From contig NC_087436.1 of NCBI RefSeq assembly GCF_036321535.1, positions 75,084,001 through 75,148,000 of the forward strand: DNA of 64,000 bases, in the 5' to 3' direction. Under the pieces are notes generated by a model. It had not been told where the DNA came from and ran no database searches. It saw only the letters and a program-made list of their open reading frames with translations. The position numbers and the translations under genes were made by a program. Positions 1 to 64,000 of the stretch are shown one piece after another. The first letter of the stretch is position 1, and each line of letters opens with the position of its first letter. The DNA comes from Camelus dromedarius (Eukaryota).

Positions 1-860
1 AAAGTATCAAATCTATTCATTAAAAGATACCAAAAACAAAAGGAAAAGCCATAGAATGGAAGACATTTACAATACAAAAGAGACAAAAGTTAAAAACTAC
101 CAATCAATAAGAAACAAATACTCTGAGTGAAAATGAGGAAAAGACATCAACAGCAATTTTAGAAAAGAAACGTGGCAAATACATGAAAAGATGCTCAATC
201 TTACTAGCGATTAGGAAAATGCAAATTAAGAGTACAATAAGGAATTGCTTCCTACTCAGTAACTGGCAAAACTTTAAAAATCTGACAATATTAAGTAACT
301 GTTCAGAAGAATACAGAAAAACAGAAACCATGTTACTTTTGGGGGTGTATTTTAGTACAGCTACTTTGTAAAACTTTATGGTATTACCTAACAAAGCTAA
401 GAATGTATAAGCCTCTACAACCCACCAATTCCACTCCTAGGAACTCTATCAGGAGACATGTACAAGAATGTTCATGGCTACGTTACTTATAGTAGCCAGA
501 AAAGGGAGGAAACAATCTAAATATCTACAATACAATGAATAAATTACAGCATATTCATATAACAGAATACAACACAGTAGTGAAAAAAGAACTAAAATTA
601 CATATATATATGAACATGGCTGAATTTTAAAAACAAAGTCAAATAAAACCAAGTCACCAAAAATTATATTTAGTAGGATCCATTTATATAAAGGTTAAAA
701 TGCCCTTAATAGATACATATGTAACCTTAGTATGTGCTCATCAATGCCTGTTGGATGACTGAAAGAAAACGAAAGCGATAACTAACAAAATTCAGGACAG
801 CAATAACCTCTGGGAAAAGGGATAAAGATGTAATCAATAAAAAGCACAAAGGAAACTTAA
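1..860 (+). mobile_element. Old, degraded L1 (L1M-type) 3' region
   Basis: Motifs gaaatgcaaattaag, caattccactcctagg and caagaatgttcat, typical of the L1 ORF2 end and 3' UTR. Confidence 0.7.
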
Positions 861-1655
861 CAAGATACAAGGGATCCACACCAACAAGGGCAGCATTGGG
901 ACTATTTCCCAATAACCTCACCAACAGTTATTTTTGAAATTCTTCCAATTGGATAGGTAAAAATTTGAGTAGTTTCAATTCACATTGTTATTATTATGTA
1001 TAAGGCTGATGAAGTTTCTATATTTTAAAGCACTGTAAATCCTCCTATACAAACTATTAATATGCTCCCTACTAGACTGTTCTTTTACTTACTAATTTCC
1101 AGAAGCTCATTATATAATACAATAAGAACTTTGCCTCCAGTATGAATGACAATTAGATTCTTTTAATGATTTTTTAAAAGGTAATGAGAATGTGAGAAAA
1201 TGGATATATAGTTACTCATTTTATTATTTCCTTTAAAATGTTGTTATTCTTTTTTATACTATATTTCATGAATGAAAAAATTTACATAGTAAAAGAATCT
1301 TCATCTCCCACAGGCCATTTTATTTTAAGGGAGATAAGTAATTCCTGGATGAAAACTAAAAATTTTGACAATTATTGAAGTCCTAAAGTTTTTATTATTT
1401 GAGACATCAATGTTTAGTGCCTGAGGACAACTCTTTGGCCCATTATGTCAGAGAAAGTATTGCCATACACCTTAGGACATAAATTCTAAATTATTTTAAA
1501 ATAACTGTAAGAACTGCTTTCACTTACACCTTCTCTTTTATAAAATTAATAGTTTGAATTTTTCTCTTAAGTGACTTAAAAGAACATTTCCAACTTACTG
1601 AACTGACCATGTCTGTAGTTTTTAAATTGACCTTCTTATCCTAACTTCTCAAATA

Positions 1656-1685
1656 CCCTACCCTCTCCCTACCCTCTCCCTACCC
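1656..1685. repeat. Short tandem repeat (CCCTACCCTCT) x ~2.7
   Basis: ccctaccctctccctaccctctccctaccc. Confidence 0.85.
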
Positions 1686-3480
1686 TCCACACATACTCCA
1701 ATTTCAAAACAGAACTTCTAAAAATTAGCTTGTTGTACCAGGATGAGCAAAATCATTATCAAATTTTCAGTATCAGTATTTTCAGTGCTTTAGAGGAAGA
1801 CAGGAAATAGAAGAAAGGCACTCCTTTTTCTAATTTCAAGACAAAATGGGGTCTCAGAGGCAGCCCATTCTCATTGTTTCTTTTAAACATACCACAGTGC
1901 TATTTTAAATGCTCTCTTCTACTCCCTGCCCCCTGTTTTTGGACAGAAAGTACCACAATGTGGTTATTAAAATTGATTGTGAATTTATTTCAAGTTTTAA
2001 CCTTACTAAGACTATAAATCTACCATTCATTAAGGACATTTTATTCCTTCAATTCCTTCAAAAAACCAATCCTGTTTTTACCATCTTAAACTTTTGAAAG
2101 AAGGCAAGAACAGCTCTGGCTTTCTTTCATTTCTAAAAGGTCTTTGCTCCTCTGTACTCATCACCTGAACAGAAAGTAGCCTTGCCAAGAAAACAGATTC
2201 TCATAAAAGAGGAAAGGGCTGCATATAGGTATTTACCATAGAGCAAACTGAAGTTTAATGAAAAGGAATTTATGCATAGGCAGGGACAAAACCAAGAACA
2301 GCTGGTAAAGCAGAGCTGGTGCCTGATGTGAAAGTCTAAGCAGAGATTTTAAAAAACGTGACTCAGTACGTAAGAGCACACTAGAATCAAAGGCCAGCCA
2401 CAGACAGTAGTTTGGAAGACTAACATTTTTAACTGGTAAAACAGAATGAAAGACTAAGGGATAACAGATATTCAGAATGATTCATTCTGTTGCTACTTAG
2501 TATTAATTTTATAAGAACATGTCTCTATATGAGATAACATGGATAGAGTTATGAAACAGTAAGATGTATAATATTTGCTTTTTCAGAACTGTGACGTGGT
2601 ATAAAGGGTAAGTCCAATTGGGTTCAACAGCAAATTATTTGCTCTCCAAAATATTAGGAGGAGGAAAACAGCTCTTCTAATTGATGTGAAAAGTAAAAAA
2701 CAATAGTTATCCTTGGAGACAAAAATATATATAATTTATTATAATCAGTATGAAAGTGTGAATTCCATACTTCATGAATCTAAGATTATAAAAAATAACA
2801 AATATTCTATAATTTTTAATAGAAAGGAACAGACCTGCCCCCATTCCAACTCTAGTTGGATGGCTTTGTCAACTATATTTATAAGAATAAGACTTAGCAT
2901 ATAGAGAATAAGGTGAAATGCCCTACAGTTAAATTTCAAATGCCTTGGGTTAATCTTCAATATTCTAGATATAAGTATCCCCCTGCCTGTCCACTTCATA
3001 CATGATAAAAAGTATCAATAAAATCCTACAGAAAAACTAAAAACACAAGACTTAGAACATTCATATAATTATCCAATTTATGAAGGGTTAACTGTATCAG
3101 GAAGCCTAACACCACTTCTGTCATTTCAACCAATAATGTCAGCAATCTTCCCATCCTTACTCAAGCTTCTTTCTTAATGCCCCACTATACAACTTAAGCA
3201 AAAGCAAACACAAATAGAACATGTTCACTGGAGATCAAGTCTTTGAAGAAGGAAAATAAAATACATGAAACTATATACTTCATAAGGCTTTAATTAATGT
3301 TCAGTCCTCATGAGCACAGAATAAAATGTTTAACCAATACTGTAAATTTATCTAGTCCTCTGCCTTCAAAATAAACCTTTTTTGCTATGCTACGCTATAA
3401 GAAAAAAGCACATAAATTTCATCATTTATGTGATTTGAGTATGACTTTCATTCCCAACTGAGATGGTATCATTACAGGAA

Positions 3481-3575
3481 CTTTCTTTTTTTTTTTTTAA
3501 TGGAGGTACTGAGGATTGAACCCAGGACCTCGTGCAGGCTAAGCTCAGACTATCGCTGAGCTATACTCACTTCCC
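3481..3575 (-). mobile_element. tRNA-Ala-derived short SINE (camelid Vic-1-like)
   Basis: Minus strand: tatagctcagcgatag...cttagcctgcacgaggtcctgggttcaatcctcagtacctcca plus A-tail. Pol III A- and B-box-like sequences. Confidence 0.8.
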
Positions 3576-4106
3576 AAGAACAGGCATTTTAGATTAATAC
3601 ATTTTATTTATAATAATCATACTTATTGGTACTTGTTTACTATGACAATGTTTTCCCTCTCATAATCATATAATATGTTGATGCTATCCTATCTATTCTA
3701 TCAAAACCTGACATGGGACATTCTGGCTAAGGTAAAGATTCATTCTGCTACATCTTTGTTTTTTAAATTTTTTTTAAATGGAAAAAACTACAATGTTCAG
3801 TGTTAATTTAAATTATTTCCTCTTAGAAATTTCAGAGTTTTATAGAAAGTTAAAAGTCAAATATAAAAACAAAACAAAACACCCACAAAATTTTCCCCAT
3901 GCAAGTTTGTTAAAACGATGACAGCTTGTTGAAATCCTGAAGCACAATTTGATACAGAAGAACCACTTTTCTTTCCAGAGGAATGTATAGCTACATTCTC
4001 TAAATTACACTACAACTTGACTAATTATAACCAAAATGGTCTTTCAAAGGCTAAGAAAAATCTCAATACTGAGTGTTAGCACTATCATTTTTAAGAAATC
4101 ACTCAC

Positions 4107-4192
4107 CTTTCAAACCTAGAGTTTGTAGCTGGAAGAGCCGACCAAGTTCATAAGGCAAAACCCGTAACAGATTGTTATTTAAAAGCAATTCC
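4107..4192 (-). CDS. CNOT6L: CNOT6L coding exon 4 (86 bp), LRR: ELLLNNNLLRVLPYELGRLFQLQTLGLK(G)
   Basis: aaacag| acceptor and AAAG|gtgagt donor. In phase with exon 3 and carries an LRR motif. The gene continues past position 1. Confidence 0.96.
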
Positions 4193-5515
4193 CTGTTTAA
4201 AAAAAATTGTTTTAGTTTCATAAATTAAACTTTATTAATACATTCTAACATACTATGAGTGATGTCTACACTCAAGGCATATTTCTATACATTCATCTAA
4301 AACTGCTGTGCAATATTAAAGTCCTACAAAATGTGTAACTGCAATAATTATTAACACTGTTTCTATGATTTACTCATTCTCTGGCACAGATTAAAGTTAA
4401 AGGTATAAGAACTATATCATTCTCAGGTTAAACCCACTCCCTTTTCTCTCTCACCCAAAGTATCTGTCAGATGCAAATCAGAATGACTGATATTCCACAT
4501 ATCCAAAGACAGATGTCCTTGAACCTGGTTTAATTCATAGAAAAAAGTATTTTTTTTAACAAACTTCAGAATTTACCTGTAATTAATAGCCAATTACCTG
4601 TATCAATTTTTGTAACATTACAGTTATAATCACATCAAGATCCTATAACAATCACTGACATAGGATATAAACATTAAAAATAAAGCATAGGATAAATACA
4701 GATAATAGGATGGCAAGGTAAGATCTGAGTTTATAACTGTGCAATTTTGGGTAGATTTTAAAAAAACAAACAGCCCTCGTTATTTACTGATGCCTAAAAA
4801 GTGTAAAGTAAATGACTAAACAGTATAAAAAGCAACAGAAACATACAGTAAGTGGATGGTGAAGAATAAATTTTAAAACAATATTTAATGTTTAATTTTA
4901 AACATGTGATTGCAATTTTTAAATTACTACTCAGTAAATAAAGTAGAAAAGCAATCCTTGATTTTACTGGGAACATTTATTCAAGGTCTCAAGATTCCTA
5001 TAAAATTTTCTCCTATGAAGAAATTCTTAAAGAATCCTGATAGGCTAGAAATAAATCTACTTATTGTCAGATTTTAAGGTTCCTTAAGGAGTTGTAATAG
5101 ACAAGTATACCTTGTCTTATAAAATAGATATGTTCCTAGAAGTTTTACTTACAGGCAAACTGTATTTTCTCAATTATTTCTGATTAATCTGAACTAGTTT
5201 AGTCATAATTAATTCTGATTAGACTTGTCACTTGAGTCTAACATGAGACTTAGTGTTTTATTTTAGCCATACCCTAAGTTTGTCAAAAGATATTAGAATA
5301 TAAGTGCATTTCTAGCCAGAAACCTCCAAATTTAAAGGAAGGAAGGAAAAGAAATGTTCAATGGAGGCCAACTTAAGCACTATGCTTAGACAATTTGTAT
5401 CATTTGATCTTCACATACACATGGAAGTCCTACTGTAAGGTGAGTAACCTCCCACAAGTTTCTTATTTGGTAAACTTAGAATTTTATATAGTGAATTACA
5501 TTTATATTTCCTCAC

Positions 5516-5702
5516 CTGAGAGACACCATGTTTCCTAGTTCTGCTGGTAAACTTCTGAGTTTATTGGATGACAGATCCAGGTAAACCAGATTATGAAGCT
5601 TGGCAATATCAGGTGGAATGCGACTAAGGTAATTGTCATTTAGGTGCAGCGCTGTCAAGTGTGTCAATGACCAAAGTGATGTACTTAAGCTCCGCACTCT
5701 AC
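5516..5702 (-). CDS. CNOT6L: CNOT6L coding exon 3 (187 bp), leucine-rich repeats: GRVRSLSTSLWSLTHLTALHLNDNYLSRIPPDIAKLHNLVYLDLSSNKLRSLPAELGNMVSLR
   Basis: ttttag| acceptor and AG|gtgag donor. LxxLxLxxNxL motifs. Lies within ORF-track entry 5512..5796. Confidence 0.97.
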
Positions 5703-6791
5703 CTAAAAGGCAAAATATTGATGCATTAAACTCTAGGCCTAAGACAAAGACTGAACCACAAAAACTAACAAGTGGGAGAAGAGCCTGAAAATACATACAG
5801 ATATTGGGACCTTGACATTTTAATTCTGTATTTGATTGCTTTCAAACAACCTGGCCCATCTTTATTTCATACCACTGTCATCTGACAACCATACTTTTTC
5901 ACGAACCTTCCCTGTATTAATGAGACGTGCCTTAATGAAGAGACCCTTGGAGTCAGGGTGATCCTATGGTCTCAAGGACAAAGCATGGGACTGAATTGAA
6001 CTTCTGCAGTAGAACACTCCTGAATTCTTCTAAGTCAAGCCCTAACAAAAGGACTTCTCTACTTCATGAAAATTAATAATGCAAGGCTCATCCATATCTA
6101 GAGCCTGGATTAAGTCTACAAACTTTAAATAGACAAGAGTAATTGCTATGATTTAGAACTTTAGATTAGCCACTGGGAAAACCATTTACCCCCAAGGAGA
6201 CATCTTCCCCAGTTTTCTGATGTTACAATTATAGGTTTAAAAACTCTGGTTTAAGATTTTCCAGTAAATGAAACATACTCAAGGAAATAGTCACACACTA
6301 AGCTTTATCAATCAGTCAGCATCTGACAGCTACAGTAGAACATATGCTGGAAAAAGTCAGAAGATTTAGTTCAGAGTCCTGATTTTTACCATTTATTAGC
6401 CATATAAGCCTAAGAAAATCACACAGCTTCAGCTTCTGTAAAATATGATATCCTAATAAATTTATGAGGAAACTTTCAGAACTTTACCAAAGTAAAATGG
6501 TATTTTAATAATACATCACTTTCTAAAGAACAGATTTTGACTAAGAGAGCAGTGGAAGGTAGAAGGGGTTAAAAAAAATCTGAAAGGGGAAAATGTTACT
6601 TTTTGTATGGCTATTGAGCAGTAGACTCAAAACTTAGATCTTCTGTCCAGAGTTATATCACAGACTCCTTCATGATGTCTATAATCAGGCTTAAAGTGCC
6701 AACTAGGATTTTGCATTTTAATAGGAAACAAAGTTTTCAAGTGAAAAGAGGCTAAAATAAAAAAACTTATTTGTTTTACCAGAGTTAAACT

Positions 6792-7003
6792 CAATGGATC
6801 TCAACTAGAGGGCGATATTGTTCCCCAAGGGGCTTTGGCAATTTGTGGAGGCATTTTTGGTTGCCAAAACTAGAGGGGTGCTACTGACATGCAGCAAGTC
6901 AGAGGTCACAAATGCTGCTAAATATCCTACATGCACACAACCACCCCCAACCACAAACAACTGTCCAGCCTGAAGTGTCAAGAGTGCCAAGCTGGTAAAC
7001 CCC
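6792..7003. mobile_element. MER20-like hAT DNA transposon fossil
   Basis: tttttggttgcca...ggggtgctactgacat...agaggtcacaaatgctgctaaatatcctaca...tgtcaagagtgccaag matches the recalled MER20 core. Confidence 0.75.
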
Positions 7004-7209
7004 GGGGTAACCTAACAGGATTTGCTCATATTCATATTTTTTAATTACCAATCACCTATCCACCCAGTTACTTTTTAGCTAAAGGTACAGATAATTCTTG
7101 CTATTGACATCATAATGTGTGTTTAACTTTTCCAAATGAAAGCCTACTGGGCAAAAACTACATTCAATACACAATCTGTATTGCAACAATTGATAAAAGA
7201 AAACTATAC

Positions 7210-7625
7210 TTATATTTTATTTTTAATAAACTTTCAACATGGTAATAATTTTAGATTTACAGAAAAGTTACTAAGATAATATAGTTCCTATATAGCCCTC
7301 ATCCTAACATTATATTACCATGGTACATTTGTCAAAACTGGGAAGCCAAGATTAGTATTTATTAACTAATTTACAGATTTATTTGGATTTCACCAGTTTT
7401 TACATCTTTTTAGTCCAAGATTCTATTCAAGACACCACTTTGCATTTAGTCATCACAGTCTCCTTAGGTCTTCTCTAATGTGTGACGATTTCTCAGTCTT
7501 CCCTTGTTTTTCATGACCTTGACAATTTTGAGGATTACTAGGTAGGAATTTTGTGAAATGTCCTTCGGTTTGAGTTTGTCTGATGTTTTTCTCACTATAA
7601 GACTGGGGTTATGGGTTTTTAGGAA
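7210..7625 (-). mobile_element. L1MC/ME-type 3' end fragment
   Basis: aataattttagatttacagaaaagtt...catgaccttgacaattttgagga...tgtctgatgtttt, an old L1 3' UTR in reverse orientation. Confidence 0.7.
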
Positions 7626-8053
7626 TCATACTCTATTTTAACAAGTAAGGTCATGTAACACAGTTATTACTTAGTAGAATAAATAGCTCCTAGGTTCCCT
7701 ACTCTGCCAACAATGGGATGACAGGAGGATGGCAAAGATCAGTTTGCAAAAATAATTACTCAGCAATAGCCAAAACAAAATCTACTGTACCAAAACACCT
7801 GGTTTTACTTTGAAACTGAACTCTTGGTGTCCTCAGTTCTAGATGCCAACTCGGGCTCACAGTATTAATCTCAAAAGAAAGAACAGGAGTAAAGATATTT
7901 AGTCACAGATAACACTAGTACCTCATTATCTTGTATTTTCTTGATTAATTCACCTAATTAAAAATGTACAATAAGGAAATAAATATAACGAAACTCAACT
8001 CTTGTTCATTATTGTTACTGTATTCCAGATCAAGTGTTTCAGATTCTACTCAC

Positions 8054-8175
8054 CCGAGATTTCTAACTCTGCCCAGTGAGATTTTTTCCCATTGGCTACC
8101 TCCTCTGCTGACATGATGGTATAAATTCTGCGAGGATCTGGAGGATCATATTTTTCCTTTGGCATCCCTATTAGT
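8054..8175 (-). CDS. CNOT6L: CNOT6L coding exon 2 (122 bp): (R)LIGMPKEKYDPPDPRRIYTIMSAEEVANGKKSHWAELEIS(G)
   Basis: Poly-T tract, then tacag| acceptor and G|gtgagt donor. Translation matches the CCR4b N-terminus and the phases fit the neighbouring exons. Confidence 0.97.
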
Positions 8176-8409
8176 CTGTAAGGAAAAAAAAAAAAGATGA
8201 TCAACAATTACTATAGGTTTATAGGAAAAAAGAGAAAAATGGGATGGTAAGTTCTCTTTTTTTCCCCTCTTGTCAGGCTACTAAGTCCTTTTATACTACA
8301 AATTCTCATTAAAGGAAAACACATCTCTAGTATGCTAGGCTACTACAGGAACTCAATAACAGGATGTCTCAGGGAAAATGCAAAAAAGCAGTGACAATGG
8401 ACTTCACAG

Positions 8410-8930
8410 TGAACATGGTGGCTGCTTCCCAAACATCCATTGCATCTCTTTCCCTTAATTTAGCTGCCTTGCTTTCCAAGACAGACTAACCCTACACCAG
8501 TTTCCTGAATGGAGTCTGACTCCTCTAAGAGAATCAAGGTAATCCTATCCTTCTTGCCTAAGTGATATTCAGATATCCCATATCTAAGACAATCAGCACA
8601 TGACATTCCCCTTGTCACAGAGATTAGTTCAGAAGTATCTAATAACCAGGAGGCTTAAGAATCATCCTATGTTCATGGGAGGAGCAGGCTTCCCCCTCCT
8701 GCTGGTCATAAATGGAGACAAATATAGCCTCAGTTGCCATAGGCAGCCATCCAACAACTGTAAGGGAAGCCAGCCATTGCAGTCAGAAACTAGAAAACAG
8801 AGAAAGCTGGAGTCCTCAACAAACACTGGGCTTTCGGGATACACAAGCCAATCTATTATGCTTCTTGTTTAAACTACTAGTTTGAGTTGTGTTTTCTGTT
8901 ACTTGCAATCAAAATCATCCTAATTAAGAT
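8410..8930. mobile_element. MLT1-type MaLR solo LTR
   Basis: Ends gtttaaactactagtttgagttgtgttttctgttacttgcaatcaaaatcatcctaa, a typical MLT1 terminus. Confidence 0.65.
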
Positions 8931-11024
8931 GATCATGCATTTTTTTCATATTTGCTGTTCTTAGGTAATTATTAATATCATTTTTCATTACCAAAAGTGT
9001 CCAATTTGGCTGATGAGTTACATGGCCACCCTAATTGAAACTAATATTGCACAGTCTTCTTCATATAATTACCAAAATAATCACTGAACAATCATCAGCA
9101 ATGACCAACTAGACATAAAACTCCTCATGTGTGCAATGTATAAATCACATAACAAATGGCCCTAAAAGTAACCATTCAAGTGGTCTAATATAATAGTCAC
9201 CGCTTGGTAGTTGGCAGAAAATGAAACCCAATTCAGATCTAACAAGAAAAGCAAATCACAAATTCCTGAATCTAATTAAACTCCTGCATGCTATCAGTAA
9301 ATTGCCTCACAGTATTTATAGCTTTCTCTGCTCATATTTTAACACAGAGAGACATACGTACACACACCAAAATCAAATGTCTACAACTGGAGTGTTTCTA
9401 AGTAGACTTTATTAGAACTTATACCTCAATGAAAGTTACCTTCAGATGGTCTCAAATTTGTTACAAGTAGAGAATATACAAAAAATAGGAAGTATTTTGT
9501 CATTTATCAAGAAATTAAAGCTAGTTTGTAAGAGTACAATCAAAATTTCTCAAACTGCAATTTGTCCTAATATTTCTGAAGGAAAAATAGTCATCCCTTC
9601 CCATTTACTAAATGGAGCAATGAGAAAGTTTTTCCAGATTTGTTTATCTGCTATTAGCTTACAAATTACCAGGTTAAGCTCTTCTGCTCTAATTTTATCA
9701 TACAATTTGGGTGATGCTGAAACATTTTATTTTCCATAAATGCCCCAGGTCTTTATAAAGCAGAAAGAATATGATTATTTTTCACAGGGGAAAATTTTGA
9801 TTTCTACCACATTTGGCCTGTGTAAAATATTTCTGAATATAAAATTTTTAGATAACAAGGTTTTCAGAATTTCTACCATACACCATAAGGCACATGTGTC
9901 TCTGTGGGTATGTCTGCATACTAATATAAGATTCTACAAAAACACAAGATTAAGCAAAACCAAATCAAACAGATCCAGATCCAAAGACATGCTACAAATC
10001 CATTACCTACAATGAGGATCGGTTAAAAAAAAAAGACTAAGAAGTCTGCAAAAACATGTTTCATTAATTTTAAATCATTTCTATAAAACATAGAGGATAG
10101 GTCAACTTTATTTGGTTGTTTTAGTTATGGCTCCCACTAGATGGTGTGTTACTTAAGGGGACGATGAGTTACTTCTATGTGAAGGACTATCTTTTTTATA
10201 TCTTTATACAGTTCCTACCACATAGTAAGCACTTAGTATATATTTGTGGAATGATCATATGCTTTATAATCCTGAAAATGACCACCTTCCTCCGACTTTT
10301 CCCAATTAACAGTCAATGCTCTTCTAAAAATTAGCATCATGAAATGGTCATTAGTCCATATGTTCAATTTCCCTAAATATTCTTAATATCTAGATAGGAG
10401 CTTAATAACTGTCATCTCTTCTGACCCTCTAACTCTCATCTCTAAAACAGCTACCATATAAGAAATATGTATCTTTAAATTTTTCACAAGTTTCCATCTT
10501 TGCAAATCTGTTAAAATTTACAAAACCTCTTCCTGCAAAACAGATCCTGAAATGTTTACCCATGTCTATAATATGTAAAAACCAAAGTAATACTAATACT
10601 CTTATATTAGGAGTCAGAGGCCTCTTTCAGATTTGATTAGGAAGCGAATAAAAATACAATTCACTTAATTCTTCAAAGTGAATCTAGATTTGGATAGTCT
10701 GACTGAAGTTAAAATATTTTTCATTTAAGTAATTTAGAAGAGTCTATAGTTCTGTGATCACTACTATCCCAAACATCAGGTTTTCAAACATTCTACTAAA
10801 AACTTAGCTCAAATTTAGGAAATAGGTATTACTGAATCCTCCTATTCAGCTTTATTTTCTTTCTCAGTTCCTCACCTCAGCATCAACTTTCCACCCTGGA
10901 GATGTATCACAAAGACCCATTTCAAAATAACTTAAAATATAAAATAATATTATATAATAATATATAATATGTACACATAACACAAAATATTATTTAAATG
11001 ATATATAATAAATTATTTCAAATA

Positions 11025-11420
11025 ATATTTTGCCATTTGCAGCAACACGGATGGACTTGAAGGGCATTATGTTAAGTGAAACAAGTCAGAGAAGACAAAT
11101 CCTGTATGATATCACTTATATGTAGAATCTAAAAATACAACAAACTAGTGAATATAACAAAAAAGAAGTAGACTCACAGATACAGAGAACAAACCAGTGT
11201 TTACCAGTGGGGAGAGGGGCAATATAGGGGCAGTGGATCAAGAGATACAAACTATTATGTACAAGATAAGCTTCAAGGATATATTGTACAACACAGGGAA
11301 TACAGCCAATATTTTATAACTATAAATTGAGTATAACCTTTAAAAGTATGAATCACTATACTGTATACCTGTAACTTATACTGGACAGCAACAGTACTCC
11401 AACTAGAAAATAAATACATA
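11025..11420 (+). mobile_element. 5'-truncated L1 3' end (L1MA-like)
   Basis: tgccatttgcagcaacacggatggacttgaagggcattatgttaagtgaaacaagtcag...tactccaa plus A-rich tail. Confidence 0.85.
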
Positions 11421-13530
11421 GGAACAGTATGCCTGTGAGTAGAAAAAAATATGTATGTATATAAAATAATAATTCAAATGCAATTTAAGTCTCTAAATGT
11501 GACACACATGTGCTTTCTCACAGTCTCACATACAGGTCAGTCCAAGGCTTAAATACAGAGTGACGGACACTTTTCATCCAGAAAATAGGAATGTTTTATT
11601 TTGTAAAGCCTAGCAGCTTATTTTTTTTCCATCTTCTTTTTTGAATTGATAAGAGGCAGATTTTTGAATTAGTTTTTCCAAGAGTTTTCAATTTCTGCAA
11701 TGTCTTACATCAGTTCCCAAAGGATTCTCCCATTACATCAACCTAATTTATAACCAAGGATCCTGATCATGTAACAAAGTAAACTAAAAGACCCTTGGCA
11801 ACACAGCATTTTTTAACTTTCAGTCCTCAACCTCATTTCCATAGTATGAAAAATACTCCACATAGCTCCCCTAATAACTACGTAAGCTTCTCTGAACCTG
11901 CCATCCAATTTCCCCCATTCCTTGGATCTTGGCAAATCACCTATAGAGCCATCTCAGGTGCTAGTGCAAAGTTTCTGATACTGTCAGTCCTGGACAAAGA
12001 AACTGATAATCTCCTACTTGTTAGTTCCTACATGGACTATACCGAAAGTAAACAAGTTAATCTCCATCACCAAAGACAGATTAATTACCACACACGGTGA
12101 AGATTTTCGTTAGTTTATTTCTCGGCTTTCTGTTTCACTAAGCAAAAACTTCAGGTAAATTTGTAAAATACTGACTTCATGGAAAATGTATTCCAATTTT
12201 TTTACATTACAAGCGACATTATATGTAACAGTAGGGCCACTTTGCCCTAGAAAAATTTAAATTGGAGTTTCCAAAACTGTAAATAAAATACAACATGCCT
12301 ATATAACATGCTGTTCAATGAATACCATGTTACAAGATATATATGAAATACCCCCCAAATATAATATTGCTAAGGAATCCCAAATTTCAGGTTTTATACC
12401 TGGGGCTAGGGGCTAGGAAAATAACACAACATAACTCCTTCCTACCCCAACACCCCAAAAAACAATAATAATAGTTATCTGAGTCAAATCAAAGCAAATT
12501 ATTAAAGGCCAGAACTAAACTTCTGTTAATTTTGGTCATTTGGAGCAGGTTATTTAAAAAAAAAAACACAAAAACCCCACCAGGCTCTACAGTGTATATA
12601 AAGATATTAATCCTATAGTGTTAAACTACAGCTTCTCTCCCACCACCTTCTATAAATTTAAAGTCATTTATCTCAGTCTATAGTTCAGCACAATAATCAT
12701 GCAGAATTTAGAATAAGAAAGAGAAAGTGCTACAAACACCAAAGAATGCTTCATAATGAATCACAGATTTCTAACTCAATGAATCCAACCATAAAGTACA
12801 AACCATTAGACACACAGTTATTTCCAAAGAAATATTAAGTGATTGTCTCAATAGTAGTTTGCAAAGCAATCTGGGGCAGAGCTGCAGATGCTGGCAGAGT
12901 TCCCAAAGTTGAAAGAAGACAAAATTAAGCCTACATTAGATATTTCTGCTTACATTTTAGAGCAAGACGTCAATGACTTACTACATTTTACATATTCTCA
13001 GATAAATCTGTCTTCTATTGCCATTTATTCCCAAAGGTTATGCAACACATTATTTGTTATTTATTGAATACCCACCTTGACTAACATCTGTCCTTCCCAT
13101 CTGTTCTTAATTAAGACCACTTTCTTTTTTGAGAAAATATGTCTAAGTCTACCTTCTTTAATAAAGCAAAATAACTTGCACTGAAGCATTTCTGAAGTTT
13201 CTATTTCTTCATCAATATCTATCTATACACAACTATTAATCACTACAACTGTCATACAAAATTTATAACTTCCTTAAGTGTGCTCACCAGCTGATACTGA
13301 AAAACAGCACCCAGCAAATCTCACTGCATAGAGCAGAATTATATTGATGAAAATAAAGACTGATGGCAATCACAAGAGCTTAGAAGACACCCTGAGATAA
13401 ATAACAATTTCATCGACATTCCCACTCCTCTTCTATACCAAAGGCCTCTGGATGGCATTTGTCTTCAATGACATATTCAACTAAAGTCCATAGATAACAA
13501 TAATGCAAACATTCAGGAAGAACCCATTCA

Positions 13531-14725
13531 GTTTAATTAGGTCCCATTTGTTTATTTTTGCTTTTATTTCCATTGCCTGGGTAGACTGCCCTCGGAGAAC
13601 ACCTCTAAGACTTATGTCAGAAAATGTTTTGCCTATGTTTTCTTCTAGGAGATTTATAGTGTTTTGTCTATATTTAAATCTTTAAGCCATTTTGAGTTTA
13701 TTTTGTGTATGGTGTGAGGGACTGTTCTAATGTCACTGATATCCATGCAGCTGTCAAGTTTTCCCAACACCACTTGCTGAAGAGACTGTCTTTTCTCCAC
13801 TGTATATTCTTGCCTCCTTTGTTGAAGATTAATCGACCATAAGTCTGTGGGTTTATTTCTGGGCTCTCTATTCTGTTCCATTGATCCATATATCTGTTTT
13901 TGTGCCAATACCATGCTGTTTTGATTACTGTAGCTCTGTAGTATTGTCTGAAGTCTGGGAGGGTTATTCCTCCAGCTTTGTTCTTTTTCTTCACTACTGC
14001 TTTGGCAATTCTGGGCCTTTTGTGATTCCACATAAATTTTAGGATTATTTGTTCCAGTTCTGTGAAAAATGTCCTGGGTAATTTGATAGGGATTGTATAA
14101 TCCAGCAAATCCACTCCTGAGCATATTTCTGGAGGGAACTTTAATTTGAAAAGATACATGCACCCAAATGTTCACAGCAGCACTATTTACAATAGCCAAG
14201 ACATGGAAACAACCTAAATGTCCATTGACAGATGACTGGATAAAGAAGCCGTGGTATATTTATACAATGGAATACTACTCAGCCATAAAAAAGAATAAAA
14301 TAATGCCACTTGCAGCAACATAGATGGATCTGGATATCATCATTCTAAATGAAGTAAGACAGAAAGAGAAAGAAAAATACCATATGATATCACTCATATG
14401 TGGAATATATTAAAAAAAAAAGGAAACAAAAAAGAAGACATTAATTAACTTATCTACAAAACAGAAACAGATTCACAGACATATTAACAAACTTATGGTT
14501 GCCAGGGAGATGGGGGTGGGATACTAACTACTATATATAAAATAGATAAAAAAACAAATTTCTTCTGTATGACACAAGGAACTATATTCAGTATCTTGTA
14601 GTAACCTATAATGAAAAATAATATGAAAATAATTATATGTATGTATTCGTATGACTGAAACATTATGCTCTACACCAGAAATTGACATATTGCAATTGAC
14701 TATATTTCAATAAATAAATTAAAAA
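13531..14725 (+). mobile_element. Relatively young L1 with 5' inversion (13531-~14095 inverted, ~14096-14725 sense)
   Basis: 13-bp TSD AAGAACCCATTCA at 13518-13530 and 14726-14738. ORF2 peptide IPIKLP...TAWYWHKNR on the minus strand, 3' UTR and A-tail on the plus strand. Confidence 0.92.
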
Positions 14726-16285
14726 AAGAACCCATTCAAAGTTTTCATGATGTCTCCCAATCTTTCACCACTCTAAACAAAAACAAGAGAAAATCCATGT
14801 TTTACAAATGGTAAAGCCACATATCATTATGGAAAAAATAATCTTCAAACTTTCAGAATTTCATGTTTTTGACCAGTTTTACACTTATTCAACAAATATT
14901 TACTGCAGGCCTACTATCATGTATTATACCAAGCACTAGGACTTCAACAGTGGAAAAGATGAACAGTATCCTTGCCCTCATGTACCTTACACCATTCTTA
15001 CAACATGACTTGATAAAAAAAAAAGTTATTAAATATTCTTTCAAATAATTCTATTAAGAATTTGGCATTTCTTCTTGATACTACTTTTTTTCTCCTGATC
15101 AGGTAGTTGCATTGCTCCCTATTGCCACTATGCGGAAACTAGTACAGCTAAAGGGAGAATAAAATATCCTTATCACGAAGGATGAGGGTCATGAATAGCA
15201 GATAACTTGCAGAACGGTCAAGGACAAGTAGAGAGTAGGGTTCCCAGGACAAGAATGGTAAGTTTTAAATGGCCTAATATTCGGGAATGAGACAAAGATA
15301 ACAAGGTTAAATACATATCAGTACATTTAACTTAAGGTGATGAGAAATGGTTTCTTAACCCAGGGATCGTATTTTCTCTATGATTCTTACTGGTAAACCA
15401 AATAATCAGATAAAAGTTGTACCAAGGATTCTTTTGGCCTTTAGAAATATATGGACTCAATATGTTTTATTTCTAGTCAGTTTACTATTAGGGATCTACT
15501 TCATATGCCAAGTCAAACCAGTTATCTACCCAAGAAAAATGCACAGGCATATGTAACAATAAAGCCCTGGGTATGAATGACATAAACATAATGATTGTTA
15601 TACTTCTTTCTAAAGGTAATCCAAAAATAACTTTAGGGTAATGCAGAAAGATAACTTCTTACTCTATAAAAAGGTAAAAGTATAGTCTATTCGTAAAAGT
15701 GCTCTCAGGAGGGAGAGAAAAAGCAGAAAGAATAAAACTCCTTTTCTGCATATCTAGAAATTTTCTCCCATCTTTGGCATACTAGAAGACAACAGCAGCA
15801 GCAACACAAAACATAAATACTAAAAGGAAAAATGAAGACCTGGAATTACAAATCTACCAAGCACTTCAAAATTCCAATATAAGGCTACTATTAGACAAGT
15901 TTCATTTTATTTCATCAGCAATCAATTTAGACAACCAAAGCTTATGATTCTCATCCTATCATTTCAAATTAGGTCTCTACCTAACAAACACTATGCTTTA
16001 ATGCTTTTTGTATTTAATGTCTCCCATTTATCTAAAGATACTGAATACAATCTAACTATCCCACAGAAAATGGGAGGGAATTAGACTATATTAAAATTTT
16101 CAACATCAATTTTTCTGGGACTATGAGTTCCTACCCAAACCCTTATTTTTCCACTTTTTTGATGTAGCCTGAATTTTTTATTTCTTCTGGTACATACATT
16201 CTCATCTCTTTCAATGATGTCAAAGTCCCATCTATCCCTCATAGTGGAAATCATCTTTCACCTGTTCTTTAGAATATTTCCCCAT

Positions 16286-19200
16286 GTAAAAATCAACAAG
16301 CTGATTCTAAAATGTATGTGGAAGGATCTAGAAGAAACAAAACACTTTTGAAAAAGAACTGTAAACTTGGATGTCCCCACTATCTGATATCAAGCCTTAC
16401 TAGAAAGCAACAATAATCCAAGCAGTTTGGTACTGATGGAAACATAGACGTGTATAGTTCAAGAAAACAGGACCAAGAAACCAGATATAGACCCATACAC
16501 ATACAGTCAATAGATTTTCATAAAGGTGTGAAGGTACTCAATATATCGAGAAAGGACAGATTTTTCAACAAATGGTGCTGGGAAAACTGGAGATCTGTAT
16601 GCCAAAATAAAAAAATAAGCATCAATCCACACTTTGCACCATAAACAAAATAAGTTAGAAGGATCTAAGCTTAAGCGTAAAACCAAAAACTATAAAACTT
16701 ATAAAAGAAAATATAAGAGAAAAATCTTTGTGACCCTGGATTAGGTAAACATTTCTTAGATAAAACAAAAGCACAATCCATAAAAAAAATACTGACAAAC
16801 TAGATTTCTTAAAAATTTAAAACATCTGATCTTTGGAACATGATTGAAAAGACATGTCCAGGGATTGAGAATAAATATCTGCAAAACACTTATGTGAAAA
16901 AGTACTCCAGAATATATAAAGTACTCTCAGAACAAAATTATAAGAAAATATGTGCTGCAGAAGTGAACATGATATTCCAATTTTTTAAAAAGTGGCAAAA
17001 ACATTTAACAGAGATTTCACCAAGAAGATACACAGACAGAAAATAAGCACATGAAAAAATGCTCAACATAAGGCATTAGGGAAATGCAACTTAAAATCAC
17101 AATTAGATATCACTACATACCTATTAAAATGATTACACGGAAACTTAACAATAGCTAAGACTGACAAGGAAGCCTCCCACACATACACCCACATCCTTGT
17201 GTATATGTTTATACATATACACATATTTGTACATACATCCATACATACACAAACCCTCATATTTTGTTGGTGGGAAAGCACAATAGTACTGCCACTTCAG
17301 AAGACAGTTTGGTAGCTTCTCATAAAGTTATAAACACATTTATACAACCCAGCAATCCTATCCCCAGGTATTTACCCGAGTAAAATTAAAACTTATGCTC
17401 ATACAAAAATTCATGCATAAATATTTGTAGCAAGTTTATTTATAACCACCCAAAACTGGAAAAAACCCAAATGACCTTCAACTGACAAAAAGGTAAACTG
17501 TGGTACAGCCATACAGTGAAATATTACTCAGCAATAAAAAAGGATTGAACTAATGATACACACAACATGGATGAATGGCAAATGCATTAATGCTAAATTA
17601 AAGATGCCATACTCAAAAGGCTATACACAATATACCTCAATATAATAAAGGCCATGTATGACAAGCCCACAACATACATCGTACTCAATGGTGAAAACCT
17701 GAATGCTTTTCCTCTAAGATCAGGAACAAGACAAGGATGCCTACTCTTGCCACTTTCATTCAACACGGTACTGAAAGTCTTAGCCAGAGCAATTAGATAG
17801 GAAAAAGAAAGAAAGAAAAAAAAAGATCCAAATCTAAAAGGAAGTACAACTATTTGTTTGCAGGTAACATGTTATCACATATAGCTAAAGACTCTACAAA
17901 AAAACTGTTAGAGTAAATGAATTCGGTAAAGTTACAGGATACAAAATCAATATACAAAAAATCTGTTGTTTCTATACACTAATAACAAACTATCAGAGAA
18001 ATTCAGAAAAAAAAACAGATTAACATTTGTTTCAAAAAGAATAAAATACTTAGGAATAAATTTAACCAAGGTGAAAGACCTTACACTGAAAACTGTAACA
18101 CACTGATGAAAGAAACTAAAGACACAAACTGATGGAAAGATACTCCATGCTCATGGATTGGAAGAATTAATACTGTCAAAATATCCATAAATGCCCAAAG
18201 CAATCTGCAGATTCAACGCAATCCTGATAAAATTCTCATGGCATTTTTCACAGAAATAGAACAAACAATCCTAAAATTTATATGGAACCACAAAAGACGC
18301 TGAAGAGCCAAAGAAATCTGGAGAAAGAACAAAGCTGTAGACATGCTTCCTGATTTCTTACTGTATTACAAAGCAATAAACAGTATGATTTTGAATAAAA
18401 ACAGATACATCACTCAATGGAACAAAACAGAGAGACCAGAAATAAACCCACAAATATACAATCAGTTAATTTATAACAAAGGAGCCAAGAACATACAATG
18501 GGAAAAGAACAGTTGCTTCAGTAAGTGATGATGGGAAAACTGAACAGCCTATCATACACCATACACAAAAATCAACTCAAAATTAATTAAAGAACTGAAT
18601 ATAGACTCAAAACCATAAAACTCCTAGAAGAAAACATAGGGTGTAAATTCCTTGACTTAGCAATGCTTTTGGGGGTTTGACACAAAAGCAAAGGAAACAA
18701 AAACAAAAATAAACATGTTGGACTAAATCAAACTAAAAAGCTCCTGCTCGGTAAAAGAAACCATCAACAAAATGAAATGGCAACCTACAGAACGCGAGAA
18801 AATATTTGTAAATCATATATCTGACAAGAAGTTAATATCCAAAATATATAAAGAACTCATACAACTCAATAGGAAAAAAATCCCATTTAAAAATGGGCAA
18901 AGTATCTAAACAGACACTTTTCAAAATAGGTACATGAAGAGGGGCTCAACATCACTATTTATCAGGGAAATGCAAATCAAAGCCACAATGAGGTATCACC
19001 TCACATCTGTTAAAATAGCTATTATCAAAAAGACAAGAGACAAGTGTTGGTGAGGATGTGGAGAAAAGGGAACCCTTGCACACTGTTAGTGGGAATGTAA
19101 ACTGGTACAGCCACTATGGAAAACAGTAAGGAGGTTCCTCAAAAAATTGAAAACAGAACTACAGTATGATCCAGTAATTCCACTTTGGGTATTTATTCCA

Positions 19201-20045
19201 AGAAAACAAAATCACTACCAGAAAAGATACCTGCACCCTCATGTTCACTGCAGCATTATTTACAATAGCCAAACATACAACCCATCTATGTGTCCATCAA
19301 CAGATGAAGGGATAAAGAAAATGTGATACACATACATATACACTCACTCACAAAACACACAATGAAATATCAGTCATTAAAAAAAAAAAAAGGAAATCCT
19401 GTCATTTGAAACAACATAGATCGATTCTGAAGGTACTATCCTAAGTGATGTAAGTCAGACATAGAAAGACAAATACTGTAACTCACTTTAATGTGGAATC
19501 CAAAAAAACAAACAAACAAATAAACAAATAAATATACTCATAGACTGATTGGTGGCTGCCAGAGGCAGGGGTTGGGGAGGGGGGCAAAATGGGTGAAGGG
19601 AGTCAAGAGGTAGAAACTTCCAGTTACAAAACAAGTCCCGGGGATGTAATACACAACTTGGTGACTAAAGTTAGTAATACCGTACAGTACATCTGAAAGT
19701 TGCTAAGAGAAATCTTGAAAGTTTTCATCATACACACACAAAAAAATTGTATAACTATGCAGTGAAGAATGTTAACGAAACTCACCTCGTGGTAATCATT
19801 TCACAGTATATGCATGTATCAAGTCATTATGCTGTACACCTGAAACTAATACAATGTTACATGTCAATTATAATCTCAAATTTTTAAAAAGGCTATGTAC
19901 TATATAAATCCATTTATGATATTCCAGAATAATCTAAACTATGGGGACAGAATACTGATAAGTGACTGCTAGGGGCAAGGGGTGGAGGGAGGGCTAGACT
20001 ATAATGAGGATAAAGCAATTTTCGTGATGATGTGAACTACATATA
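16286..20045 (+). mobile_element. Old L1 (L1MB/MC-like) 3' part, interrupted by a nested L1 at ~17625-19886
   Basis: ORF2 remnants (FFNKWCWENW). The host 3' UTR resumes after the nested element. Confidence 0.8.
17625..19886 (+). mobile_element. Nested ~2.3 kb 5'-truncated L1 (L1MA-like)
   Basis: Starts in the RT region (aatggtgaaaacctgaatgcttttcctctaagatcaggaacaagacaagg), runs to the 3' UTR, and is flanked by AAAAGGCTAT repeats. Confidence 0.88.
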
Positions 20046-22519
20046 CTGGTTAATCTATAATTACTCATAATATCATCATCAGAAATACACTCAAGAAATA
20101 AAATAATTTAAGTCTTCTTGTCTCTTGGTAAAGCAAAACAACCGGGGAAAATTACTTTACCATTCAAAACACCATTTAAGAGAGTAAAAACAGAAAATAA
20201 ACAAACAGAATGTATGATTCCCCTATCTCTAGCTTCACCTCAAGGCATTTATAAATATGTCAGCCTAAATATAGCATAAATTGAGTTTATCCAGTAAAAT
20301 CACAAAAATTAAAACCACAGATTTTGCAGACTTTTAGTAACAATGCCAAAGAGTTATAATAAGTCAACTTTATTAATGACTAATAAATTCTAACAGGGCT
20401 TATGGTGACCCAGGATATTAGAAAAGTTCCTCCACCCCCACAATCCTCTAACACACACACATGAGAGAGAGGGATTATAAGCAGTTCAAAGCTGCTAAAA
20501 ATATCGCTGAAGGCATGGAGAGAGAGTGCTGTATAGGTTGGCAGAGGAAAGATCATGGAAAGTTCAAAAATCTATTTATGCTCTCCTGACTCTTTCCTAT
20601 AGACCACACTCCTAACATGAAAAACTGCCAGCCATAAGAGAGTCTAGTAACAACATGACACTATCAATCGTGGCTGCCTCCTTCCTTCATCCCTTTAACT
20701 TTCTTCTGCTCAACAGCATTTCTTTTAGTCACATTTCCAAGAGGACCTTTATCCTCTACTGATTCAGCTGTCACATTCTTAAAGAAATTATAATTGAGGG
20801 TATAAATTTATTAATAATAAATAACAAAAACACACAAATTCTCTCTACATGTATACATGCCTTAAAAACCCTGTAGTTATATGAATTATAAAATATCCTT
20901 GTCACTTCCCATCATAAAAGCAGACTACAGCATAGGAGACTACAGAATTTGACTGTCATCACATTTAACCCATTTTTCAGCATGCACAATTATAATCACT
21001 TGTGTAGTGAACAGATTCAGTTATAAGATGACTAACTGAATTTTAAAATGTGTACTCATACTCTTCTTTGAAATTGAAACTTAAAGCAGACTATCTCTCA
21101 ATTCAGGATTCTTCAGGGTCAGCAACTAGACTATCTTCTAGTTCTAAAATAAATTCTTTCAGATTTTGAAAATAAACATGAGGTAGAAATCTAGATTTAG
21201 ATTATTCCGTCTTAAAGAACGATTTTATGCCACAGAAGAAATGCAACAAAATCCCAAGTTTATGCCCCCAAGGGTTAATTTAAAATTCCCTCTCAGTGAT
21301 AGTTGGCTGTAATTTTAGAAATGTCTCATTAATTAAAGTATCCCAGAAAATTTCTATTCAGAAATTTCAGATTAACACATATTTAATGAAAATCACTATA
21401 ATTTAATGTATACAAAAATGGCTGCATTAAAAATATCATAAAATTTCTAAATTAATACTAAGTTAATGAATGATACTGTAATTTTGTTTTTATACATAAA
21501 CATATCAAATACAGCAAGAAAAAGCTACAGCAATCCAACTCCATACAACTGAGGCAGACAAATGAACTGCCTCAGGAAAAAAAATTTCTACAATTCAGTT
21601 TCCACATGATTTTGAAGAGGGAAAGTTAGAATGCAAGAAATGCACCAAATAATAAAATCCCATGTTCTCAGGAGGCAATTCCAAAGTGAATAAATGAAAA
21701 AGGACTCCCCAGTGATGGTTAGGAAGTGATGCCAGTTATTCCAAAATGTGACCAAAAATACATACAGTAGTAACTAAAAGATCATATATTCTATACTTAA
21801 CTTGTAAACTTAACTTTCACAAACTCTTATTATTGCACTTGTTATCCTTACTTTTAAGGACTAGCCTCCAAAAAAACTTGTAACTTTTTTACAGTGATAA
21901 TAGCCTATTAACAAGTTTCCTTTAATAAGCACCCTAAAATTCCATGATTTTCTTAGACAGACACATGGGATTCAAATAATGACAGTTTTTCAAAGCAGCA
22001 CAAAACTTACATTCCACAGAATTGGTTTACCCAAAATTCTATCACTTGGTCCTCTCTGATACTCAATATTTGTGCCAATCTACAGTTCTGCAGTAAATAA
22101 TTCCAAAGAAAAACACTAAGTTATAATAGGCATAGACTGGATGCTTATTTTTTGGTAGCCTAACCTAACAGTTGGCAATCTATATGTAGCAAAAAGCATC
22201 TCAAAAAATCAGAACAGTCCACTCTCCAATTGTGGAAGGGCACTAATTCAATTTTTTTTAATTGTTGAACATTTAAATCTGTGGGAAAGTATTCACGATG
22301 TACTGCTAACTGAAAACAAAAACTGACTGCATATAGCATAATCCCATCTTTGTAACAAAACAGTGTATATATATGAAATCTGTACCAATGGGTATGGAAA
22401 AAGTCTGAAAGAATGATAGAATTATGGATAATTTTTGTCCTAGTTAGCTATATCCTCTAATTTTTCTATACTGACAATAAATTGTTCTTGTAATATGAAG
22501 TAAAGAACAATTTAATTAA

Positions 22520-23190
22520 TAAACTTTACTTTTAAGCAATTTTAGATATACAGTAAAACTTAGCAGAAAGTACTGAGTTCCCATACTCCGTGTCCCCACA
22601 CAGCACAATACTTCCAACATTTGCTACAATCAATGAACCTACATTGACACATCATCCCCCAAAGTTTATAGCTTACAATAGGGTTCACTCTTGCTGTTTT
22701 ACATTCTATGTATTTTGACCTATGTATGATGATAAGTATCTACTAAAGTAGCACTGTACAGAATAGTTTCACTGCCCTAAAAAATCTTCTGTGCACTGCC
22801 TCTTGATCCCTCCCTCTCCTCTAACCCCTGGCAACCACTGATAATTTTACTATCTCCAAGGTTTTGCCTCTTCCAGAATAGAATGTCCAATAGTTGGAGT
22901 CATATAGTATGGAGCCTTTTCAGAGTGGCTTCTTTCACTCAGAAATATGTACTTCAGTTTCCTCCATGTCTTTTCATAGCTTGATAGCCTGTTTCTTTTT
23001 AACACTGAGTAATATTTCCATTGTCTGGATTTGCCACAGTTTATCCACTCACCTACTAAAGGACAACTTAGTTGCTTCCAAGCTTTAGCAATCATGATGA
23101 AGGTTCTATAAACACCCAAGTACAAGTTTTTGTGTAGACATAATTTTTCAATCCATTTGGGTAAATACCAAAGAGCATGACTTCCAAGAA
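22520..23190 (-). mobile_element. L1MB/MC-type 3' end
   Basis: aacccctggcaaccactga...tttcactcagaaatatg...ttgcttccaagctttagcaatcatga, an L1 3' UTR in reverse orientation. Confidence 0.8.
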
Positions 23191-23248
23191 ATACTGAAAC
23201 AACAAATCACAGTCTCAAATTACAGCACACACTGAAGTCCCCTCTAAA

Positions 23249-23464
23249 AAATGGTCCTCAATCAGGTATGATTTTGCCATTCGGGGGACATTTAACAACA
23301 TCTTGAAATATTTTGGGTTGTCACAACTTGGGGGTATGCTGCTAATGGCTTCTAGTAAGTAGAGGTCATGGATGCTGCTAAACATCTTACAACGCTCAGG
23401 ACAGGCCCTCACAACAAGGAATATCTGGCTCAAAATGTCAATACTGCCAAGGTTGAGAATCCTG
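23249..23464. mobile_element. MER20-like hAT DNA transposon fossil
   Basis: ggggacattt...tttgggttgtcacaact...gtagaggtcatggatgctgctaaacatcttaca...gccaaggttgagaatcctg. Confidence 0.8.
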
Positions 23465-23699
23465 CACAGAAGTGAGTCCAGAGTATGACGTATGTTAAAC
23501 AAGTGTTTAGAAAATCAAGTACTACTGCAAAAATGTCACTTACAATAGAAAGGGAAAAGTCAAAGGTTATGAGTCCTACTTACCCGAAAGTTCTTGACTA
23601 AAGACATCCTGGCCAATTAAAATTGTCTACAGGTAGTAAGAGGAGCAGACAGGCATTCCATTAAAGGCTGAGCATCTTAGCAATTTCCATGACACAAAT

Positions 23700-23940
23700 A
23701 ACAGGTTATAACTACCATTCAATGAGTACCAACCATATTAAAACGTCATTCATAGTGTTCTACATGTATTAATTTACTTGATAATCACAACTACTCTCAA
23801 GTTGTAGGTGTTTTAATTATCTCTGTTTTGGAGAAGCAAAGAGAACTTGCCTCTGGTTACATGGCTAAAGAGCAGCAGAGCTGGGATTTTTACCCAAGCA
23901 GCCTGGTTCTACAGCCCCAGTCTTATCCAATATACCATTA
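23700..23940 (-). mobile_element. MIR fossil
   Basis: taatcacaactactctcaagttgtaggtg...attatctctgttttg...agagctgggatttt. Confidence 0.6.
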
Positions 23941-24399
23941 CCACTTCATATGCTCAACCTGGAAGTCTGAGGACAGAGCAGCAGAACAGAGAGAAACTTC
24001 ACAAGAACTCTGGGCCTTCTCCTGAGTACTAAACAGCAGCCATCAACTGCTGAGTGTCAGGCACTTTCAAGTCAGCACAAGCCAACTCAAGCACACCACT
24101 GTAGCACACCACTGACTTCCCCTCTCCTATAGCTCCTCAAGTTTGTTGGAGTCAATTCTGCTTCACTGAAAAATTCAAATCAAACATCAGCTTGCTCTGA
24201 GCTGTACCTAGCAAAATTTATTTACTTCTCCCACTGCACCTCCAAGGAGGTTCATGCATTAAATAATACATATGAATTGCTCTTTATTTATAAGAATGTA
24301 TGTATCTTATTATATAAGAACAGAATTAAAATTTTAGGAAAAAAATAGAAGGAAACAGAAATCATATGTAGTCCAGTAGTTCTCAACCATGGTTAGCCT

Positions 24400-26590
24400 T
24401 TCAGGAAGAAATACGAATTCTATGCAAACTCTTCCATAAAGTTGTGGTGAACATTACCCTAATATGAAAACCAAACAAGGACAGTACATGAAATGTTTTT
24501 AAAATTTTTAGCAAACCAAAACCAGTAATGTATAAAAAGGGTGATATAACAAGTTGTGACTATCCCAGGAATGCAAGGCTGTTTAACACTCCAAAAAAAT
24601 CAATATAATCCACCTTTATCCAGACTAATATATATTATATAATATCATCAACAGAGGCATAAAAAGCACTTTTAAATAATCTAAACCACTATTCTTATTT
24701 GAAAAGAAAAAGAACTCTCATTTAAAAAATAAAAGGAAATGTACTGTTTGATAAATGGCATCTATGAAAAATCTATAGCTAACATCATACTTACTAGTGA
24801 AATTTTGAATGCTTTCTTGCTCAATTCTATTCAACTTTGTATTGCAGGTTCCAGCCCATGTTATCAGGCAAGAAAAAGATATAAAAAGCATTGAAACTGG
24901 AAGGAGGAACTAAACTCATCTTTATTCTCGGATGACACAATTGTGTATAATCAGAAAATTCTACAGAATCTAAAAAAAAGGTACGGAACTAGTAAGTTTA
25001 GCAAGACGGTGGGACACAATACAAATATACAGCCCCCCAAAAAAACTACTGCATTTCTGTACAAAAGCAACAAGCAAACAGAAACTAAAATTTTTAGAAT
25101 ACTATTTATAACAGTATCAAAAATTATACACTTAGAGATTAATACGAAAAAATGTGCAAGACCTGTACACTGAAAACTGTAACACACTGCTGAGAAAAAT
25201 TAAAGAGCTAAGTAAATGAAGACATATAGCATGTTCATATGACAGAAGACTCAACACTGTCAAAGATGTTAATTCTCCCCAAATTCACCTATAGAGTGAA
25301 CGCAATTCCAATCAAATTCCAGCAGGTAGTTTTCATAGAAATTGACAAGCTTACTCTAAAATTTACATGGAAATATTAAGGACCTAGAACAGCCAAAGTA
25401 ACTTTGAAAAGGAAAAATAAAATTAGAAGACTTATACTACCTGATATCAAGAATTACTATAAAGGTATAGTAATCCTGGTAATGAGGTATCAGCATAAAG
25501 ATAAACAAACAGATGAAGAGAATAGAGTCTAGAAGTAAACTCACATATATATAGGCAATTTTAAACAGAGGTACCAAGGCAATTCAATAGGGAAAGGATA
25601 ATCTTTAATAAGTAGTGCTGGAGCAATTAGATTGTCATACTCAAACAACGCAACCTCAATCTTTACACTTCACTTAGTAATCACAACTACCCTAAATTGT
25701 AGATGTTTTCATTATCGCTATTTTAAAGAGGTACAGGGAACTGTAAATATAAAAGCTAAAATTGTAAAATATCTCTTAGAAAACAAGAGAAAATCTTAGC
25801 GATCATGTGTTTAGCAAAGATTTCTTAAACAACAGAAAAACAGTATGATCCATAAAAAAAAAAATTGATAAGCTGAACTTCACCAAAATAAGAACTTTTT
25901 TGTTCTTTGAAAAACACTGTAATATGCAAAAGCAAATCACAGACTGGGAAAAAAATATTTGCAAATCATATGTATAATATAAAATTATATCCAGCATAAA
26001 TAAATAAAGGGCTCTCAAAAGTCAGTAATAAGAAAATTTTCTTATTAGACAAAACATCTTAACATATACTTTACCCATTAAGACATATGTATGGCAAATA
26101 AGTACATGATAAGATGCTCAATGTCATTAGTCATTAGGGAAATGAAAATTAAACCACAATGAGATACTATCTACCAGAATGGCTAAATTTAAAGACTGAT
26201 GAGGTGATAATGTGGGGCAACTGGAATGCTCATATGCTGCAGGTAAGGATGAAAAATAGTACAACACTGGAAAACAGTTTCATAGTTTATTAAAGAGTTA
26301 AATATTAAATATATACCTATCACATGATGCAGACATTCCACTCCAAAATATTTACCCAAAAACATAAAAACATATGTACACTCAAAGACTCAATTAAACT
26401 CAAATGTTCTTAGCAATTTTATCTGTAATAGCTAAAAACTGTAAACAACCCAAATGCCTATCAACAGGCTAATAGATAAATAAAATGTGGAACAATAAAG
26501 TATTACTCAGTAATAAAGAGGAATGACCTATTGATACACATGACAACATGGGTAAATTTCAAAATAATTTTGCTGAATGAAAGGAAACAA
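24400..26590 (+). mobile_element. Old degraded L1 (ORF2 to 3' UTR)
   Basis: ORF2 motifs ccagggaatgcaagg, gaaattgacaagct and gggaaatgaaaattaaaccacaatgagatac. Confidence 0.8.
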
Positions 26591-26759
26591 CATTGATAAT
26601 TGCAGCAAATTGATTCTTAGGCAAAAAATGATATTCAAAACATTGATCTAGAAGCATGGAATTTGAAGAGTAGGAGGTCCATACAGGTCTTGATTTTAAA
26701 ACAGCCCAGTACAAGACCTATAAATTAATAAACTGCTATATCAATTCTCATTTTTCTTC

Positions 26760-26778
26760 ATATATATATATATATATA
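26760..26778. repeat. (TA)n microsatellite
   Basis: atatatatatatatatata. Confidence 0.9.
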
Positions 26779-29700
26779 AACCCCTCAGAAACCTGGAGGA
26801 AACAAGTACAACCCTAACTAGCAGAACAGATGGGTAAATGAGAGCATAGCTAGAGACTCAGGATTCCCTCACAGCCTGAATCCAAGCAACCTGAATAGAA
26901 TACATAGTGACCCAGAAACAGTTCAATTTTTTTGATACAGGAACAACAAATGTAACATCCATCACAGTGAGCTTACTATTCAACAAACTTTGAGATAGCA
27001 TAAAGGAAACCATGTTCCTATTTCTCTAATGAATTCTCACACTAGATGTTCCTCTCTTTAATTTCCTACTTCAGTCACAAGTACAGACACTGACAAAATA
27101 AATAAGACAAGTGATTTGGGATTTTTTTAATTTGTACTTTTGTCCTCCAAATTCTTTGTCAGCCTAACTCCAATAAAGTTCAAATAACCCTCTTTGAAGG
27201 GCAGTTGTAGGATATCCAGGTATGCAAGGAAAAAGCCACAGGATGAGAACAAAGTTTCTACCCTGTTGTGTACCCAAGATGCTATTATGTAGTCAAAAGG
27301 GAACTATCCAATGTATTTGGCATATGTTTAAAGATAAACATGTAAAGTCCTTCTGTCTATTTCCCAGCATTCTCCTTAAAACACTAAAATCATCAAAGGT
27401 CACTGTATCTATCTTTTGGAAATTCTCCCTTGAATTCTTTGTCTCCACTACAGCTAACCTACGAAAGTTAAGTTGGGGCGGGGGGACAGAAGCAAGAATA
27501 CTCTATTCACAAAGATGTCTACAATTTAAGATCAGAAAGTTTACTGAAAGCATTCTCCTAAAACTCCTTATCAATAACAAGTACTACCCAAAGTATTCTC
27601 CGAGATCAACTGGCTGTGCAGTCTGAAAGAAGAGTAAACAGGAACACACAGCACAGTCTTGTTTCTTCAAACCTGCAAGTAATGAAAACATTGCTACTAT
27701 AAACAAAGTAAAGAGTAAATATGTTCAGACCCTAACTGAGACAAGCTACAAGGGCAGTTGTAAATGGATCACAGATCATCTAGATAAGCCACATTGATTA
27801 AAAGTAAGCATATCAAAAAAGAAGAAAAAAGTAAGCATATCAAGAATATGAGAGTTCTTAAAACTCAAAGTAACAAATCCACTAGAAAAACTGGACTCAG
27901 TCCAACATGTTAAGTCTGAAAAAACTGAAGTAACATTCTAACACTTGATACAAAACAAAATATTTCATCTTTTTTTTCCTTCTCTTACCTTTCAATTTCA
28001 GGCTCTGCCTCTCTAGTGGTATGTAAAATCAAATAATTCAATAGTATTTCATAAATATAATCTCTTAAGTTTGTTCATATAAGCAAAAAAACCCACCTCT
28101 GTATAAACCATGAATGCTGCATTGCATCAAGAAAATTTAAACACTAATTCAAGAAATTGGTTTCCATTGCTAAAAAACTGAACATGATACTAGGATAAAA
28201 AACTAAGGATTAAACTAATGAACCCTTTTCATAATTAATAGCTTTTCTAATTATTTTAGCTTTTCTATTTCTTTAGAAAAATAATTAAATCTTAAATACA
28301 AAGTCTCACTGACTGATATTGAGAGTAATCATAATAGCTGTCCCATACTTTTGACATGAACCAAACTGCACAATGCTCCAGCGTTAGATATACACAGCAA
28401 AATACACATGAAGAGGTGTTACTTATCTATAAACCAAGGTTTATAACTTGGAATCTACAAGTCCACATTAAAAACAGTGTAAAACAGAAAAACCTTAGTA
28501 ACTAAACTCTGTCTGGGATAAAACTCAATAAGGAACAAAGAAAAGCTCCATCCAGGAAAGGGTTCCAAGGTGCCAGAATCTCAGTTATGAAAGAATTTAA
28601 AAGGCAAGGCCAATGCAGACTCACATCGATCCAAAACAGATAGCGTTAAACAATAGAGCTAATCCTTAACTTTTTGGCATGAATAACAAGAGTACCCACT
28701 CTACTCATACAAATGACTGCCAAGAAGGTGGTGCTTTGTACTGAGCGGAAAAGGTTTGAAGGGAAGGGCAATCAGCTTTAAAACAGTTCCTAAAATAGTT
28801 GCTTAAAAGGATAAAGAATAAGAGAATTTACAAAGGCTTTGAGTCAAGCTTGGTTTCAGGAAAAGGATACTTTCGCCCTGTGTGGAAGCAAAAATGAGCC
28901 ATTGTAAAATACAGATACCCAGATTCTGTCAGCAGAAGGAAGAGTATTGTTAATCATTTCCCACAAAGGTAGCAGAGCCTTTAACTTGGACTCCTATTTT
29001 TTCCTGGCAGGTAGATAAGTCTGCAAAAGCAATAAAGCAAACTAAATATAAAACTCTTCTGAATATCAACCCTGCAGTCAAAATGCTAACTTCACAAACT
29101 CATCAAAGGTCACAGAGGAATAAATTTCCTGTTTTGTTACTTAAACTCATTACCTTCCTCCTGAGCTAACCAGTACAGAGAATTTCCTTCTTGTTTTGAG
29201 GCTGACAAAATGAGGGTGGTATAGCTACAACATACAGGGAGTTGCCCAGAATCAAGGAACAGAATTTGGTATCATTTTCTAAAACCCAGTTGGACGTAAT
29301 CTATATTTATTATTTCTCTATGAGGAAGAGCTTAATAAACATCTTGATTAACAATTTCTTGAAACTTTATTTTGAGGTTATTTTACAAAAAGCCAAAAAA
29401 AAGAGGAAAAGAAAATGTAATGCCAAAAAAAAAAACTTTATTTTTAATTACTAGAACTGTGTTCCTTGCCCTAAAAACCTTATAGTCTAGGAAAGCTTGT
29501 GGAAAGGGAAAACAATGATCACTACATTGTAAACATTTATGTATTTCACATCTCTTTCTAATGTATTTAAAGTTGGTTGCCACAAAAGATATGTAACACT
29601 GTTTACAAACAACTATAATTAAGAAACGTGTATGAATTCAATAAAAGAGCTAGCAAGAATAAAATTCGACTGAAGCAATAGTTCTCGACTAGTTGATGAT

Positions 29701-30479
29701 TTAATTGAGAAATATGCTACACGTACTGTAATTTGTAACTAACAGTAATAAAAATGACCTAAATTTGTATACAATTTATATACAATACACATACTATATA
29801 TGTATTAGTATTGCTGTGCCTATCCTCCTACCAGCATTCTACCAATGAAAGAAAAAGGAAGAGTTACAACTATTTCTCAAAGATTATAAATAACGATGAA
29901 TACATTTGCATATGCAAATATCAGCCTTCATGTATGTTATATGGCTTTGTTTAGTCTTACCCTATCAAAATATAGCCATCTCTCTTACCACTCTAATAAA
30001 AACTGTTCTTATTAAACATACATGGCTTCAAATTACTAAACTGATTTTCAATCCCCTTTTCAGTCAGTACTCATCCTGTATGGCTTCTCTGATTTTGAAA
30101 ACTGAAGGCTACCTTTTCTTGAACCTTTCTCCTCCCTTATCTTCTGAACAGATTTTAAGTAGGTGGAAGGAAGACGGTTTATAAATGGAAGAGAAAAGAA
30201 AACACGCACTGAATGCCCCGTCTGTCTGTGTTAAGATATTGTGCTAGACAATTTGCATGCATTATACATTTAATTTTACTAAAATTATAAACTACTATTA
30301 ATTGCCATTTTACTGAAGAGGAAGCTGAAGTGCAGAGAAGTTGTGAAACACCGAACACCCCACAGCTAATTAGTGACTAGACTGGAATTTAAACATGGGA
30401 AACTCCAACTACAAAATTCACACTGCTTCTGCTAAACCACGACAAGTTTAATTTTATACATTTCTTTAAAAAAAAAAGA

Positions 30480-31950
30480 GGAATCATCTCATAATTTGGG
30501 GGTGCAAAAAACTTTTCAAAGCAAGTTAAAAAACTTTACAGACCATAAAGAAAACAGACTGACTAACAGTATTAAAAAATTTTAATGTCCTTAAGACAAA
30601 GAGCAAAGTCATAAACTCCATGGATAAAGAGGAAACTGGAGCAAAAAGTCTCTATAATATATATAATGAACAATGTTTCTAAAATACAAACAGCTTTTAC
30701 AAATCAGTGAAGAAAAAAATGCAAACATCCAAGAGAAAAATTGTGGGGAAAGGTCATGATCAGGCAAATTACACACAAAAATTTTTTAAAAATAACCCAA
30801 CTTATCAAATAAATGAAAATTTTAAAAAGAATATGAATTTATTATCAGAATGGCAAAGATTAATAATATGAAAGAGAGTTTGGAGAAATAGGCACCCACT
30901 ACACAAGTGGTGGGAGCATAATTTTATACATTCCTAAAGGGCAATCTAACAATATGTATCAAAATTTTGAAAGTGCAATCATTTTAATCCAGCAAGTCCA
31001 CTTCTACAAATTTACCTTCTACCACTTGTACAAAAATTTAAAACAGTGTGTAAAGGTGCATATATGGGTCCTTTCACTGCATTAGAATTGATAACTGCAG
31101 AAAGGAAATCAATTAACTGCCAATCAAAAGAGAATTAAATAACAGTACATCAATAAAATGAATTACAACCCAGCCATTAAAAAGCATGATGTGTAGAAAT
31201 GTATAATGATGCAGCTGCTGTGGAAAAGTGTGTCAACTGCTCAAAAACTTAAACACAGAATTACCATATGATCCAATAATTCCATTCTTAGGTATATACT
31301 CAAGAGAAGCAAAAACGTAAGTCCACACAAAAATCTGTACATGAATGTTCATAGCAGAATTATTTATACTAGCCAAAAAGTGGAATCAACCCAAATGGTC
31401 ATCAGCTATGAACAAATGAACAAAATATGGTATATAGCCATACAATGGCATTTTATTCAGCCATAAAAAGGAATGAAGTACTGTTTCTTGCTACAAAACA
31501 GAATAATCTTGAAAATATTATGCTAAGTGAAAGAAACCAGACACAAAAGGTCACATATTGGATGATTCCATTTATATTAAATGCCTAGAATAGGCAAACT
31601 GATACAAGGTAGACTGGTGGCTGCCAACTGATGAAGGAATCAGCAAACTGGAACTGCTAACTGGCATGAGGTTTCTTTGAGGGTGATAGAAATGTTCTGG
31701 AATTAGATAGTAGTGGTGGTTCACAACACAGTGAAAATACTGAAACCACTGAAGTGTACACATTAAAATGATGAATTTTGTGTTCTTTAATATACATTTC
31801 AATTTTTAATGCCATAATTTTTTTAAAGCATGAAGCATATCTATTCATAGAAAAAAAGCCAATGATATGTTGTTAAATCAAAAAGCAAGTTTAAAAAAAC
31901 AGTAAATACAGTATGATTCTATTTACGTATGCTTATGTGGTTACATAAGT
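30480..31950 (+). mobile_element. Old L1 3' fragment with a nested L1MB-like 3' end (~31195-31824)
   Basis: Two successive L1 3' UTRs. AAAGCATGA repeated at 31181-31189 and 31825-31833. Confidence 0.7.
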
Positions 31951-32177
31951 TCATACTACCCAGAAACAGATAATGCTACCATATATATTATACTAGTAAC
32001 TCTCTTGATCTCCATGAGATAGGATAACCAGAAAATTATGCTCTTCAGTGTCATTTTATTTTTTTTTACAAAGACCACATAATTATTTCCAAAAGCAGAC
32101 ATGAAAAAATATTACCATCTGCAAAGAATTTGAGAATAATATGACAAAAATACAGAGTAGACTGAAACCGGGAGACA

Positions 32178-32635
32178 GTACAGCAAAGATTATTAACCTG
32201 GGGTCCATAAACCTCAGAGAATCTGTAAATTTGTAAAAGAAAAAAAATTATATCCCTAGTTTCACTAACCTCTACTTAAAATTTAGCACCTTTTTCAATT
32301 AGACCTAAGCAACCTCCCATAATATTAGCAGTACCTGCGATTCTTGTCACTAACACAAGGTACATTTTTATATCACATTATAGTTGTTACAGATACATCA
32401 AAATATCACTATATATATATATCACTACTTCAAAATTACAGTAGTTATTAGACTCACTGCTAGATCTTGTTATTTAAATGCACTGATAAAGGGGCACATA
32501 TATTAATATGTCACATCTGTTTTCATGTACTTTAGTATTTCAATGTACCGGGTTCCTTTTTAATCTTACTTCTTTCATTCACTTAAAAGCATTATTCTGA
32601 AAAGGCTCCACAGCCTTCTCCAGACTGCCAGAGTC
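32178..32635. mobile_element. hAT-Charlie-type DNA transposon fossil
   Basis: ttaacctggggtccat...ttcactaacctctacttaaaatttagca...aaaagcattattctga...ccagactgcca, a recalled Charlie4-like pattern. Confidence 0.55.
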
Positions 32636-32900
32636 CCTACAACCAACTACCCATATCCAAACCTAACACCAATGTGTTAGAGGCAGGAAGGGAAACCAAT
32701 CATGAGGGTATTCTAATTATACCGGCATAAAGTAAGAAGGGCCTAAATTTAGGCAAAATAGAAAGCATTCCAATTTTAATCAGTTTGTCTACTACAAAAC
32801 TCATAATTTTCTTTCCCAAACTGCATTCTTCTTCTGATTTTTCAATTATCTCTGACTTTTCCTTCATAATCACTGATGTCACTTAAAAGGTTTCTTTTCT

Positions 32901-33003
32901 CAATGAATATGTGTATGTTCATGTATGACTGAAAAATTATGCTCTACACTTGAATTTGACACAATATTGTAAAATGATTATAAATCAATAAAAAAAATTT
33001 TTT
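32901..33003 (+). mobile_element. ~100-bp L1 3' terminus inserted in an L2 fossil
   Basis: gtatgactgaaaaattatgctctacac...ttgacaca closely matches the 3' end of the L1 at 14640-14720. Flanking tttcttttct repeats. Confidence 0.75.
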
Positions 33004-33589
33004 AAACTTTTCTTTTCTATCCCAATTGACACAGATCTCTCTCTTGACTTATCACTTCGTATTTTAATTTTAACTCTGTAAAAGAGACTCTCTCCTCCCA
33101 TTCTGATCCCCTCAGCTGATTCTGCATACCTCAACTATATTAATCTTCTTAATTATTTTAAAACTGCCACCAACCTCTCAAAATCACTCAATGCTCCCAA
33201 ATGTCTTTAATAGTATTAATTACGAGATTCTAGAGCCATATTTACAATAACTATCAATCAAAACAATTATATAGCTGTGTCCTAAAAAAATCAACTAAAA
33301 CAATATTACAACATAAAACTCGGGTATTAATAAGAGAACCTCAATTTATGGATATAGAAAACCACTTGCTGCTCTAGAGTTAAACCTAGGGTAAAATTAA
33401 AATTCTTTGTTCAAACCCCTCTATAATACTCATGCTCTAATTTGCTTTATTACCCTCCTTATTCCCACTGAAATGCTGGAGGTTAACCAGATATTAACTC
33501 AATGTCCCTCTCCTCCTTGAATCTGGACTCATGCCTTTCTGCTACTACATATTTGGTGAAACAATTTTCTATCATCTTAATGCCATTTG

Positions 33590-34120
33590 ATCATCCATTT
33601 ATTTAATAAACAGTTACTAAGACCCTAAAATATGTTAAACACTTAGTACATAGTAGGGGTTAAGCCCATACTATGTATCAAATGCTGGAGCTACAAAGGT
33701 GAGGTCTCTCTGCTCTTAAAAATCTCACAGTCTAGTGCAAAAGCAGAGACATAAACCAGGTAAATACAAGACAGCGTGGTAAATGTCATGAAAGAGGAAT
33801 GCACAGGATGCTGAGGGAGCAGAGAGAAAGAGCATAAAGCAAAGACTAGAAGTGTCAGGCAAGGTTTCTTGGAGTAGGAAGCACCTTAAGTGAATTATTA
33901 AAGAAGTCACCGAGGTCATAAAGTATTAAGGTATTGCAGGCATACAGAAAGCATAAACCAAGCTGTATATAAGTCACTTGGCATGGCTAGGCTAGAGAAT
34001 ATGCTTGAAGAGAGAGGAGTAATAAACAATAAAACTGGAAAGGTACACAAGGATAAAATCATTATGGGCCTTGCATAAAATGCTATGAAAGTTCCTTTTT
34101 ATTCTGAGAGCAATAAGCAG
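33590..34120 (-). mobile_element. L2 fossil 3' region
   Basis: catccatttatttaataaacagttact...ctcacagtctagtg...gtcaggcaaggtttcttggag. Confidence 0.6.
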
Positions 34121-34320
34121 CAGCAAGATATGCTGGTAAGTATACAAGTTTAGGAATTCCCATGACCTAAACCTGAATTCAACCTCCTGTGTCACTTGCT
34201 ATGTGACTTTCTTCAAACTTGCCTCTCTAAGCTTCAGTTTGGTCAACCATAAGACAGAATTAATAATACCAATTTTGCCAAGATTCTAACAGTAAGTTAA
34301 TTCATGTCAATCTCCTAGCA

Positions 34321-34512
34321 CAGGGGTGAGTAAGCTGCAGCTTGGTTTGCCAGCAATGAATGGTTTTACATTTTTTAAGAATTGTTTACTTTAAAAAAGA
34401 AAAACTACAACCAAAAAAAAAAGAGAAGAATACAGAACAGAGATCTTATGTGACCCACAAAGCCAAAATATTTACTACATGGCTCTTGACATAAAAAATT
34501 TGCCAACTCCTT
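34321..34512. mobile_element. MER58-like hAT MITE within a MIR
   Basis: caggggtgagtaagct...tgtgacccacaaagccaaaatatttactacatggctcttgacataaaaaatttgccaactcct. Confidence 0.65.
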
Positions 34513-34999
34513 CCAGTAGCACATAATAGGCAACCAAAAAATGGAGTCCTTTAATAATAATTACTATGTAGGGAATTTAAGCAATGTCGAATGAATTTTA
34601 CAAGAATTTCTCTGGTGACAATGTATACAAGGAGCAGAAGTTAAAGGAGAAATAATGGATGTTGGGAAACAAACAAGGAGAATGCTGCAGTAATCCATTA
34701 ACTTTTCCTTTCCCTCCTTCCAACTATAAAGGCGAGATCTACTTCTACCTCCTTTCTTTGTCCCTGCAAGTTACAAACCCACTTGTGTTCCCTATATTAT
34801 AGCACTTACTGTTCTTTGTCACTTAGCAAATTCTACCTTAACTTGCTTGCTCTTTATCCAGGCTTAAATCCCCTATAAGTGTTAAGTATTGTAAGGGTAA
34901 AGTAAATACTTTAGAGTCAAATAGATCCTGTTTTAAACATTGGTATTAACAATAGTCAAATTTGTTATTTTACTTGTGTGTCTCCTAACAATAAGAAAC

Positions 35000-35260
35000 A
35001 GTAATAGCTAATATAGAGTTTTTAGTTTAGTTTTGTTTTTTTACTTCAGATGTGCCACATACTGTTCTAAGCACTTTATAGGTATTACTTAATTTAACCC
35101 TCACAGCAACATTATAAGATTAGGACTATTAATTACTGTCTCCCTATTACAGATGTGGAAATTGAAGCATGGAGAAGTTAAACGAGTCCCCCACGAGCTA
35201 GAAAGAGAAGGACCTAAGGCTCACATTCCTAAACAGCTATAGATTGAAAACCACACTGTC
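35000..35260 (-). mobile_element. MIR fossil
   Basis: gttctaagcacttt...tttaaccctcacagcaac...attacagatgtggaaattgaagcatggagaagttaa. Confidence 0.7.
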
Positions 35261-36917
35261 TAATTCACAGGAGTTTCATGAAGACTAATTTATGTTACAT
35301 ACTTAAAGGGAAGGGGATGGCTTTTCACAGTCCTTAGTACTCAGTAGTCCAATAAATATTAGTCCCACTTCCTGGTAGAAAAAACTATGTTCTGAACTTT
35401 TTCCCTCAGAACCCTGAATATAACAGTTTATAGCCAGTAGAAATTTAATAAACGTTTATTAAATAGGTTAGGTATACTTTTGGTGATTCAAATTCTTATA
35501 CTGTTTCAAGGTTATCATTCTGTACTTAATTCACAATATATTATTTCAGAAATTTGTGTATATTTTGCAGAAGATTACACTAAATATGTACCTATAGCAG
35601 AATACACCTTGTCAATTTTTTGGTTTTCTTTAAATATAAATATTGTGATCAGTTAGCAATGGGTATATGTGTAAAGATCTCAGCAAAGTCTTTGTACAGA
35701 AAGACATTAAGGTTGGTATATTCTAAATTTAGTTCTATTCTCTTAGTGATATCTGTTACTGGCAAATATCACTATGATCTATGTTACTCATTCAGAGAAT
35801 CTATTTAAGTAATTTGGGAGGAGAAAAATAAAAAGATCCTAAACGATAAGATTTCAGAGAGGTTCTCTCAGCAAAAGATGATATAAGAGAGATAAACTGC
35901 TATAACGTCTATTTTGTGTCACCAATTTGTGACACCAATTTCTATTGTTAATAAATGAAAACCCCAAATTACCAGGAATCTATTCAGTATGAATGATGAG
36001 TCTCTCACACAGCAAAGCAAACTACTTACTTCTTCAAAAAAATTAGAAATAAATTTTTATCTGTAATGAGGTTTTAAAGTGAACTGAAAAAAATTAATGA
36101 AAATAATCCTGCTATGAAAGAGAATACAAAACAAAAATTCTATTATTACTTTCCAATTTTTGCCTTGTTATCAGAAAGATTCTTAGCTAAATCCCAAAGT
36201 TATTTGATCTGAGACTTATAACATAAAGGAAGAAATATAATTAAAAAAAAAATTACCTAATCAGAATGCAGCTGCATGCAAACACAATTACAGCTTCAAA
36301 GGTAAACAAAGTGTGATTATCACTTCAAGTGAAACATAACCTTACCTTGTAGAGCAAAATTTCCTAAGAAATCTATTACTTTCTTGAAAACTTACAAAAA
36401 TAAAACCATTGATACTGAATGTTTTAGGGAAAAAAGTCAGGTGACAGCCAGGGTCAAAGTAAACATGGAATTCTTCATAAACCATACCCTTGATATCACA
36501 AAGGTTTGTTCTCTTCTTTTTAATTCTATGGTTAGAATTTCTTTTATGATTTAGTTTCTTTCTGCTTCCTGTGTCCCCATCCAACCTAGCTATCAAACTT
36601 AAAAAGAAAAACTTCTCCACGGTGTTTTTATTGAATGCTTTTCAAAAGAAGCAACATTCTCCACTGACCTAGAAATCCAAATTATTCAGAAAATCTTCAG
36701 TAAAGGATTAAGGGTCTTCCAAATGTGTATATGGACTAATGAAGACAATTAGCACGAAAGGAGTAGGGAGGAAAATGAAGGAGGGAGAGGGAAAAAAGGA
36801 GCCCCTCCTTCCCAAACAAGTTAAGCATTATTATCTGCTACTTATTACTGGACATAGCATCTTCATTTTTCTAATTCACATTTCATACTTCCCTCAAAAC
36901 TCAATCTCAATACCCTC

Positions 36918-39085
36918 TTCAATTCAACAAACTAGGAACAGAAACTTCCTGAATCTGATAGAGGGCATCTATGAAAATGCCACAGCTAACGTCAGACTTA
37001 ACAGTGGAAGACTGAATACCTTCCCCCAAGATCAGGAGTAAGAAAAGGATATTTGCTCTTGACACTCCTTTTCCACAATATACTGGAGGGTTTATCCAGG
37101 GCAATTAGGCAAGAAAATCAAATAAAAATGCATCCATATTGGAAAAGAAGTAAAAATATACTTATTTACAGGTGATGTGATCCTTGTTATAAAGAAAATG
37201 CTATGGAATCCAGTAAAACTATTAGAACTAATAAACATGTTCAGCATGGTTGCAGGATACAAGATCAATATACAAAAGAAATTTACTGTATTTTTATACA
37301 CTTGCAATAAACAACACAAAAATGAAATTAAGAAAACAATTCCATTTACAACAGCATCTGAAAGAATAAAATATTTAGGAATAAATGCAACAAAAGAAGT
37401 CTAAAACTTATGCTCTGAAAACTACAAAACACTATTGAGAGAAATTAAAGAAGACCTAAATAAATGGGAAAATCCCATGTTCATGAACACGAACTAATTT
37501 AATATTGTTAAGTTGGTAATTCTCCCTAAACTGATCTACAGACTTAACACAATTCCTCTCAAAATCCCAGCTGGCAGAAATTGACAAGCTAATCCTAAAA
37601 TTCATATGGAAATACAAGAGATCCCAAATAGCCCAAATGATCTTTAAAAAAAGAATAAACTTGGGGAACTCACACTTCTCAATTAAAGTTACAGTAGTCA
37701 AGACAGTACTGGAATGAGAAATGTCATAAAAATGAATGGAATAAAATTAAAAGTCCAAAAATAAATCCTTACATTTGCAGTTAATTGATTTTCGATAAGA
37801 GTGACAAGACAATTCAATGGAGAAAGAGCAGTCTTTTCAACAAATGGTACTGAGATAACTGGTTATCCACATGCAAAGGAATAATTTTAGACTCCTTACA
37901 TCAGGCCATAAATATAAATTAACTTAAAATGTAGCAAAGATCTAAATATAAGAGCCAAAACTATTAAACTCTTAGAACAAAACAGACAGGTAAATCTTCA
38001 TGATCTGAGATTAATAAGTGGTTTCTTAGATACAACACTAAAAGCACAAGCAACAAAAGAAAAAGTTAGATTTCATCAAAATTAAAAACTTGTTCTTCAA
38101 GGGACACCATTAGGAAAGCAAAAACAACTTACCAAATGGAGAAAAATATTTGCAAATCAAATGTGTAAGGGACTTGTATCTATAATGTACAAAAAAAAAA
38201 AAACTCTTATAAGGTCAATAACAAAAAGATACATAACAACTTCAAAGTGGGCAAAAGATCTGAATACACATCTCTCAAAAAAACATACAAATGGCCAATA
38301 AGCAAATGAAAAGACACACAGTATCGTTAGGGAAATGCAAATTAAAACCACAAGATACTACCTAACACCCATGAAAAGAGCTATGATCAAAAAGACAGAT
38401 AACAACAAATGCTGGCAAGATTTGGAGAAACTGCAGCCCTCATACACTGCTGGTGGAAATGGGAAATGGTGACGCTGCTTTAGAAAACAGCCTGGAAATT
38501 CCTGAAAAGTTTAAACATAGAAGAATGATATGATTCAGCAATTCCACTCCTAGGTATATAACCAAGAGAAGTGAAAATCATGAACACAAAAACTTGTACA
38601 TGAATGTCATAGTAGAACTATTTATAATAGCCTAAAAGTACAAACAACCCAAATGTGCATCAGCTGATAAACAAAATGTGGTATATCCATACAGTGGCAG
38701 ATTATGCAGCCATAAAAGAATAAATTACTATTACATAATATAACATGGATGAACCTTGAAAACAAGGTAAGGGGAAGAAGCCCATGATAAAAGACAACAT
38801 ATTATATAAAAGACCACATATTCTATTAAAATAGGTTCTATTTGTATGAAATGTCCAGACCAGGCAAATATATAGCCAGAAAGCAGATCAGTGATTGCCT
38901 ACAATTAAGAGTATGAGAGAATGAAGGGTAACTCTTAAATACAGGATTTATATTTCAGGTGATTAAAATGTTCTATAAATTTTTGTGATCGCTGCACAAC
39001 TATGAATATACTAAACACTACCAAGTTATATACTTAAAATGGGCTACTCCTATGGTAAGTGAATTATATCTCAAAAAAGCCATTA
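36918..39085 (+). mobile_element. ~2.2 kb 5'-truncated L1 (L1MB-like)
   Basis: ORF2 remnant VAGYKINIQK...IPFTTASERIKYLGIN, continuous to the 3' end gaattatatctcaaaaaagc. Confidence 0.88.
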
Positions 39086-40329
39086 CCCAAAAACCTCTCA
39101 ACTCTTTTAGTCCCCACCCCACCTACCATTCCATTTTATGTTACTCTTTTTCAGAATGTCTGTAAACAGTTTATATTGTATATATTGTTTATACTGTGGT
39201 GACTTGAACTTGTTCATTTATTGTTTTGAAGTAACTAAATTACATGTTTTATCATCCTTACTCATGAGCTATAAGCTTCACAAGGGTTTCTTCTACCTCT
39301 TTCATACTTCTCTTTAAAACAAAGTATAATGATGGGTACAGAATGTGCCCTCAAAAAAGGTTTTTAATTTTCAAAATGCAAAATATTATAAACAGTTAAC
39401 ATGGAGAAGTTAGCCAGACTACTCAAAAATTTCTCTTTTTAGGAAATACAGGTACATATAAAGCTCTCCAGATCCCTAACCAAACTCTCCAGAATAAAAA
39501 TAAATAAAAGTGGATGCAGAGCTGAGATTTCACATTACAATAATTCTAGGCAATAAAAAAAAGTTGTGATTCAATTAAAATTAAAGTTATCCAGAAATCA
39601 AATTCACTTAATGTATGTAGGGTTCAGTGTAAGTGCAGGTGGTCAAACAAAGTTGTAGTATTTTCATCATGAAACACGAGCACAGGTTAATAATTAAGTC
39701 TTCATTGTTTACTTGATGATTTTATTATTCTTTCTGGGTTAAGGCTTACAAATATTAATTACAATGACTTTAGAATTAAAAAACAGCAACAGAAAACACT
39801 AGAACACAGTAAGGTCCACCTAAATGGCATTTCTTTAAAGTATAAGGTAATAATAATAACAATAATGATGCTCTCTCCCAACAGAAAAAGAAAATTCAAA
39901 AAAATGTATTTCCCATGAAACTGTATCTCAGAAACGGAAATTCTAAATCAACTGATTTCAAAGTACAAAGAGAAATAAATCAAATAGCCAGAACCCAGCA
40001 GACCACAATGGCAATCAATAACCAGATAATAAAAGAGAAACCCACTAAAGGTATAAATCCAATTGTAATATTCTCTGTAAAATCTGTATCTTTAAACAGC
40101 TGCTGAAACTTGTCATTCAAACCTATCTTAGAAGAGAGTCCCTTCTTCCCTCCTCCTCCTCCTGTCCTTACTCGGTCCCTTCTCTTCCCATCACCCCACA
40201 ACTTTCCACACAATTTTACTCTCTGAAGAAAGAAAACAACTTTTAAGCATTATTATTCACCTTTTAGCCATAATTTCACAAATATATGCTACCATCTAAT
40301 ATAACATCATGAAATGCCCCCAGCTGTCT

Positions 40330-40660
40330 ACCACCCAGGGACTACATTCCCATCCCCCTTGCATTCAAATAAGATTCTATGACAAATTCTCACCAGTGAA
40401 ATGTGGGCAGATGTTTGTCTTTGGGGGTTCTTAAGAAATATCCTGTGGGTAACAGGCAGCGCTCCAAGTCTCTGGGGAATGGTGCAGCCATAAGATGTAA
40501 GATGTCTGGGTCCCTCAATTACCACATGGAGGAAAGCCACAAGCCTACTAACAAGGAGCACCTGCACTGGACTGTTATGTGAGCAAAATAAAAACTTACA
40601 AGTGTTAAGCCACTGACATTTTGGAGTGTATTTATTACCCTAATTAGCATTACCCAAAGT
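40330..40660. mobile_element. MLT1-type solo LTR fragment
   Basis: cagtgaaatgtgggcaga...tggactgttatgtgagcaaaataaaaactt...gttaagccactgacattttgg. Confidence 0.65.
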
Positions 40661-42089
40661 AATCCATGCACGAATCGTAAGTATTTCAATTCCCCCTAAT
40701 TAAAGACATTCCTAACGGATATTTTGGAAAAATTGTTTAAAAGCCCATTTAAGTAACGTTAAATTTTAAAACCTACACAATTTTCCACCTTGATTTTATT
40801 GTCATTACTTGAAATGATAGAAAGAGGAGTTCCACTGTTTATATCACTATTCACATATCTTAATATATTGCTCATTATCATCTACATTCATGATTATTAC
40901 AGAAAAATGTCTTCTTCAATTCTCCAAATTAAGAAAAAAGTATAAAGTGTTTTAAAATACCATAATTTATAATGTCTAATAAAAATTACCAAACACCTAG
41001 TTAAAGGCAAAATTCTGTTTTCTATTTTATTGTTTTTAAAGTATTAATACTTACCACATAATTTTTAAGGTAAGAATTCTTCCTTTAAATATAGCCATAT
41101 GGCAGATAATTCTGCTCACTATAAATGCACACACACCCATAACACACACACTTTAACAAAACATTTTGCATTCTAATAAAGTTCTCCCTCCTATCCTTCA
41201 CAAAAATCCTCCACAAATGTGTTCAAATTTTAATGATTTACCAGGGTTTTTTTTATAGCTTAACATTGCTGATATAAATAATAATAATAAGGTCTAAACT
41301 GGGAAACCTGGCATTAGTGAAGAGACACTGCAAGCTTAAATCAATGAAACTTCTCCCACACTCTCTTCACCCTGCCTTCACCAAAAATAACAGAAAGAGA
41401 AAAAAGAAAAAAAAAAACTTTAACCACTCTGTTGCCTTTGCCTTAAACTGTATCATTATTTTTTCCACCACAATACAATTAAAACTAAATGAACAGCACA
41501 TTTATCACTCCACACAGAAAAATAAAAATGGAAAATTATTGAAAGCTGATAGATTTTTGCTTCCATTCACCAAAATATTCCAAAACGTTTTTATTCTTTT
41601 TTTTTTCTTTTAACCAGAATCAGTCAACGGGAACTAAAACAATTACAGAGCAATTTTGTGGCACGTATACTTTGTGGATCTACATAAACTCTAGTTCCTT
41701 GATTCTGTTTAATGCTTGATTGTATTGGAATATATATGTGCTATATATATAGCTTAAACAATTTTTTCCAGGGCTACACAGCAAGAACTCATAAAAAGAG
41801 TAATGAAACTGAAAGATGGCCTATTCAAAAATCTGAGAAAAAATTAAGTATGACTATACACTAGTACACTAGATAATTTTAATGACAGTTTTAGTTCTAA
41901 GAAAATGACTTGTAGAATACATTTAACATTGTGTTCATATACCTAACTTATACCAAAGGACTCTGAAATGTTCTATTGTCTTGATTTTTAACTTACAGTA
42001 ACATAATACTGCTCTCAGCAATCCAATGAGTATTTGTACTTGTTTGTTTATGTTTTTCAAGGCCCACAGTCAGGGGCTGCAGGAGGAAA

Positions 42090-42295
42090 AACTAATATTT
42101 AAGTAAGCATCTACTATGTGGCAAACATGTTTTTTCAATCTATCCTCAGTACAACCTTACTATAAGGGTATTATCTTCTTATTGATGAGAAACAGGAGCT
42201 TATAGACATTAGGTACCTTGCCTAAGATCAAAGAGCTAAGAAAAATGGCACAGCCAGAGTCTGAGGTCTGTAAAATAAGTTCTTTTTCCACTAAA
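42090..42295 (-). mobile_element. MIR fossil
   Basis: gcatctactatgtggcaa...attgatgagaaacaggagctt...ttgcctaagatcaaagagctaag. Confidence 0.6.
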
Positions 42296-43742
42296 CTACA
42301 TGTGGTTTTTTTTTTCAGTAGTGATCATAGAAAACAGCCCTCCACCCCTCCTGCTCTTGTCCTCACTTCCCAGTGAACAGCAAGGAACATTTCTTTGTGA
42401 GACCAGGTTCAAAAAGGAGCAATCTCTGGCCATTACACAGAGCGTGGCCTGCGAGGATCGAATCTTGGTCATGACTTTAGCTACAAGGTTTTATGTAGAT
42501 GAACTAACTAGACGCAAATAGAGGGTGGAGTAGATAAAGTAAACAGCAAATAATTATCCAAATGCCATTTATATTTGCTTCTGAAATGCACTGTACGCCT
42601 ACTGGCAGCAGATTTACCTTTACAGTTGGTTTTGCTTAGACTACTCTCAAAATAGCTTTCCAAAAGCACACACCAATACACGATAGAGGCTGCTTGATCT
42701 AGGTCTTGGAGACTGAGAGAAAACTTATTTGTACACGACTATCTTGACTGACAATTAAGATAACTAGAGGCAAGAAGGTAGTATCTCCTCATACACAGTA
42801 CTGGGCTTCAATGTGTACAAACGGCTCAGCTAAACTCCCCGAACACAATCCATCCAAACAACCTAAGCCATGTATCCGTCCAGGCTAAGGAGGATGACAG
42901 CTCCAGTAACTTCCTCTTCCTCACAGACCTCCTCAGCTCGGCGTGTACACGCCTTTCCCCCTAGGAGGCAGGATAAAACAATTTCAAATGCACAAAACCG
43001 ATCCAATCCCACCAACACCACAGGACAGGGAAGCCAGCTTCCATTTCCTCCCCCGCCTCTCGGAGAAAAATTTTATCTTAAAAAAAATGCGTTAATATTC
43101 CCAACGAGAAAGTATCTGCAACGAAAAAACTGAAAATACGTACTCCACACAGCCTTAAGGAAAGGATGAAAAGAAGGGGCCTCGACATCGCGTATACTCG
43201 AGATTTACTGCTTTGATTCACTTTCCCTTGGGTCCCACCGCCGGCCAGGGGAGCGCTTGCCGCTGGAACGCCAAAACCTGCCTTCGCCCCTCCTCAGGAG
43301 ACGCGGAGGCGGCCGAGGCGGCCAAGGCGACGGCGATAGGCGCGTCCCGCCTCCGACCCTCACCTGCCCAGGCCCGAGGCAGCGCCGTGGGCCCGCGCGG
43401 GCCCGGCGTCCCGGCGAGCGTCCAGGGAGGCCGGCGGGAGGCAGGCGGGCGGGAGGCAGGCCGGCGGGCGGGAGGCCGCCGAGGCGGTTAGGCCGCGCTG
43501 CAGGCCGGCACGCTTCCTGCCGCGGCCCCGGGAACGGCGGCGCGGCCCCGACCCGGAGCTCTCCCGGCCCGGCTGCTGTGCGTGTGCCGCACACACATTC
43601 ACCCTCCCCGGCCCCCGCGGAGCCGCTCACCTGCGAGGCTCCGGAGCCTCGGCCACAAAGGGGGAGGGACACGCCGCTCGGGGGTCCTGGACACACGGAA
43701 CCCGCCCACAGAGTCCCGGGCCCTGGGCACGGACCACCCCCC

Positions 43743-43743
<1 letters not shown>

Positions 43744-43795
<52 letters not shown>
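43744..43795. repeat. Interrupted (CA)n microsatellite
   Basis: acacacac...caaacacac...cacgcaca. Confidence 0.95.
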
Positions 43796-43796
<1 letters not shown>

Positions 43797-44011
43797 ACCC
43801 GGAACCTTCGCCGCCTCCGACAGAGCCGCGGGTCAGCCCCGTACCCGACACACACCCACTCGCTATGGGTCCTCAGGCCGCCTCCACGGCCGCCAAAGTC
43901 CCAACTCGCACACCCACACACACATTTCCCCCTCTCCCACCTCACTGCCCTGGGGACGCGCTCCTCTTCCCAACACTCTCGATCCTACTCAGAGACACAA
44001 AAACACTCTAC

Positions 44012-44016
44012 CTCAT
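44012..44016 (-). CDS. CNOT6L: CNOT6L canonical first coding exon, coding part (ATG AG = Met-Arg codon split)
   Basis: Minus strand reads gaagagaATGAG|gtagag. Splicing to exon 2 (A CTA ATA GGG ATG CCA) gives MRLIGMPKEKY, the N-terminus I recall for CNOT6L. Confidence 0.9.
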
Positions 44017-44297
44017 TCTCTTCCTCCGGCCCAGAAAGAGCAACAGCAGCCATTTCCCCGCGGCAGGGGAAACACACACACAAACACGCGCGCGCGCGCG
44101 CACCAGGCCCCCACAGATGCTTCCCCTCCAGAGCCTCGGCCGCAGACGCAAACACAAACACCCACGGGCGGGCCTCGCTCCCACCCGCCCCGAAGGGAAG
44201 CGGCGGCGGCAGGCAGGGCCCGAATCCCGGCTCGCGGCGGGCGGCCGCACAGGACGCCCGGGCCCGCGGTCGCGGAGGGCCTGCGCCCCTTCCTCAC

Positions 44298-44900
44298 CTG
44301 CATTCAGCGCGCCGGGGTCCGGGCGGCGGCGGCGGCGGCGGCGGCGGGGCGGCTGCTGCTGGTGCTGGTGCTGCGGCGGCGGGGGAGGCGGCGGCGGCGG
44401 TGGTGGCGGGGCTGAGGGCAGCAAAGACATGCAGGCAGCCCGCCGGGGGGAGAGGCACCGGCCGGAGGGGACGCGGGGCGGGCGGGCCGGGCCGCCTGAG
44501 GAACGGCAGAGGCAGCGGCGAGGAGGACGGCTGAAGGGAACGAGGAGGAGACGGATGGGGGGCGGGGAGGGGGCCGAGGGCCGCGCAGCCGGGTTTCGGG
44601 GACGGTGACCCTGGGCGCGCAGGAGAGGCCCCGCGGCCGCGGCCACCGACGCAAAGGCCCCTGACGGAGGAAGCTGCGCCCCCGCACCCGCCGGAGCCGC
44701 GGCTGTTACGCCGAGAGCCGCGCTGTGCCTGGCCTTGGCCTTGGCCTCCAAGCGCTGGGGCTGCCGCCGCTGCGGGGGTTGCTGCTGCGCCTACTGCTGC
44801 CGGGGCCGAGACTGCTGCACAGAGACGCCAGCTTTCGGTGCCTCCGCTCTGGTTCACACACGTTCACACCCCCGAGCGCCGGGGGAGAGGCGTCCGCGCG
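44298..44900 (-). other. CNOT6L: Putative upstream alternative first exon of CNOT6L (5' boundary/TSS uncertain)
   Basis: Consensus donor GCAG|gtgagg at 44298/44297, at the end of a GC-rich, CCG/CAG-repeat-rich segment downstream of the promoter motifs. Confidence 0.6.
44322..44400. repeat. Compound (GGC)n / (GCT/GGT)n trinucleotide tract
   Basis: (GGC)8 at 44322-44345, then GCT/GGT triplets and further GGC runs. Confidence 0.9.
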
Positions 44901-44958
44901 ATATCGGCATTGAGATTAATAACAAGGTGCGGAGAGTGCGAGAAGGAGGAGGGTTGAT

Positions 44959-45160
44959 TGACGTGGAGGGGCTGGCGAGAGTCAGTCACTCCCCGGCGCG
45001 GAGGGGTGGGGTGAGGAGAAGGAGGCGGAGCTCCAGCGCCGCTCCTTGGCCCCGCCCCCGGGGCGCCGCGCAGGGTCATAGTGCGCGTGCGCGCGCGGCT
45101 GCCAGGGTTCTTGCCCTTTTTCTCCTGTCCCCTTGCCGGGTTCTTACTCGCTTTTATTGG
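44959..45160. promoter_or_regulatory. Proximal promoter motif cluster: CRE/ATF-like TGACGT (44959-44964), GC box CCCCGCCCCC (~45050-45059), NRF1-like TGCGCGTGCGCG (45082-45093), CCAAT box on minus strand (45156-45160)
   Basis: Motif matches read directly from the sequence, typical of TATA-less housekeeping or bidirectional promoters. Function untested. Confidence 0.55.
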
Positions 45161-46540
45161 CTTGAGTGACGAGCAGAGCTGGGGAGGCTGGTGGGTTATC
45201 GCAAAGCCACAGAGGCACGGGGTGGGGGAGGATGGAGAAAAGACTGGCGAGCCCGCCTCAACCGGTGCTCGTGCGTGGACGCGGCGCTGTTTACTGCACG
45301 CTCGCCGGAGGCAGCCTGGCCCCAAAGCCGAACCCTGGTCTGGGTGGCTAATCGGACGCCAGGTGAGGTGAAGGAAGTCACCGAAGGAAATGTTTCCTGG
45401 CATCTTCAGTGGTTTGATTTTTTTTAACGGGTAGCATCTGTAAGTTGTATCGTGAGAGGTAAATAACAGAACCTGTGACCCTCTGCGATAACCCTGTCCT
45501 GTTTATTTTCTAATTCTCCCCACGCAGGATACTACTACGTGTGTTTGGCAGTGCCGGCTACAGAATGAAAATGTCAAAATGTAAACTAGAAATATCCGTG
45601 TTTACTTGGTGAACGTGGCCTTGACATTTTAAGTGTATGGAGTTTGATTTTGTTCTTGTGGGTCAGCTTCAGCTTTTACCACCAGCAATCCAAAAACAAA
45701 CTCTACCAGCTCAAGAGGCAGAATACTGCTTTGCACAATCTCTTTCCCAATGAATGTTCCTGGCTTGTGTACTTACCAGTGTTGGTCAAGGGTGTATTAA
45801 CAGTTTTTAGTACTTTTTTCCCCCACAGGGGTGTTGTTTAGCTCATAAAGCACTTGGTGTTGATTGCAATTAATCTTAGGCCCTATTATTAAATGTAAAA
45901 GGCCTTCCTCTCCTGGGAGAAAAAGTTGCAGTAAAAATGCAAATCATTATTTAGCCAGAACTGATCAGCTGTTAAAGAGTCCACCACTGCTGAAGAATAA
46001 TTGCATCACTTTAATCTTTGTCACCAGGAAGTATGGTGAGTGACTGGAGAAGCCCCTGGAGACCTACATTAAGTTTCCATTTCCCTCCCTAGCAACATCA
46101 CCCCCATACCAGCTTCTGTAATAGGTCTGAAAATGGCCTTAGTCCTAGAAGAAATCCCACTCAATCCCAACTATCTTGATTCTAGACTAACATATAATGA
46201 CTAATTACCTTGGGCTTTGTAAGCAGCAAGCCAGACAATTCGCTTCGGGAGCCCAGAATAGTAAACCTGCCTCAATGGCCACTTGCCACAGCATTTCTCC
46301 TTGGCACAGAAACACTTGCCCCAAAGAGAAATACTACCAAAAGTTGAAGAAAAGAGGAAAATAAACGCCTGAAAAATATAAATTGGATGATGGAACATCC
46401 TCACAGATTTAAGCTTCTTTAAATACCTGTAAATACATAATTACTAGCTATTTCATAATAAACAAACAAATATGGAGAATGTATTATGTTCCAAACATTG
46501 CATTTTGCATCAGAGATACAAAGATAAGCAGATATAGTCC

Positions 46541-46672
46541 TTTTTTTTTTTTTCCGCTGGGGGCAGGTAGGTAATTAGATTTGTTTATTTATGTAATGCA
46601 GATACTGGGGATTGAACCCAGGAACTTACGCATGCTAAGCATGTGCTCTACCACTGAGCTATACCGTCCCCC
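46541..46672 (-). mobile_element. tRNA-Ala-derived SINE (camelid Vic-1-like, longer tail variant)
   Basis: ggtatagctcagtggtagagcacatgcttagcatgcgtaagttcctgggttcaatcccc... plus tail. Flanking repeat ta(t/c)agtcc. Confidence 0.82.
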
Positions 46673-48899
46673 TACAGTCCCTATTCTTAAGTAGCTCATA
46701 GTCATAGGGGAAGCAGACCTGTAAACAGGAAATTCTCATATAAGAAAGCAGAAATGAAAGTATGAAAGATGATGCAAAATTAATAGTCACAACAATGCCC
46801 AGGAGGATAAAGCTGATGGCACTGGCAGTCTCACTTGAGCAGGGTGATACCTGCCTGTCTCACAAGCTGACCAGCAGTAGTGAGTAGGGTGAGCAAAGGG
46901 GATCACCTTTGTGGATGTTAAAAAAGCACTAATAAATGCTGGGGTTTGCTGGTCCTGAAGTTCAGGTTTGTATAGACCATGTTCATTGTTGGCCTCTAAA
47001 TTTTAAATACTGAATACTCACAATCCATTGAATATTCATAATTGTGACATTCATAGTTGAGAGTAGTGGATTTTATTATAAAAAGGTCAGTTAAATGCAG
47101 GTTGTTTCAATAATCTCTATTCTCAGGACTGTTCCCTTTATACGATAGCAAATAGATCAATTCTCTCACTAAAAACAGGAAAACAACATTTTCACAGCAA
47201 GTGACACTATATCATCCAAAAAATAGATTGTTGTTTTTCTCACTTGCAGTGAGGAGTTTGAGATTGGAGAAATAATCATTTTCAAATAGTTGGCACTGTA
47301 CAAATGCTGACAAGTTAAATCTTCACAAATATTACCAAAAAAAAAAAAAAAAAACTCCCTCATGAGACTCCAATTCAAAAGACATTCCAACAACCCTGAA
47401 GCCATAAGCAGTTTTATAGCAGATCGGAGTTTGCAACAGAAAAGTAGCCTGATTTTGATAGCTTATCTGGTGGAAATTTTTCATGTTTGACAGATGTTGC
47501 CATTTTTAAATTAAGACGGAAAATAAGAACCCAGTAAGAAAATATATCTTTAAAGAAGTGATTTATCCAAGTGAAAACTTTTGGCTTAACTAAGTCCTTT
47601 TTGACCAAAATGGTTTAGTAGTAGCACTGTGTAGGTACAACTTGTTCTGAAAACAGTTATGTTTATTTGTATTATTACAGAATTGGTTCGTTACTTCGCA
47701 GATAAAAAAAAGTACTTGATGTTCTAGTGAATACCTGTGTCTTTTCCAAATTAGCAATTAATATTTTATCTGAGTAAATCTGATCTCTCCATATTTTTTC
47801 TATTAGTAGCACAGGTAGCTGGGCCTATGAGTTCCCTTATACCTATGTTCCTTTGTTTTCAGAAATTTTGTTGAGCAGCTTGCTCAAAAGGCAGATTTAA
47901 ATTTTGTAATTTAAGGACATTATTACTATTTGATAAAGAATCAATTAAACTTGACTTTACTGATTTTAGTACACACTTTTACACTAATAGCTACAAAACT
48001 TCAAGGAAGGTGTTACATTTAAATTATGTAGTAAGTTATAATTAATAAAATAATTAAATGTAATTTACCTGATATTTATTAGTACAACTTTTAAATAGGT
48101 ACTAATCAAGATGATCTTGAATGTTTACTTCTCGGACCTCCTGATAGGGCTTCCAAACTACATTCCAGTGACATAGTCTTCCTTTTACTGAACTACATTC
48201 CTCTCCACCTTCCCACCTTTACTCATCTTATTCCTCTTTCTCTCTCTGCCTCTATCACCATTACTTTATTTCTAATAGTTTTAAAGTATCATATACCATG
48301 GATATATTCATCCAAGAAATGTGGCTTTGCTCATTGTCTCTACCCCTCTTCCAATCCATCAATTCTCTCTTTCCATCAACTTCCCATTTGTTCCTTTCTC
48401 TAGGATGACTGTGGATGACACCAAGGACCATCCCACTCTCTTGGCCAAAGATAAACATTTTCCACCATTTTTAACAGTGTGCCTTTGATAAGCTAGTCCT
48501 GGATAAAATGACAAGGTAGGCAAAGTTCATCTTGGTGTCCTCCTGCTTCTTCTTCCTACACCCCCAGTCTCAGGTTCCTGGATGCCTGAACATTCAGAAT
48601 CTCCACCTCAACCCCATCAACATCAGCACCACTCTTCCTAGTACTTTCCCGTATTCCAGAAATGTTCTACTGGGTAAGTACCACCACCATCAATAAATAT
48701 CTAGTGTTTCAATTTTTCAAGGATCTGGAGACACCTGGCATGCTATCCAATCAATAAAATCAGTTATTTTCATGTGGTACTCCAATGATCTTCATGAGGT
48801 CTTCAGAGGTACGCATCCCAAGCCACCCAGTGTACACAGAGGGGACCGGGTAGGTGGGATCTCAACTAGAAACCTTTGTTTTTATCTGTTTTACATAAT

Positions 48900-49385
48900 G
48901 ACCGTCTAATTGACTGCCTGGTAACTTCCCTTTTTCTGTAAACAATGCTCCTTTCCTTGGAGGGAACTATTCCTGCCTATACTATAAACAGGTGATTCTA
49001 GGGACAGTTGCAGCTCAAGAGAATCCCCCAACTTCTTGACTACAGGGTGGGCATAGAACTCAAGCCAAAGCAAGCAGAATTATCCCCCAGAATGTTTTCA
49101 CGTGGAATGAAGGGAAGAAGGGCTTGTCCACCATAGCAGTAGTCTGAGATGAGAAAGAAAGATGGAAGTCTTGAGAGTGGCCAGTGGCTGCATACTGCCT
49201 TGTGTGGAATGAATCCATCACACAGGAAGTGTAGAGAGTAAGTCCTGGTGGTGCACTAGTCTCAGGTTCCAGTCATCCATGAAGTCCAGCTGCACCTTTT
49301 CACAAAATATGCTTAAATTAACTAGTAAATTCTCTTCTATGTCTAAGGTAACTTGAGTTAGAACTCTGCAACCAAAACATCCTAA
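48900..49385. mobile_element. MLT1-type solo LTR inserted in a hAT/MER-type fossil (~48700-49456)
   Basis: LTR ends ttgagtt...tgcaaccaaaacatcctaatac. The host resumes and ends tttgaaaaccactg, a hAT-like terminus. Confidence 0.55.
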
Positions 49386-49696
49386 TACGTTGTGTTTCTG
49401 CATGAAGGGTCTTTCAAAGAAGCCTAACTGCTGCTAAATAAGTTTGAAAACCACTGAACTGAACTACAGTAAGTTAATATTACTATTTGAATTGTGGTCA
49501 ACTCCCAGATGTTGAAGATCACCTGGTCTTACTTCCTCATTTTCCACATGAGGAACCTGAAGCAAAGTGACTTGCTGAATATCACCCAGGCAGTCGATGG
49601 CAAAGTCAGTGTCGGACTGATTTATAGATGCCTAGTTCAGTTGTTCTCTCATTACAGTACCCTGTCATCTGTTTAATTCTTCCCAGTGGTATTTTT

Positions 49697-50523
49697 TAAC
49701 ACCTTTATTGTGGTATGATTCCTGTACAGTAAACTACACATATTTCAGATGTACAATTTGATGAATTTTGATAATTGTATATACCCATGAAACCACCACC
49801 ACAGTCAACATAACTAACATTTCCATCACTCTCTAAGAGGTGCAAATCTTGAACTCCCAATTTATCCCTTCCTATCCTTTTCTCTCCCTGGTAACCATAA
49901 GTTTGCTTTCTATGTCTGTGAGTCTGTTTCTGTTTTGTAAATAAGTTCATTTGTCTTTTTTTAGATTCCACATGTAAGTGATATTGTATGGTATTTTTCT
50001 TTCTCCTACTGACTTACTTCACTTAGAATGACAATCTCCAGGTCCATCCATGTTGCTGCAAATGGCATTATTTTATTCTGTTTTATGGCTAAGTAGTATT
50101 CCATTGTATATATATACCACATCTTCTTTATCCAGTCATCTGTCACTGGACATTTAGGTTGTTTTTATGTTTTAGCTATTGTAAATAGTGCTGCTGTGAA
50201 CAATGGGATGCATGTGTCTTTTGAGATTATATCTTCCTCTTGATATATGTCCAGGAGTGGGATTGATGGATCATATGGTAAGTCTATTTTTAGTTTTTTC
50301 AGGAACCTCCATACTGTCCTCCATAGTGGCTGCACCAATTCACATTCCCACCAACAGTGTAGGAGGGTTCCTTTTCCTCCACACCCTCTCCAGCGTTTAT
50401 TGTTTGTGGACTTTTGAATGATGGCCACTCTGACTGGTGTGAGGTGATATCTCATTGTAGTTTTGATTTGCATTTCTCTAACAATTAGTGATGCTGAGCT
50501 TCTTTTCATGCACTTGTTGGCCA
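49697..50523 (-). mobile_element. 5'-truncated L1 with 16-bp TSD
   Basis: TSD TCCCAGTGGTATTTTT at 49681-49696 and 50524-50539. ORF2 C-terminal peptide MQIKTTMRYHLTPVR...HCWWEC...YDPSIPLL. Confidence 0.92.
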
Positions 50524-50609
50524 TCCCAGTGGTATTTTTAAGAGGCAATTACTTAGAGATATAACCTTAACTTACAAGAATAAATTATAACAATGGCAGT
50601 TTCAGACAC

Positions 50610-51870
50610 TGCTTAATGGGAAGATATTGTCAATTTCTTCCTGGGTATCTCCACTTGGACAGTCTGCACATATTTCAAGATCAGTATGTCTAAAATCAAG
50701 TTCATTTGTCTTTCCTCCAAAATCTATTCCTGGCCTTGTGTGACTCTCTCCCATTAAAAATGGTACCACCATGCTGATGGTCATGTAATCGTATGAAGGT
50801 TCACCCAACTCAGAATCCTAGGAATCATCCTTAACTTTTCTCTCCCATCCTCCCTATGATCAGTTTGGCCTACTTAATGTTTTCATCACTCTATTGACTC
50901 CATCCCAATGAACTACTAATGTCTTAAGTTACCCTGTCACCTCTTGCCTGAGCTTTTTTGCATTTTGTCTATTAATGTACCCCTACTAAGTACAATCCCA
51001 ACATCCTCCTGAAACATACTCTATTCATATTACTCCGCTTTTTAAAATCTTTCAATGACTTACCATAATTTATAAACTAAAACCTAGTTTCCCAAGCATA
51101 TCTGTCCCTTAATCATATGCCTCTCACTTACCATGACGACCTGCAGCCACTTAAACATTAGCCTCTCTTTCGTTCACCTCTGGCATTTAATGAACTATTG
51201 CCATTTCTGAGACAGGACATGCTCCCCTACATATCTTTACACATGCTGTTTCCCCAGCATAGTATGCTCTTTTCCTATTTTGTCCGTCTCTTGGAATTAT
51301 CTTTCATGATTTAGCTCAGGCATCACTTCCTTTATAAAGCCTTCTCTAAAAGCCCTAGTATGTCTTTACTTAGCACACTGGGCCCACTGATATTATAATA
51401 AGTGTGGTTAAATTAACTAGTAGATTTGACATCTAAACTAATTTGAGTTAGACCTCTATAACCAAAACATCTGAATTAATACATTGTATTTCTGCATGAA
51501 AGTTGTTTCAAAGAAGGCTAACTGCTGCTAAAATAAATTTGAAAATCACTAAACTAAATGACAATAAGGCATTATTGTCAGTGGAATTATAATCTTTTTT
51601 TTAAAAGGCGTCTCATTTGTGGAGATGAACTAGAGAACTTCCCCCTCTGGATGAATGCAGTCTGTCAAAGCACAGCCCCCACTCACCTCTTGGCCAGATG
51701 TTTTTATGCAATATGCAAACTGAACAACCATATCACAGTATACTGCAATTATCTATGTAAGTGCACATCTGTTGTTCACATCCTAGACTGTGAACTCTGC
51801 CTTTATCCTTAGCACATAACAGAGTGTCTGACACATGATGCTCAAGGAACATTTATTTAATTCATTAATT
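50610..51870 (+). mobile_element. L2 fossil (fragmented)
   Basis: atctccacttgga...aatcctaggaatcatccttaac...ctagactgtgaactc...atgctcaaggaacatttatt. Confidence 0.6.
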
Positions 51871-51879
51871 AATGGTAGC

Positions 51880-52520
51880 ACTTCTCAAATCACGCCATGT
51901 GTCTTAATTTACTAGCAATTAGCTGCTGATAAAAGAAATCAGAAATAACAGTCACAGATGAAATAAATTGTATTTTTATCTTACAAAAAACAGCTCTGGA
52001 AATTGTCAGTTCAGGACTGATATGGCACATCCATGGTCAGCAGGACCTGTCTCCTTCTGTCTTTGGCTTTGCTATCTTTAGAACATGCATTTCTTTCCTG
52101 CCTCATAAACCAATATGGCTGCCAGGGCCATCTCACATGGTTGTGCAGTTTGTTTACTGCAAAGGTGCCCAACCAAGAAGCCAGTGATGTCTCAATACTG
52201 TGAGGTACGGCATCTACCCAGAAGAGGAACTGTTTCTAATTCACCTGCAAGGATGAGTGCTTCTTTCTAGTCTGTTCAAAGGCATCAAAGAGGTTATCAC
52301 AGATATTACAGTCATTGGGATCTCAACTATCCTATCCATTTTCCTGCTAGAGCAAAAATTATTCCCACTCCTAAGCACTATTCCAGAAGACCCACCAAAA
52401 AAAAATTTGTTTAGAATTCATTGGCCAAAACTTAATGACAGGACACAACTAGCTGAAAGGGAAACTGGAAAACTGTTTCAGTTAACCACAGCAGAAATAA
52501 ACTCCTGGGGATCTTCAGTA
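51880..52520. mobile_element. MLT1-type LTR fragments (reverse orientation)
   Basis: aatatggctgcc...cattggccaaaacttaatgaca...aagggaaactggaaa. Confidence 0.5.
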
Positions 52521-53860
52521 TAAGTGCAGCATATATACAATCCATCACCTCAACACTGAATACCTGATGAGTCCAAAGAAATAGAGTTAAAGCATTGTAT
52601 TGAGTTTCATAACTAAAAGTTTTAAGTTGCAAAGCAGATTTATGTTTAAATTAAAGCAAGATACTTTCAATAAAATTTTCATGGTATGTTTTTACAAACG
52701 AATAATATCTTTGTCTCCCCCCCCACCCCCGACCACCCCATCTCTTTCTCTCTCTCTCAGTAGCAATTGTTTCTTGTTTTTGTTTTCTGGTATCCCAAAC
52801 ACTATATTTAAATTCAATGTTGTCAAGTAGAAGGATTCCATTATTGCTTATAAATTTTTTTTTAAAAAAACCTCTTAAGAGGGCCATTCTCCTAACCCAG
52901 ATACCATTGACATTTTAGGACTGTATGTTTTACATTCATACCTACATTTGTAAGCCACTGGTAGTCAGTAAAGACTCCTCATTGCCTTTTGTTAAAGGTC
53001 CTTTATAACCTCAAACACCTTTCCAAACTTAGCACATTTCTCCTTCACTCACTCTAGGTTTCATCCATACAGACTTGCTCCCTTAATATGCTCTGACTTT
53101 CCCTCTCTATACCTTTGTTTACATTGTTCTTGGCTTACACTTCTCAACCTTTCATTTTACATGATCAAACAATCACATTTTTCAAGCACTGAGCTCTAAT
53201 GCTTCTTTCATTAAATCTTCTGCATCCATCCCTCTCCCCCAACCAGATATATCTTACTCCCTATCTGAACACCCACAGCACTTTGCAAGAAGGGACTCTG
53301 ACATGTAAACTTGATATCATAGAGATCCTATGGCTTTTGGAGTAAGACCAATCTGGGTACAAATTCTGGCTCTGCCACTTACTATATATGATCCCAGGCA
53401 AGTTGCTCAATTTCATCTGAAATATAAATATAATACATGTTTGCAGGGTTGGCATGAATAGTAAATGTTAGTAGAAATAAAAAAAAATAGAAAACAAAAT
53501 AGTAAATGTTAAGCTTGAAAGTAGTAGACAATGTTTCTTAACTAAGTTAATAAATATAGTATACAAGCTTGTGCTGACATATTAGTATTATGAATTTTTC
53601 AAAGATATTTTCAAGGAGCTGCTACTGTGCTCTCTTCCATCAGATTCTACCTAAGTGAAAAAAAAAATCACAATAACAAAACACACTGGCATAATTAAAA
53701 GATACAACCACAAGTAGAAAATGCTTAAAGCATGTGTTCAATTCAAGAGGTCTCTTCACAAATAATCTCCAGGTAACCATAGCCTGAAAAATTGTGGAAA
53801 TACACATATCTTTTTTGCACTGGATTGGAAGGCAGGAGTGATGTGTTCTACTTTCAATTC

Positions 53861-53955
53861 TTTTTCTTTTTCTTTTTTTAATGGAGGTACTGGGGATTGA
53901 ATCCAGGACCTCGTGCATGCTAAGCATGCATTCTACCACTGAGCTATACCCACCC
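53861..53955 (-). mobile_element. tRNA-Ala-derived SINE (camelid Vic-1-like)
   Basis: ggtatagctcagtggtagaatgcatgcttagcatgcacgaggtcctggattcaatccccagtacctcca plus A-rich tail. Confidence 0.82.
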
Positions 53956-56900
53956 ACTATTTCCTATTCTGTCATTAATAGTTTTGCTACCTTTGGTAAT
54001 TTGCCCAGCTTTTCATTTTGCAGCTTCCATGTCTGTCAAAAACGGGAATAAAAACAAGACATTATATACCCTAAACAACTTGAAGATAACGAAGTGAAAA
54101 TATTATGAGAAATAAGAATAACAAAAAATCTATATATTATGTCTTCTAATTATGCTATTATAATAAGACAAGTAAATGGTTAAAAGAAATATTTCTTCTG
54201 GCTCTTTTCCTGAAATGAACTTCTTTATTATCAGCCAAAATGCCTTGTTTTCTGACAGCACAACCTAAGCAGTTCCCTAGAACCAACCTACCCCCCTACC
54301 TTACTTTTTTCTTCTTTCCTTCCTTTAATAGCACTGGACTTACAGTTGTCTGATAAATTAAATTAATATTTTTACCTGACCAACTCTTGGTGGATGGAAG
54401 AAGATTACATGCTCATGCTTGGGTTGACTCACATAACTGCTTTACCAAAATACCGATGTCACCGTGTTCTCTTGCTAAAAGGATTGAGAAAGGAAATGCT
54501 TTTCTGTTTTCCTTGTTCTTGTTTTTCAGGGCAACCTGCAGTTCTGTGCAGCAAGCAAGAGCTAGGGATTGAAATCAAAGAAAGACTATATGACATCAAC
54601 CCAGGCCTCACACTGAAATGTGAATCTGTTAATAAAGTTATAGTCAGTTGCTACAGGGATGATTTTTCAGATGAGAAATTTCCATGAAATTCCAAATTTC
54701 CAAAAGAATAAAGATGTTCAACCTTTGGATTTCTTTTTGCTTTTATTCTTATTGCATACTTTTAAGTTAAAATATCGGCACATTCAATAGAGAAGTAGAA
54801 ATGCCTCAAAAAACAAACAGGTAGAAAGACAGTGTACATTTCATCAAGATTTCACTATCTGGCACGTTACTCTGAAAACATGCATAGTACCATAATTTTC
54901 TGAAAGTACTCGGGGGAATTGATACTTCATGTTCTCTAAATATGCTATTTGAAGCTTTTTTATATTTCTTTCAAAAACCAAGTACATTTTGCTGGAATTT
55001 TTCCCTGTCAATAAAGGACATTTATCACATAGTCTCTAAAAATATGTCCCATACTGTGCTAAAGAGACTGTTGAACTAGCTACACTATTGGGCTGAGGCC
55101 AACTTCAGGGATTCTTTCCCACAGAAATGAAAATGGCTGGTTGGCTGACTTAGCCTACGGTACGTGAGAAGCTGGATCAGCAAGAAGGAGAATGGTGGAC
55201 AGGCAGCGACAGGTGGAACAGAGAGAGATGGCAGGCCATGTTCTCCCAGAGGGAGGCACTGAGGAGGCTCTGCCCAGATGTCCAACTAACACTTTGGAGC
55301 TAGAGACACAGTTTACTCCATCTGATGTGAAAAAGAAAGTGGGGAGTTGCACTTTAGACCCAGCGGCCCTTTGCATCCAGTTAATATGGTTAAGTCTGTC
55401 TTCATCTAGCTCTGTCCTGTTCTTCTGCCCCTGACTTGCTGAAGGAACCAGGACAGTTGTTCTGGAGAATGTCACACTTCCCGGTTTGCCTCATGCTTCC
55501 TTGTGTTATCATTTGTTTTGTTCCACTATCCCCTGTGCTTTCTGTAACCTGGATGTTACATCCAAAACTTCAATGGAATGAAATTAAGTATTTTTGGCTA
55601 GACTACATCACAGGTACATTGTGTGTGTCATGTTGCCTCCCATAGGAAGACACATACTATCTGGTTGACTCACAAAAATTGATGATAAATTTGGACCCTG
55701 GATTAGAGTGATAACAGCTTTCTCCCCCAGAAATCTAGATCAATGACTTGTTGCCTGTAGATACTTAATAACTATTTGGTAAAATACAGATTTCCCTATT
55801 GATTTTGCCCTTAAGGACCTTATATGTTAGTTAAGCCTTAAATTGGTTTTAGAATCCATTATCTGACTGTTTTGTTTTTTTATTTTGATGGTAGACTTAC
55901 TTTCATGATGTTATTAAGATTAGTTTGCATTTAAAAAGTAAGTTAAAAAGGCAGATTAATCAAAGACATAATAGATACACAGGAGAGAAGACAAAGAGGC
56001 AATTTAGAGATAGCTGACAATCCTTGCAAATGAAACCAAAACAAACTGATCAAAAAGAATAATACAGTCATAATAAAAGGAAAAAAAAGATTAGTTTTCA
56101 TAAACCATCATGTGCAGGAAACTGTGGCCCAGAAACACATGTATGGCAGGGCAAATAAACTAGCTGTTAAAAATTTTCAACAGATAATCCACTCATTAAA
56201 TAATTTACATTTTGAAATTTGAAATTTATATAATCTAAAATAACTCTTTAAATGTCAACCCTTAGGGGTTTTTTTTAACTAATACCAACTGCTGATACAC
56301 CTACACAAATCAAATTCAGTGAACTTCCACCAGCTGACCTTTAAGATAATCACTAGTTAAAGAAATTATGCTCTTTTCTGCAACAGGGATAATCTTGTTA
56401 TTTGTGTTCTTTCTAGAATTATACTCCACTTTTTAATTTAGCTTGTTTATATTGGTGGCCTAATCCTCAAAAATAACCAAGAAAGCACACTATTTCTAAT
56501 ATTTCAAATCATCTAATTTCTTCCTATTTATTTTCCACGTATAATATTACGTTTCTTCTACATAACTTTTTTTCTAAATAACTTTTAGACTTATTTTAAT
56601 TGAGTAGGCTAACCAAACCTGGTGTTTTTGGACAGATTTTTTTTTTTGAAACAGATCAATCTTTCGATGTGAAGAGAGCCTCTATTTCACCCTTTAGCTC
56701 TAAAATGACTCATGCTCATCACACATTACAATTTGTGTTCTTTTGTTAACCTTTTCAGTTCCTTCCTTCTAGCAACCTGAACTTAAAAGTTCTGATTCCA
56801 ATATATAACATGATTTAAGAGAATCATTACACAAAAACTATTTTCTCTAATGCTTGTTGTAATGCCTGAAAACTAGCCACAGAGATTCAGTCTCTGGAAA

Positions 56901-57689
56901 ATAAAAACTTTTCTAAAATATACTAAAATATACACCATCTTAGTGTGTCCCAGCACCCTCTGTGCTGAACACCACTTCCATGAGATTCTCAGGGTATAGG
57001 GAGAGGGGAGATTCTGTGGTCAAATATGTACAGGAAATGCTGCATCCTGCACTTCTCTTGAAAATTCACAATATTCTTAAGCTTAACAAGAAAATTGAAA
57101 AGTCTTACCTAAAGAAACATGTTTTACTCCATTTAGCCAGTGTTTTCTCAGACATATTAACCACAGAATTCTATTTGCTTAACACCCATAAATGCCCCCA
57201 AGTAGAGAATAGTTGGGGAAACACTACCTTCACCTATATAATCAGCAAAGTTTTGCTTTAGAATCATAGAACCAGAAAGCTGGAAATCTTATGTTATTGA
57301 TCATATATCTTAAGGGTTTTCACCTAAAAAAATAGACTTATGAAAGTTAAATGACTTGGCTTAAATTTAGAATCCATATTTCATTTTCTATCTGATTCCT
57401 GGGAAATCAATACACTTCTATAATTCTCTAATTGAAATACAGCAAATTATTTGACCAAAATGCTACAAAACTATATAGCGCATAAGAGGAGGCCTCTGCA
57501 ATTGGGTTACTGTGATCCCATAAGGCATTATGGGGAGAGGAGTGCAAATTCTTATAAATTTTAGTTTTTTGTTTGATTCTTTATAAAAATGGAACCAATC
57601 CATACGAAGAGCTTTGAATTTACTTTTTTTTCACTTGACCTTACATTGTTAATGTATTTTCATGACATTAAATACAATTCTAGAGCATG

Positions 57690-58985
57690 GCTCTCAGCTG
57701 CATCAGACCCAACACTCCCTTTTCATAGCAAACATTTTGTAATACTTGCTTTATTATCCTGAGTTGAGATGCACAGATAATATATTGTATATACATAAGC
57801 AATTTATTAAAAAAAATAATACAATACTTTAGCTATAATATGTAGGAAAATTAAAAGCAAAGCAATTTATAATGAAATAATATATGAAATGCTCAGGCAT
57901 GACTTCATTAGAAGGCAGAGTGAAGAAGTTAGATGTTTGGACCTTTGAGTAGTCTTCTCTTTTTATTTTTTACTTAGGGAACATTGGTTTATAACACTAT
58001 ATAAGTTTCATGTGCACAACATTATGTTTCTACTTCTGTATACACCACAGCATACTCACCACCAAAAATTTAGTTTCCATCTGTCATCACACAGTTGATT
58101 CTTTTTAAAACTCATTTTGCCTACCCCTCCCTCCCCCAACTTCCCCTCTGGTAACCACTACTCTATCTTCTGTATTGATGTGTTTGTGTTTGGTTGGGTT
58201 TGTTCACTTATTTTGGTTTTGTTTGTTTTTTATATTTCACATAGAAGTGAAATAATTACAATACTTGTCTTTCTCCTGTAGCTTTAACTTGAATGTCACG
58301 GCTACAAAAACAGACTGATACACAAATGTGTTGATTTGTCATAGGAATGACACCAGCATGAATCACATGGTTCTACCAAGATGGTGAACTACTTTTGGTA
58401 AAATTCCAAACAAAACAAAGTACATTCTTTCCTATATTTACATAACAGCTGCTTTCCTAGAAAATTTATATTAAAACCATGGAACAAAAAACATTTATGC
58501 TTTGAGTGAAATGGAGTTGATGTCTAGGTTCAGATCATATATATGAGTTTTTTACACATGTAAATGTCTAGAGAGACATCTGAAAACCAAGGAGAATGCA
58601 TAAGCATTCATCCTTTTATGTGCAGAACTTTCCTGAGAATTCTAGATCATCTAGCATCCCCAGCCCCTGCCCACTAATCCCAAGTATCACTTCCCACTCC
58701 TACTAGTGTGATTATGATACCCAAAAACCTCCCCTAATTAACAGATACAAACATTACACACAGAGTAGATAAACAACAAGATCCTACTGTACAGCACAGG
58801 GAACTATATTCACTAACTTGTAACAGCTTACAATGAAAAAGAATATATATGTATAACTGAATCACCATGCTGTATATCAGAAACTAACACAACATTGTAA
58901 ATCAACTATATTTCAATTAAAACAAAGAAACAAAAAACTTCCCCGCATACTCTCAAAATGCCCCCATCCATGAGTGGGAACATAC
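57690..58985. mobile_element. Probable DNA-transposon fossil hosting two L1 3' fragments (57958-58277 minus; ~58740-58932 plus)
   Basis: MER-like right end (tagcatccccagcccctgcccact...caaaatgccccc). The plus-strand L1 fragment is flanked by aaaaac(c/t)tcccc repeats. Confidence 0.5.
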
Positions 58986-59109
58986 TGTACGAATATATTT
59001 CAAATGTTGCTTAGCATTCCGCTGAATTAATATGCACTAGTGGATTACCAACTGTTCACTAAGTTCAAGGACACAGTCTCCTTAAATCACTGAATAATCA
59101 TAACGGGAA

Positions 59110-59300
59110 CCACCAGCTGAGAACATACAATGTCCCAGACATTTTACGTACATTTGGTTATTTAACCTTTACAATTGCCACATAAAGGTACGGAGTATTA
59201 TTTTCCCCATTTTACAGATGAGAAACCTGAGGATCATGGATACCCAATAACTTTCTTCAAGGGAGCCAGGATCCCAATCCAGGTTTTTTTTTTTGATGTT
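59110..59300 (-). mobile_element. MIR fossil
   Basis: attattttccccattttacagatgagaaacctgagg, the MIR core. Confidence 0.75.
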
Positions 59301-62300
59301 TAAGTTCATGTAATTAGTCACAGCAATATATTGCCAGAGATGGTCTGTATTACTTCTTAGAGCAACCATTCTCTTTCTTTTCAATTCTTTTCTTACCTTC
59401 TGATGCAGTTTCCCTTTATCATTGCCTTTCCTTTTTGATCTTTCTAGAAACACGACACCGTTCCCCAGTCCCTTCTCTCCCTGCCTTTTAAAGTGAAGAA
59501 CTGTGTTAGATTTGGATCTGTTACAATTGGTTCTAATTAATGTCCCTACCCTCGGGCCGTTTCTGAATGAATGACTCAACATAACTAAGCAAATTCAAAT
59601 TTTAAAGGAACTTGAGAATTTTTAACCTGAACTAACATGTCCAGGGAGTATATTATTACATGTTCATCACCTCTTTTCCTTACCAGCCATGCATCTTTTA
59701 AATGACTGGATGGTTGCTTTCATTCCCTGACTATTGTCATCTGAAAATATCATTTCAGTGATTATGAATGACCTCCTCATTAGTGGAGTGTTTTTTTCCT
59801 CCATTACTAGAGTGTAAGTAATTTGAAGATAATGCATGTATGCCCCTATGTTTCTACTACGTTATATTGTAATGCTCGTACATTGTAAATTCACAGTAAA
59901 TATCTATTGAGTGACTACAAGAAGCTGAATTCAAAGTTAGCACAATTACAAGCTAAACATGAACAGACTTCCTTGCTTAGATCCTTTGTATTTTGTTTCC
60001 ACACCTATAAAATGAGCTGAATTCATGGGGTTTTTGCAAAGACAAGATGAGATATTCGTGAGTGTTGCTGAAACAATGCAAGCACTAGGGGAAATTTGAG
60101 AAGAGTAGCTTCTCTTCCCCCTCTGTCATTTTCCCACAGTCCCCTCCCCTTCACAGAATGCTTTGAGCCAAAATGTTCAGGATTCACGTTTTGGACAGGG
60201 TTTTTTTTCTTTCTGAGCGGTGTGTATGAAAAGTGGTGGGATATTTGGACACAATCAACAAACTTTTAGTTCTATATTATTACCATTTTAATAGCTACAG
60301 AGCTTGTTTCCTTGATTAAGAATGAAAGAAGACACTACAGCATATGGTATCCTTTCTGTATGGACTAACTTTCTCACTGATACTGTACTATGTGCATCTC
60401 TTGAGAGAATGTCTAGCTTATTAGGTTGTGATACAGTCTGAGGAACTAGGTTTTTCTTGATGATAATGCCCAGGGAAAGAAGCTAGAACTCAGGCATGGA
60501 AGTTTGAGTGAGTGAGTGGACCCAAAATTGATACGAAATGAAATTTGATCTCTAAAGGTCAAGGAGTCAGAAATTTTGGAAATGTACTTCTGGTAAATAC
60601 TGTTGAAAATGACTCCCTGATCCACCATATGGGAACCAAGAAGGAAGGACACAGATAAGATTTGTTTGTGTTTTAATTGTCTTTTTTTCTCCTCCAGGGT
60701 AGCACATAAGCTTTGGAGACAAGGTATAACTTCAACCCAGATTTTCCAAATTCATGCTACTTTTTCAGTTTGATTTATCTTTTGTCCTTCAATCTTTAGT
60801 ACACTATTTTAGCTGTATTATAGGAAATGAAGAGTGGGTCATTTGTCCATGCTTGGACCGGATGCCAAAAGGAGGACCTTTACCAACCCCCACAGCCCCC
60901 AGCACAGTTGTCTCAATGGCAGTCAGTTTCAAGACCCCAGTGGCCAGGGAAAGCCAGAGGAAAACAGGCAGGGCCATGTGGTCCAACTGCCTCCTGATCA
61001 TCTGGCAATTCTTCTAATGCTAAACTTGGAAGATCTGGGTTATATTTTTGTAAAGAAAAACAGAATCCTAACACATATGATTCACTGGTCTGGCCTCACA
61101 GCCTTCCTAGCACATGGTGCTCACTAAGAAAGTGTATAATCAATGAATGAGCCAGTATATACTTATTGAGCTTTGTCTTGCTATGTTCCTATCACAGTGT
61201 TTCATAGCCAGCACCTAAACGGCAGTACAGGCAACTTTTATTCAGGTTCAACCTAGTACCCACTGAGTACCTTCTGTGAACAAGGAACTGAGCTAGTTGC
61301 TCTGGGAGACACAAGTATGAATAAGATATGGCATCTTGTTTTAAGGAGCTAAAAATCTAGTGGCAGAGACAGACACAGACATAAATAACTCTTTCTTCAG
61401 CGTGTGACCTCAGGGATGTCTAAAGCTCCCCAGCGCATTACCTTGCTCTCTTTTGGTGAGCATTTCCCACTTCTCCCTCCCTTAAGAACATTTGTGCTTT
61501 TGTGCTTCATCTTCCTTGCCTGTTTCATCTTCCCTTGACACCGTTCTTATATTCTTTCATATCAACAATTCTTACTGTTCTAATAGCTCTTTCCCCTCTC
61601 TATTTAAGCAAGCTTTGAGTACATCCTTCTTGACTGGAGAAAAGACTTCCCTGGAGGCTTTTCTTTGATTATCTTTCAAGTTTGGCTTCTTTTCATTTCT
61701 TAAAAAAGTTTTTCTGTACTTCAAGTTGGCCATTCCTAACTTTCAGTAGAATAGCCTTCTCTGTATTTTCCCCAGAAGATATTTAGTAAATGTTGTATTA
61801 GTAAAATGGAAAATTTGTACCTTGTGTGTTTCTCTTTTTATCCCCTTTAACACATAATATATTCCAGAAACTGGTTAAAATTCTTAATGGTGGACATATG
61901 CATGCTGTCTGTTATTAACAATATTGCCTCATTAAAATCAGATGAGACAATAAATATAGTTCTCTGACTTGTGTAGCAAAGGTCCAACAAAATGAATTAA
62001 AGCAAAAAATATATAATTCTATTCTAAACCTCTCCAGTTTTTTTTCCAATTTTAGTGAAAGAAAGAAAACAAAATACTACTTAGCATTTTTGAAACAAAT
62101 ATTTTGTTACTGTATTTCTGATTTTGTATAGCACTTTACAATTCACAAAACTTTTTGATGTATAATCAGCTCATTTGAGCTTTACAACAACATTGTTTCG
62201 AAGAAATCAAAGTTATATCACAACTGTCATTTTTAGCAGATAAGAAAACTCAGAGATGCCAAATGACATCTTTAAATTCACAAAATCTGCTTATACGTGG

Positions 62301-62875
62301 CAGATCTATGTCACAAATTTGGTCATTCTTACCTTAGGGCATGATTCTTCTGCCTCTTCATGCTATACATGATTTCTCCAGGCTATTTCTATTTACATTT
62401 AAATGTGAGTTTAATTATGTTGAAACTTCTGAACCACAACCTCTATTGTGAAAATTAGTATAGATTATGTGGTCATCTAGTAGGACTAAACATTTCATCA
62501 TTTTAGAATCCAGATCTTAACAACTGCTAATGCAGATGGTGCTTCTTGCAACATAGGAGCTGGAGAAACCCTGGCAATAGTCTCTTTAGATCCAAATGAT
62601 TGCATTGGATCCAAAGAAAAGCACTCTAATGAGCTATATTTTGAAGACTGCATTAGAATGAGAACACTTACCTGATTGTTTATGTCAATGAATTATTACT
62701 AATTATTGAAATATTGGGGAGTTAAGGGCTACTGTATTATTAAATGAATATAACAATGCTCAGACTCTTCATTCAAATGAAATTCTGTGGAAGAAGATCT
62801 ATCTCAGTGACACAACATTGGAGCAGCTCCAATTTCTTTAAGTCAAGGTAAATGAATAGAAATCATCAGAGAGGT

Positions 62876-63930
62876 CTATTTTAATTGAGATATAATTAAC
62901 ATATTAGTTTCAAGTGTGAGACATAATGATTCAATATAGGTACATATTGCAAGATAATCACAAGTCTAGTTAACATCCATCACCACACATAGTTACAAAT
63001 TTTCCTTTTTATTGTGATGAGAATTCTTAAGATCTCCTATTTCAATAACTCTCAAATATATGATACAGTATTATTAACTGTAGTCACCATACTATATACA
63101 CTATGATCCCAGTACTTACTTATTTTATAACTGGGAGTTTGTACAATTTGACCACCTTCACCCATTTTGCCTCACCCCTACTCCCTACCTCTGGCAACCA
63201 CCAATCTGTTCTCTGTGTCTATAAGTCTGGGGTTTTTTTTCTCTTGTTGGATTCCACATATAAGTGAGATCATGCATTTCCACTGTCTCTAACTTATTTC
63301 ACTTAGTATCATGCCCTCAAAATCCATTCACCTATGTTGTCCTAAATGGCTGGATTTCCTTCTTTTCTATGGCTAGTAGTATTCCAGTGTGTTTATGTAT
63401 ATACCACATTTCCTTAACCATTCATCCATCAATGGACACTTAGGTTGTTTCCATGTCTTGGCTATTGTCAATAATGCTGCAGTGAATATGACTGTGGATA
63501 TCTTTTTGAGTTAGTGTTTTCATTTCCTTCAGATGAACGCATAGAAGTGGAATTGCTGAATTATGTGGTAGGTCTATTTTTAATTTTTTGAGGAACCTCC
63601 ATACTGTTTTCCATAGTAGCTGCACCAATTTACATTCCCATCAAGAGCGCACAAGGGTTTCTTTTTCTCCACATATTCGTCAATCCCTGTTATTACTTGT
63701 CTTTTTGATACTAGCCATCCTAATAGGTATGAAGGTGGTTTTGATTTGCATTTCCCAAATGATTAATGATATAGGGTGCCTTTCCATGTACTTGTTGGTC
63801 ATCTGTATATCTTCTTTGGAAAAACGTCTCTTCGAATCCCCTGCCCATTTTTAACTGAGTTGTTGGGTTTCTTTTTTTTTTTTCTATTGAGTTGTATGAG
63901 TTCTTTGAATATTTTGGATATTAACATCTT
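62876..63930 (-). mobile_element. L1MA-type 3' region
   Basis: ttttaattgagatataatt 3' end through the ORF2 C-terminal remnant [17 protein letters not shown]. Confidence 0.88.
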
Positions 63931-64000
63931 AGAGAGAATTTTCTAATAGAAGGATTAGATGGAAATAATAAACCAAAATGAAGTAACTACGAAATACCTT

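Follow-up and report, generated by a model that had tools for sequence, protein, structure and literature searches.

A conserved, putatively repressive upstream open reading frame split between the first two exons of CNOT6L

The AUG at position 44430 of the dromedary CNOT6L leader most probably heads an ancient, likely repressive upstream open reading frame (uORF) of 45 codons, with start, donor and stop conserved from teleosts to mammals and with splicing mainly to the first AG of exon 2; we give this reading a probability of roughly 0.65. Positions refer to the window, that is, the whole 64-kb stretch of DNA analysed, and the features are collected in Table 1. Exons 2 and 3 identify the gene as CNOT6L: they match mouse CNOT6L (P0123) at 100% and 96.8% identity, and a bird CNOT6 at 90% and 88.9%. 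Exons past exon 4 were not found within the window.

Table 1. Features of the CNOT6L leader and first coding exons in the window.
Feature	Position	Strand	Remarks
Part of CpG island with both first-exon candidates	44000..45499	.	GC 0.61-0.80; CpG obs/exp 0.81-0.92
Exon 1a part of upstream ORF	44298..44430	-	AUG 44430; 44 codons + 1 nt, on CCG/CAG repeats
Second exon-1a AUG	44301..44303	-	AUG 44303, 6 nt before donor; via first AG, 11-codon ORF overlapping main start
Exon 1a donor	44292..44300	-	CAG/GTGAGG; last exon base 44298
Exon 1b end	44012..44053	-	Strong-context AUG 44053, opening a 23-aa overlapping uORF through first AG; human orthologue: Ribo-seq ORF c4norep86
AUG 44016 and exon 1b donor	44006..44016	-	GAG/GTAGAG, last exon base 44012; first AG gives the annotated MRLIG start; 16 MRLIG records among those listed
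Exon 2 from first AG	8054..8175	-	122 nt
TAA stop of AUG-44430 uORF	8171..8173	-	5 nt before main AUG; also present in L001 and L002
Second AG (putative acceptor)	8168..8169	-	Would start a 114-nt exon at 8167, with phase 1 at either end
Main AUG (MPKEK)	8163..8165	-	AUG at 8165
TGA stop of overlapping uORFs (AUG 44303, AUG 44053)	8146..8148	-	20 nt into coding region; also present in L001 and L002
Exon 3	5516..5702	-	187 nt; continues the AUG-44430 frame upon exon-2 skip
Exon 4	4107..4192	-	86 nt; phase 1 at its end

The geometry given in the preliminary description holds: AUG 44430 lies in a weak context (T at -3 and at +4), its 44 codons run 133 nt to a phase-1 donor at 44298, and exon 2 offers two AG acceptors 8 nt apart (tacag/ACTAATAG/GGATG; exon starts 8175 and 8167). 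Through the first AG the frame stops at codon 46, 5 nt ahead of the main AUG; through the second it joins the enzyme in frame with 45 extra codons. With the first junction, an AUG and its in-frame stop precede the main start in the spliced leader, as computed from the frames. Start context, uORF length and the spacer to the next start influence scanning and reinitiation. Exon 1a is likely spliced mainly to 8175. Most ribosomes would scan past the weak AUG, and for those initiating there, 45 Pro/Arg-rich codons and so short a spacer would make reinitiation inefficient; the uORF would take a share of the scanning ribosomes away from the main start and reduce CNOT6L output. Both the translation of AUG 44430 and its repressive effect are what we infer here. 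Both first exons carry out-of-frame AUGs ahead of the main start, so the selected feature is likely a limit on deadenylase dose and not the peptide.

Exon 1b, with its donor (last exon base 44012) and AUGs 44016 and 44053, had been overlooked in the preliminary description, as had AUG 44303 in exon 1a. The MRLIG start and the exon-1b overlapping uORF both use the first AG. In the human Ribo-seq catalogue, the sole CNOT6L row of 7,264 ORFs is c4norep86, which has 30 nt on exon 2 and therefore uses the first AG, at hg38 chr4:77776392; the AUG-44430 ORF is absent from that catalogue (PMC10032668). The window counterpart of c4norep86, starting at AUG 44053, lies in the same gene, uses the same acceptor and stops at the same point, 20 nt into the coding region, with one additional codon. 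Whereas c4norep86 begins in exon 1b and runs across the main start, the AUG-44430 ORF begins in exon 1a and terminates ahead of it; the latter has no entry in this catalogue and can be traced to fish. The paralog CNOT6 also has a translated uORF in its GC-rich leader, c5riboseqorf135, with 43 codons, rich in Arg runs and strongly negative by PhyloCSF (PMC10032668). It differs, however, in being unspliced and catalogued as young, and no sequence relation between it and the AUG-44430 ORF was evident.

Conservation was assessed among vertebrate gene models and in three loci, two non-mammalian CNOT6L loci (L001, L002) and one CNOT6 locus (L003). The register between AUG and donor is kept in 17 of the 19 scorable records, from 15 species, with 15 to 44 codons between the two motifs, and the donor-side motif can be made out in models from fish, a turtle and marsupials. 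The breaks occur in P0321, where the repeat tract is frameshifted, and in a turtle (P0156). Counted by lineage, the frame is kept in 6 of 8 (rough p 0.02). For salmonids and catfish there are records of both frames, so that the AUG itself is pinned down. The TAA is present in both non-mammalian CNOT6L loci and absent from the CNOT6 locus; in Danionella, exon 2 begins SSG (P0118) and the TAA would be lost. To judge from the sequences compared, conservation of the AUG, the donor and the TAA stop spans teleost fish and mammals, and the AUG-to-donor register and the exon-2 start appear to be conserved beyond chance. We rejected the proposal that indels in multiples of 3 would be diagnostic in mammals, because CCG/CAG tracts slip by 3; the test is informative in fish only, where spacers of 15, 17 and 19 codons are not triplet repeats and the register is still kept. 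Unexpectedly, the AUG, its register and a second YAG in the two non-mammalian loci were recovered; the frame was broken in two records and the peptide was not conserved.

The peptide itself recurs across taxa only in its first two and last two residues, and the fish versions (15-19 codons) have no Pro, Gln-His or Arg8 content. In the window the open frame is not beyond chance, since 78% of 5000 shuffles were stop-free over 44 codons (the stretch is 81% GC). All eight Arg codons are CGC, 10 of 17 Pro codons are CCG, and the remaining reading frames of the exon-1a stretch also give poly-Ala/poly-Pro or poly-Arg. The poly-Pro/Arg8 peptide is a by-product of CCG/CAG triplet repeats. The docking and localisation roles once proposed for it found no support, its content being lacking in fish and frameshifted in P0321, and we rejected it as a functional motif, unconserved and repeat-derived as it is.

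A purely repressive uORF need not hold its frame for 450 million years, yet this one mostly has, and it is precisely the conserved frame that would lead into the enzyme via the second AG or exon 3. These observations run against the uORF reading, as do the missing catalogue entry, the YAG shared by both non-mammalian loci and the Danionella exon 2.

The motifs may instead have been conserved for non-translational reasons, as promoter or splice signals at the ends of the exons or as an RNA-binding-protein site, with the AUG seldom used. The weak context and the missing catalogue entry fit this account, as do the exon-2 starts of the three loci (ACTAAT, ACTAAC and ATTAAC), which we take to resemble a QKI/SF1-type ACUAAY site; triplet repeats, moreover, vary in steps of 3 without coding constraint. 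We nevertheless find it distinctly improbable, given that non-triplet fish spacers hold register and that the adjoining exon-1b uORF is translated in human.

Acceptor use was examined in 241 stored CNOT6/CNOT6L protein records, with up to 15 members listed per cluster. Among these, 94 read through the first AG: 15 orthologous models join it to the exon-1a end, 16 carry MRLIG, and 63 are others that include some intron read-ins or CNOT6. Together with the AUG, donor and TAA reaching into teleosts, the 15 exon-1a models bear out the uORF half of the preliminary description. The second-AG junction occurs in 1 of the 241 listed, a GenBank model from Labeo (P0119), but the RefSeq models of the same species begin at MPKEK. 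No mammalian protein or annotated isoform with an N-terminal extension was found among the records listed.

The human circular RNA circ_0006168, which we take to derive from CNOT6L, offers a further view, as exons 2-4 sum to 395 nt with the first AG and 387 nt with the second. By listing counts only, '395' is present in two circ_0006168 papers and '387' in neither; under the hg19 offset that we assume, the first-AG coordinate is present in two papers, again by listing counts only. Judged by length and coordinate, this circular RNA uses the first AG. The second-AG coordinate string turned up in one paper, an unrelated epidemiology review, and was discarded.

The preliminary description had proposed that regulated choice of the second AG yields a functional 45-residue Pro/Gln-His/Arg8 N-terminal extension. 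Two close AGs do stand behind a single pyrimidine tract, as in a tandem acceptor; the junction is in frame, its register is conserved, and the second AG, which L001 and L002 retain as YAG, coincides with the sole CNOT6 acceptor in L003. Yet the first AG is a CAG right after a long T tract, the second is a TAG, and the first of such a pair is expected to be preferred. None of the transcript-based records examined supports the 8-nt switch, the human Ribo-seq ORF and circular RNA both use the first AG, and fish lack the low-complexity content. A protein search with the 44-aa peptide gave no match among 269 candidates, which is weak evidence, and a profile-free search of the 134-aa frame against 1.84 billion representatives gave two matches, one an orthologous unspliced ORF with the tract frameshifted and the other an unrelated Pro-rich protein. 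Tandem alternative splice sites likewise place two AGs a few nucleotides apart, but the putative CNOT6L pair is spaced by 8 nt, shifts the frame and is not NAGNAG; the majority of tandem sites are regarded as noise (PMC8055015). We therefore regard the regulated extension as highly improbable; the second AG is likely an ancestral acceptor in common with CNOT6 and a minor site at most.

In silico, AUG 44430 reaches the enzyme in frame by three routes: the second AG, an exon-2 skip and a long first exon. For the last of these, the 1a donor would be ignored and the 1b donor used, so that AUG 44430 runs 138 codons into MRLIG. The frame is open in the window, the acceptor is an ordinary one, P0321 retains the donor-1a-to-MR frame, and five RNA runs from two studies contain 0.85-0.90 of the words of 43950-44950, possibly as DNA. 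However, marmoset (P0011) is in a different frame across the spacer, dinucleotide repeats are crossed, and long open frames are expected at such GC; we consider this route extremely remote.

Skipping of exon 2, or of exons 2-4, would make AUG 44430 a second, regulated start of the enzyme, with phase-1 exon 1a joined to exon 3 and the uORF peptide replacing the first 38 residues, likely with weaker CAF1 binding. The skip is in frame within the window, would explain the conserved phase, and is seen in two separate fish lineages, in RefSeq XP_060763218.1 (the catfish Neoarius, P0264) and UniRef A0A8C8DC22 (Chinook salmon, P0201). The alignment of P0264 with the solved CNOT6L chain begins only near residue 38. 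Exon 2 encodes M1-K28 and the start of LRR1, whose hydrophobic surface is covered by CAF1; only M1-K28 precede the LRR in human CCR4, and their deletion had no detectable in vitro effect, while yeast Ccr4 similarly has extra sequence before the LRR, there constitutive and partly structured (PMC8216464). Against the skip, its models number 2 of the 241 listed, both fish with no mammal, and gene models are predictions. The fusion frame is broken in P0321 and the turtle, a shifted donor in smelt would lose the fusion too, and exon-2 skipping may merely accompany the formation of the circular RNA. We judge a regulated second start rather unlikely; should the enzyme ever be initiated at this AUG, the exon-2 skip is a better-supported route than the second AG. 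A combined account is tentative and, in our view, unlikely: since early bony vertebrates the AUG would have done double duty, as head of a repressive uORF and as initiator of a new-N-terminus deadenylase upon skipping of exon 2 (or of exons 2-4, the circularising piece) or upon second-AG use.

Returning to the repressive uORF, its closest likenesses include the PAPOLA and PKC-eta uORFs, conserved upstream AUGs in the leader of a dosage-sensitive regulator; their repression was tested, whereas that of CNOT6L is deduced from sequence (PMC3474909). Unlike theirs, the CNOT6L uORF has its start and stop on separate exons 36 kb apart, with splice fusion to the main frame possible. Among the papers listed on CNOT6L/CNOT6 leaders and isoforms, none was devoted to this uORF, to the tandem acceptor or to the skipping of exon 2.

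As the evidence stands, the element joins the known conserved uORFs as a further example. A real splice-dependent fusion would add a hitherto unrecognised form of CCR4 to a complex whose range of isoforms is described as not fully known (PMC12746107). A form with a new N-terminus, if real, would lack part or all of the CAF1-binding LRR and place CCR4 outside CCR4-NOT or in competition with it. CNOT6L is one of the catalytic subunits of the main mRNA deadenylase, and a leader element shared by fish and mammals would offer direct control over its dose, for instance in oocytes, Cnot6l loss being a cause of sub-fertility (PMC12746107).

The promoter and exons 1-4 of CNOT6L lie within the window on the minus strand (see table), and the gene is mammalian, with exons 2 and 3 sharing 100% and 96.8% identity with mouse CNOT6L versus 90% and 88.9% with bird CNOT6. 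The preliminary description had proposed that two exon-2 acceptors 8 nt apart switch AUG 44430 between an upstream ORF (uORF) and a proline- and Arg8-bearing extension of the enzyme. Its coordinates all proved right when we rechecked the sequence, and in silico the acceptor choice does decide between a stop before MPKEK, the main start, and an in-frame fusion. The observation is thereby confirmed, and the interpretation is partly supported. Neither the openness nor the composition of the frame is surprising: the exon-1a stretch it covers is 81% GC, 78% of 5000 shuffles remain open, the arginines come from a (CCG)8 tract read as eight CGC codons, and both other frames contain similar homopolymer runs. 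The paralog CNOT6 has a likewise Arg-rich, translated 43-codon uORF in its leader, reported with a PhyloCSF of -182 in mammals (PMC10032668), which shows how such peptides originate from GC repeats.

Table. Features of the CNOT6L 5' region in the window (minus strand)
Feature	Position	Remark
AUG, exon 1a	44430	44 open codons, ending in phase 1 at the donor
AUG	44303	ORF overlaps main start, stops 20 nt inside coding region
Donor, exon 1a (last exon base)	44298	CAG/GTGAGG
AUG, exon 1b	44053	strong context; ORF overlaps main start, stops 20 nt inside coding region
AUG, exon 1b	44016	via donor 44012 and first AG gives the MRLIG start
Donor, exon 1b (last exon base)	44012	GAG/GTAGAG, 3' of AUG 44016
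Further consensus donors	43630, 43602	downstream in CpG island; possibly a third first exon
Exon 2 start, first AG	8175	AUG-44430 frame stops at codon 46, 5 nt ahead of main AUG
ACTAAY/ATTAAC sequence	8170-8175	start of exon 2
Exon 2 start, second AG	8167	AUG-44430 frame in frame with MPKEK
Main AUG (MPKEK)	8165	

The unexpected part of the result is the apparent conservation of the AUG-to-donor register. Where a gene model extends into exon 1a, its AUG and donor regions appear in one of three readings, so that the register could be scored in 19 of 21 picked non-duplicate records with exon-1a sequence (two were not scorable). The window's register was kept in 17 of the 19, from 15 species (goat, three marsupials, pike, four salmonids, smelt, three catfish, Labeo and Danionella). 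The register was broken in a turtle (P0156) and in record P0321, a mammal-like ORF whose repeat tract changes frame several times. For six of the 17, which begin at the AUG itself, the frame follows by construction; without them, 11/13 records or 6/8 lineages keep the register, the latter with a rough p of 0.02 against a one-in-three expectation. Triplet slippage by itself preserves frame in mammals. Two frames on record fix the AUG at the DNA level in salmonids and catfish; in mammals and marsupials we infer it from the peptide. Fish have a spacer of 15-19 codons and mammals one of 39-44, only the first two and last two residues are common across records, and the ORF does not qualify as a conserved-peptide uORF. 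In smelt (P0301), an AUG just 5' of the exon-1a donor has become an in-frame start (MHVRLTD), apparently by a 5-nt donor shift deduced from the protein, much as exon 1b supplies the MRLIG start in mammals.

Thirteen loci were fetched for comparison. In both non-mammalian CNOT6L loci (L001, L002) the AGs remain 10 and 2 nt ahead of the AUG, and each of the two upstream frames keeps its stop, TAA for the uORF and TGA for the overlapping ORF. For CNOT6, whose acceptor the preliminary description had asked about, locus L003 has a single AG, 2 nt ahead of its AUG. Given this pattern, the ancestral acceptor is probably the second AG. Danionella counts against conservation, as its exon 2, judged from the protein, begins SSG and would lose the TAA, and so does the apparent donor shift of smelt. 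The sequence that opens exon 2 in the window, L001 and L002 resembles a QKI/SF1 binding motif and might be relevant to skipping of exon 2 or to circle formation. Teleost cnot6-type read-ins (P0031-P0039, P0089) end SVIG, SVLG or SITG ahead of MPKEK, which at the protein level may mean a similar AG pair. In two invertebrate CCR4 loci that look like transcripts and whose protein begins MPKEKY, an out-of-frame AUG lies just upstream, opening a two-codon uORF that ends 4 nt before the main start (L006, ~280-296) and an overlapping ORF (L009, ~97-128).

Indirect evidence on acceptor use favours the first AG. We compared 241 stored CNOT6L/CNOT6 proteins of at least 290 aa (the representative of each cluster plus at most 15 of its listed members, with redundant isoforms left in) from the best 120 of 243 hits. 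Among these listed matches, 118 begin at MPKEK and are uninformative, 17 do not show the pattern of the exon-2 start, the MRLIG form accounts for 16, the first AG is joined to the end of exon 1a in 15 and read through in 63 more (partly intron read-ins and CNOT6), and 11 are other forms. The second-AG junction appears once, in a GenBank entry for Labeo rohita, a species whose two RefSeq models begin at MPKEK. An acceptor of minor use could escape notice in protein models. We take circ_0006168 to be the circle of CNOT6L exons 2-4, which sum to 395 nt if the first AG is used or 387 nt if the second is, and we placed the first-AG coordinate by an assumed hg19 offset. By term counts, two papers on the circle give '395', not '387', and two give the first-AG hg19 coordinate. 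Among Camelus dromedarius runs, 20 of the 24 listed (5 recorded as RNA) contain at least half of the words of the first-exon region. The second AG counts as a candidate tandem acceptor.

Start codon 44430 might also serve twice, as a uORF start and, by splicing, as an enzyme start. The ORF would fuse to the enzyme in just the phase that is conserved, exon-2 skipping in the window would do so in frame as the second AG would, and two fish models (RefSeq XP_060763218.1, UniRef A0A8C8DC22) join the uORF peptide directly to exon 3; however, no mammalian record among the matches listed has an exon-2-skip or exon-2-4-skip form, and we consider dual use unlikely. Exon 2 encodes M1-K28, described as dispensable in vitro, and its next ten residues begin LRR1, the CAF1-contact repeat (PMC8216464), so the skipped form, which aligns to 7voi_C from about residue 38, would likely bind CAF1 poorly. 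Because exon 4 ends in phase 1, the linear mRNA left after exons 2-4 circularise would keep the frame as well and would lack most of the LRR; exon 5 was not found within the window.

The preliminary description overlooked the second donor and AUGs 44016, 44053 and 44303. If a long first exon were spliced from the 1b donor, AUG 44430 would have a third route into the enzyme, in a frame open in the window but not in marmoset. In human, the ORF that starts at AUG 44053 has an orthologue in Ribo-seq ORF c4norep86, whose 30 nt of exon 2 correspond to the first AG; c4norep86 is the single CNOT6L row in the supplement of PMC10032668, whose 7,264 human ORFs do not include the AUG-44430 ORF. That source labels c4norep86 'primatomorpha - young'. 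Its start, frame and stop are kept in the window (44012-44053), and an Acomys (rodent) model, P0275, opens with the same peptide, so this uORF may be older than its label.

Our searches of CNOT6L/CNOT6 literature for uORF, isoform and skipping did not find the AUG-44430 element; either the ORF or the acceptor may be recorded in supplements of PMC8055015, PMC7530721 and PMC13275300. The element resembles a conserved repressive uORF, a known type, whose workings it would share if, as we infer, it is translated and represses. In this best-supported mechanism, the first AG would receive exon 1a, a fraction of scanning ribosomes would be caught at the weak AUG 44430, and these would stop just ahead of the main AUG and probably be lost. 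Exon 1b would have the same effect through its strong-context overlapping uORF, translated in human. Since both first exons would divert ribosomes, the conserved element would then be the brake, and not the peptide.
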